IMG/VR virus record: IMGVR_UViG_3300048065_001264
Span: 13,815-77,814 of that record
Length of the DNA stretch: 64,000 nucleotides
Source: a virus
Strand: one strand, 5' to 3'
In this document: in pieces, positions 1-64,000 of the stretch
Numbering within the stretch: the first letter of the stretch is position 1
How the letters are laid out: each line of letters opens with the position of its first letter
Translations under genes and position numbers: made by a program
Notes under the pieces: generated by a model
The model's database searches: none
Told to the model about the DNA's origin: nothing
The model's input: the letters and a program-made list of their open reading frames with translations, nothing else

Positions 1-126
1 TGTAGTTTCTTGTGTAGTTTCTTGTGTAGTTGTTGACTGAGAAATCTTTCTTGCTTCAGCTGCATCTCTTTCAAGTTGTTCACGAACTTGTTGTGGTATC
101 TCTATATTATTATCTTCGTTTGCCAT
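1..126 (-). CDS. 5' end of a gene running off the window (MANEDNNIEIPQQVREQLERDAAEARKISQSTTTQETTQETT...); unknown, possibly a baseplate hub/tail assembly protein by position
   Basis: ATG at 126-124, open frame to the window edge, short TTQE tandem repeat; not in the ORF track. Confidence 0.6.
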   Translation of the reverse strand, partial: MANEDNNIEIPQQVREQLERDAAEARKISQSTTTQETTQETT

Positions 127-223
127 AATTGTAACCTTTTATTTTTAAATATCAGTATAATATATACCAATATATATACATATACAAGAATAAAAATTTT
201 GAACAAAAAATCAAAATTTTTTA

Positions 224-565
224 TTAAATATCAGCAAGGGCAAATTGTAAAATCTTTTTGTGATCTTTGTATGCAAAGAAATCACTTTTCTTTTTACCCT
301 TCCACACTTTATTTAAAGTAACACCTAACTTCATATCGTTGAAAACAATTTTTTTACCACTTGCAGTTTGGAACATCATTCTACCAGTAGAGTTATCGAT
401 ATCGTAGTTTTTTAAAAACTTACCAACTTGTACTTGTTTTAATAAGAACTTTGCAAGTTTTCCGTATGCATCACTTAATCCCTCTAACTGCAATTCAGTT
501 TGCTTTTCATTGAGCACTTCTTCGTATATTTTCAATATGCTTGATTTTAATTTATTTACTTCCAC
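224..565 (-). CDS. hypothetical protein
   Basis: ORF 224..589; start more likely GTG at 565, 4 nt downstream of an ATATTTAT motif. Confidence 0.6.
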   Translation of the reverse strand: MEVNKLKSSILKIYEEVLNEKQTELQLEGLSDAYGKLAKFLLKQVQVGKFLKNYDIDNSTGRMMFQTASGKKIVFNDMKLGVTLNKVWKGKKKSDFFAYKDHKKILQFALADI

Positions 566-569
566 TCTG

Positions 570-577
570 ATAAATAT
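570..577 (-). promoter_or_regulatory. putative phage late promoter ATATTTAT (representative site)
   Basis: Same 8-mer upstream of genes at 1174, 1224, 1964, 4780, 8263/8269, 11202, 13945 (variant), 16706/16718, 20925, 27746, 33936, 40105, 42367, 43369, 62253. Confidence 0.7.
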
Positions 578-587
578 ATACATAAAC

Positions 588-619
588 AAAAAAAAAAACT
601 CCCATACGGGAGTTTTTTT
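588..619. terminator. bidirectional intrinsic terminator after the tail tube gene
   Basis: A-tract-CTCCC-ATAC-GGGAG-T-tract. Confidence 0.85.
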
Positions 620-643
620 AAAACTGGATATGATGTTTTGTTC

Positions 644-1135
644 TTAGTATTGAAGGATTGCGTAATCGTATGCAATATCTAAATCAACAGTAGCAACATC
701 ACCTGTTGTCCAATCTAATGGAGAGAATGTTGTACCTGCAACGAACGCACCCTTAATTGTCCATTCTTCGACATAGTCACCGACCGGTCCAAGAACAACA
801 ATTGTTAAATCTTTTTTGTAGAAGTCTGCGTAACCATTTCTACCTGTTACAGACTCATGTGAAAGACGAACCCATTCCATAGCTGCTTGAGCCGCACTTG
901 GAACGATTGGGTCATACATACCCATGCTGATGTTATTCCACTCTGCTTTACCTGCACGAACTTTACGTTTGATATTGATGTGGTCTAATGTGTTAACATC
1001 GATTGTAATGTTTGGTCTATCGACATTTTTAATTAAATATGCTGGAACACCGTCCATATACATAATAAAACGATTTGCTGTTTTAGGTTCAAATGCCGTA
1101 AAAAACATTTCTTGTGTTTCTACTACTTGTGCCAT
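644..1135 (-). CDS. gp19: tail tube protein (T4 gp19-like)
   Basis: FEPKxxNRF, W-x-x-I-x-x-x-x-YDP, YKKD, EEWTIKGAF, LDW and YDYA motifs; near the sheath gene; GGAG RBS. Confidence 0.92.
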   Translation of the reverse strand: MAQVVETQEMFFTAFEPKTANRFIMYMDGVPAYLIKNVDRPNITIDVNTLDHINIKRKVRAGKAEWNNISMGMYDPIVPSAAQAAMEWVRLSHESVTGRNGYADFYKKDLTIVVLGPVGDYVEEWTIKGAFVAGTTFSPLDWTTGDVATVDLDIAYDYAILQY

Positions 1136-1254
1136 ATTATTATTTCTCCAGTTTTAGTGTTTTTATATTAATGATAAATATTAGTCAGAAAACCGAAAAT
1201 TACGTTTAATGACCTGTTATTGTATAAATATTCAGTTACTCAAAAAAAATATAT

Positions 1255-1959
1255 TTATTTATCCTTTCTTAATTTCTTTCCGACAAGTTTTGCCGATCCG
1301 TATAATACTGCTCCGATAAATTGAATGTGTTGCGGGCCTGGCCAAGGAAATGACAATCCCATTACACCAGTTGCGAACAGCATTAACAATGCCATTCCTT
1401 CTGGTCCAGCAAATAAAGTTGATAATCTAAAACCACCACCCAGTGCACTTATCATATCTGCCATGTCGAAGTCATAATCTGCATTACCTGTGAACGTCAT
1501 ATTTAACCAAATGTAAATTAACAATCCAGCTACAACTACACCAGCAATTTTTTTAGTACGAGGATGTTTCGCAAGAAAATCGTCAAGTGCTTTGAGTTTC
1601 TCCTCGGTCCACTTTCCAACTTTTGTACTTGCTACATATTCCCCAATTGCCTTGATAATATCTTTGTATGCTTTAAATCCTTTCTTAACAAGTTTAAACA
1701 AATAACTCATACTAAACTTTATTTTAGCAAAAAATTTAAAAACTACTTTGTCTAAAAACAGTTTAACCAAATCAACTAATTTTACAGATACTTTTTCTTT
1801 TAAGTCTTTTATGAATGACCATATTGATTTTAGTTTTGAAGGTATTACCAATTCATTAATTAAACTTGTATCACAATCTAGTTTATGTTCTTTAACGAAA
1901 CGAACAAATTCGTCATATTGAATATCCGTATAAATTGATTGTAAACTAGTTTCTTGCAT
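1255..1959 (-). CDS. hypothetical membrane protein
   Basis: Several hydrophobic segments in the C-terminal half; likely start ATG at 1959 just after an ATATTTAT motif (ORF track start 1965). Confidence 0.7.
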   Translation of the reverse strand: MQETSLQSIYTDIQYDEFVRFVKEHKLDCDTSLINELVIPSKLKSIWSFIKDLKEKVSVKLVDLVKLFLDKVVFKFFAKIKFSMSYLFKLVKKGFKAYKDIIKAIGEYVASTKVGKWTEEKLKALDDFLAKHPRTKKIAGVVVAGLLIYIWLNMTFTGNADYDFDMADMISALGGGFRLSTLFAGPEGMALLMLFATGVMGLSFPWPGPQHIQFIGAVLYGSAKLVGKKLRKDK

Positions 1960-1981
1960 AAGCATAAATATATATCAAATC

Positions 1982-2016
1982 AAAAAAAAACCCCCCACTT
2001 CTGAAGAAGTGAGGGG
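1982..2016 (-). terminator. intrinsic terminator after the tail sheath gene
   Basis: CCCC-CACTTC/GAAGTG-GGGG stem followed by a U9 tract on the minus strand. Confidence 0.8.
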
Positions 2017-2041
2017 CTACACCTTTGCACCTATCTACAAA

Positions 2042-4720
2042 TTAACCTTCAAAACTTGCACCGGTCGATTGCAATGTGAAATCAAGAACGATGAATTCAA
2101 CTGCACGGGCAGGTTGTAAGAAAATCTGTCCATAAAGAATGTTTCTGTCAATCAAGTCCGGAGTGTTGTTAGACTCATCCATAATTACACGAAAAGCATA
2201 TAGACCATGTCTTTGTTGGACATTTTCTAAGTATGGATTAACAATACTCAAGAATCTTTGACGTGTTGCAGTAACATTTTGTTCAAAAATTAAGTATCTT
2301 GCAGAACTTGCAATAAACTTCTTAACAGTAATAAGCAAACGACGTACATTAACTCTATCCAACGCACTTGAACGACGTTGAAGAGTTTTTTGACCGAATG
2401 CCACGATACCTTGACCAGGGAAAGCCGCAATAGGATTAACTTTACCTTCATACAATGTATCCCTTTCTGCAAATGTAAGACGATCCATTACTGATACTGC
2501 TTGTTCAAGACCACCACGATTCAAACCCGCAGGTGCGAACCACTCTGCAGCCACCTTGTCATTAGCCGCATACACAGATGCCATCAACGAACTTGGTGGG
2601 AATGGCATTAACTTGTTTGTCGCAGGATCAATAATTTTAACCCAAGGGTAATAAGTAGCTGCATAATTTGTATCAATTGTAGAAGCTTCGGCAACTGCAT
2701 CGTCAACACGACCTGGTTGGTCTTTTGCACTTACGCAATCAAGAATGTAAAAGCAATCTTCTCGGTTTTCACAAAGATCAACACCACGATTTACAACTGA
2801 TCTATGAAGATCAAGACTTAAACCAGGTGTCACGATAAGGTTGATATCAAACTCGTCTTGGTTACTAAGAGCAGCGAATGCACTCATATATGCGATTGTA
2901 CCATTTGATGTTCGTTTAGAACAATCCATACCTTGAACATTTGTTGCAGTAATGTCTTTACCAAGATTAATTGGATGTGTTGGAGCATGACCATCAAATC
3001 CACCTTGAAATCCTACCACAAATCTTCTAAGTTTTGCAATTTCTGTTTCTTGTGTTAAAGAAGGATTCGTATCGATAGCATCAACATAAAATGTTTCACG
3101 TTCTCCGTCAACTTCTTCTACATAACTACCAGGACGATCCATATAATATCCTTCACCCGAATCATCAGAACTTCTTGGAAGTGGTGCGAATAACTCAACG
3201 GTATCTTTGGCAGACATAGGAAGTTCTAAAATCCCATCAGGAGAATCTTGATTAAAGACTGCACCGTTATAGTATCTTCCAGGATTTCTTCCATATTGAG
3301 AAGCATGACTATAAATTGGATTTGGAACTGAAACTCCTGCGATTGGAGCCATGTATGAACCATGACCATATGGCATTGCCTGTGATGGGGCAACACTGTC
3401 TGGGTTCATCTCTACACGAATCCAATTACTTGAATTTGCGTAGTCACCGTGATCAGTAAGTTTTCCTTTGTTATCAATAGTTGTGAAACGATCACCACAT
3501 ACACGTGGTAAATAACGTGGTGAATTTGGATCAAGGGTTACATTATCATATGATTCAATAATATTTTGATTTTTATCGTTATCGGCAAATCCACGCACCA
3601 ATAAATCAAATGTACCGTAATCAGAACCCTGCACGGAACCAGGAGTACGGATATTAGAAATCGCAATTTTTAATTCACGATTTGCAGATGTACCCATGTT
3701 ACGAGTCCATACCTTAAAAAGATCATATCTACGACCACTTATTTCCTGTGACTGAATCCACGGTGTGTTTGCAGGACGACATGAATACGATCCAGTACCC
3801 ATACCAAACGGAACTGCATCCCCTTTAAAATTTAATGAACCTTCTGTTTCATCGGCATCGATAATATCACCACCAATTTCTGTTGTGCATTCAATTCTAT
3901 ATTTTACACCTGCATACAAATTATTATAAACACGTGCCTGTGCATTCTCGAAGTAAGCATGAAAATATGCAGGTTCTATATTTTTCTTTGGTGCTCTTCC
4001 AAAAATATTTTGAAGACTATTTGGATCACGTGGGTCGATTGAAAATACATAATCACTTGCAATTAAATTTCCATTTATATCTGTTTTTACATATATAACT
4101 TCTTGATCCTCTAGTGTACCAGGATTTCCGTCTTCATCAACAGTAGTTCTAAGGTGAAGTGAAGTTTGAAAGTTAGACTCAGCATTTTCTTCTCCTGTAT
4201 CAGGATCAATAGAAAGAACATCGTGATAAACTAAATTTGAACTTGGGTCTGTGAATGAACCTAAGAATCCACTATCATCTTCAACTGGTTCACTTGAATT
4301 TGATCTTTGGTATAGTGTGTTTGCCAAAATACCGATCACGGTTTCATCGCCTACGTTTACATCACACGAACCACTTCCATAAGTTTCTTCGTATTTTGCA
4401 CAATCAACTTCTTCTACTTTTGCATAAATTACCAAACCGTTTTTCTGCTCGTATCCTCCGAGAGATCCTGTTCTCACAATAGTAACAACTCCTTGGTGTT
4501 GTAAATACTCTCTTGCGGTAAATGGTTGATAATATGTTCCTTCTGGTGCACCAAATAAATCGACTAAGTCTCCTTGATTACGCACAACGGTAGGTGCAAA
4601 CGCAGGACCTCGTGTAAAAGGACCCACAACGGCTCCTCCTATTTGTTGAATTCCTTGCGTTAAAAAGGTCTGATCGATTTCGTTGGTGAATACTGCTGGA
4701 CTTACAATTCTTTCTGCCAT
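2042..4720 (-). CDS. gp18: contractile tail sheath protein (gp18-like)
   Basis: N-terminal SPAVFTNEID, YAATYYPW, WFAPAGLNRG, VNPI, GQKTLQ, RVNVRRL, EFIVLDF. Confidence 0.95.
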   Translation of the reverse strand: MAERIVSPAVFTNEIDQTFLTQGIQQIGGAVVGPFTRGPAFAPTVVRNQGDLVDLFGAPEGTYYQPFTAREYLQHQGVVTIVRTGSLGGYEQKNGLVIYAKVEEVDCAKYEETYGSGSCDVNVGDETVIGILANTLYQRSNSSEPVEDDSGFLGSFTDPSSNLVYHDVLSIDPDTGEENAESNFQTSLHLRTTVDEDGNPGTLEDQEVIYVKTDINGNLIASDYVFSIDPRDPNSLQNIFGRAPKKNIEPAYFHAYFENAQARVYNNLYAGVKYRIECTTEIGGDIIDADETEGSLNFKGDAVPFGMGTGSYSCRPANTPWIQSQEISGRRYDLFKVWTRNMGTSANRELKIAISNIRTPGSVQGSDYGTFDLLVRGFADNDKNQNIIESYDNVTLDPNSPRYLPRVCGDRFTTIDNKGKLTDHGDYANSSNWIRVEMNPDSVAPSQAMPYGHGSYMAPIAGVSVPNPIYSHASQYGRNPGRYYNGAVFNQDSPDGILELPMSAKDTVELFAPLPRSSDDSGEGYYMDRPGSYVEEVDGERETFYVDAIDTNPSLTQETEIAKLRRFVVGFQGGFDGHAPTHPINLGKDITATNVQGMDCSKRTSNGTIAYMSAFAALSNQDEFDINLIVTPGLSLDLHRSVVNRGVDLCENREDCFYILDCVSAKDQPGRVDDAVAEASTIDTNYAATYYPWVKIIDPATNKLMPFPPSSLMASVYAANDKVAAEWFAPAGLNRGGLEQAVSVMDRLTFAERDTLYEGKVNPIAAFPGQGIVAFGQKTLQRRSSALDRVNVRRLLITVKKFIASSARYLIFEQNVTATRQRFLSIVNPYLENVQQRHGLYAFRVIMDESNNTPDLIDRNILYGQIFLQPARAVEFIVLDFTLQSTGASFEG

Positions 4721-4823
4721 CTGAATGTTCTCCTATAAATGGGTTAATGTTGTTGGGAAAGTTTTTTTACTTTTTTGATATAAATATACTATAAAAATTT
4801 GAAACCTCTATATTTAATCATTT

Positions 4824-5102
4824 TTATTCTTTAATAAAAGACGAAGTTTCAAAGTCAACTTTACCTTTTCCGTATTTTTTATTCATACGAACTCTGAAAT
4901 TGTATTCTTTTTTTTCTACTTCTGTATACGCAAGATTACATTCATCCTCAAGTTTTTCTAAATTCTTAATCTCTTCGGTATGATAATATTTTTTTACGTG
5001 AACTTGACCTAAATCGATCAATACATTTTGAAAGTCAGTATTTATTTCTACTAACTCTGATTCTTCTTCGGATGTTAATTTTATGTCATTATTTTTTTCC
5101 AT
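4824..5102 (-). CDS. small coiled-coil hypothetical protein
   Basis: ORF 4824..5138; likely start ATG at 5102 directly after a sigma70-like promoter. Confidence 0.65.
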   Translation of the reverse strand: MEKNNDIKLTSEEESELVEINTDFQNVLIDLGQVHVKKYYHTEEIKNLEKLEDECNLAYTEVEKKEYNFRVRMNKKYGKGKVDFETSSFIKE

Positions 5103-5109
5103 AATAATA

Positions 5110-5138
5110 ATGATAAACGATTTAACTACAATATTCAA
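5110..5138 (-). promoter_or_regulatory. sigma70-like promoter
   Basis: TTGAAT-17 nt-TATCAT, 7 nt upstream of ATG 5102. Confidence 0.55.
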
Positions 5139-5144
5139 GTATTA

Positions 5145-6410
5145 TTATTGTACTTTTAATGTAAACATATCAACATATTTTTTATGAGTTTTAAGTTGAT
5201 ATGTTTTATTTCCACTTACAAAATATATTTCTTCATTTTTTCGTAAATATACTTCACTTTCTTCATAGTCCCATATTAAATAAGGATCATTTTCATTTTC
5301 TTCATTCAAACTTATTCTGTATGCTTCATTTGTAGTTTCTATTGTATAATATTCCTCGTCTTTTCTTAGTCTCACATCATACTCTAAAACAGAATCATCA
5401 TCTACACTCAATGTATTATTTAAACGATCAAGAATTCTTATTTTTGCACCAACCTCAACCGATCTTCTTGAGTCAATAGAATTTACTAAATTATTTGTAA
5501 GACGAGGATCATCACTCGCAACTGCTTCAGTTCCCCATAGCACTTTTCGTTTACTAACTTGACGAGTCGCAGTCATTCTATCATCAAAAACTTCAGGTAT
5601 TAAATATGCATTGACATTCATTGAAAAGGTAGTAGATACATTTCTATCATCATCAGAAGATGATTCGACCGTGTTTGAAAAAGAATCTATTGATGTTCTA
5701 AATTTTAGTTTTTTAGGATCACCCCAATAATCATCACTTGCAAAGTTTATTTTCTCTACAAGTTGATTCATTTGTTCCACATAATCTGTATTGATTGTAA
5801 AATCGTAGGTTAATATTACATGATCAGGAAATGTAATATTATGTACTTCATATACCGGTTGCATATCATTCAAAATACTGAACTTATCGTACATATTTTT
5901 TGAATCAAACTTTTTGATAAAAGGAGCAGAAAGATATTTGTTAAAATGAATGAAATTGTCATCACGTGACATGGAAGTACGAGTAAAAATAATCATAGGT
6001 CTTTGTATCTGACCTTTTTTATCACGATAAACTCCATCGTTTCTTATTGCACTCCACTTTTCAGGTGAAGCATGACGAACAGGCACATTTATTATACTAC
6101 CGTTTGTATCTAAAACTTGTGGTCTTATTACATTTATAAAATACTCGTATATTATATTATCTATATCAAGCAATGTAATAGCATAACTTTCAAGTGAATT
6201 TGTGGTTTCACCCATTTTAAGTTTTTCTGCCCTTTCATCGGAATATAAACTATGATGAGACTTTTTAAGATTTGAACGATAAGAATCGTTATCTACATTG
6301 GGTGGTAATGTATTTAATTCTGCTTTAAAGTTTTGAGAAGTTTCTGTCTTATTAGGAGATAACTTTTTTAAAGTAATAAATGGATTGGTAACTTTTTCGT
6401 AATTACTCAT
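5145..6410 (-). CDS. tail terminator/sheath stabiliser-like neck protein (gp15-like) with a C-terminal extension
   Basis: VPVRHASPEKW, QRPMIIFTRTS, Y-x-F-x-I-x-T-x-YVEQMNQLVE pattern; follows the gp13/gp14-like genes. Confidence 0.7.
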   Translation of the reverse strand: MSNYEKVTNPFITLKKLSPNKTETSQNFKAELNTLPPNVDNDSYRSNLKKSHHSLYSDERAEKLKMGETTNSLESYAITLLDIDNIIYEYFINVIRPQVLDTNGSIINVPVRHASPEKWSAIRNDGVYRDKKGQIQRPMIIFTRTSMSRDDNFIHFNKYLSAPFIKKFDSKNMYDKFSILNDMQPVYEVHNITFPDHVILTYDFTINTDYVEQMNQLVEKINFASDDYWGDPKKLKFRTSIDSFSNTVESSSDDDRNVSTTFSMNVNAYLIPEVFDDRMTATRQVSKRKVLWGTEAVASDDPRLTNNLVNSIDSRRSVEVGAKIRILDRLNNTLSVDDDSVLEYDVRLRKDEEYYTIETTNEAYRISLNEENENDPYLIWDYEESEVYLRKNEEIYFVSGNKTYQLKTHKKYVDMFTLKVQ

Positions 6411-6874
6411 AATTCTCTGTCTACTATATTCAATCTACTCAACCGACTTAAATGTGCATTGCACAATAAACTATAATTTTTTTCAGGTTGACCACCAAGA
6501 AACTGGTTTTCTGCCACTTGATCAATTTCAAAATAACTATTTTCCCAAAAAACAATATCACCAACTTCTGCATACATTCCCTTGATCTCACACAATTTTT
6601 GATGAAACCTAAACAATGTACCTTTTTTGACATCAGGACCAAATCCTTCATATAATGTACTCCTTTGATCACTTTCTACTAAACAAGATGTCTCCACACC
6701 AGGATAGTAAAACTTATCAATTGATTCACCATATAAATTTGCAGAAGTTTCATTTGGATTTATTTTGTAAAGAATTACAGTTTGTTCAATGATGTCTTTT
6801 AATAATTCACCATTTATACTATTCATCATTCTCACATCTCTACGAGAAAAATATCTACCACGTGATCTTTCCAT
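6407..6874 (-). CDS. head closure/neck protein (gp14-like)
   Basis: NLYGES, FG, GDIVFW..YFEI motifs; position. Confidence 0.75.
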   Translation of the reverse strand: MERSRGRYFSRRDVRMMNSINGELLKDIIEQTVILYKINPNETSANLYGESIDKFYYPGVETSCLVESDQRSTLYEGFGPDVKKGTLFRFHQKLCEIKGMYAEVGDIVFWENSYFEIDQVAENQFLGGQPEKNYSLLCNAHLSRLSRLNIVDREL

Positions 6875-6875
6875 A

Positions 6876-8261
6876 TTATCCTATGTACAAAAAGTTAGGA
6901 ACTTTTTTGAGGTTTTCTTGTAAATTATCTGCAACTTGATTTAACGACTCACTTGTTGTACTGCGACTTGTAACTTCCAAATCTTCACGAAGTTCTGTGA
7001 TTAATTGTTCTTTTTCTGTGGCTGCTTCACTTCTCAATGCATCACCATCCAATGAAGTTTCTCCACCTGGAATCGGAATACTTTGATATTTTGCTCGTAT
7101 TGAACCAAGTAATTCTTTACACAAAGCAAGATAATATTTCATTATCCATCGTTTTCCCACATCATTAATTGTTGCGAAGTTATGAAATTGATAAGGAACA
7201 TTACTAAAATCCGTAACACTTCCGTCTGGATATATATCACATGATTCATTTGTTATAGAATTTGTGTTGTGTGATGCGTGTGGGTTACCATTATTATCAA
7301 CTACGACCTGCTCTTTTGTTTCCTCACTAACTTGTGTTTGTGTTTTTGGAATTACATTAAAGTCATCTGCATCAACATAACCTTGAACGGCTGCCATATC
7401 TCTTTCTCGTTTAAAAACATAATCAAACCACAATGTATAATCCTTTTCAGGTATTGGAAATAGTGTCAACTTGTTATTTATTAATTCAAAACTATATGCA
7501 CTCCTACGAACACTTTCGTTAAATTCAATAGCTTGTAGTCTCATTATATCCTCATTTAAAGGTCTTAACAAAAATTGAGAACCTGCGATTGACATATTAC
7601 CCCACCCAAATTCATTCATAACTGTTTGGTGAGTCATACCAGATGCAATAGGATCATATATTTTATTTAAACTAGGTGGTGCGTCATGAAATATTCTTTT
7701 TACTTCTATTGGTTCTTTTCTAACTTGACCCGTCTTTGCATCTTTATAGCAATGCTCAAACAAACCTTGTAAGTCATATGTCTGAACACCTTTTTTAACT
7801 TTTAAACTTGCTTTTCTCCAATCTACATTTCCACCAGCACCTACTTCTGCTCCATAAGCTTCCGATAATTTTAGATAAAATGGTAAAGGTTGTGTTTGTA
7901 AAACAGATGTCGTCAAATTTACATCGGTTGAAGTTCCACGCAAACTAAACAAATTCTGCTTTATAGAGAATTGATTAACTTGAGCACTATATTCAGTAAC
8001 TGCTTCTTCAAAACAAGCATAAAACTGAATGTCTATCATCTCAACATCAACTATAGGGTATCCTAGTCGTTTTGCAGCCCAATCCGCTGCTTTAGGTGCA
8101 AACGAAGTGAATTGTACATCTCCGTCAAAAAAACCAAATGGTGTTTTTCCTATTGGTGACGATGTTTTACCTTCCCATCTAATTCTCTCAAGTTCATAAC
8201 CATTTGAAGTTTCTTCAGAATTATTACTTGTGTTCTCTTCAGTTTCGTTGTTGTCTTCCAT
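6876..8261 (-). CDS. neck/head-tail adaptor protein (gp13-like)
   Basis: RLGYPIVDVE, W-x-x-KYYLALCKE-x-LG-x-IR-x-KY, PGG-x-x-x-LDG motifs; downstream of the MCP gene. Confidence 0.85.
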   Translation of the reverse strand: MEDNNETEENTSNNSEETSNGYELERIRWEGKTSSPIGKTPFGFFDGDVQFTSFAPKAADWAAKRLGYPIVDVEMIDIQFYACFEEAVTEYSAQVNQFSIKQNLFSLRGTSTDVNLTTSVLQTQPLPFYLKLSEAYGAEVGAGGNVDWRKASLKVKKGVQTYDLQGLFEHCYKDAKTGQVRKEPIEVKRIFHDAPPSLNKIYDPIASGMTHQTVMNEFGWGNMSIAGSQFLLRPLNEDIMRLQAIEFNESVRRSAYSFELINNKLTLFPIPEKDYTLWFDYVFKRERDMAAVQGYVDADDFNVIPKTQTQVSEETKEQVVVDNNGNPHASHNTNSITNESCDIYPDGSVTDFSNVPYQFHNFATINDVGKRWIMKYYLALCKELLGSIRAKYQSIPIPGGETSLDGDALRSEAATEKEQLITELREDLEVTSRSTTSESLNQVADNLQENLKKVPNFLYIG

Positions 8262-8303
8262 GATAAATATAAATATTACTCACCACCTATAATCGTTATA
8301 AAT

Positions 8304-8331
8304 AAAAGAGGGGTTCAAAAGAACCCCTCTT
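8304..8331 (-). terminator. intrinsic terminator after the major capsid gene
   Basis: AAGAGGGGTTC-AAAA-GAACCCCTCTT perfect 11-bp stem. Confidence 0.85.
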
Positions 8332-8358
8332 AAATTTTGTTTGGTTATACCGGATAAC

Positions 8359-9774
8359 TTACACTTGGTCGTAATTAATGACCGATAGTTTTCCGTAGAA
8401 CTCAGGACGAACCATCTTCTTAGCATAACGAGTCATTACTCCACGACGTGGTGTGAAGTTAACTGGATCGTACACCAATGGTGTTTGAATCAATGGAATG
8501 TATGGAGCATAAACCGCACCTGTTTCGAGGAAGTTTGTTCCACGGAATCCAACGAGAACCTCACCGGCTGTCATGTATGGATTCTTGTATACTTGGAAAC
8601 GATTGTTTAATGCACCTACCTTGGTGACACCCATAGCAAACTGAGACTGATTTCCATCAGTATCAACAGAATAACCAGGAATACTTTCAAGGATTGTAGC
8701 AACTTGGGGGGAGCATACAAGGAAGTTTGCACCACCACGGAGAGTCAATTGGTGAATTTGGTTACTCACTTTTTGAATCTTTGTTCCGAGTTTTGCGAAC
8801 ATTGTGCCTTGTGTTTCACCACCGGTCAAGCCTTGAGCTGCGTCAAATGATCCACCGTCAACGTGTGCGTTAACCAAAAGCATATCAAGAATTTCCAAGT
8901 CAATTTCCATTGAAACGTACTCGGAAAGAAGAGAAGTCAATTCTGCTTCTGCGTCAATGCTATGATAAGCATTTAAGTCTTGTGCCAACTCTGGTGTCCA
9001 AACTGCTTTCAACTTACGTGTCTTTGCAACGATTGGTTCACTTTTGAGTTCCAAGTTGACTTCAGGAATTCCGATGTCTTTTTGGAGACCTGTGTCAGCT
9101 GCATCAGCAGATGCACCAAGATTGTCTTCAAAGTCACCACGTGTGATGTCAGTTGTAGCTGCGTGATAAGCAAGTTCACCTGCTTGTGTTGAGTTTCCGT
9201 CTGCATCAAGAACAAGAGCTGCTCCATCAACTGTAAATGCACGTACACCTTCTGCGTCTGCGTCTGATGGTAATGCATCACCAACTGCGATTGTAACAGT
9301 TTTATCGTTGATTGAGTATCCATGACGACCTGTGCCGTAAAGACCTCCTGTTGCTTCGTCAGTTGATCCAGGTTTTGAACCCGAACCACCGAAAAGACTT
9401 CCGCCTTTTCCTTGTGCAGTTTGATCTGTTCCATACTTAAAGTCTAAGTAGAAGATCAATCCAGACGGAAGATTCATTGGTTGAACCGAAACGAATTCTT
9501 TCGCTGCGATTTCTGCAAACACACGACGAACGAGAGGAAGTGCAACACCACTCCACTCTTCAGAACCTGAATCAGTTCCTGTACGTGAAGCCTCGTCAAT
9601 CAATTGCTTTGCTTGGTTTTCAAGAAGAATGGACATACCACTCTTTTCGGTATCAGTAGAGATACCTTCCAAAAGACCTGTCTTTTCCCACTTAGAAACA
9701 AGACCACGGGTTTCTGCCATGAGACGTGCTTGTGGATTTTGACAATCTTTTAATAGTTTACTAATTTCACTCAT
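8359..9774 (-). CDS. gp23: major capsid protein (gp23-like)
   Basis: LPLVRRVF, VQPMNLPSGLIFYL, AKTRKLKAVWTPELAQDL, YAPYIPL, RGVMTRY. Confidence 0.97.
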   Translation of the reverse strand: MSEISKLLKDCQNPQARLMAETRGLVSKWEKTGLLEGISTDTEKSGMSILLENQAKQLIDEASRTGTDSGSEEWSGVALPLVRRVFAEIAAKEFVSVQPMNLPSGLIFYLDFKYGTDQTAQGKGGSLFGGSGSKPGSTDEATGGLYGTGRHGYSINDKTVTIAVGDALPSDADAEGVRAFTVDGAALVLDADGNSTQAGELAYHAATTDITRGDFEDNLGASADAADTGLQKDIGIPEVNLELKSEPIVAKTRKLKAVWTPELAQDLNAYHSIDAEAELTSLLSEYVSMEIDLEILDMLLVNAHVDGGSFDAAQGLTGGETQGTMFAKLGTKIQKVSNQIHQLTLRGGANFLVCSPQVATILESIPGYSVDTDGNQSQFAMGVTKVGALNNRFQVYKNPYMTAGEVLVGFRGTNFLETGAVYAPYIPLIQTPLVYDPVNFTPRRGVMTRYAKKMVRPEFYGKLSVINYDQV

Positions 9775-9807
9775 TTTATTATTTCCTTAATTTTTTTAAC
9801 GGTTTAA

Positions 9808-11100
9808 TTAAACAATACCAGCAAGTTTCTTAAATCGGTCGGCAAGTTCATTGCCTTCTGATAAAATTTGCTTTGATGGTTTTGTTGATTTAATTGCCTT
9901 GGATGCAATTCCTTCTGATAATGTTTTTCTTGCTGATTTTGCTTTGCTTTCTGCAATCTTTGCAGGTTTTGCTTGCTTATCAACAGTAGAACGGAAGGAT
10001 TCTCCAAGAGTTGCATAGATTAATTTTGCTTCACGAACATTTTTCGTTAAGTCAAAACTTTCTACGACTTTTAGTTTTTGATCTTCGTTTAAAACAAACT
10101 CTTTAAACAATTTATTTGTATAAAGCAATTTTGCGTTAAGAAGATTTACTTCGTTTAATTTACCGCGCAACAGTTTGTAAACCTTGCGATATTCGTCATT
10201 TTCCTTTTGAAGCTTGTCGTTTGTAGTTTTAAGTTCTGCAAGTTCCTCTGAAGATTCATCATCAGATTCTAATTCTGTTGAGTCGTCTTCCAATTCTTTA
10301 AGAATTTCTTCAAGATTGATTTCCTCATCTTCAGATTCTTCGGTTTCTTCCTCTGCGTCTTCAACTGACTCTTCAACTGCTTCTTCTTCGGTATCGTCCG
10401 ATTCCTCGGACTCTTCTGATTCTTCAACAATCTCTAAATCAATTTCTTCGTCAATGTCAGCAACCTTTTCTTCTTCACCTTCTGTTCCTGGATCACCAGC
10501 AACGGTTTCGGTTTCTGGTGGAAGTTCTTCGTCGTCACTATCTGCGATATTGACGTGTTCGTCTCCACCTTTACCTAATTCAGATGAATCAGATTGCTCT
10601 TCTAATTCTTCTTCATCGTCTTCTGAACAAGATGCTTCTTCGATTTCATCTGAAGTATCTTCGTGTTCTCCTTCTTCCTCGGACAACTCGTTTTCTAGTT
10701 CTGCGATAATTGAATCAAGATCAAATGATTCTTCTTCAACTGCGTCTTCGTCTTCCTCGGCATAATCATCCTCCGCAAAATCAGCTTCTTCAGTTGGTTC
10801 TTCTTCAGTTGTTTCTTCTTCGGCATCGGGTTCTTCAACCGGTGCTTCGTCAGCAACTTCTACTTCATCGTTGTCATCTGCAACTTCCTCGTCCTCTTCG
10901 GAATAAGAACCTTCTTCGACTTCATCAGAAATTTCACCTTCTAATTCTTCACCTTCTAATTCTTCTTCTTTAAGTTTCTTGGTAAGCATACTTTGCAAAC
11001 GTGGTGCGAATGCTTCTTCAAGAGCAAGTCTTGCATTAGCAAGAGCTGTCTCACGAACTGCTTTCGCATCGGCAATAGCTTCTTTAAGTAATTTACTCAT
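9808..11100 (-). CDS. prohead core/scaffolding protein (gp22-like)
   Basis: Very acidic core, coiled-coil LNEVNLLNAKLLY, C-terminal RFKKLAGI; immediately upstream of the MCP gene. Confidence 0.85.
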   Translation of the reverse strand: MSKLLKEAIADAKAVRETALANARLALEEAFAPRLQSMLTKKLKEEELEGEELEGEISDEVEEGSYSEEDEEVADDNDEVEVADEAPVEEPDAEEETTEEEPTEEADFAEDDYAEEDEDAVEEESFDLDSIIAELENELSEEEGEHEDTSDEIEEASCSEDDEEELEEQSDSSELGKGGDEHVNIADSDDEELPPETETVAGDPGTEGEEEKVADIDEEIDLEIVEESEESEESDDTEEEAVEESVEDAEEETEESEDEEINLEEILKELEDDSTELESDDESSEELAELKTTNDKLQKENDEYRKVYKLLRGKLNEVNLLNAKLLYTNKLFKEFVLNEDQKLKVVESFDLTKNVREAKLIYATLGESFRSTVDKQAKPAKIAESKAKSARKTLSEGIASKAIKSTKPSKQILSEGNELADRFKKLAGIV

Positions 11101-11125
11101 GTTTATTTTTTCCTTATTACATATC

Positions 11126-11189
11126 TAAAGTCATTAGGGACTTTAACAATATTAAAACCTTTTTTAGTCTTGTTTCCAATAAAGTGGAA
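11126..11189 (-). promoter_or_regulatory. structured 5' leader of the scaffold-MCP transcript (two hairpins)
   Basis: TAAAGTC/GACTTTA (11126-11145) and TTCCA/TGGAA (11174-11189) inverted repeats between the ATATTTAT motif (11202-11209) and the RBS. Confidence 0.4.
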
Positions 11190-11248
11190 TCATTTTAATG
11201 AATAAATATATATCTAAATACAAAAATATTAAAAAAAAATTAAATTAT

Positions 11249-11280
11249 AAAAAAAAGAGGGAATAAATCCCTCTTTTTTT
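11249..11280. terminator. bidirectional intrinsic terminator
   Basis: A8-GAGGGA-ATAAA-TCCCTC-T7. Confidence 0.85.
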
Positions 11281-11305
11281 ACGAATCAATATAATTTAAA
11301 TTCTA

Positions 11306-12121
11306 TTATATAATCTTACGATTTCCTAAAATGCGATCAAGTTTTTCAGCAAGAGTTACTTTTTTCCAATCCTCGGAGACTTTATATGTTTTTCCGTCTA
11401 CCTCAAATTCTGTGTCTCCATCTTCTTTTGCTTTAGTAACAGCTGCACCAAATGCATTTCCTTCTTCTACATCGTCTTCAACTTCTTCATTTGTAAGTTC
11501 ACCTTCACCAGGGTCTTCACAATCTTTACAATCGGCTGCATCAACATGGTTTTCATTTTTACCAATGTCGGATGATTTTGATTGTTCTTTTACCTGATAT
11601 GTTTTTCCATCTACTTCAAATTCAGAGTCACCGTCTTCTTTTGCTTTAGTAACAGCTGCTCCAAATGCGTTTCCTTCTTCTACATCGGAATCGTCACCTA
11701 TAAACTCTTCGGTATCTTCACCTTCTTCAATAACTTTTTCTCTAAGTTGATATGTCTTGCCACCAACTTCAAATTCAGAGTCACCATTTTCACGGGCTGC
11801 TTTGACAGCTGCACCAAATGCATTTCCTTCATCAATGGATTCTTCTTCAGAATCATCATCAGAGTCTTCTTGCTTTCCCTGTTTCTTAAGAATTGCTTTC
11901 TTTAATGGTTCTGGTAGTTTTTCTTGAGCAGCTGTTAACCCTTCTTCAACTGCTTCGTCTGAATCATCATCAGACTCTTCTTGCTTTCCCTGTTTCTTAA
12001 GAATTGCTTTCTTTAATGGTTCTGGTAGTTTTTCTTGAGCAGCTGTTAAACCTTCAAACAAACCAAGTTCTTCTGCTACTTCTTGAATAATTTCTTTAAG
12101 TTCTGATTTTGTAATTTTCAT
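11306..12121 (-). CDS. acidic repeat-containing putative internal head protein
   Basis: N-terminal MKITKSELKEIIQEVAEE leader; 2x GLTAAQEKLPEPLKKAILKKQGKQE and 3x GNAFGAAV..A.E.GD.EFEV.GKTY repeats. Confidence 0.75.
   Translation of the reverse strand: MKITKSELKEIIQEVAEELGLFEGLTAAQEKLPEPLKKAILKKQGKQEESDDDSDEAVEEGLTAAQEKLPEPLKKAILKKQGKQEDSDDDSEEESIDEGNAFGAAVKAARENGDSEFEVGGKTYQLREKVIEEGEDTEEFIGDDSDVEEGNAFGAAVTKAKEDGDSEFEVDGKTYQVKEQSKSSDIGKNENHVDAADCKDCEDPGEGELTNEEVEDDVEEGNAFGAAVTKAKEDGDTEFEVDGKTYKVSEDWKKVTLAEKLDRILGNRKII
11850..12055. repeat. 95-bp direct repeat (11850-11944 and 11961-12055), 2 mismatches
   Basis: Direct sequence comparison; encodes the duplicated GLTAAQEKL... peptide. Confidence 0.9.
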
Positions 12122-12136
12122 GGTAAATTTATTTCC

Positions 12137-12877
12137 TTATAAAAACATTTGGTGTCCTGATACTATTCTTTGCATATTTTCAAATGCCGATCCTGTTTTA
12201 AATGATTTTTTTCCACATTTTGTTTCTGCCTCATTAACCGAATCTTGTGTAACTACTTTATTTTCAAAAAATCTTTGTGAAAGTAATTTAGTTGTATACC
12301 CAAGTTCTGTCTCTGTCAAGTTTTCCATTTTCTTTTGACGACAGGCCTGTTTTACAAGATATTCAAACAATCTTGTAAATTGAGTTTTATCGTACATTTT
12401 ATCTTGAATCTCATTTGTAATTTTTTCAAATATCATATTAGTTTTATCTCTACAAAAAGACTCATTTGTATAAATGAACTCAATTAAGTTTTCGGCATTT
12501 TCGGTATCCACCTCTGTGAGAACTTTATCGTTAGTTCCACATATACGTGAAAGTTGCTCTCTTGCCGACATATTAGTTTCCATCAATTCTCCGTAAAATT
12601 CTGGATTAGGTTGAAATTCATACGATGTCCATTCATTTATATAATGTCCACCAAAGTGAGAAGTCTCCTCAAATTTAAATGATAAATTGTTTTGAATTGC
12701 ATATTCGTTTGCGTCTTGGATTGTCCCCTCACACACGCACTCTCGTTCAATTCCACGAAAACTTATATTTTTTTTAACAAGTTTACCATGTACACTTGGT
12801 ATAGTTTTTACTTTTTCAAGTAAAACTTTTGTAATAAAATTTTTAAGATTGCGTTTGTCCATTTGTGATTTCTCCAT
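12137..12877 (-). CDS. hypothetical protein (head cluster)
   Basis: 246-aa ORF; LKNFITKVLLE leader; true start may be a few codons downstream. Confidence 0.65.
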   Translation of the reverse strand: MEKSQMDKRNLKNFITKVLLEKVKTIPSVHGKLVKKNISFRGIERECVCEGTIQDANEYAIQNNLSFKFEETSHFGGHYINEWTSYEFQPNPEFYGELMETNMSAREQLSRICGTNDKVLTEVDTENAENLIEFIYTNESFCRDKTNMIFEKITNEIQDKMYDKTQFTRLFEYLVKQACRQKKMENLTETELGYTTKLLSQRFFENKVVTQDSVNEAETKCGKKSFKTGSAFENMQRIVSGHQMFL

Positions 12878-13307
12878 TTATTTCAAAATATCTGTTTAAT
12901 ATATTTCCCATATCTTCGTATAAACTTTGCATTCTCTGTGTATATACTTGTCGTTCGTTTGCAGTTTTGTAAAACTCTTTGGCCAATGTTTTAATTTCCT
13001 TTAAATTTCTTTTTACACTAATCGCATCAAACCAATCATCAGTTTCGTTTAATATATACTTTGATGCATTTTCAACGATATTACAAATATCTTGTGCAAC
13101 GTCCATATCCTTAGCCTCCAATGCAATAAACTTTTGATACTTTCCAAATTTAGAGATTTTTTCAGAAGCAATTTTCTTTTGTTCAGATGTAAGACCTTCG
13201 TCTGAGAATCTATTAGTGTCTGCATTGAACTCATTTATTTGCTTTGCGTTTTCTTCTCGCAAAACTTCCAAAATTACTTTTTTAATTTCTGTTTTACTAA
13301 TACTCAT
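12843..13307 (-). CDS. hypothetical head-cluster protein
   Basis: DDWFDAISVKRNLKEI..LYEDMGNILNRYFEI; coupled to the protease gene. Confidence 0.75.
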   Translation of the reverse strand: MSISKTEIKKVILEVLREENAKQINEFNADTNRFSDEGLTSEQKKIASEKISKFGKYQKFIALEAKDMDVAQDICNIVENASKYILNETDDWFDAISVKRNLKEIKTLAKEFYKTANERQVYTQRMQSLYEDMGNILNRYFEINGEITNGQTQS

Positions 13308-13936
13308 TTTCCGTCTCCGAATTCACCTAAGATTTCATGTATTATAGACTCCACCGCACAGAATTTTGTACAGACACGATTTTCTGATGTGTTTATCTTA
13401 GATAAATCTACTGATTCATTTAAATTTACAGGTTCGAGAAATGCACCTCGTGTGGATGGGTTACTAACGAAATCAAATGCGACCAATTCAAAGTCATCAT
13501 TTACCAGTGTCGTTCCTTCATGTTCACGGGTTGTTCCCATTCCACGTGAACTTATTCCAAGTGTAATTCCACCCTTGAAAAGTTCTTTTAAAATATTACC
13601 AGCAGGAGTTCCAAGTATTTCTACATCACCCAAGAGATTATCACCTTCCCACCACATCTTTGTAACATTGTGACTTACATTTTGTAAATTGACTACACTA
13701 CTCTCTGGATGATCTAACTCTCCCAATGCTCGTCTGTCGTTTATCATTTCTTGATATTTACCTGCCTCCCGTTCTAGCAAAGGACGAGAATACACTCTCC
13801 CATTTTGGTTCTGCTCGGTTGCTTTTTGCAAAATACCTCTTACCAATAGTTTACCTGAATTTTTTTCTATGCTTTCACTTATTTGTTCAGGACTAAACTC
13901 AAAGGGCATTGTAGATACTATTAATTTTTTTGCCAT
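13304..13936 (-). CDS. gp21: prohead core protease (gp21-like)
   Basis: NQNGRVY, ALGELDHP (catalytic His), GISSRGMG (catalytic Ser), DFVSNPS. Confidence 0.95.
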   Translation of the reverse strand: MAKKLIVSTMPFEFSPEQISESIEKNSGKLLVRGILQKATEQNQNGRVYSRPLLEREAGKYQEMINDRRALGELDHPESSVVNLQNVSHNVTKMWWEGDNLLGDVEILGTPAGNILKELFKGGITLGISSRGMGTTREHEGTTLVNDDFELVAFDFVSNPSTRGAFLEPVNLNESVDLSKINTSENRVCTKFCAVESIIHEILGEFGDGK

Positions 13937-13991
13937 ACTAATAGATAAGTATATATGTATCTGTATTTATTTCTATTTTTTCTATTACAAG

Positions 13992-14909
13992 TTAAGTTAA
14001 ACTTAATTTATAGTTTTTTATTAAATTTTCGTTTGAATTGTTAATCAAATTAACAAATCGTTCCACAACTTCATTCAAATCATGGATACCTCCAAGTTCA
14101 AACACATAATTATCGGACTTTAAATAGAATTTCGTGTTCTCAAAAGTTAAATTGTAATTATCATTTTTAAAGTTCGAATTAAGTTCAAAACCAGTATCAC
14201 TTATAATTGGTTTTTCTAAATTTAATAAATTGGTTTCATTTAACAATATTGTTAAATGGTTTACAATATCATTTATTTCGTCTGTTGGAACTTTTTCAGG
14301 TAAGTCGGTATGTTTTGTTTTAGCAAGTTTTTTTACATCTTTTTGTTTCATGTCACTTGCAATTTTTTTTATTTTATCAAACAACTCATCATCTATTTCA
14401 GATTTTTTTAAATCTCCGTTATTATAGGCATAAACCATACCAAATAATCTTTGTTGAGACTTGGACTGCGATTGTTCTTTTACAGACTCGTTTGGTTCTT
14501 TTTTTGTATCAGTTTCTTCTTTTTCTGCTTCTTCCTTTTCTTTTTCTGCTTCTTCCTTTTCCTTTTCTGCTTCTTCCTTTTCTTCTTCTGCTTCGGCCTC
14601 TTTGTTATCAAGTTGCTGATCACCATCTCTGGTATCACCCATAGGAGTTATATTTAATTCAGAATCCGATACATTATCATCATCCAAGTCAATTCCCAGC
14701 TCAATCATTGCTATACCAAGTTTAGACTTTTTAAGCAACTCTTCAATTCCAATCCAATATGTTTCTGGAATTGTTTTTCCATCTTGGGTTTTTTTGAATT
14801 CAGCAACCGATGTTGCTAGATTTTTTAAATTTTTTTTAAAATTGATGAAAACAGGATTGTCTTCATCCAACTCTGTTATCGCATTTTCCTGTTTACAACT
14901 ACACGTCAT
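13992..14909 (-). CDS. hypothetical protein with EAEKEKE repeats and a DUF3008-like motif
   Basis: SKSQQRLFGMV...MKQKDVKKLAKTKHTDLPEKV; likely start ATG at 14909 (ORF track start 14936). Confidence 0.65.
   Translation of the reverse strand: MTCSCKQENAITELDEDNPVFINFKKNLKNLATSVAEFKKTQDGKTIPETYWIGIEELLKKSKLGIAMIELGIDLDDDNVSDSELNITPMGDTRDGDQQLDNKEAEAEEEKEEAEKEKEEAEKEKEEAEKEETDTKKEPNESVKEQSQSKSQQRLFGMVYAYNNGDLKKSEIDDELFDKIKKIASDMKQKDVKKLAKTKHTDLPEKVPTDEINDIVNHLTILLNETNLLNLEKPIISDTGFELNSNFKNDNYNLTFENTKFYLKSDNYVFELGGIHDLNEVVERFVNLINNSNENLIKNYKLSLT
14517..14595. repeat. 21-bp tandem repeat, about 3.5 copies (EEAEKEK)
   Basis: ttttctgcttcttccttttc-type units. Confidence 0.75.
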
Positions 14910-15309
14910 TGCTAGACTCCAATAATTTACTAACACACCCTACATTCACACGCATAAGTGCTTGATTTAAACGCATAATTGACTTTTTGACTTCCATTAT
15001 ACATTCATTTAAACTTTCTAGTTCAACACTATTTAATAAATTTGATGTATTTAAGTTAAAATTAGCAGAATACTTACCCTCTATATTCTTTTTTATTCTA
15101 AGAGTTACATCAACACTATTAATAGTTTGTTTCCACTCAGCACCCAATTTAGTTGCAACCCAACCACTCCCAAACAAATTAGCAAGTGCTTTGTTTTCAG
15201 TTAGACTCACATCTGAAATTTTTTTGGTTTTTGATTTTTTTCCTAAAAAATTAATTTTACTAAATAAACCAAAAGACGATTCAACTTCTTTTCTTTGGTA
15301 ATTTTTCAT
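14899..15309 (-). CDS. hypothetical protein
   Basis: 136-aa ORF tightly packed in the operon. Confidence 0.6.
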   Translation of the reverse strand: MKNYQRKEVESSFGLFSKINFLGKKSKTKKISDVSLTENKALANLFGSGWVATKLGAEWKQTINSVDVTLRIKKNIEGKYSANFNLNTSNLLNSVELESLNECIMEVKKSIMRLNQALMRVNVGCVSKLLESSNDV

Positions 15310-15310
15310 T

Positions 15311-15841
15311 TTACCTTATGTTTCTTAACTTTTCAGAAATCTTTTTCATTTTTAAATCTGCTTTATCCAAAAATCTGTTTGTAGTCCTCCAACAATTTTT
15401 GCTATTTATATTTGACTCTGTTTTAAATCTACCTGTAATACCCAATAATAAATTTATTTCATCAAGCATCTTATTTACTTTTCTTACTGCCACACCGACT
15501 TTTTGAACATTTGACATATCAGGATGATCTCTGAATACATGGTATAAACTCTTTCCCTCTTTTATGGTGTTATTTTTAAAATTAGTTGTTGTTTTATAGT
15601 CGAACACTTCAGCGGTGTCTTTGATATTATCAGAATGTTCATCTTCATCATCATTTTTATTAAAAGCAAATGGTGTTTGATAACCATCTATATTTGATGT
15701 TGTGTTTATTTCATCAACCTTTTCACAATCACATGGATCGTTTCCACAACTATCACAACACTCTTCTTCTAATATCTCTTCTAATTGCTTTCGTATTAAA
15801 TTGCGTAACTTACTGAGATTATCGTTCTTCATGCTTCTCAA
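15311..15841 (-). CDS. hypothetical head-cluster protein
   Basis: LRNLIRKQLEEILEE leader, Cys-rich CCDSCGNDPCDC, GYQTPFAF motif. Confidence 0.7.
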   Translation of the reverse strand: MRSMKNDNLSKLRNLIRKQLEEILEEECCDSCGNDPCDCEKVDEINTTSNIDGYQTPFAFNKNDDEDEHSDNIKDTAEVFDYKTTTNFKNNTIKEGKSLYHVFRDHPDMSNVQKVGVAVRKVNKMLDEINLLLGITGRFKTESNINSKNCWRTTNRFLDKADLKMKKISEKLRNIR

Positions 15842-16679
15842 GTTCCTTTATCAGTTCATAACTCATCAATAAAGTAGAAACTTGTGAATCTCTAACAACA
15901 CGACCTTCTCTTATTTTGTCAAGTTGAGATATAACTTCATCTAATTTTATTTTTACAACTTCATCATCCACTACACTTGATGACAATTTATTTATTTTTT
16001 CTTTTACAACTGGTATTTGATTATTAATATACTCTCTTAAACTATTTGTATTAGAAACATTGTTGATATAACTTTTAAGAAGTTTTTGTTGATCTTCATT
16101 TAAATCACTATACTTTTGATTGAATTTATCTACGAGTAATTTATATGTTATTAGTCTTAAATCTTCGGTGTGCTTTACGAAATTCTCAGTTTGCTCTTCT
16201 TTTGAAACTTTTTTATTGCATAGTCCTTCTATTACTGTGTTTTTTGAACTATGAATTTCTTTCGGATCACAATATGTATCTGCTTTTTCGTTTTCAAAGA
16301 GTTTGTATATACTTGCATAGGTCTTGTAATTACGAATTTTCGAACGCAAAAAGTCATTTATTGGATATGAATCTTTCATTTCTTTGACTAACTCATATCT
16401 AAGTTTTGATAATTTTTTTGAATCAAGTTTACGGTGTGACTTGATAACAGCATCAATTAAACGTTCGGCATCAGGTAAATCACCAGCAGTTTCTTCAAGA
16501 AGTAATTGGTATAGTCTTTGCTCCTTTCCAAGTGAAGTATTTTCTGCGAAATATTTACGCATCAAATTATTTGCTTTTGATGTGGCATTGTCGTCCAGAA
16601 TATCAGCAGTAATCTGCCTTACAAGTAATTCGAAAAGAATTCCTGTATTCTTAAATTTGCTATGTTTTAGTTTTTTCAC
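15819..16679 (-). CDS. helical protein downstream of the portal gene (putative prohead assembly factor)
   Basis: KHSKFKNTGILFELLVRQITAD N-terminus; GTG start; position between portal and protease genes. Confidence 0.75.
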   Translation of the reverse strand: MKKLKHSKFKNTGILFELLVRQITADILDDNATSKANNLMRKYFAENTSLGKEQRLYQLLLEETAGDLPDAERLIDAVIKSHRKLDSKKLSKLRYELVKEMKDSYPINDFLRSKIRNYKTYASIYKLFENEKADTYCDPKEIHSSKNTVIEGLCNKKVSKEEQTENFVKHTEDLRLITYKLLVDKFNQKYSDLNEDQQKLLKSYINNVSNTNSLREYINNQIPVVKEKINKLSSSVVDDEVVKIKLDEVISQLDKIREGRVVRDSQVSTLLMSYELIKELEKHEER

Positions 16680-16753
16680 GTGAATGTTAACAAATATATA
16701 TGTTCATAAATATAAGTATAAATATAATTTATCTTCTAATAATTCAAAAAAAT

Positions 16754-18643
16754 TTAAGAGTCTATCAAGTTATCCTCATTTAAAAAGTTTGATTCTGTAT
16801 TATTTTTAGTTGAGTTTGCATCATTTTTGCTTTTATCTTTTACTACATTTTCAGTTTTCTCTACTAAAATTTTCTTTTCTTCACTAATTTTTATTTGAGA
16901 CTTCTTTGACTGCAAAAACTTGTTTAAGTTTTCAAAATCATGTTCTAGTTTCAATGGACTGTCTCCCCAATCACGACCACTCACTCGTCTTTCACCCGCA
17001 CCAAGGGGGTCTCTTCCCATTGGTTTATTATCAGGATGGTCATACTTTTTATTAGCATTTTTTCGTTTCTTTTCTTCCTTTTTTCGTTTTTTTAATAACT
17101 CTTCTTTTTCTTGATCTGAAATATTATTATCAAACTCACCAAACCCCCACGAATCACCGTCAGACTCATCCCCATCAGGTTGTGCATTAGGATCAGCGGG
17201 GTCAGCTCCCTCATTTTGAATAGTCTCAAGTCTGTAATATTCTTTTGCATCATTAACGAAATCTTCACGAACTCCTTTATATTCATCTTCAGATAAACCA
17301 AATATTTTGTCATACACCCAATTTTTAGAAAACATTTTTGCATCAACCATATCACGAGCCGTGCTTAATTTTTCGGAAAGTATTCTTACTCGTTCCTCTT
17401 CAAATATTGTTGATGGATTTGTTAATTGCAATCCAAAATTAACTAAATTTGCATCGGTATAACCCTGTGAGTATAAATGTACAATTGCTATCTTAGTCAA
17501 CTCACTTATTAAAATTCTTTGTACACGTTCAATTGTTCTTGCGAACCGTATATCTTCAGCTGCTAAAGTTGCCTTGCCTGTTATTCCTTCTTCGTATCCA
17601 AGAAATGCTTTTGGAATTTTAAGTGCAGCCATCATTTTATTTTTTACATACTCAATATCTTCTGTTCCGTCATATGTCATTGCACCTAAATTTTCAATAC
17701 GAGTACCACTATCACCACCACGAACAGGCATAAAAAAGTCTTCTGTCATATTTTGTAGATTAAACTTCAAATTATAGTCACCTGTTTTTTCATCCACAAA
17801 TGGAACTTTTTTCATTTTATTAATAACTTTTTGCATAAAGTTATCAACTTCATTTGGTGGAATATTACCAATATCAATATAAAACATCCTTTTTTCAGGA
17901 GCCCTCATCACCCGATGAATTAGCATGGCATCTTCCATAAGTTGCAATTGCTTCCAAACTCTTCTTGCAGGTTCAATCATACTTTTACCATAAGGTAAAA
18001 AATTACTATCCCCAAGCATTCTGAAGTGTGCTATTTCAAAGTTGTCGTAGTCTGCTCGTATTTCACCTTCCTGTTTAAAACATACATACGAAGGATTTGT
18101 TGGGTCTAAATCTTCAACCCGTGTCATTTCATATGTAGAAATTGGTTTTACATTCATGATACCATAGTCTGGTTCAATCTCAAGATGTAAATAAAAATCT
18201 CCATACTTGCACATATTACGAGTCCAACTCCACAAGTTAAACTCAATATTTAGAATGTCATAAAAAAGATTTTCCAATATACCTTTTATATTAGAATCTT
18301 CACTTGTTATTTTTAAAACTTCCCCAAATTCACTTCGTGTTGTGCACTCGTCTGAATAAATATCCAATGCACTTGCGATAATTGGATCATTTTCCATGAT
18401 GTCGTAATCACTAAATAACTCTAATCTATGCGTTTGATACCCAATGTTATTGTATTGACTTGTATAATCTGAATATAATGTATGCATACGATTAAATCTA
18501 TCACGCAATCTTGTATTTCGTTGAAAGTCATCGGTATCCGCAACTTTGAGTTTCCTACCCCCAACATTACGCACAATAACATTTGTGGAAAACATTTTAC
18601 GTAAACCACTTACAAGTTTTTTATATTTGGAATCTTCAGCCAT
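16754..18643 (-). CDS. gp20: portal protein (gp20-like)
   Basis: KQLQLMEDAMLIHRVMRAPEKRMFYIDIGN, EDFFMPVRGG, EDIRFART. Confidence 0.96.
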   Translation of the reverse strand: MAEDSKYKKLVSGLRKMFSTNVIVRNVGGRKLKVADTDDFQRNTRLRDRFNRMHTLYSDYTSQYNNIGYQTHRLELFSDYDIMENDPIIASALDIYSDECTTRSEFGEVLKITSEDSNIKGILENLFYDILNIEFNLWSWTRNMCKYGDFYLHLEIEPDYGIMNVKPISTYEMTRVEDLDPTNPSYVCFKQEGEIRADYDNFEIAHFRMLGDSNFLPYGKSMIEPARRVWKQLQLMEDAMLIHRVMRAPEKRMFYIDIGNIPPNEVDNFMQKVINKMKKVPFVDEKTGDYNLKFNLQNMTEDFFMPVRGGDSGTRIENLGAMTYDGTEDIEYVKNKMMAALKIPKAFLGYEEGITGKATLAAEDIRFARTIERVQRILISELTKIAIVHLYSQGYTDANLVNFGLQLTNPSTIFEEERVRILSEKLSTARDMVDAKMFSKNWVYDKIFGLSEDEYKGVREDFVNDAKEYYRLETIQNEGADPADPNAQPDGDESDGDSWGFGEFDNNISDQEKEELLKKRKKEEKKRKNANKKYDHPDNKPMGRDPLGAGERRVSGRDWGDSPLKLEHDFENLNKFLQSKKSQIKISEEKKILVEKTENVVKDKSKNDANSTKNNTESNFLNEDNLIDS

Positions 18644-18650
18644 AACCCTT

Positions 18651-18679
18651 ATACTATTTTATATATACATATATGTCAA
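18651..18679 (-). promoter_or_regulatory. sigma70-like promoter of the portal gene
   Basis: TTGACA-17 nt-TAGTAT, 7 nt upstream of ATG 18643. Confidence 0.6.
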
Positions 18680-18690
18680 TCTAATATATA

Positions 18691-19296
18691 TTACTTTAAA
18701 TCACTCGCAGCTCCTATAATATCACCTCCGTCAAATCCTTGAAATGGGCCAAGTGGGTTGCGTTCTCTTTTTAATGTGTCAATATTTTTTTCTCCGGAAT
18801 ACAATACATATTCCACAGTATCATCCACTATTAATATTAATACACTTATTTTCCATCCAGTTGTGTGTACATTTTTTCTAAAGTTTAGTATATCTAAAAT
18901 AACACTTCCTTCTCTTTGGTTTTTTATTCTTTCCAAATTTATTTCATATGCAAGTCCATTTTCTCTAGCCGCTAATGTTTTTAAAACACCTGACGGAAGT
19001 TCTATTTTGTTAAATAATGTATATCTTGATGGACTATCTAATTTGAATTTACTCATTACATCAAGATAAGTAAGTCTTTTTACATTTGGAATATTTTCCA
19101 AGTCTAGTCCCATTTTTACTAAATCAGAATATTTAGTTTTTCCTACAATTATATTCTCAACTACCCCCTTAACTTGAGTATATGTTTCAAATGATGATTC
19201 GGTATATACCCCTTGGGTTGGTAATAATGATTGGGTTGCACAACCTCCGGTAAATAGTAATCCCATTGATATGAGTATATTTTGCGTTATCTTCAT
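18691..19296 (-). CDS. putative lipoprotein
   Basis: Signal peptide with lipobox-like LFTGG|C; GGAG RBS; bacterial-looking C-terminal R...NPLGPFQ. Confidence 0.75.
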   Translation of the reverse strand: MKITQNILISMGLLFTGGCATQSLLPTQGVYTESSFETYTQVKGVVENIIVGKTKYSDLVKMGLDLENIPNVKRLTYLDVMSKFKLDSPSRYTLFNKIELPSGVLKTLAARENGLAYEINLERIKNQREGSVILDILNFRKNVHTTGWKISVLILIVDDTVEYVLYSGEKNIDTLKRERNPLGPFQGFDGGDIIGAASDLK

Positions 19297-19317
19297 TTGT
19301 TTCTCCGTTTTATATTG

Positions 19318-20919
19318 TCATTTAAGTAACCAATCTAAACTTTCCGTTCCTCCGTATGGATTTTTCATTTCATACGGATTGCTTTTTAGTCCAGATTGTA
19401 AATATGCGTCACCCACATTCATGTTTGTAGTGCTTCCCATGTAGTCAAATAGATTTTTTTGAGTTTGTATGTTTTCTGATCTAAATCTTAATGCGGTATC
19501 CCTAACCCAAAGTGCCATGCATAAACTCATAACCAAATCATCATTGTATCCTTGCATTGCTTCTGCACGTTGTCCATTCCACACAAATGTAAAAAGTTCT
19601 TCTAAAGTTCTTTCTGATACTAGTTGTACTTCCTTCTCTCTTACATAACTTTCCATTTTACTTATAATTAGTGGTCGTGTTTTTACGGATGTAGTAAAAC
19701 CAGGAACCTGTTTTTTCTCCATTCGATTTAATTTATTTGTATGTTGTGAAAATTCGTCTATATATTGATAATCCCTTTGTGTATAGTATAAATTAGAATA
19801 TCCTTTGTCTATAATTTGTTGTAATACTGCCCACCCAATGTTAGCATTTTCTACCACCAACAAAGCACCATTAAACTCACTTGCAACTGCAACGAGTAGG
19901 TTACCGAAATCTTTTGTTTCAATTTCTCCTTTAAATTCAGCAACTTGCTTTACATTTTCTACATCAAAAACATGAAAAGCACTTTTATCACGACCATCCC
20001 CTCTTGCAACATCGGCTGCTACTACATAATCTTTGTTATGATTTGGATATTCCCATAACCAGTATTCTTTGTTTGCTCCTCGTTTTTCAACAGGTTCTTG
20101 CATCGTACTTTCTTTGTACCACTCAATCAAACTTGCATCTACAACAGAACGACCACTACTGATAAAGTCACAATCACACTCTTGGGCTGCGTCTTTTTCT
20201 CCAAGAACCTTTGTTTGCAAGTCCCTCCACTCTTGGTCTCTTTCAGGATGCAATGACCAATGCAAATTAATTGGATTAAAGTCATTTGATCCATCCATAG
20301 TACCAACCCAAGTTTTGTGGAAAAAGTTACCGATACCATTCGGAGTTGATAACAGAATAGAACGACCACCAGTTGTAATTGTAGATTGTGACGCAGTCCA
20401 TATATCTTCCATGTTTGTAATAAACGCACACTCGTCCACGATAAGTAAACTCAATGATGACGAACGAGAAGCATCTACACTACTTGAGGCTGCACGAATA
20501 TTACTTCCGTTTTTAAAACGCATACTAAGTTTGTTTTTTTCTGTACACTCACTTCGCAACCAACTCGGTAGATGTTCAGACATATGAGTTACTTTTGTAA
20601 CAATGTTTTTTGCAGTTTCTTGATTGATAGCAATACAAAGAATACTTTTATCTGTAAAAAAGGTCATCAACCACAATGCGTATCCTGATACAAGGGTGGA
20701 TATTCCCATTTGTCTTGCTTTTAAAACAATATTAAATTGTTCGTCCTTAAAACTCTCTAGTGTCTTTTCTTGGAATTCATATAAATGAAAAGGAATTGTA
20801 CCTAGTGTTGGGTGTTGAATTTTGCAATACTTTTTCATAAAGTATGCAGGTGATTTTAAACACTCACTATATTCCTGTTTTATTAAATCTCTTAATGGTA
20901 TTTTACTTTCGTCAGCCAT
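19318..20919 (-). CDS. gp17: terminase large subunit (gp17-like)
   Basis: LYEFQ Q-motif, ARQMGIS, LLIVDE, STPNG, nuclease DVARG..D and DDLVM motifs. Confidence 0.96.
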   Translation of the reverse strand: MADESKIPLRDLIKQEYSECLKSPAYFMKKYCKIQHPTLGTIPFHLYEFQEKTLESFKDEQFNIVLKARQMGISTLVSGYALWLMTFFTDKSILCIAINQETAKNIVTKVTHMSEHLPSWLRSECTEKNKLSMRFKNGSNIRAASSSVDASRSSSLSLLIVDECAFITNMEDIWTASQSTITTGGRSILLSTPNGIGNFFHKTWVGTMDGSNDFNPINLHWSLHPERDQEWRDLQTKVLGEKDAAQECDCDFISSGRSVVDASLIEWYKESTMQEPVEKRGANKEYWLWEYPNHNKDYVVAADVARGDGRDKSAFHVFDVENVKQVAEFKGEIETKDFGNLLVAVASEFNGALLVVENANIGWAVLQQIIDKGYSNLYYTQRDYQYIDEFSQHTNKLNRMEKKQVPGFTTSVKTRPLIISKMESYVREKEVQLVSERTLEELFTFVWNGQRAEAMQGYNDDLVMSLCMALWVRDTALRFRSENIQTQKNLFDYMGSTTNMNVGDAYLQSGLKSNPYEMKNPYGGTESLDWLLK

Positions 20920-20924
20920 TAAGG

Positions 20925-20932
20925 ATAAATAT
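20925..20932 (-). promoter_or_regulatory. putative phage late promoter ATATTTAT upstream of the terminase gene
   Basis: 5 nt upstream of ATG 20919; no RBS. Confidence 0.65.
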
Positions 20933-20977
20933 ATATGTATTTAATTTTCTATAATATAAAAAGTTTCGAGGTATCGT

Positions 20978-21604
20978 CTAAAATTTTATATCGTCATACT
21001 CTAGTAAATTTTTTTCAACTTCTTGGAGTCTTTTTTCAAGTTCTTCTAAGTCGGACTCAAGGTCTTTCATAAGTTCACCTTTGTTTGGTAAACTCCATTT
21101 TTCAAGTGTTCCGTTTTCGTTCAAAAATTCTGGATCATTTGTGATATGTTCACGAGATTCTACAAGTTTTGTGCGAGTATCAAATAGAAAACTTCTTTCA
21201 TTCTCAAGCATAGTTTTCTTTTCATATGCTTCATATTTTCCTTCTTTTTTTAACTTTTCTTCATGTTCCGCAACACAATCAAAGCAAATCCCTTTCATTG
21301 CAAGCATTCTTTTATCTAAATACTTTGTAGGATCGCAAGTACAAACTTCTTTTGGACAATTGGGTGCTTCTCGTAAAGACTTACGTACTTTATCAAACAT
21401 TGTTTCGGTTCGAACTTTTGTATTTGCACCAATCTGCTTCCATTCTTTTCCGTCTTTGTCTGTCCAGACTTCCCCAATAGCACGAACTATTTGCTCTTCC
21501 AATTCTCCTTCATACCCATGTACTTTTGGTATTTCTTCACCTTTAAATAATTTACGTGATCGTTTAATCACGTGCTTTAAATCTTCTTTATCCATTTTAG
21601 CCAT
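20978..21604 (-). CDS. hypothetical protein (GEVWTD.DG..W motif, Cys-rich region, coiled coil)
   Basis: 208-aa ORF with CPKEVCTC and CFDC. Confidence 0.75.
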   Translation of the reverse strand: MAKMDKEDLKHVIKRSRKLFKGEEIPKVHGYEGELEEQIVRAIGEVWTDKDGKEWKQIGANTKVRTETMFDKVRKSLREAPNCPKEVCTCDPTKYLDKRMLAMKGICFDCVAEHEEKLKKEGKYEAYEKKTMLENERSFLFDTRTKLVESREHITNDPEFLNENGTLEKWSLPNKGELMKDLESDLEELEKRLQEVEKNLLEYDDIKF

Positions 21605-21611
21605 AGTTTGT

Positions 21612-21640
21612 ATTATGACACTTTAAATTAGTTTTGTCAA
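21612..21640 (-). promoter_or_regulatory. sigma70-like promoter with extended -10
   Basis: TTGACA-17 nt-(TGn)CATAAT, 7 nt upstream of ATG 21604. Confidence 0.7.
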
Positions 21641-21643
21641 ATA

Positions 21644-22045
21644 TTATGACAAACTTTCTAATTTTTTAATACACTCATCCAAAAAAACATTTATCAAAAA
21701 ATTTTCATATTGCTTTCTATATTTTTTTCGTTGATGGTCCGTTAAATCATATTGCATAAAAAATAGTTTTTCACAACACTCATCTTCGTTTCTAAATCTG
21801 TCATGTATTGCTTGTATTATTTTTTTTACAGGTACATGAATTTCGTTGTACCCATACAAGTATATAATAAACAATGATGTGTTTTTTGCTTCTTCGGATA
21901 TTAAATCTACAAACTCTCTGTCTAAATAATTAATTTTTTGAGGTAATGTAGCACGGTGTGAAGTTCTAAATTTATTTTTAGTTTCATCTATAAACTTTTC
22001 AACCTCTTCTACTTTTAAATAAACATTACCATTCAGCTTAATCAT
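21644..22045 (-). CDS. hypothetical protein
   Basis: 133-aa ORF overlapping the upstream stop codon (ATGA). Confidence 0.65.
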   Translation of the reverse strand: MIKLNGNVYLKVEEVEKFIDETKNKFRTSHRATLPQKINYLDREFVDLISEEAKNTSLFIIYLYGYNEIHVPVKKIIQAIHDRFRNEDECCEKLFFMQYDLTDHQRKKYRKQYENFLINVFLDECIKKLESLS

Positions 22046-22425
22046 ATTTTTAAATCCAAAATTTTAGTATTCGGACTATTTGCCAACTCCCTACCTTTTG
22101 GGCCTAATGTCATAAGAACAATATTAAGTGTTGGTTTATTGTCACTTAAAATAAATTTAGATACAAAAACTATATCATACCTATATCTTTTATCCCTCAG
22201 AATATATTTTTTTTCTGTGTTACCTGTTCGTACTAAATCTTTAATAGATGCAGATATTATTAAATTTTTTCCTCTTGCAAGTGTCGATTTTATTTCATCG
22301 TTCCGTATAAACGAAAATCCATCTCGTTTTTTTCGCACAAAAGAATGAAATGTTGAATTGATACTTATATTAAAATCAATACATTTTTTAAAAATCTTAT
22401 TTATTTCTTCGCATAAATTAATCAT
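22042..22425 (-). CDS. hypothetical protein, possibly BECR-fold RNase-like
   Basis: Likely start ATG at 22425 (ATGATTAA overlap with upstream stop); HSFVRKKR...I..DEIKSTL..G pattern. Confidence 0.5.
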   Translation of the reverse strand: MINLCEEINKIFKKCIDFNISINSTFHSFVRKKRDGFSFIRNDEIKSTLARGKNLIISASIKDLVRTGNTEKKYILRDKRYRYDIVFVSKFILSDNKPTLNIVLMTLGPKGRELANSPNTKILDLKI

Positions 22426-23299
22426 ATTTGCCTTTTTTAAAATCTCTACGATCATATGCTTTTTTGCTTTGCATGGGACGACTTTTAGGCATGGTTGATT
22501 TACGTATTTTTTTATATGCATCGAGTTTTGTAATCAACTTTTTCTTTTTTGCTTCTGTTAATTTTTGTATTTTATGAACAAGCATTTTTATATATTCTTT
22601 TTTACTACCACGGCCTTTAAAATAAGAACTTTTGTCACTTAGCATTTTCGCAACATCAAGAATTGCCTTTAAATCTTTTAAATTTTCCTCTTTTTCTTTA
22701 TCTTCTTTCATATTGTTAGGCCCATCTATTTTTGTAAACTCTACATAAAACAATCCAGTCTTTGAAGATTCAAATGGTTTTCCTCCTACTTTTTTGCAAT
22801 GTAGTTTTGCGTCATCTCTTGTTTTGAATGCATATGGTTTTAAGTCACCATTTACATATTTAGCAGATACTTCTGGGTACGATCCATTAACACTTAATGT
22901 AAGCACACCATGTTTATTTTCCTGATCAACTTCGGTCATTTCACCTTTATCATTACCCTTTGCTCTTACTTTTTTTAATCGTTCAAGTTCTTTTTTCTTT
23001 ACGACAGGTAAAAGTTTTTTTGCTATACGATTTATAACACCAGGTTTGGTTGCTAACTTTTTATCAATTTTTTCTTTAGCAGTAATTGCAAGTGAACTAT
23101 AACTTTGACCACCTGTCATTCTTTTTACTAAAATATTTTTTGCTTTTTTTTGTGCAATTGCTTTTAGTTGATCTGTACCTTTTCTTTTTTTCTCTTTGCG
23201 CTTTCTAGCACGTTCTCTTTTTTTCTGAGTTCGTTTTGCTCGAATTGCCATTTTCTTCCTAGCTGCCCGAGAAATTTGCTTTTCATTTTGTTGTTCCAT
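22418..23299 (-). CDS. very basic multi-segment hypothetical protein
   Basis: Lys/Arg-rich N- and C-terminal segments; RIAKKLLP..KK.E.ERL. Confidence 0.7.
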   Translation of the reverse strand: MEQQNEKQISRAARKKMAIRAKRTQKKRERARKRKEKKRKGTDQLKAIAQKKAKNILVKRMTGGQSYSSLAITAKEKIDKKLATKPGVINRIAKKLLPVVKKKELERLKKVRAKGNDKGEMTEVDQENKHGVLTLSVNGSYPEVSAKYVNGDLKPYAFKTRDDAKLHCKKVGGKPFESSKTGLFYVEFTKIDGPNNMKEDKEKEENLKDLKAILDVAKMLSDKSSYFKGRGSKKEYIKMLVHKIQKLTEAKKKKLITKLDAYKKIRKSTMPKSRPMQSKKAYDRRDFKKGKYD

Positions 23300-23300
23300 A

Positions 23301-25814
23301 TTAGAACCTCATTATACCCATAATTTGATTTATAGGAGCAAATGTTCCGGTTAGTTTATATGTTCCACCTTTATATTGAAATACAACACCTTCTGTTGGT
23401 GCGATTGCGTTGCTTCCACCAATAGAATTAAGACGATTGAGATTTTTATTTAACTTCTCCATGTCTTTTTTAAACTTATCAGGTGATTCAACAGAACCAA
23501 TCTTTTTTGATTCTAATGTTTTAACATGAACATCAAGTGCCTTTGCTATATCATCACTTCCTCCGGCCGCAACGAATCCTTTTACATTCTTTAATACTTC
23601 CGCACCCAATTTCAAAAAGATGAATTGAAATGGCCACATATTTTCTTCAAATTGTTTTGTAATATCTTCTTTTTCAAACTTAGTAACCCACGCAAGTAAC
23701 TTTGGGTGATCAGATAAGTCTTTTTTAATAGTGGTGATTTTGTTAGACTTATCATTATATGCCCAACGACCAATAAGTGCTTCGTATACGTTTGATGGAA
23801 ATATCTCTTTAGTTTTTGTTTGTTGTTTATTTAATAAATCTCTCCACCAAGAATCATGATACTTCATTACTTTGTCGTTGTCTTTTAATCTAAATTTGTT
23901 TTTAAGTTTATCTATTTTAGCAGAATACTTTGCATAAGAATCTCCAAATGTTTTGCTTTTAGGAAGTTCTACCACAATCGGTGCATTTAAAGAATATCGT
24001 TTTTGAACATCTGCGTTAATTTGTTTCAACATACCTTTAAGCATTCTTGCAGAATCTTTAAGTTCACTTGTTATATCATTTCCTTCAGAATCTACACTTA
24101 CTGCTTTTCCTGCGGAATCGTATGCTTGTGTTCCGTGAAATACTAACATATCTACATTTTGAGGAATCACATTTTGTGTTGCTGGTGTCATTACTTCTAT
24201 ATTCATAAAACGTTCACCTTCACGAAATACTTTATTCTTTTGTGCATCGGTAAGACCAGATATAGCAGTTTCCAAATCTTCAACTGCACTTACAAATGCA
24301 TCACGAATATTATCAGGACGATCAGCAAATATACTTGAAAATTCTTTTACATTAGGTGCGGCTGCTCCTGCGTTTTTTAAATGACCTTGATTTCTTGCAG
24401 CCACCAACTGACCATCTTTCCAAGAAAACATTAAATTTTGTCCATCAAGTTTTTCAGTAACTTCTTTTTCAACATTTAATTCACCTGCGAGTGATCTACG
24501 AATCATTTCTTTTAAATCACCGAATGTTAACTCACGATCATCAAAAGGATGACTCATATGACCGGCCGCACCTCCCTCTGTAAGCAAGTTTTCATTTATT
24601 GACTGACCGTTTACACCTGTTTCTAATTTATTTTCATCTTCGTTATCTTTAACATCTAGTGTATTTCCGTCTACATTTTCGTCTCCTGATTTATCTATTT
24701 TTCGTATCGATGATTCAGAGCCTACAAAATCTACTAATTTAAATCCAGTTGTTTCTGCCACATTTTCTATAAAAGATACCCACTGTTGATGTGCCTGTGA
24801 AGATTTTTCAGTATCAATTTGGTTTGTAGGAGTTTGTGCATCAGATACTCCAGACGGATAAAAACTAACTGCCGATACGGGACCGGAATAATCTCCGTAT
24901 TCACGATAATCTGAGTTTCTTCCTTTGTCGTTTTTATCCACCACATAATCAAGTAATTCATAACCAAGTTTTTTTGCTCTTTTAAGAGTATGTGTTTCAT
25001 ACGATTTGTTTGGAAAGAAAGAAGATGGACCGTCATCCACTATCTGCTTACCAAGTGATCCTATTGTACTTAATTCATTTAAAATATTTGGAAATGTTTT
25101 AATAAATGGTAGTAATTTTGGATATTCACTTAAAAAGTTTTCAAATAATTCCTCGTTTTCAAACAATGTGCTAAACTTCTTGGTAAGGTATTTAAATATT
25201 TTTTCGTCATACCACCCAAATAATTCTTTAAATGCTTGAATTTTTGTCATTTTATCATGCTCAGGACTGCCTAGTAAATCACGGATACGAGTACCACTTA
25301 CTTCCTTACCCAACACCTTAATACTTACATGAGGAGCAACGATGAAATATCCATGCTCACCGTATGGTTTCAAATCATTCTTATTTTTCTCATACGATTG
25401 ATAATATGCAGGAGAACCATCTGCTTTAGTTGTTTTTAATCTACCTGCATCTTTTTCTCCGAAAATATAAACGACAGCAGTTGTATTTGGGTCATACTTC
25501 TTTAAAATTTCTTCGCATACATATGGATTTTTCACTTTGACTACGTTTTTGACACCATGTTTTGTCCACACCATTTTCTTTTCTTTAAAATTAAGAGGAC
25601 TTTTTGTGGCATCGGTTTTATTACTTGTAGCAACATATGCTTTATCAAACTTACCATCCAACCATTTGTATGTTTTGTGATGGTGAACACCAGCTGGCTG
25701 AAATCTACCAGGATATATACCGATTACTTTGCGTATAGAATCTTCATTTAAAGCGTCACCCACTACATAGTCTGTGAGATTCTTCGTAAGTAACTCTTTT
25801 AAATCAACATTCAC
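23301..25814 (-). CDS. HIGH-type nucleotidyltransferase (cytidylyltransferase-like) fused to an ATP-dependent ligase-like domain
   Basis: N-terminal YPGRFQP...HH, SPL.F.EK, VSGTRIR; C-terminal EKLDG (motif I), EGVV (motif IV), YKL (motif V). Confidence 0.7.
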   Translation of the reverse strand: MNVDLKELLTKNLTDYVVGDALNEDSIRKVIGIYPGRFQPAGVHHHKTYKWLDGKFDKAYVATSNKTDATKSPLNFKEKKMVWTKHGVKNVVKVKNPYVCEEILKKYDPNTTAVVYIFGEKDAGRLKTTKADGSPAYYQSYEKNKNDLKPYGEHGYFIVAPHVSIKVLGKEVSGTRIRDLLGSPEHDKMTKIQAFKELFGWYDEKIFKYLTKKFSTLFENEELFENFLSEYPKLLPFIKTFPNILNELSTIGSLGKQIVDDGPSSFFPNKSYETHTLKRAKKLGYELLDYVVDKNDKGRNSDYREYGDYSGPVSAVSFYPSGVSDAQTPTNQIDTEKSSQAHQQWVSFIENVAETTGFKLVDFVGSESSIRKIDKSGDENVDGNTLDVKDNEDENKLETGVNGQSINENLLTEGGAAGHMSHPFDDRELTFGDLKEMIRRSLAGELNVEKEVTEKLDGQNLMFSWKDGQLVAARNQGHLKNAGAAAPNVKEFSSIFADRPDNIRDAFVSAVEDLETAISGLTDAQKNKVFREGERFMNIEVMTPATQNVIPQNVDMLVFHGTQAYDSAGKAVSVDSEGNDITSELKDSARMLKGMLKQINADVQKRYSLNAPIVVELPKSKTFGDSYAKYSAKIDKLKNKFRLKDNDKVMKYHDSWWRDLLNKQQTKTKEIFPSNVYEALIGRWAYNDKSNKITTIKKDLSDHPKLLAWVTKFEKEDITKQFEENMWPFQFIFLKLGAEVLKNVKGFVAAGGSDDIAKALDVHVKTLESKKIGSVESPDKFKKDMEKLNKNLNRLNSIGGSNAIAPTEGVVFQYKGGTYKLTGTFAPINQIMGIMRF

Positions 25815-26326
25815 TTATTTAAAATCTCGGAAAGAATTGTACGAATTTGTTTTCTGATTTTTTGCTCGTATACTCGTTTTTCAACAAATTTTTTGTATTC
25901 TACTTTAGACATAGGGGCAATTTCATCTGCCATTTCATCAAATCCTTTTCTTTTTAAGAATGCGATTACTTTATCTTTTGCCTTAAGAATACTTGAATGC
26001 ATATCTGACATAAAATCAATTGCTTGTTTGTATTCTTTACTTGTTATTTTAATTTCATTCATAGTTTTTTCCTCATACATTGACATATAAAAATCTTCAT
26101 CTTGTGCAGCTGCTTGAAAATCTCTCCATGCTTGCTCTGCCTCTTTTCCTACCATAATTACCTTTCCCTTTGGATAGTAAAGTATTTCGTCACCTTTTTT
26201 AAACTTTACACCACCCTTACGCAATCTGCGCTGGACTGGTAATCTTTGCTCGCCAGAAACTCCATCGTATTTTGATTTCATCCAAAAAGGATCATCTTTG
26301 TATTTTTTGTATTCTTTTATACTCAT
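25811..26326 (-). CDS. hypothetical protein
   Basis: Y.DDP.W...KY..., KKGDEILYYP; C-terminal IRKQIRTILSE helix. Confidence 0.7.
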   Translation of the reverse strand: MSIKEYKKYKDDPFWMKSKYDGVSGEQRLPVQRRLRKGGVKFKKGDEILYYPKGKVIMVGKEAEQAWRDFQAAAQDEDFYMSMYEEKTMNEIKITSKEYKQAIDFMSDMHSSILKAKDKVIAFLKRKGFDEMADEIAPMSKVEYKKFVEKRVYEQKIRKQIRTILSEILNK

Positions 26327-26328
26327 AA

Positions 26329-26682
26329 TTAGTCCTCAAAGTATTCAATAATTTTTCCAGTTTTAATGTGTTGTTTACAGGCCTTCTTTTTATCACGATG
26401 CATATGGGGTGCTTTGTCTAAATATTCTTGTGTACAATGAAATATATACCCATCTACAATAGGTCCTTCATCAGTTTCTCCCTCACTAAAAATTCCAATA
26501 AACTTGAAATCATCTTTTTCAGTTTTTAAAAGTTTCATTGCGAGTTTTTTTGCCCAATTCTCGTTTCCATGTTTTGATGATGAAAAACTAAAACGAGCAT
26601 GATTAGGAGCCATCTCAAGTCTCCACAACTCTCCTAGTTTTTCCTCGTTTATCAAATCATCTATAATACAATTAAAGTCCAT
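26329..26682 (-). CDS. hypothetical protein
   Basis: 117-aa ORF in the operon. Confidence 0.65.
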   Translation of the reverse strand: MDFNCIIDDLINEEKLGELWRLEMAPNHARFSFSSSKHGNENWAKKLAMKLLKTEKDDFKFIGIFSEGETDEGPIVDGYIFHCTQEYLDKAPHMHRDKKKACKQHIKTGKIIEYFED

Positions 26683-26687
26683 TATTT

Positions 26688-27725
26688 TTACTCTTTAAAG
26701 TCTAAATTTCTAATATGATGAAAGTATTTATTAAGTTGATTTTTAGATAACTCAAGACTATCAACTATACGAGAAAGTACTGCTAAATTTCTTTGTTCAT
26801 TTAAATCAAACTTTTTAATCACATGAATTGAACGACTTAAATGTCTTTCCAAGTCCATTGGTAAAACAACATCTTGCATTGTATCAATAGTATACTCTTC
26901 GTTTACACGACTTCTTTTGTCACCACTCTTGCTCATTTTATCATGTGCCATCATGATTTTAATCCATTTCTTTCCAATTGGATTTCTAATTGGTTTTGAA
27001 ATAAATTTTGCTACCTCTTTCATAAGTCGTGGAACTAAATCTAATCTACCTGGTTTTGTTTTACTACGAGTATCTTCTGAATTATCTACTATAACAAAAT
27101 TTGCTTTGAATAAACCTTGAAACTTACCAATATTTTTTTGAACATCTGTCCAAATATCTTTTACTATTTTTCTTGGAAGTTTTCTCTTACGCATTGCGTT
27201 TCTTTGTTGTGCCACATCTAATGTTGTATTTACAAACACCATATAGCAATCGTATCCAAGTTTTTCAAGTTCTTGTTTTTGCTTTGATATTTTGCTATAA
27301 TTATCACCTGTTCCGTCAACTATTACACCCAAACGGCCGTCTTTGAATAATTCAAATTGTTTAAGCATTATTTTCTTTGCACGTGAACGAACACTATTTG
27401 GATCATCACTTGTTACTTTAGCAAATGTTTCGTCATCCATTTTAGATAGATTCAGATCATATCCTGCTTTTTTAAGTAATATCTCAAATGCAGGATCACT
27501 ATTTACAATCTTTAATCCACTTGGAGATAAATTGGCTGCGTCAGGTGGAAAATTAAATAATGTATCAACAGTAGCAGATTTACCTGATCCAGGACCTCCT
27601 GCTAGAAATACTGCTTTTAAAATACCAGGATCATATACACCCTCTACAAGTGTAAAGTATCCTTTACGCAACCCTGCTTTAATCAGGGTTTCTTGGACTT
27701 TTTGATTTTCTTCGGATTTTTCCAT
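26688..27725 (-). CDS. P-loop kinase (zeta-toxin/AAA_33/polynucleotide kinase-like)
   Basis: AVFLAGGPGSGKS Walker A, VNSD, IVDGTG, A..RN..R.R lid. Confidence 0.85.
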   Translation of the reverse strand: MEKSEENQKVQETLIKAGLRKGYFTLVEGVYDPGILKAVFLAGGPGSGKSATVDTLFNFPPDAANLSPSGLKIVNSDPAFEILLKKAGYDLNLSKMDDETFAKVTSDDPNSVRSRAKKIMLKQFELFKDGRLGVIVDGTGDNYSKISKQKQELEKLGYDCYMVFVNTTLDVAQQRNAMRKRKLPRKIVKDIWTDVQKNIGKFQGLFKANFVIVDNSEDTRSKTKPGRLDLVPRLMKEVAKFISKPIRNPIGKKWIKIMMAHDKMSKSGDKRSRVNEEYTIDTMQDVVLPMDLERHLSRSIHVIKKFDLNEQRNLAVLSRIVDSLELSKNQLNKYFHHIRNLDFKE

Positions 27726-27768
27726 AAATACAATTCAGGTACATAATAAATATATATCTAAATATGTT

Positions 27769-30369
27769 TTATGCTCCGTATTTTATCTTACTAAATGAAC
27801 CTTCTTTTTGAATTTCTACAATTTCATCCACCATATCTCGCATAACATCCAAATGACTAATGACCACGATGAACTCAAACTGACCTTTTAGATAAGTAAA
27901 TAGATTAAATACACTGCTAATATTGTCTCCGTCTAATGTACCCCAACCTTCGTCAATAACAAGGAAATTAGAACGAGGAAGACTGCTTACATTGATAAGT
28001 GCTACACGCATAGCAATACTGCTTATGAATCGTTCCATACCACTACACATCTCTAAAGGCCAATGACGGTCTTCGTAGGTTATCTTTGAGTAAATGTGTT
28101 TTCCATCCATTTCAAGATTCATACCGAAATCAACAATTTGAGAAAGAATATTATTAACTTCACTTTCAATACTTGGAATTGTTTTAGAAATTAACTCGTA
28201 TGAAATACCATCTCGTTTTACCGCATCAAGATACAATTCGTACCCTCTCTTTTTTCTTTCATAACTTTTTGCTTCTTCTATTGATGCAAGAATATCTTCG
28301 TGTTCCTTTTCAGCAATTTTTACCTCACCAAAAAGAGTTTGAAGTTTTTCATTTTCTTCATTCGCTATATTGTTTACGGACAATAACTTGCTTTGAAGAT
28401 CATCTACCTCTAGTTGTAGTTTTTTATTAAATTCAATTATGTCCTTGCACTCATGATACGAATCGATATTTTTGTTATTAATTATAATATCTTTTTCAAG
28501 TGACTCTATCATACTAGATAAAGCAAGAACTTTTGAATCGGCTTCGTTGATTTCAAATGAAGTTTGTGTCAAAGTATTATTTAAATCTTTCAATTCCTCA
28601 TATTCATTTTCTACATTTTCAAATTCACTTAATTGCTCTGTGTATACTGCCTTTTGCTTTACAAGTTCGTCTGCGGCTGCTTTGTCTTTGTCAAGTTCTT
28701 GTTTAGTTTGTTCTGCACTTTCAATTAAGTTTTTAGAATTGTTTACACAATACGAACAATTCGGATCATATTCGTGGTCATCATAATGTTTTAATTTATC
28801 AAGTTTAGCATTAACTGAAGTTCTCAGAACTGCTAAGTCTTTATCGACAATCACTACATCTTCTCTTATTTTAAGAACCTTTACATAATTTTCTTCTACA
28901 CCATATAACTCGGAAATTCTTTTTGACAAATCTCCTCGTTTATTTACAAGTTCTTTTTTACGTGCAGATTCTTCACCTCTTTGTTTTTCTGCTTCTAAAA
29001 GCCTATCTTCCAAATTCTTTTTATTAAACTCCAAATTATCTATATCTGAACTATCGTTATCAAACGAACAATTTTTAAAATTTGAACTTTTATCAGAAAG
29101 AATTTTATTTACTCTTTTTTGTTCAAGTAAAGCAATATTAGTTTTGCTCTCTTGTTCAGAATATTGTTCAGATATATTATCAAGTTTTTCTTTAATTTCT
29201 GCCAATGTTTCATCAAAATTTTCACGATTAAATCTTTTTAATAAAGCATTTATTTCTTTTATATCCTCAGATGCAGTAGAGTGTAATTGATCAAATATAT
29301 CAATTCCCATAAATTGAGCAAGCAGGTCTTTTCTTTCACTTTGACTTTTATCTATAAAAATTGCATTGTTGTTTTGTAAACTAAGAGTAGTTAAAACAAA
29401 ATCTTCATAAGAACCCACATGATCACGGATAATGGCATTTGTTCCTGATCGTTGCTCTCCATTCAGTGAAATAGTTTGACCTTCTTCATCTAGTTTCCAA
29501 AAGTCCACAACAACAGTAACATCTCCATTCTTTTTTGTGGATGCAGTTCTCTCAATATAATAATTTACTCCACCTATTTCAAAATTAAGTTTACAATAAA
29601 AAGAATCTGTTTGTGTATTTAGTACGTGTGAAGCCTTGAATGCACGATCACATTTATCAAATAAGCAAAAACTTAATGCACTCATCACACTGCTTTTTCC
29701 ACTTGCATTAGAAGCAAACAATCCCATAACACTTTTCATATTAGAAAAGTCAATAACATTCCCGTCTCCGTAACTAAACATATTTCCAAATTCAAACTTC
29801 TTTGGTTTCCAAATACAATTTTTGAGTATTTCTTTTATTATCAGTTTTTCATTTACTTCTTTGTTTATATCAAGAGCAGTTTTTATTTGTTCTTCATCAA
29901 CTACAAAATTACGAGTTAGATAATCTTCAATAAGATCGTTTTGAATTTGGACAAGTGATATGTCTCCAAAATCAAATTTATTATCACGATCAAACTTTTT
30001 TGCTTCAGAAATCGCATCACATCGTGTAACATTTAAATCAGTTATACTCGTTTGCTTCCGTATTTCTGCAATAATCTCTTTTGTCTCGGTTGCGGTTGTA
30101 TTATACACCTTGACACGCAATCTTGCTTTATTTGGTAGTTTAGATAAATCACTAACACACTTTCCATCACGAACCGTAACAGTATAATAACCATATTCAT
30201 TATGTACATCATAATGTTGATGTGTTCTATTTTCCAAATCCCATAAAACATATCCATGTCCAGACGGAAGTTCTCCGTGGTTTTGTTGTATCATACTACC
30301 AGAATAAACAACAACTGGTTTATCAGGATTGTGTCTGATTACCTTTATATATTTTTCTTTATCTTCCAT
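27769..30369 (-). CDS. sbcC: SbcC/Rad50 (gp46-like) ATPase fused at its N-terminus to the C-terminal part of the SbcD/Mre11 nuclease
   Basis: N-terminal YSGS..QQNHGE..HGY; Walker A NASGKSS; zinc hook CSYC; CSGME signature; IDEGWGTLD; ISH. Confidence 0.9.
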   Translation of the reverse strand: MEDKEKYIKVIRHNPDKPVVVYSGSMIQQNHGELPSGHGYVLWDLENRTHQHYDVHNEYGYYTVTVRDGKCVSDLSKLPNKARLRVKVYNTTATETKEIIAEIRKQTSITDLNVTRCDAISEAKKFDRDNKFDFGDISLVQIQNDLIEDYLTRNFVVDEEQIKTALDINKEVNEKLIIKEILKNCIWKPKKFEFGNMFSYGDGNVIDFSNMKSVMGLFASNASGKSSVMSALSFCLFDKCDRAFKASHVLNTQTDSFYCKLNFEIGGVNYYIERTASTKKNGDVTVVVDFWKLDEEGQTISLNGEQRSGTNAIIRDHVGSYEDFVLTTLSLQNNNAIFIDKSQSERKDLLAQFMGIDIFDQLHSTASEDIKEINALLKRFNRENFDETLAEIKEKLDNISEQYSEQESKTNIALLEQKRVNKILSDKSSNFKNCSFDNDSSDIDNLEFNKKNLEDRLLEAEKQRGEESARKKELVNKRGDLSKRISELYGVEENYVKVLKIREDVVIVDKDLAVLRTSVNAKLDKLKHYDDHEYDPNCSYCVNNSKNLIESAEQTKQELDKDKAAADELVKQKAVYTEQLSEFENVENEYEELKDLNNTLTQTSFEINEADSKVLALSSMIESLEKDIIINNKNIDSYHECKDIIEFNKKLQLEVDDLQSKLLSVNNIANEENEKLQTLFGEVKIAEKEHEDILASIEEAKSYERKKRGYELYLDAVKRDGISYELISKTIPSIESEVNNILSQIVDFGMNLEMDGKHIYSKITYEDRHWPLEMCSGMERFISSIAMRVALINVSSLPRSNFLVIDEGWGTLDGDNISSVFNLFTYLKGQFEFIVVISHLDVMRDMVDEIVEIQKEGSFSKIKYGA

Positions 30370-31294
30370 TCGTTACAATTTCTAAAATATGTTGTCCAAC
30401 CTCATAATCATTTAAATATGGACTAAGATGAACATGACCTTGCTTTGGAAAATACATATTAGGTCCTAAAAAGGGTGTTCTTTTTTCCAAGTTCTTTAAG
30501 TCACCTCCTTGTTGTTGCCATAAAATTCCTTTAGGACCAAACATTTGGTGAATATAGTCTGTTGTAATAATTGTCTTCGTTCCAATTGCAGATGAAATGT
30601 TTGTAATACAACCCTCCGACCCAATTACATAATCACAATTTTTAATTAAACTTGCAGTAAACGAGAATTTACTTGTGGAGTTAATTTCAGGAAAATTCTT
30701 AGAAATTTTTTCGTCTAACCCCAACGCAAATAAAAGAATATCAGAAGATAATTCTAAGCAATTTATAATATCAAAAATATTTCTAGAACCCGACCCATAT
30801 CCATTGCCAGTTTTGCCACCGTCTGCTCTTTGATACTCCTCTTCTGTAAATAGGAAACTTTTTCGTGACCAGTCTACTTGATATCCGACTAGTTTTACAT
30901 CTTCTTCAAGTTCACCTATATTTTTTAATTCATTTATACTTTTTCTAATAGAATAGTCGAGTGTTGGGTTTGTAAAAATTTCAAAGGAATCATCATAGTT
31001 TTTGATATTGCACATTTTTTGAAATTGAGATACTGCCGATTCGTATGGGTCTAATACTGACACATCTTCATCCATTATAGTATGTACGATATCGTAATCT
31101 ATATTTGCACTCTCTTTATAGAAAACTCCATCTATATATGGATTATTTAAAAGTAATTCAATTGGTTGTAAAAAAGAAATATCAAAATGCACTAAGCTGT
31201 TAGGATTCATTTCTTTAATTTTCTTGGCAACACTACTTGCGAAAAGTGTATCACCTATGTGTATATTTCTACACCTAACAAGTATCTTAGTCAT
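30359..31294 (-). CDS. glycosyltransferase, GT9 (heptosyltransferase-like) family
   Basis: KILVR...HIGDTLF.S.V.K.IK...P and ASLIKNCDYVIGSEG..TNISSAIGTKTI; likely start ATG at 31294. Confidence 0.75.
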   Translation of the reverse strand: MTKILVRCRNIHIGDTLFASSVAKKIKEMNPNSLVHFDISFLQPIELLLNNPYIDGVFYKESANIDYDIVHTIMDEDVSVLDPYESAVSQFQKMCNIKNYDDSFEIFTNPTLDYSIRKSINELKNIGELEEDVKLVGYQVDWSRKSFLFTEEEYQRADGGKTGNGYGSGSRNIFDIINCLELSSDILLFALGLDEKISKNFPEINSTSKFSFTASLIKNCDYVIGSEGCITNISSAIGTKTIITTDYIHQMFGPKGILWQQQGGDLKNLEKRTPFLGPNMYFPKQGHVHLSPYLNDYEVGQHILEIVTNGR

Positions 31295-31991
31295 CACTAA
31301 CACACCACCCTTCTAGTTTATATTCGTCTAGTTTACTATCAGGAATAAATCTATGCTCAGTTTGATACTCTTGTAAAACTTGATACTTGTGTATATCCCC
31401 AAGCATAACAATATCATATCCGTTAAACATAGGTAAGTTAATATCCCCACCCATAACTACATATCCTATATCAGTTCTACTTCTTTTTACCGCACCATGA
31501 TATACTGCTATCTTGGTTTTAATAGAATCATCTTTTATGTCAGACCCTTTGATATATTTTACCGGATCTTCAAATATTCCAAAGACACCGATGGCAACAT
31601 CACCTAATTTATATACACCCGTATCTTTTAGATAAAACAAATTGTCGTCGTCCATCATATCAAGTATAGGTGATAATACATCAAGACGATCAGGGTTATT
31701 TAAATTACAGTCGTGATTACCTGCAATTACAATTGTAGGATGAAGTTTGGAACACTCTCTTAAAAACGAAGATATTTGATGAATCAACTCAGGACTCATC
31801 TCTGTCTTAGCATGAGCAATGTCCCCACCGATAAAAATGATTGCATTATCAAGATTATCATCTTTAACTTGTTTGTAAAAATTTTCAAATACAAGTGAAT
31901 ATTCATTGTGCCTTTTTACATTTCTAATATGAATGTCTGCAAGATGATATACTTTTTCAACATTATTTAAATTTGTTTTTAGTTCATGCAT
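31287..31991 (-). CDS. sbcD: SbcD/Mre11 (gp47-like) metallophosphoesterase, N-terminal fragment
   Basis: HLADIH, GGDIAH, AGNHD, YHG, LGDIHK; lacks the following YxGS/capping region. Confidence 0.88.
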   Translation of the reverse strand: MHELKTNLNNVEKVYHLADIHIRNVKRHNEYSLVFENFYKQVKDDNLDNAIIFIGGDIAHAKTEMSPELIHQISSFLRECSKLHPTIVIAGNHDCNLNNPDRLDVLSPILDMMDDDNLFYLKDTGVYKLGDVAIGVFGIFEDPVKYIKGSDIKDDSIKTKIAVYHGAVKRSRTDIGYVVMGGDINLPMFNGYDIVMLGDIHKYQVLQEYQTEHRFIPDSKLDEYKLEGWCVSDD

Positions 31992-32908
31992 AGTTTTTGT
32001 TTCATCAATTCACTAAAATCAAGAAATTCTGCGTTTCTAATTTTGTGAATTATTTTGTTAAACCCAATGTCCGCTGCATCTTCGTTTCCCATTTTGACGA
32101 GTCTAACTTTTATGCTTTCACTCATCAATGTTTCGGAAATTTGTAATGCGTTTTTAAATGCATCGTTATCAAGAACGATACATACCTCAGAAACTCCGTG
32201 CTCAACTAATTTTGTTTTTAGTTTACTTGGAATATTCTTCCCCAATAATGGAATTGCGTTTCTACGAATTGCCATAGCATCAAATACACCTTCGCAAAAA
32301 ATAAGTGGTTCGGAGAAATCAATTTGATTTTCAAACACCACTACATCTTTACTAACCGGTGGATTTTTGTATCGTAAATACGCAGTTCCTGTAAAATCTC
32401 TTGCTATAAAATAATTTAAATTATTATCACAATCATATGATGGTATTATAATTCTATTTGCATAATCACCACTTTCACAATATCCAATATTATATCTTTC
32501 TATATCATATGAAAATATATTTCGTTGTCTTAGGTAATTAAACGCAGACTTTGATGCTCTTGTTTTTTCATTATCATACTGCAATGATGTAAATTCATAT
32601 GGAAGGTGAATTTTAACTTGTTCTTCCTCGGTCTGTTGCGTACTTTTTGGTATCTTTACAATTCTTGATAATTCTGTAAGATATTGAGGAGCAACATTCA
32701 TCTTCTTAAATAAACCATAAATTGATCTACCTTTTGAATTTGTATCAATCCAACTCTGCCATCTCTGCGTAGATAGATTAATAGCAAGTTTCGGTTTTCT
32801 ATGGTGCGAAAATGGACACATAAACATAGCCTCGTCTTTAGAGACGATTTTTCCATTTCCTAATACTTTTTGTAAAAGATTAAGAAGTTTTTGTTCGGAA
32901 ATACCCAC
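31979..32908 (-). CDS. DNA primase (DnaG/gp61-like)
   Basis: N-terminal CPF..H, RIIIP, Y..P, TOPRIM EGVFD and LDND. Confidence 0.88.
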   Translation of the reverse strand: MGISEQKLLNLLQKVLGNGKIVSKDEAMFMCPFSHHRKPKLAINLSTQRWQSWIDTNSKGRSIYGLFKKMNVAPQYLTELSRIVKIPKSTQQTEEEQVKIHLPYEFTSLQYDNEKTRASKSAFNYLRQRNIFSYDIERYNIGYCESGDYANRIIIPSYDCDNNLNYFIARDFTGTAYLRYKNPPVSKDVVVFENQIDFSEPLIFCEGVFDAMAIRRNAIPLLGKNIPSKLKTKLVEHGVSEVCIVLDNDAFKNALQISETLMSESIKVRLVKMGNEDAADIGFNKIIHKIRNAEFLDFSELMKQKLCMN

Positions 32909-33432
32909 TATTTTAAAGAATACCAGTGATACAACGATGCGACCACCGCATCAAGCATATCGTAGTTTTTTTTATCATAATTATTCTTAGAATTATAGTG
33001 AATAAATTCGGATAAATCAAGCATATTATCAATATTGCACTTTACAAATGTTTTACTATCTAATCCTTTTTCTCTACTTTTTCCGAATACCACTTTACGT
33101 AAAGTTGATACATTTACATGATCAACCTGAACTTTGAATAGTTCTTCAATTACATAACTTACAATAGCATTACACTTTGCCAGTTTAACAATAGTTTGTT
33201 GACTTGTTCGGCCACCACCGAACCCACTTAAAGTGTCTTCCACTATTATTGTTGATACATTGTTTATTTCAATAGAAGATAATGTATCCGAAACATAATG
33301 TGCTTTTTCACGAAAGTTTGTAAGTTTTTTTACATCAACAAAACCTGCATAATCTATATTTGATTTAGAAGATGAGTAGCAGTATCCAACTACACTTGTA
33401 CTTATATCCAATCCTAAACAATATTTTGACAT
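32908..33432 (-). CDS. RuvC-like Holliday junction resolvase
   Basis: LGLDIST..GY, IIVE, D..DA acidic residues. Confidence 0.8.
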   Translation of the reverse strand: MSKYCLGLDISTSVVGYCYSSSKSNIDYAGFVDVKKLTNFREKAHYVSDTLSSIEINNVSTIIVEDTLSGFGGGRTSQQTIVKLAKCNAIVSYVIEELFKVQVDHVNVSTLRKVVFGKSREKGLDSKTFVKCNIDNMLDLSEFIHYNSKNNYDKKNYDMLDAVVASLYHWYSLK

Positions 33433-33437
33433 ACATT

Positions 33438-33466
33438 ATTGTATATCAAATATAAAACTTTATCAA
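33438..33466 (-). promoter_or_regulatory. sigma70-like promoter for the RuvC-primase-sbcD-GT-sbcC operon
   Basis: TTGATA-17 nt-TACAAT, 5 nt upstream of ATG 33432. Confidence 0.65.
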
Positions 33467-33471
33467 TATTT

Positions 33472-33903
33472 TTATGAATATGATGCCGAATCTCTAAGTC
33501 CTTGGGTAAGTCCATTTATAGCAGATGAATCACCATATTTAGATGCCTTCATATAATTTCTATAAATACTTTTATCAGCAGCTGTTGACTTACCATTTGC
33601 AGTCCCTTCATAGTCAGATTCACCCATTGATTGCTTTCCACAAACAAATCCACGATTGTTTATAAGCATTGATGCAGAAGCATTGAATTGTCTAACAGAT
33701 GATCCATAACCAAAATAGTCACCAGCAACACGGTCACTTTTTAAACCAGAGTTAGGAATTCCAGGTGCACCTTTACCTGTTGGTGATGGTGCTGATTCTC
33801 TGAATACAGAATTAAATTTTTCAAGTCTGTCCAAGAGATTTAAATTCAAAGACTCTCTACTGTTTTCATTTTCAAATTGTTTTTTAGGTTGTGGTTTTGC
33901 CAT
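33472..33903 (-). CDS. hypothetical protein (possible small virion protein)
   Basis: Strong AAGGAG RBS; ATATTTAT motif at 33936-33943. Confidence 0.7.
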   Translation of the reverse strand: MAKPQPKKQFENENSRESLNLNLLDRLEKFNSVFRESAPSPTGKGAPGIPNSGLKSDRVAGDYFGYGSSVRQFNASASMLINNRGFVCGKQSMGESDYEGTANGKSTAADKSIYRNYMKASKYGDSSAINGLTQGLRDSASYS

Positions 33904-33956
33904 ATTATATTTCTCCTTGAAATCTTTCGTTTTCTATAAATATTAGATAAAAATTA

Positions 33957-36900
33957 TTAAGTGTCATATTTTACTAAAAAATTTATAGGATAGTTTGGTA
34001 CAATTTTGACGGGTCTACTTAACTTAGCTGTCATTACAAGTTCCAATCCACTATAAAGACCTATTGTGGTTACATATGGTGCTAAATAACTACCAGTTTG
34101 ATCTTTTGCGTCATTCTCCTTATAATTCACAAATTCATCTAAAATTTTAACCCCACGATTTTTACCTGTTCGTGTATCTAAGAAATTGATTATATCAAAA
34201 GGTTTTGTTCTTGTTGCGTTGACCGTAAACCCATCAACCAATCCTTTTGTAAGATTTATACCAGTTCTTCCTATAAAATAACGAACAAGTAACATTGCAT
34301 CTCGCATTGTAACTTCTCCGTCACCATCTATATCTAGTAAACCATTATCATGTAAAGTTTTTATTTTTTCCTTGATTTCAATCATATCAGTTGTAGTCAC
34401 TCGGTCATCCAGTACAGACTTTACTAAATCAACAATCAAAGCATCTTCCGACTCTGTTAACAATATATCGTCGTTAGGCCAATTTGTGTTTTGCTCTTCT
34501 TGTAGTTTTAAAGTATTCTTGACTTCACCTCCGTTTGGTATTTTTAAAACTTGTCCAACATACAAAACCGAGTTATCTTTTATGTTATTTTTACTAAGTA
34601 TGCTATCAACAGAAGCACCTGTCATTTTAGATATTGATTCTAATGTTTGAACACTATTAACTTCGTATATAATTTTATTTGGTAAAAAAACTGAGTCTCC
34701 TGCTGTTATCTGATCATTGTATCGCATTTTATTTCCGATTGTACCCGAATTATATTTTCTAATTTCCAAAAAACCAAATGACTTTTCAACAGGCACTATA
34801 TCTTTGTAACTTCCTACATTTTCAGTCTTTGAGTCAAAAATATCAATTTCCGATGGATATGGAATGTCATATTGTTTACATATTGTCTCAAGACTTTCTT
34901 TTCTAACAGTATATTCATCATAATCAAGTTGTAGGTTTTCATCCCTAAACGTTCCCTCTATGTATCTGTATATATATGCTAGATCAGTAATGTCAAATTT
35001 TAAGTCAGAATTTACATCGTAATCAATTTCTCCATAAACCACAGATGTTGGATTTGTACTAACATTGAATTCGTTAGGTTTTACTGTACACAAAATTTCG
35101 TTCTCGTAAATTGTATGAGTTCCTTTAAAGTTAAAAGAATATCCTGAGTTGCTTGAACCGGTGAACATTTTTTTAAAGTATTCTGATTCGTTTGTAATAA
35201 CTGCAACTCCGTTTTTGTAAAAAATATTACCAACGTAAATATATTTTCCCTCGGTATATGTAGAGACGTCATATGTTATCACTTTGCCAAATATATTTCT
35301 ATTTTGATATCTACTTTGACGTCCCCAAATTATATTACCATAATTTTCATAAATGTGAGAACATTGGCCAAATAGACCGAACTCAACTCCTTCAAATGAT
35401 TCAATTTCATTTAAATTAAAATCTCCTGTAACAGGACTTCCCACATAAAGATTGCTTGCACTCAAGGAAACTGACCTGCCGAACTGATGTCGGATGTTAT
35501 TTTTTTGTTTATTTACCTTAATTTCTTTTAGTTTTTTTATATCATCTTCTTCTATATTGTAATAATGTACTTTTCCTTCATGTGCATCTCTTAATTCGTA
35601 ATACACCAAACCGATATTATCAATATAATTTTCTTTTTGACTAAAAATGCTGTTTGGCAAAAGATCTACATAAAAAATAATTTCGTCATCTGTTATTATC
35701 GTCTTGTCTCTATAAATCCCACGAGTTACATCACCCATAGAAATAACTTCATCCTGCATGAAACAAATTTCATTTTGTACTTCACCTTTATATATTTTAT
35801 TATTTTCTACTTTCTTAAAATAAACTACATCATCAGTTGGTGTTCCGGTGTAAGTAATATGGCATATAAAATTTCTATCATTATCAAAAACATCAAATGA
35901 AAAAGGTACAGATGTATTTGATGTGGAACTTGGGGGCAAGTAAATTTCAAAATCCTTACTAAATGTTGATGACATAATTCCACTTTCGTGGTCGTCTATT
36001 CGTGTCTCGGATTTTATACTATAATGTAAATAATACAAAGGAATTTTTGTGTAATCTATTTTAATTTTAGTCTCATCAATATAAGGATGACTTATTGTAA
36101 ACTCACCTTTTAAATTTTCATTAACATCTATATTTTTTCTAGACACTTTAAAAATAGCATCGGCATTGTTACCACCCAACAAGTCAAACGAACCATCGGT
36201 AATTATATATTTCAGTTGACTATAATAATCATCACTTTGTGAATTTGCACCATATCTATAATTTTCAGATGCAAATGTCTCACCATCATCAAGCACATAT
36301 ATTTCACTTTGCTCTAGTAAAGGTTCACCAACTGCAAAATTATTATCTTTAAGAGAAACCGAAATTCCATATTCACTTGAATATTTATTTTCGGTCAACT
36401 CATCTGTATATGTTTTTTTAAAAAATAGAAAGTCATCGTCTTTTTGCTTAAATACATAAACACTACCATTACTATAAATTTTTTGTGAATTATATTCGTC
36501 AAAATATTCTCTATCAATTGAATCACCTATTACTAAGTAATTTTCGTTTGCATCAAATGATATTCCAAAATTATTGCTAGTTTTATTGTATTTAAATTTA
36601 TATTTTGAATTTGCATCTCTAACTACTTCATTATGTAAAATTGGGTTTTGTACAATTGATAATCTACTTTGCACTCCTACCAGTTGATCATCGTTTGTTG
36701 TTCTACCTATATAAATTTCAAATTCTCCATTCTTTAATTCTATAAACACCTCGTCCGAATCTACATAAACTCCACCACTGATTACATATTCATCCTCTTC
36801 TATTTTTTCATTAAGTGGTTTGTCAATTCTATAAGAAAATCCATACCTAGAATTTGAGAAATTATCATCAATTTTTACTTTAATAAAAACTCCAGTTTGC

Positions 36901-39900
36901 TCCTGTATAAAATCTATTGAATTGATACCACCTCCGATTGCAAGTTCTTCACTTTTATATTTAAATATACCCTCTGTATTTATGTCATGTGTATGCTGAA
37001 AATAACTTAAACAATCATTTTTCTCATTAAGTCTTTTAAATATACTTACAATTTGCAGTTGTGACGATGGACTTGATGTGTATAAAAAAGAACTTTTTAG
37101 TTTTACATTTTCACCAAGTCTGTCTGAGTTTGGTATTTTAATAATCTCTTGTAATTCCCAGGTGTCATCTCCAACTGAGTAAGTTGGTGAATAATTTCCA
37201 TCTTCATCTTCGTCGTATCTGTGGAGTGGATATCCCTCAATATTATCCTCCATAGCAACAACATCTCCATCAAATGTATTAATTTCATGTGCGTCTTCTG
37301 CACACCAGTCTGTATCTTTTTGAGGTCTTTCTTTTTCAACCGAGGATAACTGACAAACATTGTCTGTAATATATCCAGAATAACAAATGTCGTGACGATC
37401 TTTAAAAAATATTTTATCGGAAGTCGGTTTGCCTAAAAATAATACATGACCTACCAAGATTTTTTGTTCATCGTAAATGTCAACGACCTTGGCTCCGTCA
37501 CCATATGAAGTATCAACCATAGGAAGTGATATATAACCCTCGTATGACCAAGATGATACGATTATTCCAGACTCTTGATCATTTACCAAGTTCCACGCAG
37601 ATATGTAAAAAGTATTTGGATTTTCGTCACTACAACTATCGGTTGGTACTTTATATTCAATTTTATTTTTTATGTTAATAATTTGCAGTTCACACATATT
37701 ATTTACAATAGTTCCAACATATCGTTCACCGTACTTATTAGTAAAATATATTGAATTAGACATTGGCAATCCAGTAAATGTAATATGCCCAAGTAATTTA
37801 CTATCTAAGATAATATCAACAGAGTGTGGTGTACTTGTAATTTTTTTATTTACATAAGGTAAAGACAATATACCATCTACACCCCAAACTGAAGAAGTGA
37901 TGCCAACCTCGGTGTCAATTATTGATATTTCATTTGATATTTGATAATCATTAAATTTATCGGAAATTAGTTTTCCCTCAAGTTTTATTTGTTTGTATAA
38001 ATGACACTCGTTGTCATCAATAATACCTTCATAGCAAATTCCGTCTAAGGCCTTGAAGTATATTTTTTCATCATAGAATACTCCCGATATTGTAATATGT
38101 CCTATTATTTGTTCGTTAATGTATACATCAATTGAATATGGAGTTTTTGATCCATTTAAATTTACAGATGGTATCGATAATATGCCTTCGTATTTCCAAT
38201 ATGACGAAACCACACCTTCATCCGAGTCTTTTATTTTATTCTTATTCCCAATTTTATACCTTTTATATGAAAATGAATCTACGCAATCTTCTTCCTCATA
38301 TCCAGAAAGAACTATTTCTGACTTAAATCTACACACATTATTTTCAATTTCCCCTACATAACAAGAATAGTATGATCCAGATGGTTTGTAATATATTCTA
38401 TTAATTTTAGGTTTTCCATTAAATGTCAAATGACCTAAGTGTGTATCAGACGCATCATAAACATCAATAGGGTATGGTAATGATGATTCGTTTGTGTCAG
38501 AAGGTGGAACTGAGATAACTCCACTTTGAATCCAATATGAGGAATAAATTCCTCTGTGTTGGTCTTGCACCGAGACAGTTCTGCTCACAATATAACTTGT
38601 AAAACCAGGTTCGGTACATGACCAATTCTCAGATGACTCACTTTTAAAGAAAAAATTTAAAGAGTCTTCTTCGGGAATCATACTAGAAATCTTATATCTC
38701 GAACTCCATCTATTGTTTTTCTTTAATTTGTCTCCCTTGGGAAGTCCAGTAAATCTTTTTGTTTTTTCGTCATATTCGTAGTGGTCATACACATCCGATG
38801 CTCTTTTGTAGAAGTGAGATGTAGTCCTTTTTTCTTTTTTAAAAATGTAGATAGCACCCTCACCCTTATTATGTCCAGGTGCACCTACTGCCAAATAATC
38901 TCCATGTAGTGAAACTGATGTACCAAATTCAGTTTGTGGTTCACCTTCAATTATATTTAAAAGACCCCAGTTTTCATTTCCTCCTTTATTTTTTCCATAT
39001 ACGAATATATGGCCAGTAGTACCCGTTTCACTACAAACTCCCCTTATGTGTGATCGTGATGACCCAACAACGCAAAAGTCATTATTTAAGTCAATGGCAT
39101 CACCGAAATTGTCATTAATAGAGTAATCTCCACTAACTAACAAGCCACCGAGTTCATTTTTAATAAATCCAGTATTATCTAAATGTACTTCAGATGAAAA
39201 TCCATTTTGCGTAAATGGGTTAAAAAATTCTCTTATCAGATCATAGGAATCGTTGTCTTTATTAAGTTTAAATAAAGAAGCTTTACCTGTATTTATTTCA
39301 GTAGGAGCATCATGATCTACAGGTTGACCTGTTAAGAAGTAATCATTATTTGAAACAATGTGCTCTCCAAATGTTAAATTATTAAAATCAAAAACATTAT
39401 TTGACTTAGATACATCTATCATGGACGGGTTACTAGTTTCTTTTATATCATTAAAAGAAACCGAATCAATCATTAGGTTTGTGGCACCGTCGTCTATTAT
39501 TTCTATTGCACCATAAGGTGAACTATAATCAGATATTTTGAAATTATTTGGTTTAATTTTTTCACCAAATTGCCTAGAATCAAATTGAACAACAATTACA
39601 CTATCACCGATGATTCTTCTTTCAAATTTTACAGAATCATCGGTTGATAAAAAGTTTAAAGAATTATTGTTATCGTCCTCTAAAAAGTTTCCTGTTTCAG
39701 TACCAAAAACCATCATTGGATTTTTTGTGACTGAATTTTTTAATACAGACATTCCATAGTCGTTGTAAAATAAATGTTTTACAGAATTAAATACAATTCG
39801 CTGATAAGTTCCATCTGTATTTATTAATTCAGTAGTTGAGTCATGCATTCGGTGATTGGTTGGATAAAAAGTTTCATTTTCTTTATATTTCTTACCCTTA

Positions 39901-40100
39901 CTTATTTTTACTAAATTACTTTGATCGTATTGCTCGGTTGATAATTTTACTGATTCATCTACAAATAAATCTATATTTTTTCCACCTGAAGTTTGTTCTA
40001 GTAAAATATTACTTAGATTAGTAATATTATTATAGTTCCAATTTTTATGCGTAACGAATCGTCTGACTGACTTATCAGATACTTTCAAAGGTTTTATCAT
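33957..40100 (-). CDS. large baseplate/receptor-binding protein: FG-GAP beta-propeller repeats, ~90-aa repeats, LysM and dockerin/EF-hand-like motifs
   Basis: FG.SVSL.G.YLAVGAP repeats; YEV....TLESISK......SIL..N......LYVGQVLKIP; DIDGDGEVTMRDA; C-terminal YVTTIGLY...AKLSRP. Confidence 0.8.
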   Translation of the reverse strand: MIKPLKVSDKSVRRFVTHKNWNYNNITNLSNILLEQTSGGKNIDLFVDESVKLSTEQYDQSNLVKISKGKKYKENETFYPTNHRMHDSTTELINTDGTYQRIVFNSVKHLFYNDYGMSVLKNSVTKNPMMVFGTETGNFLEDDNNNSLNFLSTDDSVKFERRIIGDSVIVVQFDSRQFGEKIKPNNFKISDYSSPYGAIEIIDDGATNLMIDSVSFNDIKETSNPSMIDVSKSNNVFDFNNLTFGEHIVSNNDYFLTGQPVDHDAPTEINTGKASLFKLNKDNDSYDLIREFFNPFTQNGFSSEVHLDNTGFIKNELGGLLVSGDYSINDNFGDAIDLNNDFCVVGSSRSHIRGVCSETGTTGHIFVYGKNKGGNENWGLLNIIEGEPQTEFGTSVSLHGDYLAVGAPGHNKGEGAIYIFKKEKRTTSHFYKRASDVYDHYEYDEKTKRFTGLPKGDKLKKNNRWSSRYKISSMIPEEDSLNFFFKSESSENWSCTEPGFTSYIVSRTVSVQDQHRGIYSSYWIQSGVISVPPSDTNESSLPYPIDVYDASDTHLGHLTFNGKPKINRIYYKPSGSYYSCYVGEIENNVCRFKSEIVLSGYEEEDCVDSFSYKRYKIGNKNKIKDSDEGVVSSYWKYEGILSIPSVNLNGSKTPYSIDVYINEQIIGHITISGVFYDEKIYFKALDGICYEGIIDDNECHLYKQIKLEGKLISDKFNDYQISNEISIIDTEVGITSSVWGVDGILSLPYVNKKITSTPHSVDIILDSKLLGHITFTGLPMSNSIYFTNKYGERYVGTIVNNMCELQIINIKNKIEYKVPTDSCSDENPNTFYISAWNLVNDQESGIIVSSWSYEGYISLPMVDTSYGDGAKVVDIYDEQKILVGHVLFLGKPTSDKIFFKDRHDICYSGYITDNVCQLSSVEKERPQKDTDWCAEDAHEINTFDGDVVAMEDNIEGYPLHRYDEDEDGNYSPTYSVGDDTWELQEIIKIPNSDRLGENVKLKSSFLYTSSPSSQLQIVSIFKRLNEKNDCLSYFQHTHDINTEGIFKYKSEELAIGGGINSIDFIQEQTGVFIKVKIDDNFSNSRYGFSYRIDKPLNEKIEEDEYVISGGVYVDSDEVFIELKNGEFEIYIGRTTNDDQLVGVQSRLSIVQNPILHNEVVRDANSKYKFKYNKTSNNFGISFDANENYLVIGDSIDREYFDEYNSQKIYSNGSVYVFKQKDDDFLFFKKTYTDELTENKYSSEYGISVSLKDNNFAVGEPLLEQSEIYVLDDGETFASENYRYGANSQSDDYYSQLKYIITDGSFDLLGGNNADAIFKVSRKNIDVNENLKGEFTISHPYIDETKIKIDYTKIPLYYLHYSIKSETRIDDHESGIMSSTFSKDFEIYLPPSSTSNTSVPFSFDVFDNDRNFICHITYTGTPTDDVVYFKKVENNKIYKGEVQNEICFMQDEVISMGDVTRGIYRDKTIITDDEIIFYVDLLPNSIFSQKENYIDNIGLVYYELRDAHEGKVHYYNIEEDDIKKLKEIKVNKQKNNIRHQFGRSVSLSASNLYVGSPVTGDFNLNEIESFEGVEFGLFGQCSHIYENYGNIIWGRQSRYQNRNIFGKVITYDVSTYTEGKYIYVGNIFYKNGVAVITNESEYFKKMFTGSSNSGYSFNFKGTHTIYENEILCTVKPNEFNVSTNPTSVVYGEIDYDVNSDLKFDITDLAYIYRYIEGTFRDENLQLDYDEYTVRKESLETICKQYDIPYPSEIDIFDSKTENVGSYKDIVPVEKSFGFLEIRKYNSGTIGNKMRYNDQITAGDSVFLPNKIIYEVNSVQTLESISKMTGASVDSILSKNNIKDNSVLYVGQVLKIPNGGEVKNTLKLQEEQNTNWPNDDILLTESEDALIVDLVKSVLDDRVTTTDMIEIKEKIKTLHDNGLLDIDGDGEVTMRDAMLLVRYFIGRTGINLTKGLVDGFTVNATRTKPFDIINFLDTRTGKNRGVKILDEFVNYKENDAKDQTGSYLAPYVTTIGLYSGLELVMTAKLSRPVKIVPNYPINFLVKYDT

Positions 40101-40104
40101 GTAT

Positions 40105-40112
40105 ATAAATAT
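40105..40112 (-). promoter_or_regulatory. putative phage late promoter ATATTTAT upstream of the 2047-aa gene
   Basis: 4 nt upstream of ATG 40100. Confidence 0.6.
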
Positions 40113-40130
40113 ATTTTCTAAAAATATTTA

Positions 40131-41651
40131 TTAAAAATCTAACTTAACCTTTATAAGAGTTTCTGTATCAAATGTTTTTAGTATTGGGACACTTAGCTTT
40201 GCAACAGCAACAAGTTCATTATTTTCATTATATAAGCCTACAGTCGTAATGTATGTTCTTGGATCATTTACAAAATCATTAAATCTAACTCTACCCAACC
40301 AATAATTTTTATCAGAATTTGTTTCAATTGATTTTCGTGTTGCTTCCTGATTTTGGTAAACAAATGTAGGATTATTGCTATAATTAAAATCAGTATTTCT
40401 AACTCTTATAAAATAATGCTTAGATGGAATAAACTCACTGCTTCTTGATTTAAAATTTGCACCGAGTTGTAAAGCCGTAAACAATTTTAAAAAGTTTTGA
40501 TGATTTTTCTCAATACCATTTACTAAATCTGCACTTTGATTACTAAGTGGATCAACTACACCACACCATGATAACATCATGCCTACATTGTTTACTGCTC
40601 TTTCATACTTATCGTCTTCGAGACTATCAATCTGATCTTGTATGTTTCCACCAATTTCATTTGCAATTGCATCTGGATTGATCACCACAATACCCAAATC
40701 AGGATAAAATAAACCAAATCCTTCTCCAAGTCCCACATTATTTGCATTTTGACTTATTGCGTATTTTTGATTATCGGTTAGTTCGGTGTCAGATATACTT
40801 CCTTTTACTAAATTAAAAACTCTACCTATTTTAGTCACACCTGTTTGCATTTGTGTTTGGGATTGGAATCTGCTATCATCTCTAAGTGTTAGTGACCATT
40901 CAACCGTTTCATCATTAGTTAAAGGAGTACCATCTACAACTTTTGATTTAATTGTCTGTGATAGTTTTAATGTAAACTCAAGATTTCCTTCATCAATTCT
41001 TTCTTTCAAAGCATTTGATGAAAAGTTTATAATATACACATGATCTTTGTCAACTCCTGATAGATTTCCACTTTTTGGAAATGTAAATTTTTCGTCTCCG
41101 GGTCCTAATAAAATGTTTTTGTATTGATTATACACGGCCTTAGTGACATCAACCGACCTAACCCCCCCTCCTGATATTCTTGATCCAAAACCAAGACGAT
41201 GACCATATGTAATAGACATCTCAGGTCGGGCATTTTCATTTAATACACCCCCAACATATACTGGATTATTATAGATATTTGCATAATAATCTCCGTAAGA
41301 TACACTTGTCCACAATTCTTCATGGTAATTATTTGTTGCAGTCAAGTTTAGTGTACCCTCACTCTGAGATTCGTTCCAGTAGTCTTCGTAACTAGAAAGA
41401 TCAGAATTTCTTGATACTACCAAACCTCTTTGTTCAAGTTCTGATGTAGATAATTCGGTTATATCCTGTGATGATGATGAGGCATCCTCTACATTTACGA
41501 TGTGCTTAGATAAAGGTGTATCAAGTTCTCCACCAACTGAGTCATCTATGTACATTACATCTAAATAGAACCCATCAGAAAAACTTCCACTTGACAATCT
41601 TTGCGTTCTTCCAAATACTTTATCGGTATCTTCTATTTCTCTATAAATCAT
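40131..41651 (-). CDS. baseplate/tail structural protein
   Basis: FN.SNNPT and C-terminal YITTVGLYNENNELVAVAKLS.P, paralogous to the C-terminus of the 2047-aa protein. Confidence 0.75.
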   Translation of the reverse strand: MIYREIEDTDKVFGRTQRLSSGSFSDGFYLDVMYIDDSVGGELDTPLSKHIVNVEDASSSSQDITELSTSELEQRGLVVSRNSDLSSYEDYWNESQSEGTLNLTATNNYHEELWTSVSYGDYYANIYNNPVYVGGVLNENARPEMSITYGHRLGFGSRISGGGVRSVDVTKAVYNQYKNILLGPGDEKFTFPKSGNLSGVDKDHVYIINFSSNALKERIDEGNLEFTLKLSQTIKSKVVDGTPLTNDETVEWSLTLRDDSRFQSQTQMQTGVTKIGRVFNLVKGSISDTELTDNQKYAISQNANNVGLGEGFGLFYPDLGIVVINPDAIANEIGGNIQDQIDSLEDDKYERAVNNVGMMLSWCGVVDPLSNQSADLVNGIEKNHQNFLKLFTALQLGANFKSRSSEFIPSKHYFIRVRNTDFNYSNNPTFVYQNQEATRKSIETNSDKNYWLGRVRFNDFVNDPRTYITTVGLYNENNELVAVAKLSVPILKTFDTETLIKVKLDF

Positions 41652-41656
41652 AAATA

Positions 41657-42325
41657 CTATCCGTTGTTAATAAGAGATGTCACATTAGATTCAGGTTCTT
41701 CTCCTAAATAAACTCTAACAGGAATTGTTCTTGACCCACCACTTTCATTTCCAATAACTGTTAATTGTGCGACTTCATCTTTTGTAATCGATGGATTCGG
41801 ACGAAAGGTGAATGTCAAACCAACTGCGGTTATTGCTCTTTCACTTGAGGTATCACCTAAAAATAATGATGCAGAAGAAGCTGCACTTGCTGATACACCT
41901 TCACCCTCAAGTGTTCCAACTGAATTATTTGATAGTACCGCAGTATAACCTAATGTGGTATTATACACTGGTTCTGTTTTTGGTGATATTGTTACAATTC
42001 CTTGGTAATTTTTACTTAAAACTATATCTTGTTGCCCCAACTCAATTGTTGGTATTTTTTGCGTACCGGTTGGTAAAGTAACTAATTTATATTTTAAAGA
42101 CTGAGTTTCGTCAGTCAGTGGTTCAAATACCGGCATACTTCGTAGAGCCGCATCATAGTATTGGGACCCATCTGGATGATTTGGATCATACAAAGTATAA
42201 TCTATTTCGTCATCAGCAAGTGCAAAACTTGTAATATTTAATCCGTTTTCAGAAGCAAGTAATTCTCTACCTCTTCTTGTTAAAACCGCATGAACTGTAA
42301 TTGTTTCGTTGTTTAAGTATCCCAT
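41657..42325 (-). CDS. baseplate/tail-fibre attachment-like structural protein
   Basis: MGYL...AVLTRRGRELLA...ITSFALADDEIDY..Y. Confidence 0.7.
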   Translation of the reverse strand: MGYLNNETITVHAVLTRRGRELLASENGLNITSFALADDEIDYTLYDPNHPDGSQYYDAALRSMPVFEPLTDETQSLKYKLVTLPTGTQKIPTIELGQQDIVLSKNYQGIVTISPKTEPVYNTTLGYTAVLSNNSVGTLEGEGVSASAASSASLFLGDTSSERAITAVGLTFTFRPNPSITKDEVAQLTVIGNESGGSRTIPVRVYLGEEPESNVTSLINNG

Positions 42326-42408
42326 AACATTTTATATATATATTAAATAAAGTAGATTTACTATGAATAAATATTTATATATTTTATTTTTTGTATTACT
42401 ATTCGTAA

Positions 42409-43365
42409 TCATTCCGAAGTTATTTCACCAGGTAATGTTCTAAAATTTCCAGTTGCGAGTTTTTTCATGCCATCGTTTGGACCACCAATTATTGAATATT
42501 TTTGTGAATCTTGTATTTCTGTATCCTGTTCACTTATAATTTTATTTATATGCTCACCTTCTTCCATTGCAACTCTAATTGTGTTATTAACATAAGATGT
42601 ATGTGCTTTAACAAAATCATCACTCTGTTTATATTTTACTTTAAGTCCATCGTTTGAAATAATATAATTCTTATTTAATCTTTTTATATATTCTGAATCT
42701 TCGGCTACTTTTATTTCAAATTCTGATTGAGATTCTTTGTATAGAAACAAGACATCATCGTGTGCATTCTCTTTTAACTTTACATTACCAAAGTCTAGTG
42801 TATCCGAAAAGCATTTAACATTATCTATTAACCCACAAAACCTTCCTATTTCTATATTACTAAAAGATTCTTTTTTGCGGATAAATCCTGTGTCATGTGT
42901 TGCCTCGTATGTTCCATTAACGAACAACCTAGATATTCCTGACCTATAAATAACTAAAACAATATGTGTCCACTTTTCCTTCTCAAGTGTAATACCAAAA
43001 TCATAATCAGTTTCTTCTGTTGCCATTCCCCATACATAACCAACACCATTTTCATTTCCGTTTGGATTAACAATAAGTCCAAATTTTTGATCAGACTCAT
43101 TTGTGTGTGTTACAATATCAGCCGAAGGCAAAGAAGTACCGAGCAATTTTATCCAACATGATATAGTCAAAGAATTTGTTTCAAAATCATTACCCTCTAC
43201 TTTTATATAATTATTATTATTATTTTCATTTTCAACTACATCGTTTGGCAGTCTTACAATGTTCTTATAGTTTCTTTCCTGACCACCCGATTCAATTGTT
43301 CCGTTGTACAATATTGCATCTCTTTTATTTTGAGATTCATCTTTAATTTTGTATTTGTTATCCAT
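42409..43365 (-). CDS. LamG/concanavalin-A-like domain protein
   Basis: LTISCWIK, WTHIVLV, LFVNG, IGRFCGLIDNVK. Confidence 0.8.
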   Translation of the reverse strand: MDNKYKIKDESQNKRDAILYNGTIESGGQERNYKNIVRLPNDVVENENNNNNYIKVEGNDFETNSLTISCWIKLLGTSLPSADIVTHTNESDQKFGLIVNPNGNENGVGYVWGMATEETDYDFGITLEKEKWTHIVLVIYRSGISRLFVNGTYEATHDTGFIRKKESFSNIEIGRFCGLIDNVKCFSDTLDFGNVKLKENAHDDVLFLYKESQSEFEIKVAEDSEYIKRLNKNYIISNDGLKVKYKQSDDFVKAHTSYVNNTIRVAMEEGEHINKIISEQDTEIQDSQKYSIIGGPNDGMKKLATGNFRTLPGEITSE

Positions 43366-43376
43366 TGTATAAATAT

Positions 43377-46300
43377 TTAAGAAGGAGACGGACTTGGAGT
43401 ATTAAGATCATCGTTGTGGTGAGAAGTTGGTGTTGGTGTTGAATTATCACCTAATGTAGATGTAGGTGTTGGGTTTATCTCTAGTGAAGGTGTCGGAGTT
43501 GTGTTACCAGTTGATGAAGGTGTTGTGGTTGGTGTTGGGGAGGGTGTTGGTGTTGGGGTAATTGTTTCAAACGATTCAAATGTATATGAGAATTCTAGTG
43601 TTTTTAATTTATCAGCTGATATAGGTATTACTTTTGCGTCTTCGGCCTTATTATTATCCGAGAAAATAATTGCAGGTACATCTTCAATTGACCAAAAACT
43701 ATCGTAAGAATCACTTTGACCCCGTGTAGTGTGAGTTCTTATTATCGGCGAGGTATAGTTTACATATCCACTGTTATCAATTGTAGTAAACATTGTATTT
43801 TTTCCAGTACCCTTTATATTTCTTCTAAATCTACTTTTATTGTAGTAATTTACTCCGTTTTCTATAATATTATTATGTTTTCCAATTTTTATTAAATCAC
43901 ATATTGAATAAGGTCGTAAAGTTTCATATGTAAATGTACTTGGTGTATTATATTCAATTTCTAAATGATCAAGTGTAATATCCTTTGCACTATCGTAAAA
44001 GTCTATGAAATTGTAATTAAAGTATTTTGAAAATCTTTTTTTATGAACGTTTACAAACTCAACAACATTCTTTTGTTTTGCACTTACTTCCAACCTAAGT
44101 GTATAATTTATACTATCAATTCCTATATCGTTTTCAAAGTCATCAATTAAATAGGTAAATCTTGTATTTGTTTTTTGCTCACTATTTATGGGAATTCTGA
44201 TATCTTCGTTTGTAAGTTTACACTCTTCGTTACAATCTGGAAAATGTAAAGGTTCTAATTTTAGATTATCGTCACCCAATCCAGGAGCACTAAGTTGAAT
44301 TTTTACTCCTGCTACTTCAACACCGTCTTCATAACAAGATTTTCCATTGTATGTTAAATTTATTCTTCCGTGTATATGTTCATTAAATGCTTTATATAAA
44401 TTTACATCGTGGGTAATGGATAATGGTAAATATGAATAATAGTTATTTGTCTGTTCAGACGAAATCGGAGTTATATTAAATTCATAAGAATTATTAATTG
44501 TCGATTTAATTATATCCTGTTCTACACCAGTAATTTTAGAAACATTAGGAACGAAATTAATATTTTGTGTTGAGGAATTACTTAATTCGTAATTACACTC
44601 AATTTCATCATAATCAATATTTTCTGTTTTTAGATCATTTAGTTCAAAAATTTCGTTTTCAATCTCAGATTTAGTTCCTATATTATTAAACTCACCTAGT
44701 CTTAGTTTATAATTAATCGTTAGATAGTCGGAATTATCTAAATTTACATAGTTTGTTAAAGCATCAACTGCCCTAGAACTAGAACTTAGTAACTGACTCT
44801 CATTCGCACCGGAAAATTCTTCATTTTCTGCTAAATTGTTTTTAAATCTGTAAAAAATTCCTAGAAATGAATCATAACTTGTAAGTTCATTGTTTCTATA
44901 TCTTCTAATATTTTCAAATGTGTAATCCGACATTGTATCATGCTTGTCAGATAATATCCAACCCTCGGATTCACCACTTTTTATATATTTAAAAACCCAA
45001 TTATTGGAGTTTGAAAATATCATAAAGTCATCATTATTATCTAGTGTACCAGAAGAAGTGTATGCACCATTTGCAGATTGAATACTGCAATTTTTGACCA
45101 ATAAACTTGAAGAACTTATTATCTCTACAACGGCAACCTCACTCCAATCGTTACGCAGTCTATACTCACCAGGAAATGGTATATACAATTGCCTAATAAA
45201 CTTTTTTGATTTACCCAAAACTGATTTGTTAAGTGATCGGGCAGAAACAAATGTTTTAAGTGGACTTTTAGATTGACTTGTTTTTAGATCATCAATAGTC
45301 AACTCATAAGAATCATTTTCCTTTTTTTCCGAAACTAAATATATTTCAATTGTTTTGTTTTGTGATTTATTTGATATTTCAACTATAAACTTATTTGGAT
45401 CATCTATCTTTACAAATAGTTTATATTCTCTAAATGAAACTTGTCTATAATCACCAACGAATCTACTATTTATATCACTATTTGAATTTATTGATAAAAC
45501 AAGTTCGGTCCCAATTCCGTTCGTATAAGTTCCTTTATCAAGTATATTACAATAGGAAATTTGTCCATTTTTGTTTACACTATTATTAATTATATTGTAA
45601 TAACACTTTGGGTATAGTGATAGGTCATAACAATCATCAGATACATCTGAATCATAGAAATGTCCCCATCTTATATATTTTATCTCTTTGTTATTAGTAT
45701 CAAAAATATTATTTTGTGTAAGAAATATATTTGGATAATTATGTTCGTTTTCATCTAGTTCAGCATAAAATACATTTCCAACACCTTCTTTTGTAAATAT
45801 GTAATCTAAGTTTTGGTTATACTCATCACAATTAATTTTTTTATTTTCAGGATCTTCTAATGCACTCTTTTTTGCATACCCTAATTTAATTTGTATTGTC
45901 TCTACTTCTAAACTTGGTGATTTTGTGAAAAAATAAATATTTGGACTCGTTTTAAATTCAATTTTCCAAATTTTATTTTGAGTTTTGTTGTCCAGTGTTT
46001 CGTATATCTTATACCCGGTTTTTTCATTGTAAAAATAAATTTCTACATCACCATCTGCACTTGATTCATATTTTGTATAAATACCAAATGGTGATGGAAT
46101 ACTTGATATAAATTTTTTGTTATCAACTACCTCGGACACAGATAACTGATTGGTGTCATCCTGTGATATATTTATCTTCACCAAAATGTCTGCATTTGTA
46201 TTTAGTTCATACATTTTACCAGGTGGCATTTTTGGTCGTTTTCTAGATACTTTCACTACCCATGCCAATCTATCTATGTCCATAGCAGATATATCTGTTT

Positions 46301-49300
46301 CAAACCTATCAAAATGATTTTTATTAGGAATTATCACAAATTTATTACCAATTGCTTTTTGATTTTCTTGAGAAAACAAATCAACAAATACAGAATCGTT
46401 TAAATTACTTTTAAAATGTGAAACAGATGCTTTGTAAGTTAATTTACTTTTTGATTCTAAGTTTGGAATATAAGCATATCCACTCTGTCTGATTTGTGAA
46501 GATAAACTTGCACTTTTTTCATAATATTCTCCACCAACTTTAAACATAAAATTTGTATTTTGATTAGTTGTAAATGAATTATTTTCGTTTAAAGAAAAAT
46601 CAAAAGAATTTGACATATTTATTATCCAATTGGTCGGACTATTTTCGTCTTCGTAATACTCTGTAAGGTTAAGTTTTGTATATTTTTCATTTAAATTTTT
46701 ATTTAGAACAGAAATTAGATTATTTTGTTGCACAAGCATCCACGAAAAAAGTTTTTCATTATAGAATAAATGCCAACCACGTCCATTGTAGTAAGCGGGT
46801 TTTTTTCCTGATGTAAGTCGGTTCTCTTGATATAAACCATTTGCATATATTAATTCACCAGAAAAACCAAATAATTTAATTTTATTTGTATCTCTAAAAA
46901 TATATGTGTTTCCGAAATCTGTTGTATCAAAATCATTTTGGGATTTAGAATAAATTTTTAGATACTCGTCCTCATCGTATTGTACCAACTGTGAGGTATC
47001 GAGTGATGTGAGACTTTCTTGAACGTAAGCAAAGTCTCCTCCAATTTCAGTATTAAAAAATCTTACTTCACCATCTTCATTTCCATAAATCCAAAAAATA
47101 TCATGGTAGTTTTTTTCGTTATTTTTTACATAGACCGATTCTTCTTTATCGAAAATTATTCTATAATTGTTTGAATGTAATAGAATCCATCTCTGGTTTA
47201 TGTGACTCCAAAATATGTAATTTATTTTCCTACCAGTCCACAAAACATCAGTTGGTTGTTTAAATGATTTTATGTCAGAAAAAGTATTTATTCTTAATTG
47301 TTTGTTTTCGTCATATTCATTTACATACAACGGTTTACCATTGAATTGCCCAAGTGTCACATAGTCCCCATTACAACGATCTAAATTTCCGTCAAACCCA
47401 GATACTGTTATGGAGTCATATTCATTTTTAGGAATTACAGAAAAATAATTAGAAAAATTATTTGTTTGATTATATGTCAAGTCTTTGTTGAAAGTCAGAA
47501 TATCTATTTGATATTCCATCATATCGTTCTCAGTCTTTATTTCAATTAAATCATTGATTGTATCATTTGTAAAAATTATTCTCTCCGTTTTATCTAGGTC
47601 ATATGAGATTATACCAGAGTCATACATCGTTCTGTTGCTACCAACTATTGACTTGATTGTCAACTTATCAGTAGGTAAAAGACCCCCAAAACCACGAATC
47701 GGATTTACGGACCACTCTACTCTCTCGTCATCTCTTGTATAATAGTTTCTATTTGTTTTATCAAGAGGTGAACTTGATATTCTACATTGTTGAGAGTTTT
47801 TTGAGTAATCTTCACTTAACCCCTCTAATCTAAATGTCTCTTTATTATCTAAATATGCAATCATTATTAATGTCTGAATACCATCTAGTGTGCTTATTAT
47901 AAGACATTTTTTTCTGTTGTTATTATTTTTAAGTTTTTCTATCAATAGATCATTATACACTATTTCTTCATAGTTTTTTTCATAAATTCCGTTTATAATA
48001 TCATTATAGGTTAACGAATCAGTTGATTGAAAATTAGAAAATTTGTATATAGAATCTTGATCATCAATAGAGTCAACATCTCCATAATACTGATAAATTT
48101 TATTCTCTTTAAAATTTAATCCCGACTCTAAAAGGTCTACCTCGTAATTATTGTTTAAATTTCTTTTAACCTGAAAACTTATGGAATTATTCTTGGACTC
48201 GTTTGCATTGTAAACATAAGCCGAATAATAATCTAAGTTTGATTGAGTTGAACTACATAATATATCAAGTTCAAAGATTTTATTTGAAACTATATCCACA
48301 TCAATAGAAATTTTGTAATTTAGTAAAGTTGGGTAATTAAATCTATCGATTGTTTTGTGGTGTAAGGAATATGAATACATTCCTGATATATCGTATTGAC
48401 CTTTATATGCAAGTTGTGAGGAATTTATCACACGGAACGAGTCATACGGTATTGTGTCTGTTCCGTATTTTACACTATCAAATGACTTCTTTTTGATTTC
48501 AGTTGGTATTTTTACTAAATTATATGAAGAAAATTCTTTTGAAACAAGTTCTTTAGTATTATTAGATAATGAAGTAAAGTTAGTATCATTATCAGATACA
48601 ATCTCGTTTATATCCAATATTGTTTTATTATCTTCATCGAAAGGATTCCTCCAAGGATTTTTACAGTCATAAAACTTTTCACCATTTAGTGATCCTATTA
48701 TTCTAAATTCATAGTCAGATGAACCAACTGTTCCGTTCTTTAAAACACCTGTAAACTTTCCATCCAAAAACAAATGTCTTTGTTTTTTTATTTTAGGAAA
48801 AACATAATCTTCCACTTCATAAAAACCCGAAGAGGGTTGTACTATTATATTGCCTTCAATTTCGGTATATTCTTTAAACTTACCAGAAAAACTTCCGTAT
48901 ATCTCACAATTTACCTTACCCACAACCCTACCTTCGTCATTTGGTGCACCGTAAGTATCTATAAACAACATTCTATCGTTACCAATAATTGTTTTTGGTA
49001 ATTGTCCAGAAGAGACTATTGAATCACTACCACGGGATCCTGCAAACTCATCGGGAAAATATGCAGTTTTTTGATTTTTATTTCCAGAGAATTCGCATGG
49101 GTATTTGGAATCACGACAATTAAAATTATTAGAGCATACCCAAAATAAATTATCAGTAGGAGTGAGTAGTCCAAGTTCTTCTTTATATAATAAAGGATTT
49201 TTATTTATTAACACCCACTTATTCTTTATATTACTAAAATATATAAACCAGGTAAAAGATTTATTTGTAAATGCTTGGTAAGAATTAACACTTCCGTATA

Positions 49301-52300
49301 TATTGTATTGACCGTTTGCCAAGCAAAAGTAATTAACTAAAGTTTCACCGATTTTAAAGTCTGTTATTGAAATAATAATATCAAGGGCATATTTTTCATC
49401 GTCTGTGTCAAGATTTAAAAAAGTATTTTTGTAACTTAAATTTTGATTATATTCTTCTACTTTATATAAATTGCCATTATCATGGAAAACTCCATATTTT
49501 GAATAAACATAATAAAGTTTTTCGTCTAATATACTTCCTATACTATTACCAGTAAAGTTATATTTTTCTGTTAAGTTATTTTCTAAATGAGTGTGTTGTA
49601 TTCTTGGAATGATTGAGTTGAAACAAATAACCGAATCTGATTGATTTGCTTTTATTCCTCCTTGTAGATTAGAAAATTTAGCAATGTTTTTATTTCTATC
49701 CCACCCTTTGAAATTCAAACTTTCAAGTCTAACTATTTTATCATCTTCTACTTTATTTATTTCTGATAAACCCACTTCATCATTTGCAATTACAATTTCT
49801 TCATCTGTTTTCCTTTTTAGTTCAGATGTAAGTTTAGTATTTATTCGTATACTTTTAAGTTTATTTCTTTCGAGAAGAGATTGTTCTACAAGTAAACCAG
49901 AAATTAGTCTTGTTCTTGCCGGTACAATTTTCTCCACGTTTTCAAACAAAGAAGAATCTACATAAGATTTAATAAGATTTAAGTAATAAGACCAGTCAAT
50001 TTTACCAAAACCTTCTTTAAAAAATACTTTTCTAAAAGCTGTGAATCTTTTATATTCACTCTCATATAAATCAGAAGGGTCACCTATATAATCTGCTAAT
50101 TGGAAGTTTCCAAAAAATCTAATAATCTCCGTATTTATTAAATCCGTTGGACTAAAGTATACACCGAGTGTATTTGTATCAACTGCCTTTCTGTCGAGAG
50201 ACTTTTCTGTTGATCGTCTAACCGGAGATAAGGGTCCTACTATTTTTTGTGATTCAACTCTTATTTTATTATTATTAAATGTTTGAGAACCAAACCTCGG
50301 TAATTTAGCATAGTGTCTTTTATTTTCACCTGAAAAATTATATGGAAATTCTTTTTTTGTAAAATTGTGACATTTAATATACAAAGGGACATCTTCTCTA
50401 AAAACATTATTCTCAAGTTGTCCGTATGATTCACCAAAATTTCCTTCAAGGTCTAGTGGGTAATCAAAGTTTACTTTTACTATCAAGGAGTCACGTAATG
50501 CCGATGGTTCGTCAATATCATATCCATGACTATACAATATGTGATTTAGAAATCTAGATTCTTCAATCGGTTGATCGTATATTCTTATTTTATCAACACA
50601 CCCTCTAAAATTACTACTAATATTGTTACCAAAAAATAACTCATCCTGTTTCGTAAATTGATCAGATAACTCGGAGTTTAATGGTATAATCTTATTAATT
50701 TTAAGAACTTCTTCACCATCAGCCACTTTTTTTATATTAATATCCAAAAAACTTTCATTCTTATTTTCATTTTCAATTTTATTTACAAGAAAATGATAAA
50801 AACCTGAATTGTTTATTAATAATGGATTTTCATTGTTTTCGTCTTTTATATAGGTTTTTTCATTATTTAGCATTATATAAAAGTACCCAAAGCATTCTTC
50901 ACCACGTCGTATTGCAACATCAGCACCTATTATCCAACCGTTTTTTTGCAAGGAATCTGTGTTGCAGAAATTTATATCTAACGATTCTTCACTTAAAAAG
51001 CATTGGTTATCAATAATATCACCAACCAATAATATGTCTTTGTATGATCCTCTCTCTGGTATATAATTTAGTTTACTTGGAACACCAATACCGGTTAATG
51101 TAATGTGACCAAGCATTGTGCCTCCTGGACCAAATACATCAACTGCATATGGTTCTCTGGACACAACATTCTCTCTTTTGAAATAAATATTACCCAAATA
51201 TATCCAATTAGATGATGTTATACCCACATCACCATCAACAATACCCGTTTCATTTGAAACTTTGTATTCAATCAAAGAATCATCACTTATAAACGATTTA
51301 CTTGAGTATGTTCCGTCAATTTTGACCGAAAATTCAAGTGAAGTCGATTTGTAAGAGTCTGAATACCAAGGTATGCTTAAAAACTGATTATCTTTATCAA
51401 ATTCTAGATAATAATTAAATGTATCAAATGAAAAAACAGAATCTTCATCTGAGTCAGTTGTATACTTGACCCCACCAAACTCTTTTACTTTAAAAAGATA
51501 ATCAGGTACACCATAACATCGTAACAGAGCATTTAGTGATTTTTCTGTACCAGATGACTTTAAAATATGAGGTAAGTTGTTTAATATCCTTCGATATATT
51601 ATTTCTTTTCTACGGGATAAAGATATAAATTCACTTGGATAAGAAGGTGTTTGGTCTTCTCCATTTGTGTCATTGCCAGCAAATGTAATTCCAAGTGAGT
51701 CAAGTAAAAATGTAACAAGTTGATTTGGTATTCCCTTTGTTTCATCATTTCTTGGAATTAGGTTTGCTCCCATGTTTTCTATGTAGATATATAAAATATC
51801 AAAATGATTACCTATTAAATTTAGAAATTCAATAAAGTCTTGATTGGATTCATCTCTTATCAAAAATTCAGGTATGTTATTTTTTAAATTATCATCATTT
51901 TTTTTATCGTAAAGAGTTGCTTTTTCGGAAATGTCCATATACCAAAAATACGAATCTTGTTGATTAAATTCGGATACTTTTTTTGGCATATATATAGGTG
52001 CTTCATACTTTTTATTTTCGTTCTCAAGTACAAGTTCTTTTTTAAATTGCATTTTTAAATTTATATCAAATCCATTACTGTTTTCATTGTTTGTTATTAT
52101 CTTTTTATTTAGAAAAGAATTTCCAATTATCAAAAACTTATCTTTTTTTTGATTTTTTGTGTTTGTTAAGATATAGTTTTCATTATCATAATAAATGTAA
52201 AACAAACCAGCCTGATGTTCAAATGTTGGGTGTTCATTAAATAATCCAATTTCATAATATACTCCTTCAAACCCATTTAAAAAAGTATTATCTTTTTTTT

Positions 52301-54035
52301 CAGACAAATAAACTTGAATATTTTTAGTGCGAGGCCAAGCATAATCAGAATCTACTTTAAATAAGTACGCATCATAATCTGTAAAATTAACAATTATATC
52401 TGTGATCTTTTTATCAACTTCTGAAATATCAAAGTTGTTTAAAATATCAATAGAATCATTTCTTATTTTGTCACTTATAATACCTTTTTCGTTTCTTGAA
52501 TTTATAGTAAAGATTTTATTTTGTAATTCTACTTTAGCCCAATATAATGCCGAAATTTTTCCCATTTTTACCAGAAACGCATCAATTTTTTTCTTGGCAG
52601 AGGAAAATTTTACAAACTTAGAAAAATCACTATAATCAACCTTTACAGGTATATTGTTTGAAATTTTATTAAAGTATTTAACTATGCTATTTGTAAGTTG
52701 ATCAGTTTTTTCTAAATCTTCTGCTGTATATTTTTTTGTTCCTGATTTTGATATATAATTTTCAGTTAGTGGTCCTCTTAGTTTATATGTTAGAGATACT
52801 TGAGGTTCTGTAAAAATCGCATTTTCTATAATATCGTCCGAGATACTTCTGTATATTTTAAATTTTTGACCCACCGATACATTTGGAGGCAACGGTTTTG
52901 ATAGTTTTAATATAATAGATTCATGTTTTATCGGGTCACTTATAATTTGAGAAAATCTTTCATACTTTAAAATATGAAATTGCTCTTCTGTGTTCAAGTC
53001 AAACAATCCAAGAAAATACGAATCAAATATATCATAAAACATTTCATCTAACAATTGAGTATTAAATAGATAGAATAGAATTGAATTAAAAAATAATGAA
53101 ACATCCTCATTCTCAATAAACGAACTTATGCGGTATTCTTCACTTATTACGAATTGAATACAACGATTGTACTCTGCTATAAATTGATTCTTGGAAAACG
53201 CATTGTTATAGTTTACAAGTAAAATATTGTTATATAATTCTGATATTTTCTCTTGCAAATCACCTATAATACCAAACAATGTATTAAAATTGGATGGACT
53301 ATTATTCTCGTAATTTTGTCCTAATATTTTTTTGAATACAACTTTTATTATTTCTTCATAATCATCAAATAAACTTTTGACATCTTGATTAAAATCTAAA
53401 TTAGTATTACCAAATAATCTTGAAATATTTTGTGTATGCAATTTATTTATTTTTTTAAAATTATGGGCAATGATTATTTGACGACTTATAAAATGCTGGT
53501 AGTCATTATTAATTGCAACATCGTTTGCTCTAATAGAGTTTTTTAAACATTCCGGTTGTACTTTTATTTCTGTGCGGGATGCCGACACCTCTGCGATTAC
53601 AAGACTACTTGATAATTCATCGTAAGAGCCAATTACATCACTTCTAAAAGAAAAAACTAATTTATATGATCCCGGAGATAAATTTAATTTTTCTAATTCA
53701 GTTGTTGGGGATACTATAATATTTTCATCAATTTGTGGAAATATATTATCAAGAATCTTTACCGTACCACTGCGTGTTTCCTTATTGTAGTCTGTGAAGT
53801 AATAGTTTTTAATATCATAAGTTGGTGTAGTTTCAACAAATGTAGTGCCGAGTAAATTTTCACCTGAGTAATCGTATATATGTACTTTTATATAATCTCT
53901 TAGAGAATTACCTACAACTGCTTTTTCTGTGTCGTCCGAGTAAATTGTATCAAATTGATCGGCGTCAACTGGGTACCCACGTGAAAAATCATCATCGTTA
54001 GTTACATTATCAATGTGTTTTATGTATTGTGGCAT
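43377..54035 (-). CDS. giant (3552 aa) baseplate wedge/adhesin-like virion protein
   Basis: RRILNNLPHILKSSGT..SL.ALL.CYG (gp7/P2 gpI-like wedge motif), LamG-like F.G.VDKIRIY, repeated NGxY modules, C-terminal Pro-Thr linker. Confidence 0.8.
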   Translation of the reverse strand: MPQYIKHIDNVTNDDDFSRGYPVDADQFDTIYSDDTEKAVVGNSLRDYIKVHIYDYSGENLLGTTFVETTPTYDIKNYYFTDYNKETRSGTVKILDNIFPQIDENIIVSPTTELEKLNLSPGSYKLVFSFRSDVIGSYDELSSSLVIAEVSASRTEIKVQPECLKNSIRANDVAINNDYQHFISRQIIIAHNFKKINKLHTQNISRLFGNTNLDFNQDVKSLFDDYEEIIKVVFKKILGQNYENNSPSNFNTLFGIIGDLQEKISELYNNILLVNYNNAFSKNQFIAEYNRCIQFVISEEYRISSFIENEDVSLFFNSILFYLFNTQLLDEMFYDIFDSYFLGLFDLNTEEQFHILKYERFSQIISDPIKHESIILKLSKPLPPNVSVGQKFKIYRSISDDIIENAIFTEPQVSLTYKLRGPLTENYISKSGTKKYTAEDLEKTDQLTNSIVKYFNKISNNIPVKVDYSDFSKFVKFSSAKKKIDAFLVKMGKISALYWAKVELQNKIFTINSRNEKGIISDKIRNDSIDILNNFDISEVDKKITDIIVNFTDYDAYLFKVDSDYAWPRTKNIQVYLSEKKDNTFLNGFEGVYYEIGLFNEHPTFEHQAGLFYIYYDNENYILTNTKNQKKDKFLIIGNSFLNKKIITNNENSNGFDINLKMQFKKELVLENENKKYEAPIYMPKKVSEFNQQDSYFWYMDISEKATLYDKKNDDNLKNNIPEFLIRDESNQDFIEFLNLIGNHFDILYIYIENMGANLIPRNDETKGIPNQLVTFLLDSLGITFAGNDTNGEDQTPSYPSEFISLSRRKEIIYRRILNNLPHILKSSGTEKSLNALLRCYGVPDYLFKVKEFGGVKYTTDSDEDSVFSFDTFNYYLEFDKDNQFLSIPWYSDSYKSTSLEFSVKIDGTYSSKSFISDDSLIEYKVSNETGIVDGDVGITSSNWIYLGNIYFKRENVVSREPYAVDVFGPGGTMLGHITLTGIGVPSKLNYIPERGSYKDILLVGDIIDNQCFLSEESLDINFCNTDSLQKNGWIIGADVAIRRGEECFGYFYIMLNNEKTYIKDENNENPLLINNSGFYHFLVNKIENENKNESFLDINIKKVADGEEVLKINKIIPLNSELSDQFTKQDELFFGNNISSNFRGCVDKIRIYDQPIEESRFLNHILYSHGYDIDEPSALRDSLIVKVNFDYPLDLEGNFGESYGQLENNVFREDVPLYIKCHNFTKKEFPYNFSGENKRHYAKLPRFGSQTFNNNKIRVESQKIVGPLSPVRRSTEKSLDRKAVDTNTLGVYFSPTDLINTEIIRFFGNFQLADYIGDPSDLYESEYKRFTAFRKVFFKEGFGKIDWSYYLNLIKSYVDSSLFENVEKIVPARTRLISGLLVEQSLLERNKLKSIRINTKLTSELKRKTDEEIVIANDEVGLSEINKVEDDKIVRLESLNFKGWDRNKNIAKFSNLQGGIKANQSDSVICFNSIIPRIQHTHLENNLTEKYNFTGNSIGSILDEKLYYVYSKYGVFHDNGNLYKVEEYNQNLSYKNTFLNLDTDDEKYALDIIISITDFKIGETLVNYFCLANGQYNIYGSVNSYQAFTNKSFTWFIYFSNIKNKWVLINKNPLLYKEELGLLTPTDNLFWVCSNNFNCRDSKYPCEFSGNKNQKTAYFPDEFAGSRGSDSIVSSGQLPKTIIGNDRMLFIDTYGAPNDEGRVVGKVNCEIYGSFSGKFKEYTEIEGNIIVQPSSGFYEVEDYVFPKIKKQRHLFLDGKFTGVLKNGTVGSSDYEFRIIGSLNGEKFYDCKNPWRNPFDEDNKTILDINEIVSDNDTNFTSLSNNTKELVSKEFSSYNLVKIPTEIKKKSFDSVKYGTDTIPYDSFRVINSSQLAYKGQYDISGMYSYSLHHKTIDRFNYPTLLNYKISIDVDIVSNKIFELDILCSSTQSNLDYYSAYVYNANESKNNSISFQVKRNLNNNYEVDLLESGLNFKENKIYQYYGDVDSIDDQDSIYKFSNFQSTDSLTYNDIINGIYEKNYEEIVYNDLLIEKLKNNNNRKKCLIISTLDGIQTLIMIAYLDNKETFRLEGLSEDYSKNSQQCRISSSPLDKTNRNYYTRDDERVEWSVNPIRGFGGLLPTDKLTIKSIVGSNRTMYDSGIISYDLDKTERIIFTNDTINDLIEIKTENDMMEYQIDILTFNKDLTYNQTNNFSNYFSVIPKNEYDSITVSGFDGNLDRCNGDYVTLGQFNGKPLYVNEYDENKQLRINTFSDIKSFKQPTDVLWTGRKINYIFWSHINQRWILLHSNNYRIIFDKEESVYVKNNEKNYHDIFWIYGNEDGEVRFFNTEIGGDFAYVQESLTSLDTSQLVQYDEDEYLKIYSKSQNDFDTTDFGNTYIFRDTNKIKLFGFSGELIYANGLYQENRLTSGKKPAYYNGRGWHLFYNEKLFSWMLVQQNNLISVLNKNLNEKYTKLNLTEYYEDENSPTNWIINMSNSFDFSLNENNSFTTNQNTNFMFKVGGEYYEKSASLSSQIRQSGYAYIPNLESKSKLTYKASVSHFKSNLNDSVFVDLFSQENQKAIGNKFVIIPNKNHFDRFETDISAMDIDRLAWVVKVSRKRPKMPPGKMYELNTNADILVKINISQDDTNQLSVSEVVDNKKFISSIPSPFGIYTKYESSADGDVEIYFYNEKTGYKIYETLDNKTQNKIWKIEFKTSPNIYFFTKSPSLEVETIQIKLGYAKKSALEDPENKKINCDEYNQNLDYIFTKEGVGNVFYAELDENEHNYPNIFLTQNNIFDTNNKEIKYIRWGHFYDSDVSDDCYDLSLYPKCYYNIINNSVNKNGQISYCNILDKGTYTNGIGTELVLSINSNSDINSRFVGDYRQVSFREYKLFVKIDDPNKFIVEISNKSQNKTIEIYLVSEKKENDSYELTIDDLKTSQSKSPLKTFVSARSLNKSVLGKSKKFIRQLYIPFPGEYRLRNDWSEVAVVEIISSSSLLVKNCSIQSANGAYTSSGTLDNNDDFMIFSNSNNWVFKYIKSGESEGWILSDKHDTMSDYTFENIRRYRNNELTSYDSFLGIFYRFKNNLAENEEFSGANESQLLSSSSRAVDALTNYVNLDNSDYLTINYKLRLGEFNNIGTKSEIENEIFELNDLKTENIDYDEIECNYELSNSSTQNINFVPNVSKITGVEQDIIKSTINNSYEFNITPISSEQTNNYYSYLPLSITHDVNLYKAFNEHIHGRINLTYNGKSCYEDGVEVAGVKIQLSAPGLGDDNLKLEPLHFPDCNEECKLTNEDIRIPINSEQKTNTRFTYLIDDFENDIGIDSINYTLRLEVSAKQKNVVEFVNVHKKRFSKYFNYNFIDFYDSAKDITLDHLEIEYNTPSTFTYETLRPYSICDLIKIGKHNNIIENGVNYYNKSRFRRNIKGTGKNTMFTTIDNSGYVNYTSPIIRTHTTRGQSDSYDSFWSIEDVPAIIFSDNNKAEDAKVIPISADKLKTLEFSYTFESFETITPTPTPSPTPTTTPSSTGNTTPTPSLEINPTPTSTLGDNSTPTPTSHHNDDLNTPSPSPS

Positions 54036-54042
54036 GATTTAA

Positions 54043-54627
54043 TTATGATGAAAATGGAAACGTTTCGATGTCTGGTTCCTCGTTCTTTTGTTGTTCTGTA
54101 AGTGGTAGAAAAGGAAACACATCACTAAAATCATTTGGTGAATTTCCCTCACCAGCAGATATTCTCTGACTAATAATAATATCCCGTGATGCTCTATAGG
54201 TTTCATTTGCATCCTCTGTAAATTTAACCGATTTTTGCATTTCCTCGTCAAGTCTTTCCGAGAGTTCATCTATCTGAGCCTGTAAAAGTTTTTGTTCATC
54301 TAGTTCCTCGTCAACTTCTTCCAGTAAAGTTATATCCTCTGTTGTAGTAATACCAGAATCTAAATCAGGATTATCCACGATTGTTTGAAATTCACTAATT
54401 GATGTGTCGTAAAATGTTTCTACTTGTTCTTTTATTAATTTTTTTTTACCAATAGGAACTGTTAAAATATAGTCACTTATCAACGAATCTTCGGATATTT
54501 CTTCAGTTTTGAGAATGATATTTCCAAAATTGTCACGATTGTTATTAAGTTTTCCGGTACTTAATAAATCAGAAAGTTGTTCTTGGTTAAATTTGTTTTT
54601 GGATAGATACGATGGAAAGTTATTCAT
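54043..54627 (-). CDS. hypothetical protein (acidic, coiled coil)
   Basis: 194-aa ORF in the baseplate operon. Confidence 0.7.
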   Translation of the reverse strand: MNNFPSYLSKNKFNQEQLSDLLSTGKLNNNRDNFGNIILKTEEISEDSLISDYILTVPIGKKKLIKEQVETFYDTSISEFQTIVDNPDLDSGITTTEDITLLEEVDEELDEQKLLQAQIDELSERLDEEMQKSVKFTEDANETYRASRDIIISQRISAGEGNSPNDFSDVFPFLPLTEQQKNEEPDIETFPFSS

Positions 54628-54631
54628 ATTA

Positions 54632-56068
54632 CTAGACCCTTACAATAAATCTTCGTTTATCTTCGTGTAAAAAATCGCCATACTCAGACTCAATTAGAAT
54701 TAAGAACTTATATACTCTACCAGTCGCAAGGCAACTAAAGTCAAAATTAAAAAAATGTCCTTCTGAATCACAACTGATTTTAGAATACTCATCAAATTCA
54801 ATTAGTGTTTCTTCTGTTTCTGCATCTCTAACTGAATACTTTAGTGTGTCAGTTGTAAAATTACTTGACGAATAATCTGATTTGCTTGAAAATGATTTTT
54901 GTGGATATTTTTCACGCAACCCCACAGAAATTCTTTCTCTAGAAAAAGATCTATATTCTTTTTTAAGTCTTTTTATGGTTGGTATTAGGTCCGACCCGTA
55001 AACCTGCTTTAGTGTGTTTGGATGAGTTATCGATTCGATTTCATAGTCCGTTGGAGAATTACTTATATTTTCATCTAAATGACACTCCGTGAAAATAAGA
55101 TTTTCCATATCATAACCGAGTTCTTCTTTTTTTACACTATCTTCGTTGAAAATTGTATTTTCAACAAATTCATCAGTTTCTTCAACGGTTCCTGAATTGT
55201 ATGAACCTGACTCTAATACACCTGAGTCAATTGTACCTGAGTAAAGTGTTCCGGAGCACAATGTACCCGAGTTTATGGTTCCTGAGCAAATTGTACCAGA
55301 CGAAAAGGTTGGAGTGGGGGTTGGGGTTGGTTCTTTGGTACAAATTATTTTTTTAAAGGTAACTTGTTTACATGGATCAAAAATAAAATCAGTGTACTTA
55401 ATTTGAATGAAAGGTGAATAAATTGTATTTGTATCACTTGAATAAAATTTTACATTTCCACTTCCCGAGGTTGATTCATTTTCAAATTTTATTATGATTC
55501 CGTGGTTTGGTATATTGCCCTCTAAATAGAAATTTATTATTTTGGTAATGTCAATCTTTACATCCGAGAAATTTTTCTGAAATTGGTAAAGGCAATTAAT
55601 TTTTGTCGGTTCTCCGTCTGTATCAACACATATAGTTGAGTCGTACCAATCACCCCCACCAGATGAATCGTAATGAGACCCACTTACCCACATTTCTTCT
55701 TCCCCATCTGTGTATTTCCAGTTTGCACCTTTGCTATATTTTTTTGCATCGGATGAAGGTATAAATCTACCTACACCCTCCACCCATGATTTTTTAAGAG
55801 GGTATGCTGATATTATGTCGTGTTCTTCTAATTCGGATGAAGACATTATTTTTAAATTTAAAATATATTTTGCACTTTTTAAATTAAAATCTTGTTTAGT
55901 AATGTTCTCTAAATTAAACTTTAATAAAATTCTACTTACATCATGACCAGTTGCTTCGTCAAACAGATTTGTAAGTTCAATTACTTCGTCAATACCAGAA
56001 TTTAATAGTCTAAGTTTTTTTTGCTTATATATTGTAGTATCTTTTTCTGGATAAATAAAAAAATTCAC
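54632..56068 (-). CDS. baseplate-associated beta-sandwich protein with Pro-Thr and SGT pentapeptide repeats
   Basis: KDTTIY, SRILLKF, SW.EG.G, N.G.IIK..E, FYS.DT.TIY.P (DNRLRE-like pattern). Confidence 0.7.
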   Translation of the reverse strand: MNFFIYPEKDTTIYKQKKLRLLNSGIDEVIELTNLFDEATGHDVSRILLKFNLENITKQDFNLKSAKYILNLKIMSSSELEEHDIISAYPLKKSWVEGVGRFIPSSDAKKYSKGANWKYTDGEEEMWVSGSHYDSSGGGDWYDSTICVDTDGEPTKINCLYQFQKNFSDVKIDITKIINFYLEGNIPNHGIIIKFENESTSGSGNVKFYSSDTNTIYSPFIQIKYTDFIFDPCKQVTFKKIICTKEPTPTPTPTFSSGTICSGTINSGTLCSGTLYSGTIDSGVLESGSYNSGTVEETDEFVENTIFNEDSVKKEELGYDMENLIFTECHLDENISNSPTDYEIESITHPNTLKQVYGSDLIPTIKRLKKEYRSFSRERISVGLREKYPQKSFSSKSDYSSSNFTTDTLKYSVRDAETEETLIEFDEYSKISCDSEGHFFNFDFSCLATGRVYKFLILIESEYGDFLHEDKRRFIVRV

Positions 56069-58023
56069 TAAACTACCCTCCCTATTATATCTTTATTTGG
56101 ATATTTTAATTCAAAAATAGATGGGTCCATTGATGGATACAATGTCTTATTTATAGTAGCACCGTCTATATCATATTCGTTTTCAGAATAGTCTCCATCC
56201 TTGATAGTCAAGTTTTTAATCAGAAATGAAGAAATAGAACGGACTCCATTTACTTTTGATATCTCTAGCTCAACACTTCCAATTTCAATTGGTTGAGATA
56301 TTTGCCATCTGTCAATTGAAAAATAACTTTGTAAAGATTCGATAGTTTCTTTTAACACATCCTTCTTATTAAAATTATTTAAAACAGAAATCTCAAACTC
56401 AATGCCAATATTTATGATAAAGGCATTAGTGATGTTGACACCGTCTGTTAATAACCTATATTGTGATATGTAAGATTTTAAATTTTTATAGACCAACTCA
56501 TTTGGTCTTATGAGTTTTTTATTTTCGTCATAACTAAGTATGTATAAATTTATAGCAAACGGATTGTTAATTTCACCATAAACTGAATTTAATCCGTCAG
56601 GAGAAATAGTATTATCTATTTCATTTGTCATTTTAATTACATCAAGTTGTGATTTTACATCCAAAATTCCATCTTTAGTTACAAATGCCTTTGCTATACT
56701 TCCATACTTTGACGGCATTGAATATGCTCTAATTACATAATCATCACGTGTAACTGCACGATTTTGTGAAGAAAATGTTGCCAAACCTTTTATTCTTATT
56801 TCATCAGTTGTTTCTTCATCTCTACCACCCAGTGCTGGATCTGGATTTACAACTTGCAAACTATTTTTAATATTATCTAAGATTGCTTGTTCCGAGTCGT
56901 TAAGGAATGTATCCATATCTGAATATCTTACTGTGGATATATTTGTCAATGTATTTGATTTTACATTAGAACTAAACCCACCACCTACGTAATATTGTAT
57001 TGTTAATACAGTATTTGACGGAGTAGACCCATATGAGTCTGTTTTTAAGAAATTAGATGGATCATATGGGATATCAAATCCTCTTATTGTATCAATATAT
57101 TTTCCTACATTATTTAATGATGGAGAAATTATTTCATCGTCCAATCTATCCCGTCCCTGTCCAAATTCAAGAGTGGTTGTATTGTCAGAATTTACTAGCA
57201 ATGTAAACCTCCTTGATGTTTTTACATATCTCAATACATATGGTACATTTGCGGAATATTGACTTGTTATTGGATTGTATTTTTCAGAATTTGGTTCGTC
57301 AATTAAAACTAAGTCTTGTGATAAATAAGGCACTTCGTACCATTTATTGCCCATTGAGTCCGTGCATGATAATATTTCTAAAACATTTTTTTCAGGTAGT
57401 TCTATTTCAAAAAACTCTTCAGCCTCACCGACACTTACTTCAATTGTCATTAATTGTCCTGCTGATGCACTTACTGATTTTTTTAACAAATAAAAAGTGG
57501 GTTGGCCGTTTGCATCTCGTTGAAATACTTGTATTTTAGTTGGATTTGTTGTTGATTTGTCTGCAAAGTTTATTGTGTCTGTTGTTCTAAAGGCAACATT
57601 GGAATCGGAGTTTGATAGAATTTGCATCCCCTCTTGTATGTTAAGGGCATATTTCATATCAGGTACATTTCTACCAGACTCATCTATCTTTGACGGAACT
57701 AAATGCATTATATCAAGTTGTGTGGTTGCGGATGTAACCGGTTTTGTTTTGTATCCTAAATAATTTGCAAGTGCAACTACATTTTTTCTCTCACTTGCAT
57801 ATTGCATAAATCCTTCTTTAAATTGATAATCAATGTAGTAAGATAATACATCTCCAACATAACTGGCCAGTTCAATAAACATCATTCCAGTAGAATTTTC
57901 ACTGAAATCCTTGTATGTACCTGGAAAGTAATTTTTTACGTATTCAACTAAATTGGATTTGAATGAATCAAAATCTTTACTTAGATAATTAATATCTCTT
58001 GCATTTGTTAAATTATTATCCAT
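56068..58023 (-). CDS. gp6: baseplate wedge protein (gp6/baseplate J-like)
   Basis: YLSKDF..FK, ELASYVGDVLSYY.D, LGYK, GG.D.E, QNRAVT..DY. Confidence 0.92.
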   Translation of the reverse strand: MDNNLTNARDINYLSKDFDSFKSNLVEYVKNYFPGTYKDFSENSTGMMFIELASYVGDVLSYYIDYQFKEGFMQYASERKNVVALANYLGYKTKPVTSATTQLDIMHLVPSKIDESGRNVPDMKYALNIQEGMQILSNSDSNVAFRTTDTINFADKSTTNPTKIQVFQRDANGQPTFYLLKKSVSASAGQLMTIEVSVGEAEEFFEIELPEKNVLEILSCTDSMGNKWYEVPYLSQDLVLIDEPNSEKYNPITSQYSANVPYVLRYVKTSRRFTLLVNSDNTTTLEFGQGRDRLDDEIISPSLNNVGKYIDTIRGFDIPYDPSNFLKTDSYGSTPSNTVLTIQYYVGGGFSSNVKSNTLTNISTVRYSDMDTFLNDSEQAILDNIKNSLQVVNPDPALGGRDEETTDEIRIKGLATFSSQNRAVTRDDYVIRAYSMPSKYGSIAKAFVTKDGILDVKSQLDVIKMTNEIDNTISPDGLNSVYGEINNPFAINLYILSYDENKKLIRPNELVYKNLKSYISQYRLLTDGVNITNAFIINIGIEFEISVLNNFNKKDVLKETIESLQSYFSIDRWQISQPIEIGSVELEISKVNGVRSISSFLIKNLTIKDGDYSENEYDIDGATINKTLYPSMDPSIFELKYPNKDIIGRVV

Positions 58024-58025
58024 TT

Positions 58026-58421
58026 CTACACTTCCACGATAATGTTAATTGTTTGTTCTGAGTCTGGTATTATGCTTATTGAAAAAGTTATTTCTATTGA
58101 TGCGGTATATGGATTATTTTCCAAGTCTCTATCGGTTTTTACATTCTCTATGATAACTTCCGGCATCCATATTTCAGAAGCATCTTTTATTGCATCTTCT
58201 ATAATTTCATCTAAAAAATCTTCTGTATTGGGACTAAATATAATTGATCTAAGGTCACTGCCATATGTAGGCATCATTGGTCTCTCCCCTTTTGATGTTA
58301 GTAATAAAAAGGATAGATTTGTTTTTGCTCTTTCAAGCAAAGAATAAGTTTGCTTAAAAAAACCATCTTGTTCACCCCGTGTATATGGAATGGTTATGCC
58401 GACTGGTACTTCATTTGCCAA
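58026..58421 (-). CDS. gp25: baseplate wedge subunit (gp25-like)
   Basis: NL..LLLT.KGER.M.P.YGS.L...IF, W.PEV. Confidence 0.92.
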   Translation of the reverse strand: MANEVPVGITIPYTRGEQDGFFKQTYSLLERAKTNLSFLLLTSKGERPMMPTYGSDLRSIIFSPNTEDFLDEIIEDAIKDASEIWMPEVIIENVKTDRDLENNPYTASIEITFSISIIPDSEQTINIIVEV

Positions 58422-58833
58422 GTGTGTTTACTCCTTTCTTTTTGTTTACTGCTTTTATAAGATCACTATAATCTCTATTTAAGGCACTTGACACATGATC
58501 AGGTAGTTCAGAAACTGAATGGGTGTTCCCGTTGAAATCAGTAATTTGGTTTGCTTCTTCGTACCCAGAAACTAAGTTTCCTTCGTGTGGAACTCCACCA
58601 ATAGTTTCATTAAGTGCTTGATTTAAAAGTGGGTTTTTAGATAAAGTCTTTAATGGTTTTTTGTTACTTGTTACCGATGCTTCTCTTTTTAAAACCTTCT
58701 TCGTTATACTTACAGGATCAGTATTGGTGTTATCAATTTTTTTTACAACTTCACCAATTATCTTGGGAAGTGATTCACTTAATTCTAATCTCACTGCTTT
58801 TCTAATAACTTCTATAAGTTCACTCTTTTTCAT
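58411..58833 (-). CDS. hypothetical protein
   Basis: MKKSELIEVIRKAVRLEL leader, LN..LNET, RDYS.L.K. Confidence 0.72.
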   Translation of the reverse strand: MKKSELIEVIRKAVRLELSESLPKIIGEVVKKIDNTNTDPVSITKKVLKREASVTSNKKPLKTLSKNPLLNQALNETIGGVPHEGNLVSGYEEANQITDFNGNTHSVSELPDHVSSALNRDYSDLIKAVNKKKGVNTLGK

Positions 58834-58854
58834 TTTTTCCTTTCATATATATAT

Positions 58855-61815
58855 TTACCCAGCTATAAATACTCTGGTACTTAATAATGTTGGCAATCTT
58901 GCCCGTAAACCTGCCAATTGTCCTTGTTGGGCAGGCTTTGATGTAGTAATATATGGATCGTTGTGTACATGACCTGATAACCAACCGCATAATCCTGATA
59001 ACCATGCCACTGCCACATCACCTTTTAATACTGGATGTCTAAATGTTAAGTATTCACCGAGATGAATAGTCGGAGATACCATTGATGTGTGAGTAGCAGT
59101 AACAGTAACAAGTCGTTGAACTGCATTTATTGTAAATTCGTTATCAGTTGATAATCCGAACTTTCCCTTTCCATATAAAATTAATTCTTTTGTCTTTGCG
59201 GATAAAATTAATCTCTCTGAATTGATAACCACCTGATTACCGTCAAGTCTTGAAATTGGGTTTCCGAACATAACATTTCCGTTACCTGCCTCCTTTTCAA
59301 CTTCTTCTTCAACTTTATCCATGTTTTTATTAAAATTATTTTCTTTTACTTTTTTTGCTTTTTCAATTTCATTATTGACACTTTTCGTATCCTTCAAAAC
59401 ATTCAGATCGTCAGGATGTAGAAGAGATACGGCATTAAGATCAGCATTTTCTAAATGAGTTCCTTTTAGTGATTCTCTTGTTATTTCTTCACCACTATGA
59501 AAGTTATTTACTGATTCGGTTTGGTCCTTTGAATTAGTTGTTGGTGTAGTTTGTTGTTGATTTAGTGGTAAGCTCGCAGATGGTATTGATTCTGCGTTGT
59601 TAGAAGTTGGGTTTGTGTTTGTAAAAGTTTTATTATCATTAAGTTGGGAACTTGATGTTGTTTGGCCATTAAAAGATATTCCGTTTGTGTCTGGTTCGAA
59701 CTTAATCGTTCCTGTGTTTGCAACAGTTGTAGGAGAAGTTTGTTCAGTTTCTGTGTCATTTGTTGGAGTTGATTCACGATATAGTCCTGAAATTGGGTCA
59801 AATGACATAGTTGCTACTTGATTGTTTCCCTTTTGCAGTGAAATGTCAGTTTGACCAAAATTTGATGCCGATCCTCCAAGTGAACCAAGATCACTTAAAA
59901 TAGACTTGTATTGATAATCAAAATCTTGATTTCCACGTGCATACGCATCGTATGTTCCTTCATTTTTATATTTATTTCCGGCAAATAAAGTGAGTTGCTT
60001 ATCATCCATTAATTTAGTAGCCTCACCCTTTAAAGTATCCGTTAGACTTGAACCATACTCAATTTGATTTATCCAACCACACAAATCATTTAAAATATTA
60101 TCCAAATCAAATCCTGCAAATGCTCCGAAATTAAATTTTAAATTTCTTAACTTAGCAAATATACTTGCAAGTAGGTTTAAAAGTTCTAAATTTATACCAA
60201 TCGATAGCATCCAACCAAGTGTATTTTCTGTCTTTGAATTTTGGGGTTTGTTCTTGAGTCCAGAGCATATTGATTGAATTCCAAATGATGCTAACTTAAA
60301 TATTTTAAACATAGGGCTGTCGTCTGGTGTCATACCCATTTCTTCTGCGCCAGGTATCATCATACCAAGTGAGTTAGCCGCTGATATCGCCTGACCCTGT
60401 GGTGTTTTAAGTAAAGCACTTTTACCGGCAGACATACCTGATTTTGTTGCCGATACCAGTCCCTTCTCGAATGTAGAATTTAAGTTAAAATTTCCTTTTC
60501 CTATATTTGAAAAGAAACTTGAATCCGTTGAATTGTCAGGTGTTTCAATTACTTTTTTTGCCGTTGATTGTGGCATACTTTCAAACCTTTTACCGGCTGC
60601 CTTTCCATTAGATGACCCCATAGCTGCACTCATTGATGCTGTCATTGCACCTCCTAAGTCTTTTTTAGCTGCATATTTTGCTGTTTCTTTTTGGGGTTGA
60701 TATACAGTGGTGTCATAGTTTTTATTACCAGATGAATCTGTTGGGTTTTGTGATCTTGTCATATCAACGGTTGGTTCAGAAGACGATTTTATCGAACCCG
60801 TTCCAACTGAAGATTTTGATATTCCTGATAAACCCTCGAAGTTTTTTTTAATTTTCTTTTTCTTTTCCTGTGTATTTGGTGGAGGAGGTCCTACCAATGA
60901 ATGTTGAAATTTTGACAAAGTTTTACCAGAAGTTATATGAATAGAAGAACCGTCTGAATTAATATCCTCTTCGATAGTGTGTTGGAATATTTCTTCATCG
61001 TTTGCATCCTGCGTTGTATTGTTTCGTCTTTGTAGAGGTCGTTGACGATTTCTTATCAAAATACTTGGGTTTCCCCTATTTTCATCGTATCGTTCACCGT
61101 GTCCTACAAGTGTACCCACATCAAACTCAGGATCATCTTCGTAACAACCAAACCTAACACTCGATCCGAATCTACTTTCAATTATTAAATCACCTTCATA
61201 GTGTTTCAGTGGTCGTATTAAATCATTTGCCTTAAAATAATTTCCCAAATATGAATTTTGCATATTAATATCAGAACCTAAGTCGGATTTTACTTTTGCT
61301 CTTTTTAAAGAATTGGTTTTATTTTTTGTCAGTGGTCCCATTCCACCATATCTAGTTTCCCATCTATAATCAGCCGAGTTATTAATAAAGTTTCTTGAGT
61401 TTATTCTTCTTTGATAATACCAACTATCCAAATATTTTACTATTATAACCATTTCGTTTACCAGTGGGTATTCTTTGATACTATGATCAATAGGTATAAA
61501 CCATATTAATTCATCAGTAGGAGCATTTTCACTACTAAACACGGGTCTTGCTTTAATCCTACCTATGTAAGAATAATCGGGTTTATCTGGATTGGCGTAG
61601 TTGGTTGGCCATTCTGTTTTAACAATTTTGGGAGTATTCCCACTCTTAAAAATGGGATGAGTTTCATCTCGTATAACATCAAGAACTACCGCAGGCTCGT
61701 ATTCATAAAACTGAATTGTGTCTGGTTTATCAAGCTTCTGCTTCCTTAGAGATGATAGTGTTTGGCTATTTAATTCTCTCTTTGAATTTTTTTTAATGTA
61801 TGTTGTATATGCCAT
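58855..61815 (-). CDS. baseplate central spike/hub protein (gp5-like) with a large insertion
   Basis: OB-fold-like GRIKAR..YPLVNEMV, GD.IIESRFGSSVRFG, beta-helix-like INSERLILSAK, C-terminal H-x-H (GHVH). Confidence 0.75.
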   Translation of the reverse strand: MAYTTYIKKNSKRELNSQTLSSLRKQKLDKPDTIQFYEYEPAVVLDVIRDETHPIFKSGNTPKIVKTEWPTNYANPDKPDYSYIGRIKARPVFSSENAPTDELIWFIPIDHSIKEYPLVNEMVIIVKYLDSWYYQRRINSRNFINNSADYRWETRYGGMGPLTKNKTNSLKRAKVKSDLGSDINMQNSYLGNYFKANDLIRPLKHYEGDLIIESRFGSSVRFGCYEDDPEFDVGTLVGHGERYDENRGNPSILIRNRQRPLQRRNNTTQDANDEEIFQHTIEEDINSDGSSIHITSGKTLSKFQHSLVGPPPPNTQEKKKKIKKNFEGLSGISKSSVGTGSIKSSSEPTVDMTRSQNPTDSSGNKNYDTTVYQPQKETAKYAAKKDLGGAMTASMSAAMGSSNGKAAGKRFESMPQSTAKKVIETPDNSTDSSFFSNIGKGNFNLNSTFEKGLVSATKSGMSAGKSALLKTPQGQAISAANSLGMMIPGAEEMGMTPDDSPMFKIFKLASFGIQSICSGLKNKPQNSKTENTLGWMLSIGINLELLNLLASIFAKLRNLKFNFGAFAGFDLDNILNDLCGWINQIEYGSSLTDTLKGEATKLMDDKQLTLFAGNKYKNEGTYDAYARGNQDFDYQYKSILSDLGSLGGSASNFGQTDISLQKGNNQVATMSFDPISGLYRESTPTNDTETEQTSPTTVANTGTIKFEPDTNGISFNGQTTSSSQLNDNKTFTNTNPTSNNAESIPSASLPLNQQQTTPTTNSKDQTESVNNFHSGEEITRESLKGTHLENADLNAVSLLHPDDLNVLKDTKSVNNEIEKAKKVKENNFNKNMDKVEEEVEKEAGNGNVMFGNPISRLDGNQVVINSERLILSAKTKELILYGKGKFGLSTDNEFTINAVQRLVTVTATHTSMVSPTIHLGEYLTFRHPVLKGDVAVAWLSGLCGWLSGHVHNDPYITTSKPAQQGQLAGLRARLPTLLSTRVFIAG

Positions 61816-61824
61816 TACAAAAAT

Positions 61825-62247
61825 TCATTTTCCATTTTTAAGTTTATTTTCAACATTCTCTTCAAGAATTTCAAGTTCTTTATCAATAATGGTTTCTTGT
61901 TTCTTTGAAGATTCCATTTCAGTTCTAACATTGTTTAATAGTTCCTCTTTTTCAGAATCTGATAATAAACCCCCTCCTTCAGAAGAATCCGAGGAATTGG
62001 TGTTAGATAAAAACCTCTGAAGAACTGCTGATAATTTTACTAACTGATCATCATTTTTTATACCAACATCTAGATAATCTTTTATCATAGGTGCTATGAC
62101 TGTGGCAGACCCCACATCTTTTACCATTGTGTGTAAATCTTTGATAAGTTGATTAATTTGATCTTTCTTGTGAGATGAATTAAAATATATATCTTTTGCA
62201 AGTGAAGAAAATGTTTTTCCGTTAAATATTTCTGGGTCAGATTCCAT
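61825..62247 (-). CDS. helical protein (possible terminase small subunit)
   Basis: IF.GKTFS.L..DIY, P.IK.YL...IKND.QL.KL; function is a guess. Confidence 0.6.
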   Translation of the reverse strand: MESDPEIFNGKTFSSLAKDIYFNSSHKKDQINQLIKDLHTMVKDVGSATVIAPMIKDYLDVGIKNDDQLVKLSAVLQRFLSNTNSSDSSEGGGLLSDSEKEELLNNVRTEMESSKKQETIIDKELEILEENVENKLKNGK

Positions 62248-62290
62248 AATACATAAATATAAATGTATATATGTTTTTTTAAAATATCAA

Positions 62291-63007
62291 CTAATCAAGT
62301 TTACCTTCACTAAGATATTTTTTGTAAATTGAAGATTGTGTATCCTTCATCTTGTTAACAACTTTAGTAATGTTTTGAGTTTTACAATCTGTCATTTCTC
62401 GGATGTAGAGATATAATGCTTTTTTATTAAAATTTTCTATTCCCTCTCGTTTCCTAAAAATTTCAATAACCGCAGCTGCTATTCGGATGTCCTGTTCTTT
62501 TTTGAAATGTCTTTCTAAATTTTCATCCCAATAATCAATCATTAATGAAATAAATTCATCTAACTCTTTCTTTTTAATATCACTCTTTGGGTTATGAGTA
62601 AGTTCTTTTTGTTCATATACATTTTCATCATCATCTACACTGGTGTGTCGTTTAAATTTTTTATAGTTTCCGTTGTTATATAAAATTAGAAAGTTTTTTG
62701 CTATAATACTAAAATACGAAAATGCCTTTCCATTTTCTTGTTTGTATTTATGAATATTACTTACAAGATTACTAACCGTTTCTAATTGAACTTCTTCGTG
62801 ACTACATTGGAAGTACGAAAATTTAAATGTATTTAATATGTTTTCTGCCAATTTTTCAAATGGATATTTTATAAAATCATTATATATATTATTTCTTTCA
62901 ATTACATCTTCAGAGTTATTATATTTAATTATTGCGTCCTCAGTTTCCTGAGTAAAATACATTTTGTTTTTCTTGGTTCTTGGTTTTCTTTTTCTTTTTA
63001 ATGCCAC
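62291..63007 (-). CDS. late-transcription sigma factor-like protein (gp55-like)
   Basis: YFTQETEDAI..YN, KLAEN, FSYF, K...E.GKAFSYFSIIAKN region-2-like motif. Confidence 0.75.
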   Translation of the reverse strand: MALKRKRKPRTKKNKMYFTQETEDAIIKYNNSEDVIERNNIYNDFIKYPFEKLAENILNTFKFSYFQCSHEEVQLETVSNLVSNIHKYKQENGKAFSYFSIIAKNFLILYNNGNYKKFKRHTSVDDDENVYEQKELTHNPKSDIKKKELDEFISLMIDYWDENLERHFKKEQDIRIAAAVIEIFRKREGIENFNKKALYLYIREMTDCKTQNITKVVNKMKDTQSSIYKKYLSEGKLD

Positions 63008-63009
63008 TG

Positions 63010-63279
63010 CTATTCCTCGTTTATTTTTTTATCTAGGTCGGATATAATTTCGTTTATAGATGAAAAGGTCACACCAACATCGTCATCTGACTCAAATAAA
63101 TTTCGTGAATCCACATCACTTAATTGTGCTTTTGTTTTTCCAACTTCGTCCTTTATTTCTAATATCCAATTTTCATATATACTGTTTTTAACATATAAAT
63201 TTTTAATTATAAAAATTAAAATAAAAACTACTACTATAAGTGCAGTGGTAATAATATACCAAAAAAAAGTATCTATCAT
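63010..63279 (-). CDS. small membrane-anchored coiled-coil protein
   Basis: One N-terminal TM helix, FESDDDVG..F; likely start ATG at 63279. Confidence 0.65.
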   Translation of the reverse strand: MIDTFFWYIITTALIVVVFILIFIIKNLYVKNSIYENWILEIKDEVGKTKAQLSDVDSRNLFESDDDVGVTFSSINEIISDLDKKINEE

Positions 63280-63346
63280 GTAAGAACAATTAACAAATAT
63301 ATTTATATATGTCAATAAAATATTTTTTTAGTATATATTTTTTATA

Positions 63347-64000
63347 TCATTTATCTGATTTTTTATCATCAGTTGGTATATTTCCAAGTGTACTTCCTGG
63401 TATATATTTTCTATCTCGTTTGTACCTCTTTCTTAGTGTATATTCGTTATATGCTTCCATTGAAGTCTCTTTCCACGGAACATAATAAGGTCCTTTGTTG
63501 TTAGGTGAGGGTGTATCATATAATGGTGTCGAGGATACATTTTCATCTGATATTTCTTTCTTTATACTTCTATGTGTTGGAGTAGGAGTTGGTGTTGGAG
63601 TAGGTGTTGGAGTAGGTGTTGGAGTAGGTGTCGGAGTAGGTGTCGGGGTTGGTGTGGGAGTTGGTGTGGGAGTAGGTGTTGGAGTAGGTGTCGGGGTTGG
63701 TGTGGGAGTTGGGGTTGGTGTGGGAGTTGGTGTTGGTGTTGGAGTAGGTGTCGGAGTTGGTGTGGGAGTTGGGGTTGGTGTGGGAGTAGGTGTTGGAGTT
63801 GGGGTTGGTGTGGGAGTTGGAGTTGGGGTTGGTGTGGGAGTTGGAGTTGGGGTTGGTGTGGGAGTTGGAGTTGGGGTTGGTGTTGGAGTTGGAGTAGGTG
63901 TCGGAGTTGGTGTGGGTGTAGGTGTTGGTGTTGGAGTTGGGGTTGGTGTGGGAGTTGGTGTTGGAGTTGGAGTAGGTTTCGGAGTTGGTGTGGGTGTAGG
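63347..64000 (-). CDS. 3' end of a gene with a very long Pro-Thr repeat (…[17 protein letters not shown]…DDKKSDK*)
   Basis: Translated by hand: open frame from the window edge to TGA at 63349-63347; missing from the ORF track because the start lies outside the window. Confidence 0.8.
63575..64000. repeat. degenerate hexamer tandem repeat (CCNACN)n encoding at least ~70 Pro-Thr dipeptides
   Basis: ggagtt/ggtgtt/ggtgtg/ggagta units with third-position variation; one Thr>Lys substitution near 63977. Confidence 0.95.

What the first reader, a model, noticed from the sequence alone, without database searches (positions are those of the whole stretch)
11306..27725. Candidate set of capsid-packaged, protease-matured cargo proteins with shared leaders and x-x-E cleavage sites
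Seen: many small or unrelated ORFs carry an amphipathic helix ending in Glu: MKITKSELKEIIQEVAEE (11306), LKNFITKVLLE (12137), TEIKKVILEVLREE (12843), LRNLIRKQLEEILEE (15311), LKELL...ALNE (23301), IRKQIRTILSE (C-terminus of 25811), IIDDLINE (26329), KSELIEVIRKAVRLELSE (58411). Recognisable domains start right after (L/I/V/M)-x-E: LVE|GVYDP (kinase), LTE|GGAAGH (ligase-like), LNE|DSIRKVIG (NTase), VKE|QSQSKSQQ (DUF3008-like), MTE|V and LTE|A (basic protein). Established: T4 gp21 cleaves after L/I-x-E, and T4 internal proteins use an N-terminal capsid-targeting sequence. Inference: this phage loads a broad set of proteins, including enzymes, into the prohead as polyproteins, matures them with its gp21-like protease (13304-13936), and may inject them at infection.
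Basis: partly seen in the sequence, partly recalled or inferred. Interest (0 to 1): 0.8.

Follow-up and report, generated by a model that had tools for sequence, protein, structure and literature searches.

The report
Capsid-targeting leaders and jointed cargo proteins
An uncultured marine T4-type phage puts a shared, probably cleavable leader helix on several head-module proteins and builds a neighbouring set of late proteins (a basic protein, a kinase, an NMNAT-like/ligase-like enzyme) from modules joined at the cutting motif of its head protease, so it probably loads and trims a varied protein cargo in its capsid as T4 does with its internal proteins, though no cutting or packaging has been measured.

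Summary
All quoted motifs are at the stated places. A strict shared leader (x-E-L-K/R-x-h-I/V-x-x-V-L/A-x-E, Glu invariant) is real for four adjacent genes around the S77 (gp21-type) prohead protease. It recurs at the C-terminus of the 25811 product and on ORF 224. A looser form (hhxxhhxE) sits on the NTase-ligase, the 26329 product and the protease's own C-terminus. The kinase N-terminus is not such a helix.

[LIVM]-x-E alone is uninformative: 2 per 100 aa, and one sits inside ligase motif I. Comparative data rescue the idea:
- In the basic protein, the only three such sites coincide with the three points where relatives insert whole modules, each module bringing its own h-x-E. Two lie in the only two disordered linkers of the AF2 model.
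- In 126 kinase-domain starts from longer metagenomic proteins, P1 is Glu in 122 and P3 is L/I/V/M in those same 122, behind unrelated upstream sequences.
- Fused kinase-NMNAT-ligase proteins lie next to terminase, portal and protease in relatives.

Verdict: an expanded, modular variant of the T4 capsid-targeting and gp21-processing system. Cleavage, packaging and injection are inferred, not shown. The scan noted the same grammar before in related genomes (e1-6057937 and others).

The parts
13304..13936 (-). Prohead protease of the gp21 family. Its C-terminus (13322-13351, ESIIHEILGE|FGDGK) is a leader-like amphipathic helix ending in Glu.
   Evidence: Pfam PF03420 E 4.8e-27. phrog_207 head maturation protease, 4e-54. 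The C-terminal helix is conserved as (V/I)EGIIHEILGE in about 30 relatives.
8359..9774 (-). Major capsid protein (gp23 family). The predicted propeptide ends at QLIDE|A (9592-9606, residues 57-61).
   Evidence: Pfam PF07068 E 1.6e-83. 30% identity to T4 gp23 from residue 81. The h-h-x-E|A site is kept in all relatives, including immuto (QIVSE|A) and Mel-JY01 (QLISE|A). Its position resembles that of T4 FLTE|A at residues 65/66. The site itself is inferred.
9808..11100 (-). Acidic scaffold-like protein (26% Glu) in the place of gp22. It has 26 [LIVM]xE sites.
   Evidence: Position between the protease block and the MCP. N- and C-terminal parts are conserved around a variable acidic middle. No Pfam or PHROG match.
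11306..12121 (-). Leader protein 1. Leader MKITKSELKEIIQEVAEELGLFE| (12053-12121), followed by repeated short peptides, each after h-x-E|G, separated by acidic spacers.
   Evidence: Matrix score 34.1. Leader conserved in 27 distinct orthologs. [LIVM]xE enriched, z 3.3.
12137..12877 (-). Leader protein 2. The likely start is at 12862. Leader MDKRNLKNFITKVLLE| (12815-12862).
   Evidence: Matrix score 26.3. Orthologs start MN(K/R)SELKKFV.KVLLE. No family match.
12843..13307 (-). Leader protein 3. Leader MSISKTEIKKVILEVLREE (13251-13307), followed by a conserved helical body.
   Evidence: Matrix score 27.1. Orthologs carry ..IK..ILEVLKEE. The Mel-JY01 homolog carries IVQEVVREVIAE.
13992..14936 (-). 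Modular head-module protein: N-terminal part, acidic spacer, SVKE| (14475-14486), then a DUF3008 module (14295-14471) ending DLPE|.
   Evidence: Pfam PF11450 E 7e-6. Some orthologs lack the DUF3008 module altogether. The same module is inserted into the basic protein of relatives.
15311..15841 (-). Leader protein 4. The likely start is at 15832. Leader MKNDNLSKLRNLIRKQLEEILEEE (15761-15832).
   Evidence: Matrix score 24.3. 28 distinct orthologs keep h-h-x-E after a variable helix. The Mel-JY01 homolog starts MNKSDIIDFIKKIRE.
22418..23299 (-). Very basic modular protein. Its only three [LIVM]xE sites are EMTE|V (22931-22942), NMKE|D (22703-22714) and KLTE|A (22553-22564).
   Evidence: Relatives insert modules of 57-137 aa at these three points, and [LIVM]xE lies at most of the junctions. 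Junction test: 10 of 13 left and 6 of 13 right boundaries carry the motif, against about 10% expected; control families are at chance. AF2: the only segments with pLDDT below 50 are 117-128 and 191-199, which hold two of the sites. The third lies in a helix.
23301..25814 (-). NMNAT-like nucleotidyltransferase plus ligase-like protein. Loose leader MNVDLKELLTKNLTDYVVGDALNE| (25743-25814). Acidic linker, then LLTE| (24576-24587) before the ligase-like domain (23304-24575).
   Evidence: Pfam CTP_transf_like is weak (E 0.007), but the GRFQPxGxHH motif is present. The leader varies, yet (I/L)-L-x-E is kept in all 17 distinct orthologs. h-x-E|GGA.GH is kept in 21 orthologs, and two of them carry an extra helix in front of it. 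KxDG is invariant. Structural matches to ligase adenylyltransferase domains are weak, Z 4.0-4.8.
25811..26326 (-). 171-aa protein of unknown family with the leader motif at its C-terminus (QKIRKQIRTILSEILNK, 25814-25864). Its stop overlaps the NTase start.
   Evidence: Matrix score 15.1 here and 12-23 in 14 distinct orthologs, always at the C-terminus.
26329..26682 (-). 117-aa protein with a short leader MDFNCIIDDLINE| (26644-26682).
   Evidence: Orthologs read MFDKIIDELI.E|DKLGE. More distant ones read MNMLSE|SLGE. Matches the generic hhxxhhxE pattern at the N-terminus.
26688..27725 (-). P-loop kinase (Zeta-toxin/AAA_33 type) with a 28-aa non-helical N-terminal extension ending TLVE|GVYDPG (27642-27653).
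   Evidence: Pfam PF06414 1.7e-11 and PF13671. The phrog_12810 match starts at residue 26 and at profile position 260 of 788. In 126 domain starts from longer homologs, P1 is E in 122 and P3 is L/I/V/M in those 122.
27746..27753 (-). Promoter-like ATATTTAT motif heading the kinase-to-basic-protein gene row.
   Evidence: 29 copies in the window against 14.7 expected. Minus-strand copies precede the tube, sheath, scaffold, terminase and baseplate genes as well as the kinase.
58411..58833 (-). 140-aa protein next to the gp25-like baseplate gene with a leader-like N-terminus (58774-58833). Whether it belongs to the system is uncertain.
   Evidence: Matrix score 8.4 here and 16.1 in the G001 ortholog. 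Its neighbour 58026-58421 is GPW_gp25.
224..565 (-). Small ORF with a leader-like N-terminus (VEVNKLKSSILKIYEEVLNE, 506-565). Whether it belongs to the system is uncertain.
   Evidence: Matrix score 14.7. The promoter-like motif at 570-577 lies inside the ORF as first called, so the start is probably at 565. The G001 ortholog scores only 9.1.

Best explanation
The window holds the late/head block of an uncultured T4-core myophage. Its nearest named relatives are Flavobacterium phage immuto and Microcystis phage Mel-JY01.

Tier 1: head-module leader proteins.
- Four small proteins encoded around the gp21-type protease (ORFs 15311, 12843, 12137, 11306) begin with one portable amphipathic helix that ends in an invariant Glu, with L or A at P3.
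- A C-terminal copy of the motif sits on the 25811 product. A looser helix of the same pattern sits on the protease's own C-terminus.
- This helix most likely docks its bearer into the scaffolding core of the prohead and is then cut off after the Glu by the protease. T4 does this with the 10-residue capsid-targeting sequence of its internal proteins and with the propeptides of gp67, gp68, Alt and gp21.

Tier 2: the gene row just upstream (27725 to 22418).
- It is headed by the same promoter-like motif as the structural genes.
- It encodes a kinase, two small proteins, an NMNAT-like/ligase-like enzyme and a very basic modular protein.
- Their N-termini and internal module boundaries carry [LIVM]-x-E.
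- In relatives the same modules are shuffled, inserted, or fused into proteins of up to 1,900 aa, always with h-x-E at the joints.
- These are most likely polyprotein-type cargo: taken into the prohead, cut at the joints (the T4-type protease is active only there), retained with the DNA and possibly ejected into the host.

Status of each step.
- Shown: the motifs, their statistics, their conservation, the module shuffling at the joints, the synteny with the head genes, and the disorder of two joints in the model.
- Inferred: docking, cleavage, packaging and ejection.
For: 1. T4-type head module with an S77 protease.
2. The strict leader gives 7 hits of at least 12 bits against 0.18 expected, 6 of them N-terminal. 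It is kept in pattern across 15-30 distinct orthologs per family and in immuto and Mel-JY01 homologs.
3. Leader-like helices sit at the C-termini of the protease and the 25811 product. T4 gp21 and Alt are also processed at the C-terminus (PMC9026906).
4. The basic protein's only three [LIVM]xE sites lie at the three module-insertion points. [LIVM]xE lies at most insert boundaries: 10 of 13 on the left and 6 of 13 on the right, against about 10% expected. Controls are at chance: portal 0/7 and 1/7, MCP 1/3 and 0/3, fibre 0/5 and 0/5.
5. In the AF2 model of the basic protein the only segments below pLDDT 50 are 117-128 and 191-199, which hold two of the three sites.
6. At 126 kinase-domain starts in 114 longer homologs, P1 is E in 122 and P3 is L 62, I 32, V 21, M 7. 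Upstream lie unrelated leaders (40 cases) or unrelated modules (86 cases). The 4 exceptions have R-x-N, so the fold does not need the Glu.
7. Seven module types are preceded by [LIVM]xE in 77-100% of distinct contexts.
8. 759 longer proteins combine this kinase with PF01467, PF11450, PF01966 or PF01743. 439 IMG/VR stretches encode the fused form, and 77 of 79 fetched loci have the terminase next to it. All 13 long loci go on to portal and protease.
9. The kinase row carries the same ATATTTAT motif as the structural genes.
10. T4 precedent: cleavage after L/I-X-E, a 10-residue CTS sufficient for packaging, and the enzyme Alt packaged and ejected (PMC9026906, PMC3012670).
Against: - No virion proteome or N-terminal sequence exists for this phage or any relative found; nothing on immuto or Mel-JY01 was in the library.
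- The strict leader is absent from the kinase, the NTase-ligase, the 26329 product and the basic protein. The basic protein starts with a basic, not an amphipathic-acidic, helix.
- [LIVM]xE is common (2 per 100 aa) and not enriched in the enzymes.
- A conserved V-T-E lies inside ligase motif I (VTEKLDG), where cutting would destroy the enzyme, so the motif is not sufficient for cleavage.
- h-x-E before the ligase-like and kinase domains is inherited together with the domain and could be part of it. Some relatives have LLLM|GGAYGH without Glu.
- The third basic-protein site lies inside a predicted helix.
- In HTVC008M the homologous kinase, NTase and ligase genes lie beside replication genes.
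- The four head-module proteins may be core proteins that are degraded and expelled, like T4 gp67/gp68, rather than delivered cargo.
- ORF 58411, which carries the leader, lies in the baseplate block.
Confidence: 0.6

Rival explanations
1. Only the head-module proteins belong to the prohead system. Their shared helix would be a core-assembly or oligomerisation element of scaffold-accessory proteins (gp67/gp68 analogues), which are degraded and expelled. The kinase, the NMNAT-like/ligase-like enzyme and the basic protein would be ordinary cytoplasmic late or repair proteins. The h-x-E in front of their modules would be a linker or domain-cap preference inherited with each module, not a cleavage site.
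For: - The strict leader is confined to the head-module families plus the 25811 C-terminus.
- The enzymes are not enriched in the motif.
- h-x-E|GG.xGH is kept even in Mel-JY01 at 40% identity.
- The ligase-like domain sometimes lacks the Glu, and VTEKLDG shows that conserved h-x-E also occurs inside domains.
- The HTVC008M homologs lie beside DNA polymerase, UvsX and primase-helicase.
- T4 gp67 and gp68 have comparable helices with L/I-x-E.
Against: - In the basic protein, module insertions of four unrelated kinds all sit at, and bring, h-x-E. The control families show nothing similar.
- Kinase starts keep both P1 Glu and P3 L/I/V/M behind more than 15 unrelated upstream contexts, yet the fold tolerates R-x-N.
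- Long proteins such as P0080 and P0087 repeat (E)SVNE between every module.
- The fused gene lies directly upstream of terminase, portal and protease in 77 of 79 loci.
- The NTase and 26329 leaders vary freely except for the terminal h-x-E.
Confidence: 0.27
2. The shared helix is a recognition tag for some other partner, such as a modifying enzyme, a chaperone or an export system, rather than for the prohead. The scan argued this for a shared 16-residue tag in phage RB43 that tracks a radical-SAM enzyme.
For: The leader also occurs on a protein in the baseplate block (ORF 58411) and at C-termini.
Against: - No radical-SAM gene is present in this contig or in two relatives that are 80% and 84% complete.
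- The tag-bearing genes flank the prohead protease in every relative.
- The tag ends in the residue after which gp21-type proteases cut.
- The same h-h-x-E precedes the predicted MCP maturation site.
Confidence: 0.05
3. The resemblance is compositional. The proteome is AT-rich and rich in Lys, Glu, Ile and Leu, so amphipathic helices ending in Glu would arise by chance.
For: - [LIVM]xE is frequent.
- The generic hhxxhhxE pattern is not enriched overall: 22 observed against 19.4 expected from shuffles.
- The all-against-all N-terminal comparison shows only a modest excess over internal segments: 33 against a mean of 19 and a maximum of 31.
Against: - Strict-motif hits are about 40-fold over shuffles and are concentrated at termini.
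- The pattern is placed at the N-terminus about 4-fold more often than expected in two genomes.
- The Glu is conserved in otherwise variable leaders across dozens of orthologs.
Confidence: 0.03

Closest known systems
Phage T4 capsid-targeting sequence (CTS) and gp21 processing of the internal proteins IPI-III, Alt, gp67, gp68 and gp22
   Same: - A gp21-family (S77) protease sits between the portal and MCP genes.
- Short N-terminal leaders are shared by otherwise unrelated proteins and end in hydrophobic-x-Glu.
- The scaffold and small core proteins are rich in such sites.
- The protease itself has a terminal propeptide-like helix.
- In T4 at least one enzyme (Alt) is packaged (PMC9026906, PMC3012670; T4 sequences).
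   Different: - The leader is longer (about 14-20 residues) and not sequence-similar to MKTYQEFIAE.
- It also occurs at C-termini.
- The candidate cargo includes multi-module proteins whose modules are shuffled at the joints, and in relatives is fused into polyproteins of 600-1,900 aa with kinase, NMNAT-like, ligase-like, HD and CCA-type modules.
- Nothing here has been verified experimentally.
Head and inner-body protein processing in giant phages phiKZ, 201phi2-1 and SPN3US (gp175 / gp245 proteases)
   Same: Many head proteins, including ejected ones, are cut C-terminal to Glu at a very short motif, often at several sites per protein. The propeptides carry redundant sites (PMC9026906, PMC7411985, PMC10052503).
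   Different: - Those phages prefer S/A/G at P3 (from my own knowledge), whereas P3 here is L/I/V/M/A.
- Their substrates are not described as shuffled enzyme modules.
- This phage has a T4-core head with an MCP 30% identical to gp23.
Pelagibacter phage HTVC008M and Methylophilales phage Melnitz (cultured marine T4-like phages)
   Same: They encode homologs of the kinase at 45% identity. In HTVC008M the kinase starts MIPFILKE|GLYDPG, and the neighbouring genes encode NTase-like and KxDG proteins with short leaders (MYNDLLVE|D...).
   Different: These genes are separate and lie beside replication genes, not beside the terminase. No processing data are known to me.
Earlier notes of this scan on related uncultured T4-like phages (e1-6057937, e1-3862018)
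   Same: They describe the same grammar: a cleavable leader helix plus modules joined at the head-protease motif. The MIKLKDLLxE leader variant was seen here too, in L121, L139 and P0113.
   Different: They concern other genomes. They are AI notes and not independent evidence.

Membership tests
T4-type CTS / gp21-processed prohead proteins | A gp21-family (Peptidase_S77) prohead protease is encoded in the head module | tested here: met
   PF03420 E 4.8e-27 at 13304-13936. phrog_207, 4e-54.
T4-type CTS / gp21-processed prohead proteins | A short terminal leader is shared by proteins whose bodies are unrelated | tested here: met
   The matrix scores 24-34 bits on four unrelated families. Shuffles give 0.18 hits of at least 12 bits. 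None of the bodies matches a Pfam family above its curated cut-off, and none matches a PHROG.
T4-type CTS / gp21-processed prohead proteins | The leader ends in the protease motif: hydrophobic at P3, Glu at P1 | tested here: met
   Glu is invariant at matrix position 13, with L or A at position 11. The same h-h-x-E precedes the predicted MCP maturation site.
T4-type CTS / gp21-processed prohead proteins | Sequence homology of the leader to the T4 CTS (MKTYQEFIAE) | tested here: not met
   The leaders here (KSELKEIIQEVAEE type) share only the amphipathic character and the terminal Glu with the T4 leaders read and quoted in PMC9026906. The likeness is functional, not homology.
T4-type CTS / gp21-processed prohead proteins | The leader is sufficient for encapsidation and is removed by the protease inside the prohead | not testable with these tools
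   Needs leader-reporter fusions and virion mass spectrometry.
T4-type CTS / gp21-processed prohead proteins | The mature proteins are present in the virion and are ejected with the DNA | not testable with these tools
   No proteome of this clade was found.
Viral polyprotein cut by the virus's own protease at module joints | Module boundaries coincide with the protease motif more often than chance | tested here: met
   Basic protein family: 10/13 and 6/13 boundaries, against about 10% expected, with controls at chance. Kinase starts: 122 of 126. Seven module types: 77-100%.
Viral polyprotein cut by the virus's own protease at module joints | The joints lie in exposed linkers | tested here: inconclusive
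   Two of the three joints of the basic protein fall in the only two segments with pLDDT below 50. The third lies in a helix. Other proteins were not modelled with their joints.
Covalent nucleotidyltransferase (ATP-dependent RNA/DNA ligase) superfamily, for residues 414-837 of the 23301-25814 product | Motif I KxDG and the adenylyltransferase fold | tested here: inconclusive
   K42, D44 and G45 of the domain are invariant in 17 sequences. The AF2 model has mean pLDDT 71. Foldseek gave no hit at E<=0.001, though the top weak rows are tRNA/RNA ligases. VIA-align gave Z 4.0-4.8 to ASFV ligase, T4 DNA ligase and Trl1 over residues 41-190, below a trustworthy level. No Pfam family and no PDB sequence match.
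Zeta-toxin / AAA_33 P-loop kinases, for the 26688-27725 product | Family profile match above the curated cut-off, with a Walker A motif | tested here: met
   PF06414: 44.4 bits against a cut-off of 22.3. PF13671: 27.5 against 27. GGPGSGKS is present.

The most novel reading that the evidence does not exclude
A large clade of marine T4-like phages uses the head protease's h-x-E site as a universal 'joint', so that enzyme and DNA-binding modules can be recombined freely into leader-tagged polyproteins. The modules include a P-loop kinase, an NMNAT-like transferase, a ligase-like domain, HD and CCA-type domains, DUF3008 and basic peptides. The polyproteins would be packed into the prohead, cut into working parts there, and injected with the DNA as a ready-made RNA-repair, NAD-salvage or anti-defence kit.
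Probability: 0.33. Interest if true: 0.8.

Novelty: new variant of a known kind. Interest (0 to 1): 0.6.

Why it matters
If the reading holds, T4's well-studied trick of loading a few internal proteins by a cleavable tag would be one small case of a widespread, evolvable cargo system in abundant ocean phages. Whole enzymes would be delivered pre-made with the genome, and new cargo would arise by swapping modules at protease sites.

That would bear on how marine phages beat host defences in the first seconds of infection. It would give a sequence rule for predicting virion cargo from metagenomes, and it would offer natural leaders and joints for packaging foreign proteins into phage capsids.

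The claim can be tested directly on cultured relatives (Mel-JY01, immuto, HTVC008M, Melnitz).

Tried and rejected
- Megablast of 11306-20919 against GenBank phages gave no match.
- PHROGs and Pfam gave nothing for the four leader proteins, the 26329 and 25811 products, or ORFs 58411 and 224.
- ESM Atlas gave no usable hit for the 25811 and 12137 products.
- A PDB sequence search with the NTase-ligase gave only chance-level rows.
- Foldseek and VIA-align on the ligase-like domain gave no trustworthy match, only recurrent weak ligase rows.
- Complex prediction (scaffold 1-75 plus scaffold 285-430 against the 12843 product) returned 'no answer', score 0.00. This is no evidence either way.
- A literature search for Mel-JY01 and immuto found no characterisation or proteome. 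A search for T4-like polyprotein cargo found only the T4 and giant-phage reviews.
- phmmer of the window's cargo proteins against the immuto and Mel-JY01 head regions found only the 15819 homolog.
- A first pure-Python all-against-all script timed out.
- I looked for depletion of [LIVM]xE inside the enzyme bodies as a sign of selection against cutting. None was seen; the z values are near 0.
- I considered a frameshift joining the C-terminal leader of the 25811 product to the NTase. I rejected it because the two ORFs overlap by 4 nt in different frames in all relatives.
- I considered a radical-SAM partner as in RB43. None is present.

Full report
WHAT THE WINDOW IS

All genes lie on the minus strand of a 31% G+C contig. 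The record is 77.8 kb, and CheckV rates it 39% complete.

Pfam identifies these genes:
- a gp23 major capsid protein (8359-9774)
- a Peptidase_S77 prohead protease (13304-13936)
- a gp20 portal (16754-18643)
- a T4-type large terminase (19318-20919)
- a gp19 tube protein and a gp25 baseplate protein
- a Zeta-toxin/AAA_33 kinase (26688-27725)

The nearest named relatives are Flavobacterium phage immuto and Microcystis phage Mel-JY01, both with about 53% MCP identity. T4 gp23 is 30% identical.

Transcription order is: kinase, 26329, 25811, NTase-ligase, basic protein, small ORFs, terminase, lipoprotein, portal, 15819, 15311, 14899, 13992, protease, 12843, 12137, 11306, scaffold-like protein, MCP.

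THE OBSERVATION

To test 'shared leaders' without choosing by eye, I compared the first 32 residues of all 58 genes with one another. The top pairs link 11306, 12843, 15311, 58411, 12137 and 224. The excess over internal segments is modest: 33 pairs of at least 25 against a mean of 19.

Related loci sharpened this. I fetched 43 IMG/VR loci with the protease and 30 with the NTase-ligase. In each of the four families 11306, 12137, 12843 and 15311 the N-terminus keeps one pattern while its residues drift. A matrix built from 98 distinct N-termini gives x-E-L-(K/R)-x-h-(I/V)-x-x-(V/I)-(L/A)-x-E, with the Glu invariant.

In the window's genome the matrix scores as follows:
- 24-34 bits on the four training genes
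- 15.1 on the C-terminus of the 25811 product
- 14.7 on ORF 224
- 10.0 on the N-terminus of the 13992 product
- 8.4 on ORF 58411

Shuffles give 0.18 hits of at least 12 bits against 7 observed, and 6 of the 7 start in the first 20 residues.

In a 161-kb relative (80% complete) the same set appears and nothing more: the four head proteins, the 58411 ortholog at 16.1, and the 25811 C-terminus. The strict leader is therefore real but marks only about 5-7 proteins per genome.

The C-terminal copy on the 25811 product is kept in all 14 distinct orthologs.

The NTase-ligase and the 26329 product do not match the strict motif. They carry a looser hhxxhhxE helix. That pattern is not enriched overall (22 against 19.4 from shuffles), but it is placed at the N-terminus about four-fold too often: 6 against 1.5 here and 12 against 3.5 in G001. 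In orthologs the NTase leader varies freely except for a constant (I/L)-L-x-E before I(K/R)KVIGIYPGRFQP. The 26329 leader reads FDKIIDELI.E|DKLGE.

The protease's own C-terminus is (V/I)EGIIHEILGE followed by 3-5 residues in about 30 relatives.

The kinase's 28-residue extension is conserved but is not such a helix.

IS x-x-E MEANINGFUL?

Alone it is not. [LIVM]-x-E occurs 2.0 times per 100 residues. The small head-module proteins are enriched (z 2-3.3), but the kinase, the NTase-ligase and the basic protein are at expectation. A conserved V-T-E sits inside ligase motif I, VTEKLDG, where cutting would kill the enzyme.

I answered it with module boundaries defined by relatives, not by eye.

The basic protein family (22 complete distinct members, 279-472 aa) has three variable blocks. 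At block 2, members without an insert read GP..M(K/S)E|DKEKEE. Members with inserts read:
- a 62-aa insert: GPVNE|KVEYK...TGWTEMNE|NK
- the DUF3008 module: GPINE|KSVSKSQQ...DLPEKVPTNE|SK
- both inserts, with SVNE| between them

At block 3 a 61-aa module follows KLSE|. At block 1 an insert of about 130 aa follows ELAE| or PVNE|.

A blind scan of all families gave the following:
- basic protein: 10 of 13 left and 6 of 13 right boundaries with the motif, against about 10% expected
- portal: 0/7 and 1/7
- MCP: 1/3 and 0/3
- giant fibre: 0/5 and 0/5

The junction sets are not all independent; about four module types are involved.

The window's basic protein has only three [LIVM]xE sites: MTE|V, MKE|D and LTE|A. 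Each lies at one of the three insertion points. In an AF2 model (mean pLDDT 77) the only segments below 50 are 117-128 and 191-199, which hold the first two sites. The third lies in a helix.

THE KINASE JOINT

PHROG 12810 aligns to the kinase from residue 26 and from profile position 260 of 788, so the domain is embedded in longer proteins elsewhere.

A search for longer homologs found 759 proteins of 605-2,000 aa at E<=1e-10. Many also carry PF01467 (the NMNAT-type fold), DUF3008, HD or poly(A)-polymerase-type domains.

In the best 120 there are 126 kinase-domain starts. P1 is Glu in 122, and P3 is L/I/V/M in those same 122. The upstream context is a short leader in 40 cases (MIKLKDLLFE|, MKLTKEQIIDVIME|, MSLKKLVEEITKPILQE|, MNLLE|) and an unrelated module in 86. 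The four exceptions, in high-G+C proteins, read R-x-N|G, so the fold does not need the Glu.

Proteins such as P0080 and P0087 repeat (E)SVNE| between every module.

Across all fetched sequences, seven module types are preceded by [LIVM]xE in 77-100% of distinct contexts. These are the kinase, a KOW-like module, PRKKGQ, the NMNAT-like domain, the ligase-like domain, DUF3008 and the 62-aa module. The ligase-like domain is the weakest at 80%, and some relatives read LLLM|GGAYGH.

CONTEXT

The fused polyprotein has 439 relatives in IMG/VR. In 77 of 79 fetched loci the terminase follows it. In all 13 long loci, portal, the 15819 homolog and the S77 protease follow in the window's order. In the window's clade the same modules are separate genes.

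The kinase row is headed by the promoter-like ATATTTAT motif (29 copies against 14.7 expected). The same motif precedes the tube, sheath, scaffold, terminase and baseplate genes. This suggests late co-expression but does not prove it.

In cultured HTVC008M the kinase (MIPFILKE|GLYDPG) and its NTase-like and KxDG-bearing neighbours lie beside replication genes. That weakens the link to the head for that phage.

WHAT THE ENZYMES ARE

The kinase assignment is solid.

The N-terminal domain of the 837-aa protein has the GRFQPxGxHH signature and a weak CTP_transf_like hit. Relatives are annotated as cytidylyltransferase or NMNAT.

The C-terminal domain has an invariant KxDG. Its structural likeness to ligase adenylyltransferase domains is only weak, at Z 4.0-4.8. 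'Ligase-like' stays a lead.

COMPARISON WITH THE KNOWN

T4 gp21 cuts after L/I-X-E. The first 10 residues of IPIII suffice for packaging. Alt, an enzyme, is packaged, cut at both ends and ejected. gp21 itself is processed at its C-terminus. The review already suggests that the CTS lets T4-like phages pack varied proteins (PMC9026906; PMC3012670).

T4 gp67, gp68, gp22 and gp23 read here show the same kind of helices and sites, including FLTE|A at gp23 residues 65/66. The window's MCP keeps QLIDE|A about 20 residues before the first block that aligns with gp23.

Giant phages cut many head proteins after Glu at several sites (PMC9026906).

What differs here:
- the longer, unrelated leader
- its use at C-termini
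- module shuffling at the joints
- the enzyme modules

RIVALS

1. Only the head-module proteins are prohead components (gp67/gp68-like core proteins), and the enzymes are cytoplasmic (0.27).
2. The tag serves another partner. No radical-SAM gene is present in this contig or in two relatives (0.05).
3. The resemblance is compositional chance (0.03).

The structure-based binding test of the 12843 product against the scaffold gave no answer and counts for nothing.

VERDICT

This is a new variant of the T4 capsid-targeting and processing system, with good comparative support and no experimental support.

The scan had noted the same grammar in related genomes: e1-6057937, e1-5405557, e1-6040419, e1-6088557, e1-6088565 and e1-5685301. 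I re-derived the main points independently here.

Noticed in passing
window 570-577, 1174-1231, 4780-4787, 8263-8276, 11202-11209, 16706-16725, 20925-20932, 27746-27753, 33936-33943, 40105-40112, 42367-42374, 43369-43376, 62253-62260 (minus strand): ATATTTAT on the coding strand lies a few to about 100 bases upstream of many structural genes and of the kinase row (29 copies against 14.7 expected). The copy at 570-577 lies inside ORF 224-589 as first called, so that gene probably starts at 565.
   Followed up: partly
L063:4076-7534 (IMG/VR relative): In one relative the NTase-ligase carries an extra 323-aa N-terminal module (CVVCAKKFGEDVVLGKNRDRNY..., reminiscent of Ntn/C45-type hydrolases) with its own leader. 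The usual NTase leader is kept internally (...TLENYLTEEIETIFE|NSNVTKVIGIYPGRF).
   Followed up: no
window 14295-14471; relatives L024:423-1841, L003:1227-2264: The DUF3008 module (SKSQQRLFGMV...DLPE) is mobile. It sits in the head-module 13992 protein here, is absent from some orthologs, and is inserted into the basic protein of other relatives.
   Followed up: partly
window 9700-9774 and 11050-11100: The MCP and the scaffold-like protein both begin MS(E/K)..KLLKE, a helix that resembles the first half of the cargo leader. All prohead-internal components may share one docking helix.
   Followed up: no
window 54043-54627: A 194-aa ORF in the tail/fibre block is as enriched in [LIVM]xE (11 sites, z 3.1) as the head-core proteins. 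This is unexplained.
   Followed up: no
window 22042-22521 vs 22418-23299: The 159-aa ORF overlaps the 3' end of the basic-protein gene by 104 nt in another frame. Its true start is probably a downstream ATG. It has no family match.
   Followed up: no
window 20978-21604: A highly conserved 208-aa protein with Cys clusters lies directly upstream of the large terminase, where a small terminase would be expected. Its N-terminus (MAKMDKEDLKHVIK) scored in the pairwise N-terminal comparison but is not the leader.
   Followed up: no
L121, L139 (IMG/VR relatives of the fused polyprotein); P0113: A sister clade that includes pelagimyophage-like contigs uses a different, shorter leader (MIKLK..L.E|) on several small head-module ORFs and on the kinase. 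This is the leader an earlier scan note described.
   Followed up: partly
window 8280-8330, about 1985-2025, about 595-640: G+C-rich hairpins followed by T runs (terminator-like) follow the MCP, sheath and tube genes.
   Followed up: no

Follow-up and report, generated by a model that had tools for sequence, protein, structure and literature searches.

A marine phage SbcD-SbcC gene divided inside its nuclease core, with a predicted transferase-like gene between the two parts

Background

The closest described counterpart of the locus analyzed here is a single intein-less SbcD-like locus in the Lake Gatun GOS data, whose halves are separated by a gene for a Vsr-like endonuclease (Dassa et al. 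2009, Nucleic Acids Res 37:2560; PMC2677866), with a 25-aa tail upstream and a 9-aa head downstream of the break. The overlaps between intervening ORF and downstream half given in that paper range from 6 to 69 bp. A comparable case is the nrdA gene of Aeromonas phage Aeh1, which is split by mobE and whose product, NrdA, has experimentally essential tails (Crona et al. 2010, Nucleic Acids Res 39:1381; PMC3045599). In canonical two-gene SbcCD, Mre11-Rad50 and T4 gp47/gp46, in contrast to the locus described below, the first chain ends only past the capping and Rad50-binding regions of Mre11.

Here, we examine a window of 64,000 nucleotides from a marine phage (positions 13,815 to 77,814 of IMG/VR record IMGVR_UViG_3300048065_001264), in which SbcD is likewise distributed over two same-strand ORFs, split between consecutive conserved motifs, flanked at the break by extra peptides foreign to intact homologues and free of a split intein, and in which the 3′ end of the intervening ORF again overlaps the downstream ORF. 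Unlike the 2009 locus, the slot between the halves holds a gene with a predicted GT9-like GT-B fold in place of one for a Vsr-like endonuclease, the head, at 18 aa, is longer and has hardly any basic charge, the downstream half can be followed into a full Rad50/SbcC, and an entire marine clade shares the arrangement as a fixed trait. The gene-in-pieces layout as such was therefore already noted in 2009, and what is new is the sugar-transferase-like gene in the slot. Our preferred reading, to which we assign a probability of roughly 0.8, is that a cassette fractured an intein-less SbcD-SbcC gene, that its slot now carries the transferase gene and that the nuclease reassembles from two chains.

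Organization of the locus

The locus consists of three overlapping minus-strand ORFs, each in a different frame (31287-31991, 30359-31294 and 27769-30369), whose coordinates and overlaps are as given in an earlier note made from the sequence alone. The first encodes an SbcD/Mre11 N-fragment of 234 aa, which displays motifs I (ADIH, residues 18-21), II (GGDI, 55-58), III (GNHD, 91-94), IV (YHG, 164-166) and V (GDIH, 198-201), and hence all metal ligands; D19, H21, D57, N92, H93, H165 and H201 are invariant in an alignment of 21 split homologues. It covers the full Pfam Metallophos profile (35.1 bits, cut-off 21.5) and matches phrog_100 'SbcD-like' (2e-17). Motif V (31389-31400, minus strand), which reads GDIH and not GHxH throughout the phage family, is the last conserved SbcD element ahead of the break; the chain ends 33 aa beyond it, in a C-terminal tail of 25 aa with a net charge of -4 (residues 210-234; 31290-31364, minus strand). 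Upstream, the start of the N-fragment is overlapped by a DNA primase gene (31979-32908, minus strand) that is syntenic in both split and fused relatives.

The third ORF encodes a C-fragment of 866 aa, which opens with an 18-aa head (residues 1-18; 30316-30369, minus strand) and continues with the rest of the SbcD/Mre11 module, namely the last core β-strands, up to GHGY-LWD, and the capping domain (approximately residues 19-125; 29995-30315, minus strand, with an approximate outer limit). The motifs YSGS (22-25), QQNHGE (28-33) and GHGY (37-40) follow the head, and the residues in them that complete SbcD are invariant across the split homologues. The SbcD catalytic domain is thus not encoded as one polypeptide in the window, its YSGS, QQNHGE and GHGY strands being placed on the next chain. 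These positions bear out the earlier reading that the phosphoesterase motifs run up to GDIH on one ORF and resume with a YxGS element at the N-terminus of the SbcC ORF. The linker and SbcC/Rad50 part (27769-29994, minus strand), recognized from motifs and profile matches, retains every Rad50/SbcC hallmark: Walker A (29689-29709; residues 221-227), a CxxC zinc hook, CSYC (28747-28758; residues 538-541), the signature SGMERF (28027-28044; residues 776-781), Walker B (27946-27966; residues 802-808) and the H-loop (27847-27861; residues 837-841), all on the minus strand. The C-fragment scores 51.4 bits against Pfam AAA_23 (cut-off 27) and 9e-45 against phrog_77 'SbcC-like', and only 16.8 bits, under the cut-off, against SbcC_Walker_B. 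The phosphoesterase motifs, Walker motifs, signature and zinc hook are shared with canonical SbcCD and Mre11-Rad50, from which the window departs in that the C-terminal part of Mre11 is covalently joined to Rad50.

The transferase-like ORF overlaps the N-fragment stop by 8 nt (ATGACTAA at 31294-31287), and the C-fragment start overlaps the end of the transferase-like ORF by 11 nt (ATGGAAGATAA at 30369-30359). About 32 metagenomes yielded 36 IMG/VR contigs with the three-ORF layout. All 36 carry the transferase gene, and the overlaps are conserved with it (8 nt in 32 contigs, 11 nt in 29-33) in a clade whose divergence reaches about 70% identity. With only the N-fragment as query, no transferase-free close relative was returned. 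Translation of the three ORFs is probably coupled through these overlaps.

The gene between the halves

The intervening gene (30359-31294, minus strand) encodes 311 aa counted from its ATG; as listed, the ORF begins at a GTG at 31303. Its AF2 model (pLDDT 86) finds 3tov, 1psw and WaaC as best Foldseek matches and aligns to GT9 chains with Z-scores of 17.9 (3tov_B; rmsd 3.7 Å, 246 aligned residues), 16.4 (1psw), 15.6-15.8 (WaaC) and 14.9 (TibC); no other named GT-B glycosyltransferase or epimerase exceeds 10.5. Three plant NDH-PSI supercomplex chains fall in between (Z 14.7-15.1). The model thus places the product in the GT-B fold nearest to GT9 structures, as had been proposed, with the two-Rossmann organization of the heptosyltransferases WaaC, WaaF and TibC. 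It differs from these in lacking a match to Pfam Glyco_transf_9 (PF01075) at E up to 1, the sole hit being DUF354 at E 0.078, and in sharing 8-13% identity with solved GT9 chains. No nuclease family in Pfam or PHROGs matches this ORF. Its dN/dS is 0.06-0.33; its 138 homologues are unnamed, and distant ones reside in phage glycan clusters beside pfkB-type sugar kinase, epimerase, cupin, GT2 and GT7 genes.

Fused ancestry, the position of the break and predicted reassembly

Fused SbcD-SbcC proteins, typically about 1050 aa long, make up 119 of the best 150 representative relatives, and 139 of the 239 loci fetched are fused as against 56 split. Contiguous proteins are found in Microcystis phage Mel-JY01 (1066 aa), where the same primase gene lies upstream of the fused gene, and in the huge phage LR756501 (1202 aa). 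The dominance of this form indicates, in keeping with the earlier note, that the ancestor was a single-chain SbcD-SbcC fusion. The expectation of some 10-20 aa between the GDIH and YxGS motifs also fits: the linker measures 12-23 aa in 111 of the 119 fused representatives, and it spans 12-22 aa wherever the motif pattern allowed a measurement among fused loci (104 loci). In the split form, the 25-aa tail and 18-aa head stand in for the short loop of this linker. Neither peptide is present in plain fused relatives. The tail is homologous to those of other split lineages, with E212 and Y224 invariant and G228 nearly so; the head is the counterpart of a basic KKIKIKV-type head in those lineages, and its charge is 0 to +4 in the window's clade and +1 in the window.

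The model of an intact relative, P0131 (pLDDT 85), displays the nuclease-plus-capping fold of SbcCD, Mre11-Rad50 and T4 gp47/gp46 (4lty, 6s6v, 7dog, 3tho, 1ii7; Z 23-26), aligning over residues 4-304 with Staphylococcus aureus SbcD (7dog_B; Z 26.0, rmsd 3.1 Å, 277 aligned residues) and with Escherichia coli SbcD (4m0v) at Z 25.2. Plain metallophosphoesterases align to its residues 1 to about 238. The break maps near residue 197, about 40 residues short of the end of the phosphoesterase core, which on these models puts it within the core and not at a domain boundary, the site suggested earlier.

For the window itself, the same fold is recovered in a two-chain model. The N- and C-fragments are predicted to re-associate with an ipSAE of 0.90 (runs 0.88, 0.91 and 0.90; best of three controls 0.01). 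When the tool was calibrated, 58 of 80 solved complexes scored this high, as did 2 of 110 mismatched pairs. The value calls for caution, since likeness to solved structures tends to carry the two halves of a familiar fold through such a test. The runs share at least 95% of contacts, with partner pLDDT of at least 71. In the model, C-fragment residues 19-22 pair with N-fragment residues 195-197 and 203-206, and C-fragment residues 40-45 with N-fragment residues 13-16, contacts that would finish the β-sheet, and the N-fragment tail (207-234) packs on the C-fragment head (5-18). The chains would accordingly rejoin non-covalently by β-sandwich completion, one bringing every metal ligand and the other the strands that close the core, along with the capping domain and the entire Rad50 ATPase, and tail and head would probably pack together as a clasp. 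As the head is barely basic, a charge-based clasp is a weaker proposition for the window's clade than for the endonuclease-bearing lineages.

Recurrence of the break and its origin

Other split loci are broken at the same point and bear homologous tail and head peptides. Their slot is empty (L178-L186, L213, L201, L230, L084) or holds TnsA-like plus zinc-finger ORFs (L001, L216), a Vsr/DUF559-like ORF (L187; phrog_3339 'homing endonuclease', 4e-17) or an HNH-like ORF (L080); L187 and L188 reproduce the Vsr-like layout of the 2009 locus. A survey of relatives, as the earlier note had advised, thus recovered the split point with other genes or with none. Its statement that the locus is free of homing endonucleases, introns and inteins stands for the latter two, whereas for endonucleases it holds for the window only, since in L001, L216, L187 and L080 a free-standing gene of such a type lies between the halves. 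In an N-core tree (FastTree, about 200 columns, 70 of 192 branches unresolved), we count at least 13 changes between split and fused states, the recurrence is polyphyletic, and split forms adjoin close fused sisters with branch supports of 87-99.

Because this break and its homologous flanking peptides turn up in unrelated branches with a varied or empty slot, we posit that a homing-endonuclease cassette probably caused the break and contributed the tail and head, the transferase gene being a later occupant. On this model, a free-standing cassette would have entered a one-chain Mre11-Rad50 gene just ahead of the YxGS strand, past the strand that follows motif V, supplying at its upstream end an acidic tail of about 20-25 aa and a stop codon, then the endonuclease gene, and at its downstream end a new start codon and a mostly basic head of about 9-18 aa. 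In the window's clade, the endonuclease slot would now hold the GT9-like gene, of a family otherwise seen in phage glycan-synthesis clusters; since neither the window nor any member of its clade carries an endonuclease gene or remnant, we infer this replacement from the other lineages only. The parallel with Aeh1 would then be close: an essential enzyme gene fragmented by a free-standing homing endonuclease, insertion-derived tails at the new termini, and function restored there without RNA or protein splicing and here by predicted two-chain reassembly. The differences are that the Aeh1 enzyme is the large subunit of RNR, that Aeh1 keeps its endonuclease and that the function of the tail is a prediction here.

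The earlier note had the gene break first and become a landing site later. In its fullest form, this would start from a 35-50-aa clade-specific surface hairpin in the fused protein, at which the gene broke once or a few times, leaving a safe harbour for independent landings of endonuclease and transferase genes. We regard this order of events as unlikely, even though it has points in its favor: 7 of the 119 fused proteins (e.g., P0130, P0187) have a long in-frame linker of 39-53 aa, at least P0130, P0187, P0176 and P0210 contain the tail motif, with tail and head in frame, so that the insertion could be an older hairpin that hosted the fission; P0187 is sister to the split P0147 with support of 99; and different endonuclease families in one slot fit repeated landing. 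These long-linker forms are nevertheless rare and scattered (6 changes for 7 rows), and re-fusion after loss of the insert explains them equally well, while in many branches split forms with near-identical tail motifs sit beside close short-linker fused sisters. Further, an L201-L212 DNA alignment has tail, stop, a 43-nt spacer, ATG and head arriving as a single block of about 118 nt in place of about 15 nt.

That the N-fragment is a dead remnant, with the C-fragment serving solely as SbcC and the nuclease function gone or taken over by a different gene, is very improbable. Both halves are under strong purifying selection against clade members (dN/dS: N-fragment 0.02-0.11, C-fragment 0.05-0.14), which together with the predicted reassembly is consistent with the two working chains envisaged earlier; no catalytic motif varies between clades, even where identity falls to 33%, the fold-completing residues near the C-fragment head are invariant too, and the layout has outlasted the divergence of its clade. 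A second SbcD could lie outside the record, a 77.8-kb fragment estimated to be 39% complete, within which there is only one SbcD-like match. We give even less credence to removal of the middle segment as an intron, an intein or by ribosomal bypass, or to an assembly artefact; nothing speaks positively for these, and RNA coverage was too thin to exclude rare spliced forms. The layout is neither chance nor misassembly: besides the 36 contigs, both junctions are spanned without a single difference by contigs from a separate, independent run of seawater DNA. A conserved, selected ORF fills the wholly coding interval end to end and overlaps both neighbours, which leaves no room for a ribozyme core, and the three ORFs occupy three frames; an Rfam covariance search (cmscan) of positions 27000-33000 gave no match at E up to 1. 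None of the three ORFs contains a Pfam intein domain, and a split intein was rejected on the grounds that tail and head, 43 aa in total, are too short for its halves and persist in frame in fused proteins. Inteins do occur in two relatives (P0126 and P0196), elsewhere in the N-fragment.

Possible exchange of the occupant gene

Synonymous divergence is 1.24-1.36 for the transferase gene, compared with 0.46-0.59 for the primase gene and the SbcD/SbcC halves. As a tentative and rather doubtful extension of the cassette model, the tail-stop/start-head unit may be a portable gene-splitting cassette with its slot as a general cargo site, the clade's transferase alleles being exchanged between phages and their expression tied through the two conserved overlaps to that of the Mre11-Rad50 nuclease. 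In that case, fracture cassettes would disperse not just endonucleases but accessory genes too, and the tail and head would constitute a natural split mini-domain, possibly usable as a protein-complementation tag.

Anatomy and conservation of the divided SbcD-SbcC locus

We found that the SbcD-SbcC locus of the window comprises three minus-strand ORFs, each in a different frame, and a re-check of the coordinates in the earlier note found all of them correct. The N-fragment (31287-31991, minus strand) is a 234-aa protein that bears SbcD motifs I-V, with GDIH (motif V) at residues 198-201 and the stop 33 residues thereafter; scoring 35.1 bits against a cut-off of 21.5, it covers the entire Pfam Metallophos profile, and it also matches phrog_100 'SbcD-like'. 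The C-fragment (27769-30369, minus strand; 866 aa) begins with an 18-aa head, continues with the YSGS, QQNHGE and GHGY elements of SbcD, and is completed downstream by an entire Rad50/SbcC with Walker A, CSYC hook, signature motif, Walker B and H-loop. The middle ORF (30359-31294, minus strand) overlaps both neighbors, sharing 8 nt with the stop of the N-fragment (ATGACTAA) and 11 nt with the start of the C-fragment (ATGGAAGATAA).

The order primase, N-fragment, middle ORF, C-fragment and zeta-like kinase is displayed by 36 IMG/VR contigs from about 32 metagenomes, which we retrieved with the middle ORF family as search seed; a second search, with the N-fragment as its only seed, brought back these contigs and did not reveal any close relative without the middle ORF. 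The dN/dS values against the window are 0.02-0.11 for the N-fragment, 0.05-0.14 for the C-fragment and 0.06-0.33 for the middle ORF, and the 8-nt and 11-nt overlaps are conserved in 32 and 29-33 of the 36 contigs, respectively, persisting down to 49% identity between the middle proteins. The earlier note had considered misassembly at the junctions; contigs from an independent seawater DNA run bridge both without differences and, with the 36 contigs, rule this out to a reasonable standard, as the low dN/dS of the SbcD/SbcC halves (0.02-0.14) and the conserved overlaps do for a pseudogene. The split is genuine, and the evidence for its anatomy is good. In one clade member (L034:6875-9461), the C-fragment match falls in two frames (residues 1-769 and 772-864), which is a frameshift or a sequencing error.

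The conserved Gly-Trp codons in the extra C-terminal peptide of the N-fragment (the tail, residues 210-234) form a GGNTGG element at 31296-31312 that recurs in the same place in the related loci L005-L060. These codons supply a Shine-Dalgarno-like GGTGG or GGGAGG 10-14 nt 5′ of the middle ORF ATG, and hence the tail may be conserved partly for translation of that ORF. Scans for promoters (47 sigma-70-like sites versus 33 +/- 6 in shuffled sequences) and for minus-strand terminators between the three ORFs (none) are uninformative in such AT-rich DNA.

Mechanisms that would restore a single chain were rejected: an intron, as there is no Rfam match at E up to 1 and the interval is wholly coding; an intein, as the window ORFs have no intein domain and neither the tail nor the head has the length needed for a split-intein half; and a translational bypass of 935 nt. 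RNA libraries X18-X20 yielded only short, sparse contigs of 99% identity or more, for which DNA carry-over is possible; one (30342-30551) crosses the transferase/C-fragment junction and reaches 28 nt into the C-fragment, below our 31-nt bridging rule.

The fused state as the norm in the phage family

With the N-fragment as query, an exhaustive search that used no profile gave 3197 relatives, and 119 of the best 150 representatives examined are fused proteins of about 1040-1100 aa; thus, on sequence comparison, a single-chain Mre11-Rad50 is the usual state of the phage family. GDIH and YxGS lie 12-23 aa apart in 111 of the 119, in line with the close spacing stated in the earlier note. Against cultured and curated phage records, tblastn showed the two halves joined into one protein: Microcystis phage Mel-JY01 encodes them as a single chain of 1066 aa, preceded by the same primase gene, and the huge phage LR756501 (735 kb) as one of 1202 aa. 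Mel-JY01 also has a GIY-YIG superfamily gene (L002:4244-4756) a short distance 5′ of the primase gene and the unbroken fusion; hence, mobile nucleases frequent this neighborhood even when the gene is whole. At two other loci (L161:6001-7320 and L172:6001-7296), an SbcD-like ORF ends about 235-250 aa past motif V; this end would correspond to the usual boundary between SbcD and SbcC, or to a broken frame, and not to the intradomain break.

The break falls within the catalytic fold

A profile of the C-fragment heads found only a spurious designed protein (E 0.011) among PDB sequences, which led us to examine the fold in an intact relative, P0131. Residues 4-304 of its AlphaFold2 model (pLDDT 85) align to solved SbcD/Mre11 nuclease-plus-capping structures (best match 7dog_B, Z 26.0, rmsd 3.1 A, 277 aligned; E. 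coli SbcD, Z 25.2), and generic metallophosphoesterases align only as far as about residue 238. In this model, the break maps to about residue 197, leaving some 40 residues, or three strands, of the catalytic core beyond it. Accordingly, the N-fragment by itself is an incomplete Mre11 domain, and the objection foreseen in the earlier note, that it might form a complete one, does not apply.

Using alignments of 21 N-fragments and 16 C-heads, the predicted two-chain complex scored an ipSAE of 0.90 (runs 0.88, 0.91 and 0.90; best of three controls 0.01) and so reached a mark that, in calibration, 58 of 80 solved complexes attained, as did 2 of 110 mismatched pairs, with the proviso that halves of a known fold pass partly through likeness to solved structures. 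Contact agreement between runs was at least 95% and partner pLDDT at least 71. In the model, C-head residues 19-22 pair with N-fragment residues 195-197 and 203-206, C-head 40-45 pair with the first strand (N 13-16), and the tail (207-234) contacts the head (5-18). The prediction shows the two chains completing the fold, and their binding in a cell is a prediction. If so, the enzyme would tolerate a chain break in its catalytic beta-sandwich provided that the invader supplies matching end-pieces, and the tail-head pair would be a candidate natural split tag. Annotators of such phages should treat a 234-aa 'metallophosphoesterase' and an 'AAA-domain protein' as parts of a single Mre11-Rad50 machine.

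Recurrent fracture at the same point

Two further scans added 160 loci to give 239 in total, which a tblastn-based classification called as fused (139) or split (56). In the kind of survey proposed in the earlier note, the same split point occurs with different inserts and with none: the ORFs abut or overlap in L178-L186 and L213; a short spacer fills the slot in L201, L230, L232 and L084; and inserts of about 300 aa are of the ROS/MucR finger plus TnsA-like (L216), Vsr/DUF559-like (L187/L188; phrog_3339 'homing endonuclease', 4e-17) and HNH-like (L080) types. In the huge phage LR756508 (484 kb), the gene is broken at this point too and the tail and head are homologous; the insert, of 305 aa, is a different one that combines zinc fingers with a TnsA-like endonuclease domain. 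All these split loci share the tail pattern, in which a Glu and a Tyr are invariant across 21 aligned N-fragments. The tail has a net charge of -1 to -8 in every sequence but one and is thus acidic; the head is basic, at +4 to +6 outside the marine clade of the window and only 0 to +4 inside it. Two split N-fragments, P0126 (551 aa) and P0196 (545 aa), carry a further insertion of about 300 aa just past the GNHD motif III (roughly residues 103-402 in P0126) that matches Intein_splicing and, in P0126, also LAGLIDADG_3; the same gene has thus been struck by both an intein and a fracture cassette.

Dassa et al. 2009 (PMC2677866) described one Lake Gatun locus, SbcD-like and free of any intein, in which a Vsr-like endonuclease interrupts the gene and overlaps the downstream ORF; the locus has a 25-aa tail and a 9-aa head foreign to intact SbcD, and it agrees with our L187 type. 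In Aeh1, insertion of mobE into nrdA created tails essential for activity (Crona et al. 2010, PMC3045599). Our literature search gave nothing beyond these two on natural SbcD-SbcC fusions or split Mre11 in jumbo phages, and no further paper linking fractured genes with SbcD beyond the former. With the present loci, the single 2009 case becomes a recurrent, polyphyletic phenomenon, with forms that are fused, freshly invaded, bereft of the endonuclease, possibly re-fused, or provided with other cargo. New here are a non-nuclease gene in the slot, the fixation of this transferase-occupied slot in a marine clade, a break that recurs polyphyletically, and forms that may have re-fused.

We considered two routes to the break: repeated invasion of intact alleles by a homing cassette that carries the tail, stop, start and head, with the endonuclease genes subsequently lost or swapped, or an ancestral surface hairpin that was broken before any cargo arrived. 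On a FastTree N-core tree of 195 rows, the split/fused state changes at least 13 times, and split forms sit on short branches adjoining fused sisters (L230 with L205, support 98; L201 with L212, 95; L080 with L130, 90; L187 with L190, 87; P0159 with P0169, 99). At the DNA level, where L212 has about 15 nt, L201 has a block some 118 nt long made up of the tail, the stop, a spacer of 43 nt, an ATG and the head, between flanks that are about 80% identical. Seven fused proteins (1083-1101 aa) have a GDIH-YxGS linker of 39-53 aa, and in at least four (P0130, P0187, P0176 and P0210; the others are P0141, P0221 and P0235) the tail motif is present in frame. The P0130 linker almost equals the window's tail and head combined in length, and the sister of P0187 in the tree is a split form, P0147 (support 99). 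These forms may have fused again once the insert was lost, or they may preserve the ancestral hairpin. Judged by the sequences, repeated cassette invasion is the most economical reading, and we posit cassette-mediated fracture followed by two-chain reassembly as the likely mechanism.

As the window clade has no endonuclease remnant, replacement of an endonuclease by the transferase is inferred for this clade. Against the closest relatives, L005 and L028, the synonymous divergence of the middle gene is 1.24-1.36, more than twice the 0.46-0.59 of the primase gene and the SbcD/SbcC halves, which indicates exchange of alleles in the slot rather than mere relaxed constraint. Such mosaicism is not unique to the slot, since it also affects the downstream zeta-toxin/AAA_33-like P-loop kinase gene (26688-27725, minus strand; dS 0.49 against L005 and 1.34 against L028), unlike the SbcD halves, which are equally close to both; recombination is thus frequent around the locus.

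A GT9-like transferase in the slot

The middle ORF has 138 unnamed homologs without a Pfam domain, fails against the Pfam GT9 profile and has no tblastn match among cultured-phage records. Its AF2 model (pLDDT 86) adopts a GT-B fold, and the top structural matches are all GT9 enzymes: 3tov (Z 17.9, rmsd 3.7 A, 246 aligned), WaaF (1psw; Z 16.4), WaaC (Z 15.6-15.8) and TibC (Z 14.9). Other named GT-B glycosyltransferases and epimerases score Z 10.5 or less, and three plant NDH-PSI supercomplex chains in the same list score Z 14.7-15.1. Distant homologs (29-41% identity) in other phages lack SbcD/SbcC neighbors and sit in glycan-type clusters with pfkB-family kinase, NAD-dependent epimerase, cupin, GT2 and GT7-like genes. 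By modeled fold and genomic context, the product is GT9-like. The occupied slot would show that the site of a selfish element can pass to an ordinary accessory gene and then be kept for long. The 77.8-kb record, itself a fragment, has no epimerase or GT2 gene; more complete members of the clade (G001-G004; 130-170 kb, 66-84% complete) have an NAD-dependent epimerase and one or more GT2 genes 40-50 kb from the break (e.g., G001:C1:46981-47676 and 54053-54481), whose products are possible partners of the GT9-like protein.

Follow-up and report, generated by a model that had tools for sequence, protein, structure and literature searches.

Conserved extensions at the split point of a phage SbcD-SbcC gene: a candidate clasp for reassembly of the nuclease

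The analyzed DNA (a stretch of 64,000 nucleotides from an IMG/VR virus record, in the following referred to as the window) contains an SbcD/Mre11 nuclease gene that is divided into two fragments by an intervening gene. All three genes are located on the minus strand, in three different frames. The N-fragment (31287–31991; 234 aa) carries motifs I–V of the nuclease, and its C-terminal end, which reads GDIHKYQVLQEYQTEHRFIPDSKLDEYKLEGWCVSDD up to the stop codon, includes a tail (residues 205–234; 31290–31379) without counterpart in unsplit relatives. The intervening gene (30359–31294; 311 aa) encodes a protein for which AF2 and Foldseek point to a glycosyltransferase-like GT-B fold. The C-fragment (27769–30369; 866 aa) starts with MEDKEKYIKVIRHNPDKPVVVYSGS; its N-terminal head (residues 1–17; 30319–30369) has no counterpart in unsplit relatives either, and the remainder (27769–30318) comprises, based on Pfam and PHROG, the final phosphoesterase strands, the capping domain, and the SbcC/Rad50 ATPase. 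The genes overlap, with 8 nt (31287–31294) common to the stop end of the N-fragment and the ATG of the middle ORF, and 11 nt (30359–30369) common to the stop end of the middle ORF and the ATG of the C-fragment. An initial annotation of this locus had proposed that tail and head fold together in trans and clasp the split nuclease; the sequences quoted there match the two ORFs (31287–31991 and 27769–30369, both on the minus strand) exactly. Promoter and terminator scans of the locus, the DNA of which is AT-rich, were uninformative.

The N-fragment matched the Pfam family Metallophos (PF00149; E 2.4e-8, above the cut-off) and PHROG 100 (SbcD-like; E 2e-17). All five metal-binding motifs (DxH, GDxxH/D, GNHD/E, H, and GxxH) were located in it, as DIH, GDIAH, GNHD, H165, and GDIH, and the corresponding residues (D19/H21, G56-D57..H60, G91-N92-H93-D94, H165, and G198-D199-I200-H201) are invariant in the alignment of relatives. 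The last phosphoesterase strands (YSGS..QQNHGE), followed by the capping domain, are found in the C-fragment, which was furthermore matched by PHROG 77 (SbcC-like; E 9e-45) and Pfam AAA_23 (E 2.8e-13; 51.4 bits versus a cut-off of 27), with SMC_N and SbcC_Walker_B matches staying under their Pfam cut-offs. The features of SbcC/Rad50 are present, namely an N-terminal half with Walker A, a C-terminal half with Walker B and signature, and, between them, a coiled coil that bears a CxxC zinc hook, whose cysteines (C538 and C541) are invariant in the alignment. The nuclease and capping-domain fold was seen in the model of a contiguous relative (L100, see below), not of the window protein. The gene pair in the window is an Mre11/SbcD fused to a Rad50/SbcC and interrupted by an inserted gene. 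It resembles bacterial and phage SbcCD or Mre11-Rad50 (E. coli SbcCD, T4 gp47/gp46) in nuclease motifs and fold as well as in the SMC-like ATPase with a CxxC hook, but in this phage group both subunits form one polypeptide, which in the window has been split again within the nuclease domain.

For the middle ORF, Pfam and PHROG gave no match. Its AF2 model (pLDDT 90), however, was similar in Foldseek searches to 3tov (best match, E 1e-8), followed by 1psw and 2h1h (E 1e-8 to 1e-5), each with a probability of 1.0, a TM of ~0.5, and 8–12% identity. The modeled protein is thus predicted to adopt a GT-B fold like that of glycosyltransferase family 9 (heptosyltransferase-like), and its identification as a homing endonuclease was rejected on account of this fold. 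The gene has a dN/dS of 0.16, and relatives with 37–42% identity are located in phage glycan-synthesis clusters. While no free-standing homing endonuclease lies between the halves in the window, a homing-endonuclease-like gene is still found at the split site in other lineages, and relatives L002, L181, L273, L279, L295, L302, and L305 harbor Vsr/DUF559-like or TnsA-like ORFs between the halves.

Unsplit relatives are single SbcD-SbcC fusions of 1043–1066 aa. Between GDIH and Y.GS, just 14–22 residues are present in ~226 IMG/VR relatives and 80 cluster representatives; the unsplit gene of Microcystis phage Mel-JY01, for example, reads GDIHKMQYMDTERRLAYPGS at the split point. The tail/head module is missing from ~226 of the 227 unsplit IMG/VR relatives, and every split relative that was found has both extensions (>80 distinct N-fragments and 29 distinct pairs; the pairs were taken from IMG/VR loci only, and alignment-based IMG/VR scans gave mostly unsplit relatives). 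Since unsplit relatives lack them, tail and head represent extensions and not nuclease sequence, in agreement with the initial annotation. A gene that is contiguous in relatives is therefore split here, with extensions that have no counterpart in the unsplit forms, and the occurrence of these extensions at the split point, judged by sequence comparison, is far beyond chance.

The tail family comprises 28 aa (LQEY..E..EIDE..L..YL..GW) and is gap-free over 81 distinct sequences, reaching down to ~45% core identity. In the window, VLQEY prolongs the native strand and is followed by a strand, a helix, and GW, with E218, Y224, G228, and W229 being (nearly) invariant. The head (~17 aa) consists of a basic amphipathic strand (YIKVIRH) that leads into KP-VVVYSGS; it is kept in the clade of the window and, in the form M.KKIKI.RKKP (KKIKIxRKKP), in ~25 other 50%-identity clusters. 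The conservation of the extensions in relatives, on which the initial proposal depended, was thereby confirmed for tails as well as heads, and it goes along with the split. Values of dN/dS, in a comparison with saturated synonymous sites (dS), were 0.07–0.09 for the tail, 0.10 for the head, and 0.05–0.06 for the cores, so that tail and head are under purifying selection of a strength as in the catalytic core. Such selection speaks, indirectly, for a need for the tails in enzyme activity or assembly. The extensions could in principle be non-functional leftovers of read-through or insertion, and variation is indeed seen in the 5 codons at the end of the tail, where it overlaps the next gene (dN/dS 0.5). 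However, the dN/dS of 0.07–0.10 over the extensions (synonymous sites being saturated), the lack of any indel in 81 tails, and the invariance of E, Y, and GW render this highly improbable.

Moreover, the extensions are of opposite net charge. Across the 29 distinct pairs, every tail is negative (mean −5.3) and 97% of the heads are positive (mean +4.3), and the charges of tail and head are correlated with a Spearman rho of −0.51 (29 pairs, kinship ignored). The complementarity is weak in the window clade itself, where the tail has a charge of about −4 and the head of 0 to +4. The pair is kept with a Vsr/DUF559-like or TnsA-like zinc-finger ORF between the halves, across gaps of 15–335 nt, and where the halves overlap without any gene between them. 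As it persists whatever lies between the halves, it is the pair, and not the insert, that is kept.

A joint fold of tail and head is predicted for the contiguous relative L100. Its AF2 model contains a strand (residues 202–215), a helix (216–224), and GW (226–227), all with pLDDT 84–89, followed by a lower-confidence linker (229–237) and a further strand (238–250; pLDDT 84–89); the linker corresponds to the place where the split forms break. This module is set within an Mre11/SbcD fold (model pLDDT 87) that was matched to the Mre11/SbcD structures 3tho, 7dog, and 4lty (VIA Z 22–23, rmsd ~4 A, 270–285 residues). A strand-helix-GW module with the head providing its missing strand, as envisaged initially, is thus predicted by AF2 in this relative, the strand pairing being assigned from DSSP only. 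For the peptides alone (residues 198–234 of the N-fragment and 1–32 of the C-fragment, with alignments), complex prediction resulted in ipSAE values of 0.24 and 0.22, compared to a mark of 0.32. The similarity of the L100 tail to the split-tail HMM is weak (13 bits), and for the majority of the other contiguous inserts at this hairpin, no homology to the split tails could be recognised.

Contiguous in-frame versions of the module (L100, P0408, and P0498), together with the various inserts that the hairpin tip bears in other clusters, would also fit an older, lineage-specific SbcD insertion domain (e.g., a DNA or Rad50 contact arm), in which a surface loop served as a tolerated homing endonuclease target and the tails are halves of the pre-existing domain. 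Against this speaks that recognisable modules were found in 62 split but only 3 contiguous clusters, that the contiguous modules reach at most 14.5 bits, whereas split tails have a median of 50 bits (with an HMM trained on split tails), and that ~226/227 unsplit IMG/VR relatives are devoid of the module. Furthermore, L100 is nested among split forms (82% identity to the split P0197), which suggests re-fusion. We consider such a pre-existing domain quite unlikely.

A covalent connection of the halves, by a split intein, an intron, ribosomal frameshifting, or bypass, is even harder to reconcile with the data and appears extremely improbable. The window head does contain ..RHN, and the halves of L214, L278, and L304 overlap by 16–19 nt in different frames. 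However, tail and head together amount to ~45 aa, while inteins have 130 aa or more; a conserved Cys/Ser is lacking at the start of the tail (Q/S/N/K, not conserved); and HN followed by Cys/Ser/Thr does not occur, as Pro comes next in the window and HN is missing in other clades. Based on the tail start, the Pro after the head, and the total length, a split intein was rejected. A Rfam scan of the locus (E <=10) showed no intron and nothing beyond three chance-level matches, and a group I/II intron was rejected as well, since there is no Rfam ribozyme match and the flanks are under protein-level selection. In addition, the three genes occupy three frames and the halves are separated by an expressed gene of 0.9 kb, which argues against a covalent product, even though "fractured genes" provide known examples of split inteins on both sides of an endonuclease gene (PMC2677866). 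As intein or intron features are absent, the halves are most naturally read as reassembling without splicing, and to this extent the initial view that no protein splicing is involved was borne out.

Taking these results together, we regard a reassembly clasp as the probable explanation for tail and head as a whole. The idea is well supported by comparison of the extensions (their conservation, selection, charge, and persistence) and by the prediction for the contiguous form. The ancestral gene encoded one SbcD(Mre11)-SbcC(Rad50) polypeptide and is split at the tip of a beta-hairpin, after nuclease motif V (GDIH) and before the Y.GS strand. The N-fragment ends in an acidic module of 28 aa (strand, helix, GW), the C-fragment starts with a basic strand of ~10–17 aa, and the halves would be translated separately, probably in a coupled manner. 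We infer that the basic head strand and the acidic tail strand pair antiparallel in trans, so that the native hairpin would be extended to a ribbon of two strands, with the Y..L..GW helix as its cap. By keeping the two parts of the phosphoesterase sandwich aligned, this ribbon may contribute to assembly and would restore a functional nuclease that is tethered to the ATPase.

The part of the initial annotation that found no support is the kinship of the module with one at the ends of phage homing endonucleases. A tail HMM searched against 17,427 ORFs (260 loci and the window) retrieved SbcD N-fragments only, none of the homing-endonuclease-like ORFs in the 260 loci carried a copy, and Pfam and PHROG returned nothing meaningful for the isolated module. 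No co-occurrence at split points of other phage enzymes was found: in an exact-motif DNA scan of IMG/VR, 32 of 37 matches were SbcD tails and none of the 37 was located at the split point of another enzyme. Overall, the proposed clasp was hence supported with respect to conservation, charge, and predicted fold, but not with respect to its relatedness to homing endonucleases.

The split most likely arose when a free-standing gene for a homing endonuclease inserted at this site; in the window clade, this occupant was most likely swapped for the glycosyltransferase-fold gene. It is conceivable, although somewhat doubtful, that the acidic tail and basic head form a portable, self-contained heterodimerising pair traveling in a mobile cassette (tail-stop / endonuclease gene / start-head). 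Split alleles have 77–86% identity to unsplit ones and <=55% to other split lineages, and a core tree of 194 sequences needs at least 22 changes between split and unsplit states; this patchy distribution would fit a portable cassette. In contrast, tail identity follows core identity (r = 0.47), with few discordant pairs (tail 93–96%, core 73–78%), and a co-conversion test (identity per core quarter, split-split versus unsplit-unsplit pairs) showed just a slight rise near the junction. If true, such a cassette would represent a third "host-sparing" strategy of selfish endonuclease genes, besides introns and inteins, that invades unsplit sbcDC alleles through homing and leaves a stable split after decay of the endonuclease, and the pair could be transplanted as a natural split-protein tag of ~28 + 10 residues.

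To our knowledge, non-covalent tails that rescue a gene broken by mobile DNA have been studied experimentally in one case, NrdA of phage Aeh1, and this repair route is rarely documented. The window locus is part of a large natural series in which another essential enzyme shows this solution. The series extends over hundreds of uncultured phages of marine and freshwater origin and includes every stage: the endonuclease is still there, has decayed, has given way to a cargo gene, or has been lost, or the gene has possibly been re-fused. Three questions thereby become directly accessible to experiment: whether rescue by short charged strand pairs is a general mechanism, in what way cycles of homing endonucleases end in permanently split genes, and whether the 28 + 10-residue pair can be used as a compact split-protein tag.

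The closest precedent is Aeh1 nrdA, which the homing endonuclease gene mobE has divided in two and whose products NrdA-a and NrdA-b bear essential, oppositely charged tails (Crona et al. 2011, Nucleic Acids Res, PMC3045599). As in the window, an inserted gene interrupts the gene of an essential phage enzyme at a point between two neighboring beta-strands. The first half carries a short C-terminal tail and the second an N-terminal one, and these tails are of opposite net charge and without counterpart in unsplit homologues; neighboring genes overlap, and neither RNA nor protein splicing is involved. In Aeh1, however, the tails are not needed for association of the halves but only for higher-order assembly, as their deletion retained the a/b heterodimer and abolished dimerisation and activity (PMC3045599). 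The same is therefore possible in SbcD-SbcC, where the fold itself may associate the halves, the C-fragment providing core strands of the sandwich that alone could drive association, and the tails may restore a higher-order contact (SbcD dimer, SbcD-SbcC, or DNA contact). We consider this unlikely, as tail and head leave adjacent strands of one hairpin, are complementary amphipathic strands of opposite charge, and, where contiguous, are predicted to make up a single ribbon.

Tail-like extensions were also described for T4 topoisomerase gp39/gp60, a phage gene fragmented by mobA with the free-standing endonuclease gene adjoining, and were speculated to act as in Aeh1 (Crona et al., PMC3045599); enzyme and sequences are unrelated to ours, and that study cited neither functional nor comparative evidence. 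Fractured genes (Dassa et al. 2009, PMC2677866), in which split inteins flank a homing endonuclease gene and an electrostatic association of the extensions was proposed, share the order of N-half, intervening ORF (an endonuclease in that case), and C-half. However, those extensions are intein halves that ligate exteins, whereas the window extensions are far too short for this and lack splicing residues, so that the halves must stay non-covalent. Compared to Aeh1, the enzyme is SbcD-SbcC and not RNR, the polarity is reversed (acidic tail, basic head), and at least 2 endonuclease families, a glycosyltransferase-fold gene, or nothing lie between the halves; furthermore, the Aeh1 tails serve dimerisation of heterodimers, whereas a direct strand-strand clasp is predicted here. 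While rescue tails on a split phage enzyme are thus already known in kind (Crona et al. 2011, PMC3045599), and further overlooked cases were predicted in the same study, the SbcD-SbcC tails are a new case and far more widespread, with one homologous tail/head pair common to >60 sequence clusters compared to the single case of Aeh1.

All genes of the window are carried on the minus strand (parent IMG/VR virus record, 77.8 kb), where a primase gene (31979-32908) is followed downstream by 3 tightly overlapping ORFs, each in a different frame. The first (31287-31991) encodes a 234-aa SbcD/Mre11 N-fragment (Pfam Metallophos and the PHROG of SbcD-like nucleases) with all 5 metal-binding motifs of Mre11/SbcD, of which GDIH (residues 198-201) is the final one. 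The second (30359-31294) encodes a 311-aa protein with a predicted GT-B fold (AF2/Foldseek) and without matches in Pfam and PHROG. The third (27769-30369) encodes an 866-aa C-fragment, assigned by Pfam/PHROG, in which 17 residues precede PVVVYSGS..QQNHGE; the capping domain comes next, and then an SbcC/Rad50 ATPase that carries a CxxC hook. The fragment ends quoted in the initial annotation, which proposed that they fold together in trans and clasp the split nuclease non-covalently, match the ORF translations exactly. At 32908-33432 (minus strand), the primase gene and a 143-aa ORF flank a 174-aa ORF without a Pfam match.

Both ends are extensions, as proposed, and not nuclease sequence. In Microcystis phage Mel-JY01, the nearest cultured relative, a single 1066-aa SbcD-SbcC fusion has approximately 13 residues between GDIH and Y.GS, and this spacing is 14-22 residues in approximately 226 relatives from IMG/VR and in 80 of the 150 representatives of sequence clusters; the short spacing in these unsplit relatives indicates that the single polypeptide is the ancestral state. 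By sequence, the window gene is broken within the phosphoesterase domain, in the hairpin following motif V, which leaves the final core strands and the capping domain on the piece bearing the ATPase. While the subunits are separate in E. coli SbcCD and T4 gp47/gp46, SbcD and SbcC, when unsplit, form one polypeptide of 1043-1066 aa throughout this phage group. Reading the window split as a split intein, an intron, or a frameshift fails on size, residues, frames, and Rfam. Five fused SbcD-SbcC cluster representatives (P0407, P0410, P0421, P0462, and P0494; 1326-1381 aa) harbor an in-frame insert of approximately 320 aa in motif III with intein hallmarks (GNHD|C...SGN|C), indicating that another type of mobile element invaded the fused gene at a second site.

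The tail of the N-fragment and the head of the C-fragment are a real, functionally constrained feature. The split gene, the middle ORF, and the two extensions recur in 17 of 17 close relatives (83-98% identity), and a protein search revealed many further N-fragments (220-245 aa, 45-58% identity), all ending in the same 28-residue pattern, xLQEY..E..(I/V)(D/E)E..(L/V)..Y(L/K)..GW.., which aligns without gaps across 81 distinct sequences. Among representatives of 50%-identity clusters, a search found approximately 25 C-fragments of 850-870 aa, which start with M(x)KK(I/V)K(I/L)x(R/K)KxP followed by Y.GS. Within the window clade, where synonymous sites are saturated, dN/dS is 0.07-0.09 for the tail, 0.10 for the head, 0.05-0.06 for the flanking cores, and about 0.5 for the last five tail codons, which overlap the next gene. 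These low tail and head values at saturated synonymous sites indicate that the extensions are translated and constrained, and the protein-level constraint excludes an origin as intron RNA or as junk from read-through.

Combined with earlier loci, a scan of IMG/VR DNA for exact motif matches yielded 29 distinct tail/head pairs. All tails are negatively charged (mean net charge -5.3), heads are positive in 97% (mean +4.3), and head basicity rises with tail acidity (rho -0.51 across the 29 pairs, kinship ignored). Hydrophobic and charged residues alternate in both, a pattern as expected of two putative strands in an amphipathic ribbon. In the relative L100 (1097 aa), tail and head lie in frame, separated by a 12-residue linker. 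In its AF2 model, built from an alignment with split halves among its rows, residues 1-350 form the Mre11/SbcD nuclease and capping domain (VIA Z 22-23 to 3tho, 7dog, and 4lty), and the module is predicted as a strand (202-215), a helix (216-224), GW (226-227), a linker of lower confidence (229-237), and a second strand (238-250), with pLDDT 84-89 in the structured parts. This agrees with the earlier reading of a strand-helix-GW unit whose missing strand is supplied by the head, and we infer from the model that the two strands pair. The break point of split forms is exactly the L100 linker. L100 and two other contiguous forms score at most 14.5 bits against split tails, compared to a median of 50, and L100 falls among split sequences; on these grounds, re-fusion appears as likely as ancestry. 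Taking sequence and model together, we moderately favor a clasp in which tail and head reassemble the split nuclease.

The suggested likeness of this module to homing endonuclease ends was not found, as the tail HMM matches no endonuclease-like ORF in 260 loci. IEVDE..V..YL..GW occurs in a 41-aa ORF beside tail genes in GC-rich phage contigs (L275, 7059-7184, plus strand; also L277 and L286) and N-terminally in a PHROG 1175 protein (L292, 4124-4645, plus strand), preceded by a strand, TILTHPD, resembling the window head KVIRHNPD. Such occurrences, a lead only, may represent a stand-alone version of the strand-strand-helix module or chance.

What separates the halves differs widely among loci: zinc-finger ORFs (248-324 aa) that carry either a Vsr/DUF559-like nuclease domain (L273, L279, L295, and L305; L282 matched other families) or a TnsA-like domain (L002 and L302), a 103-aa ORF, or gaps of 15-335 nt without an ORF (L288, L180, L285, L296, and L287). 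In L214, L278, and L304, no gene intervenes and the halves, which are in different frames, share 16-19 nt (L214: 6689-6705); a frameshift there would yield a contiguous protein like L100, and these overlaps could reflect a genuine minimal split, programmed frameshifting, or misassembly. This variety looks like the classical homing endonuclease gene cycle of invasion, decay, and loss, in which the split and its two extensions stay behind once the endonuclease is gone. In L181, a second homing-endonuclease-like ORF (5140-5979, plus strand; NUMOD3 and a weak DUF559 match) lies directly 5' of the N-fragment of split sbcD, which is thus flanked by two such genes.

The 311-aa ORF is found between the halves in the window clade only, where a cargo gene holds the site held elsewhere by endonuclease genes. 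Its AF2 model (pLDDT 90; Foldseek to 3tov, E 1e-8, also 1psw and 2h1h) would place the protein among the GT-B glycosyltransferases, family 9, and its dN/dS of 0.16 reflects purifying selection. Relatives at 37-42% identity are located in phage glycan-synthesis clusters, not in sbcD. Judged from the appearance of N-terminal sequences, genes next to the homologs in L260-L271 encode a GT2-like transferase, a GDP-mannose-dehydratase-like enzyme, acetyltransferases, and methyltransferases, suggesting that these phages carry a glycan pathway of their own.

At least 22 changes between split and unsplit are required on a tree of 194 nuclease cores. Split L180 shares 86% identity with an unsplit protein versus 55% with split L181; L181 in turn shares 84% identity with a different unsplit protein. 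Such a patchy distribution agrees with a split that is gained through homing and lost when unsplit alleles recombine with it. However, tail identity broadly tracks core identity (r = 0.47) and the similarity gradient near the junction is weak. The tail/head pair may travel with the endonuclease gene.

Rescue of a split gene by tails is a known but barely populated kind, to which the SbcD case is new. In NrdA of phage Aeh1, split by mobE, two oppositely charged tails are needed for activity, a solution described as distinct from splicing and with further cases predicted (Crona et al., PMC3045599). The present locus resembles such a predicted case, in another enzyme and with much broader comparative support. 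Unlike in Aeh1 NrdA, one homologous tail/head pair extends across many lineages, the intervening gene turns over, and a direct strand-strand clasp is predicted.
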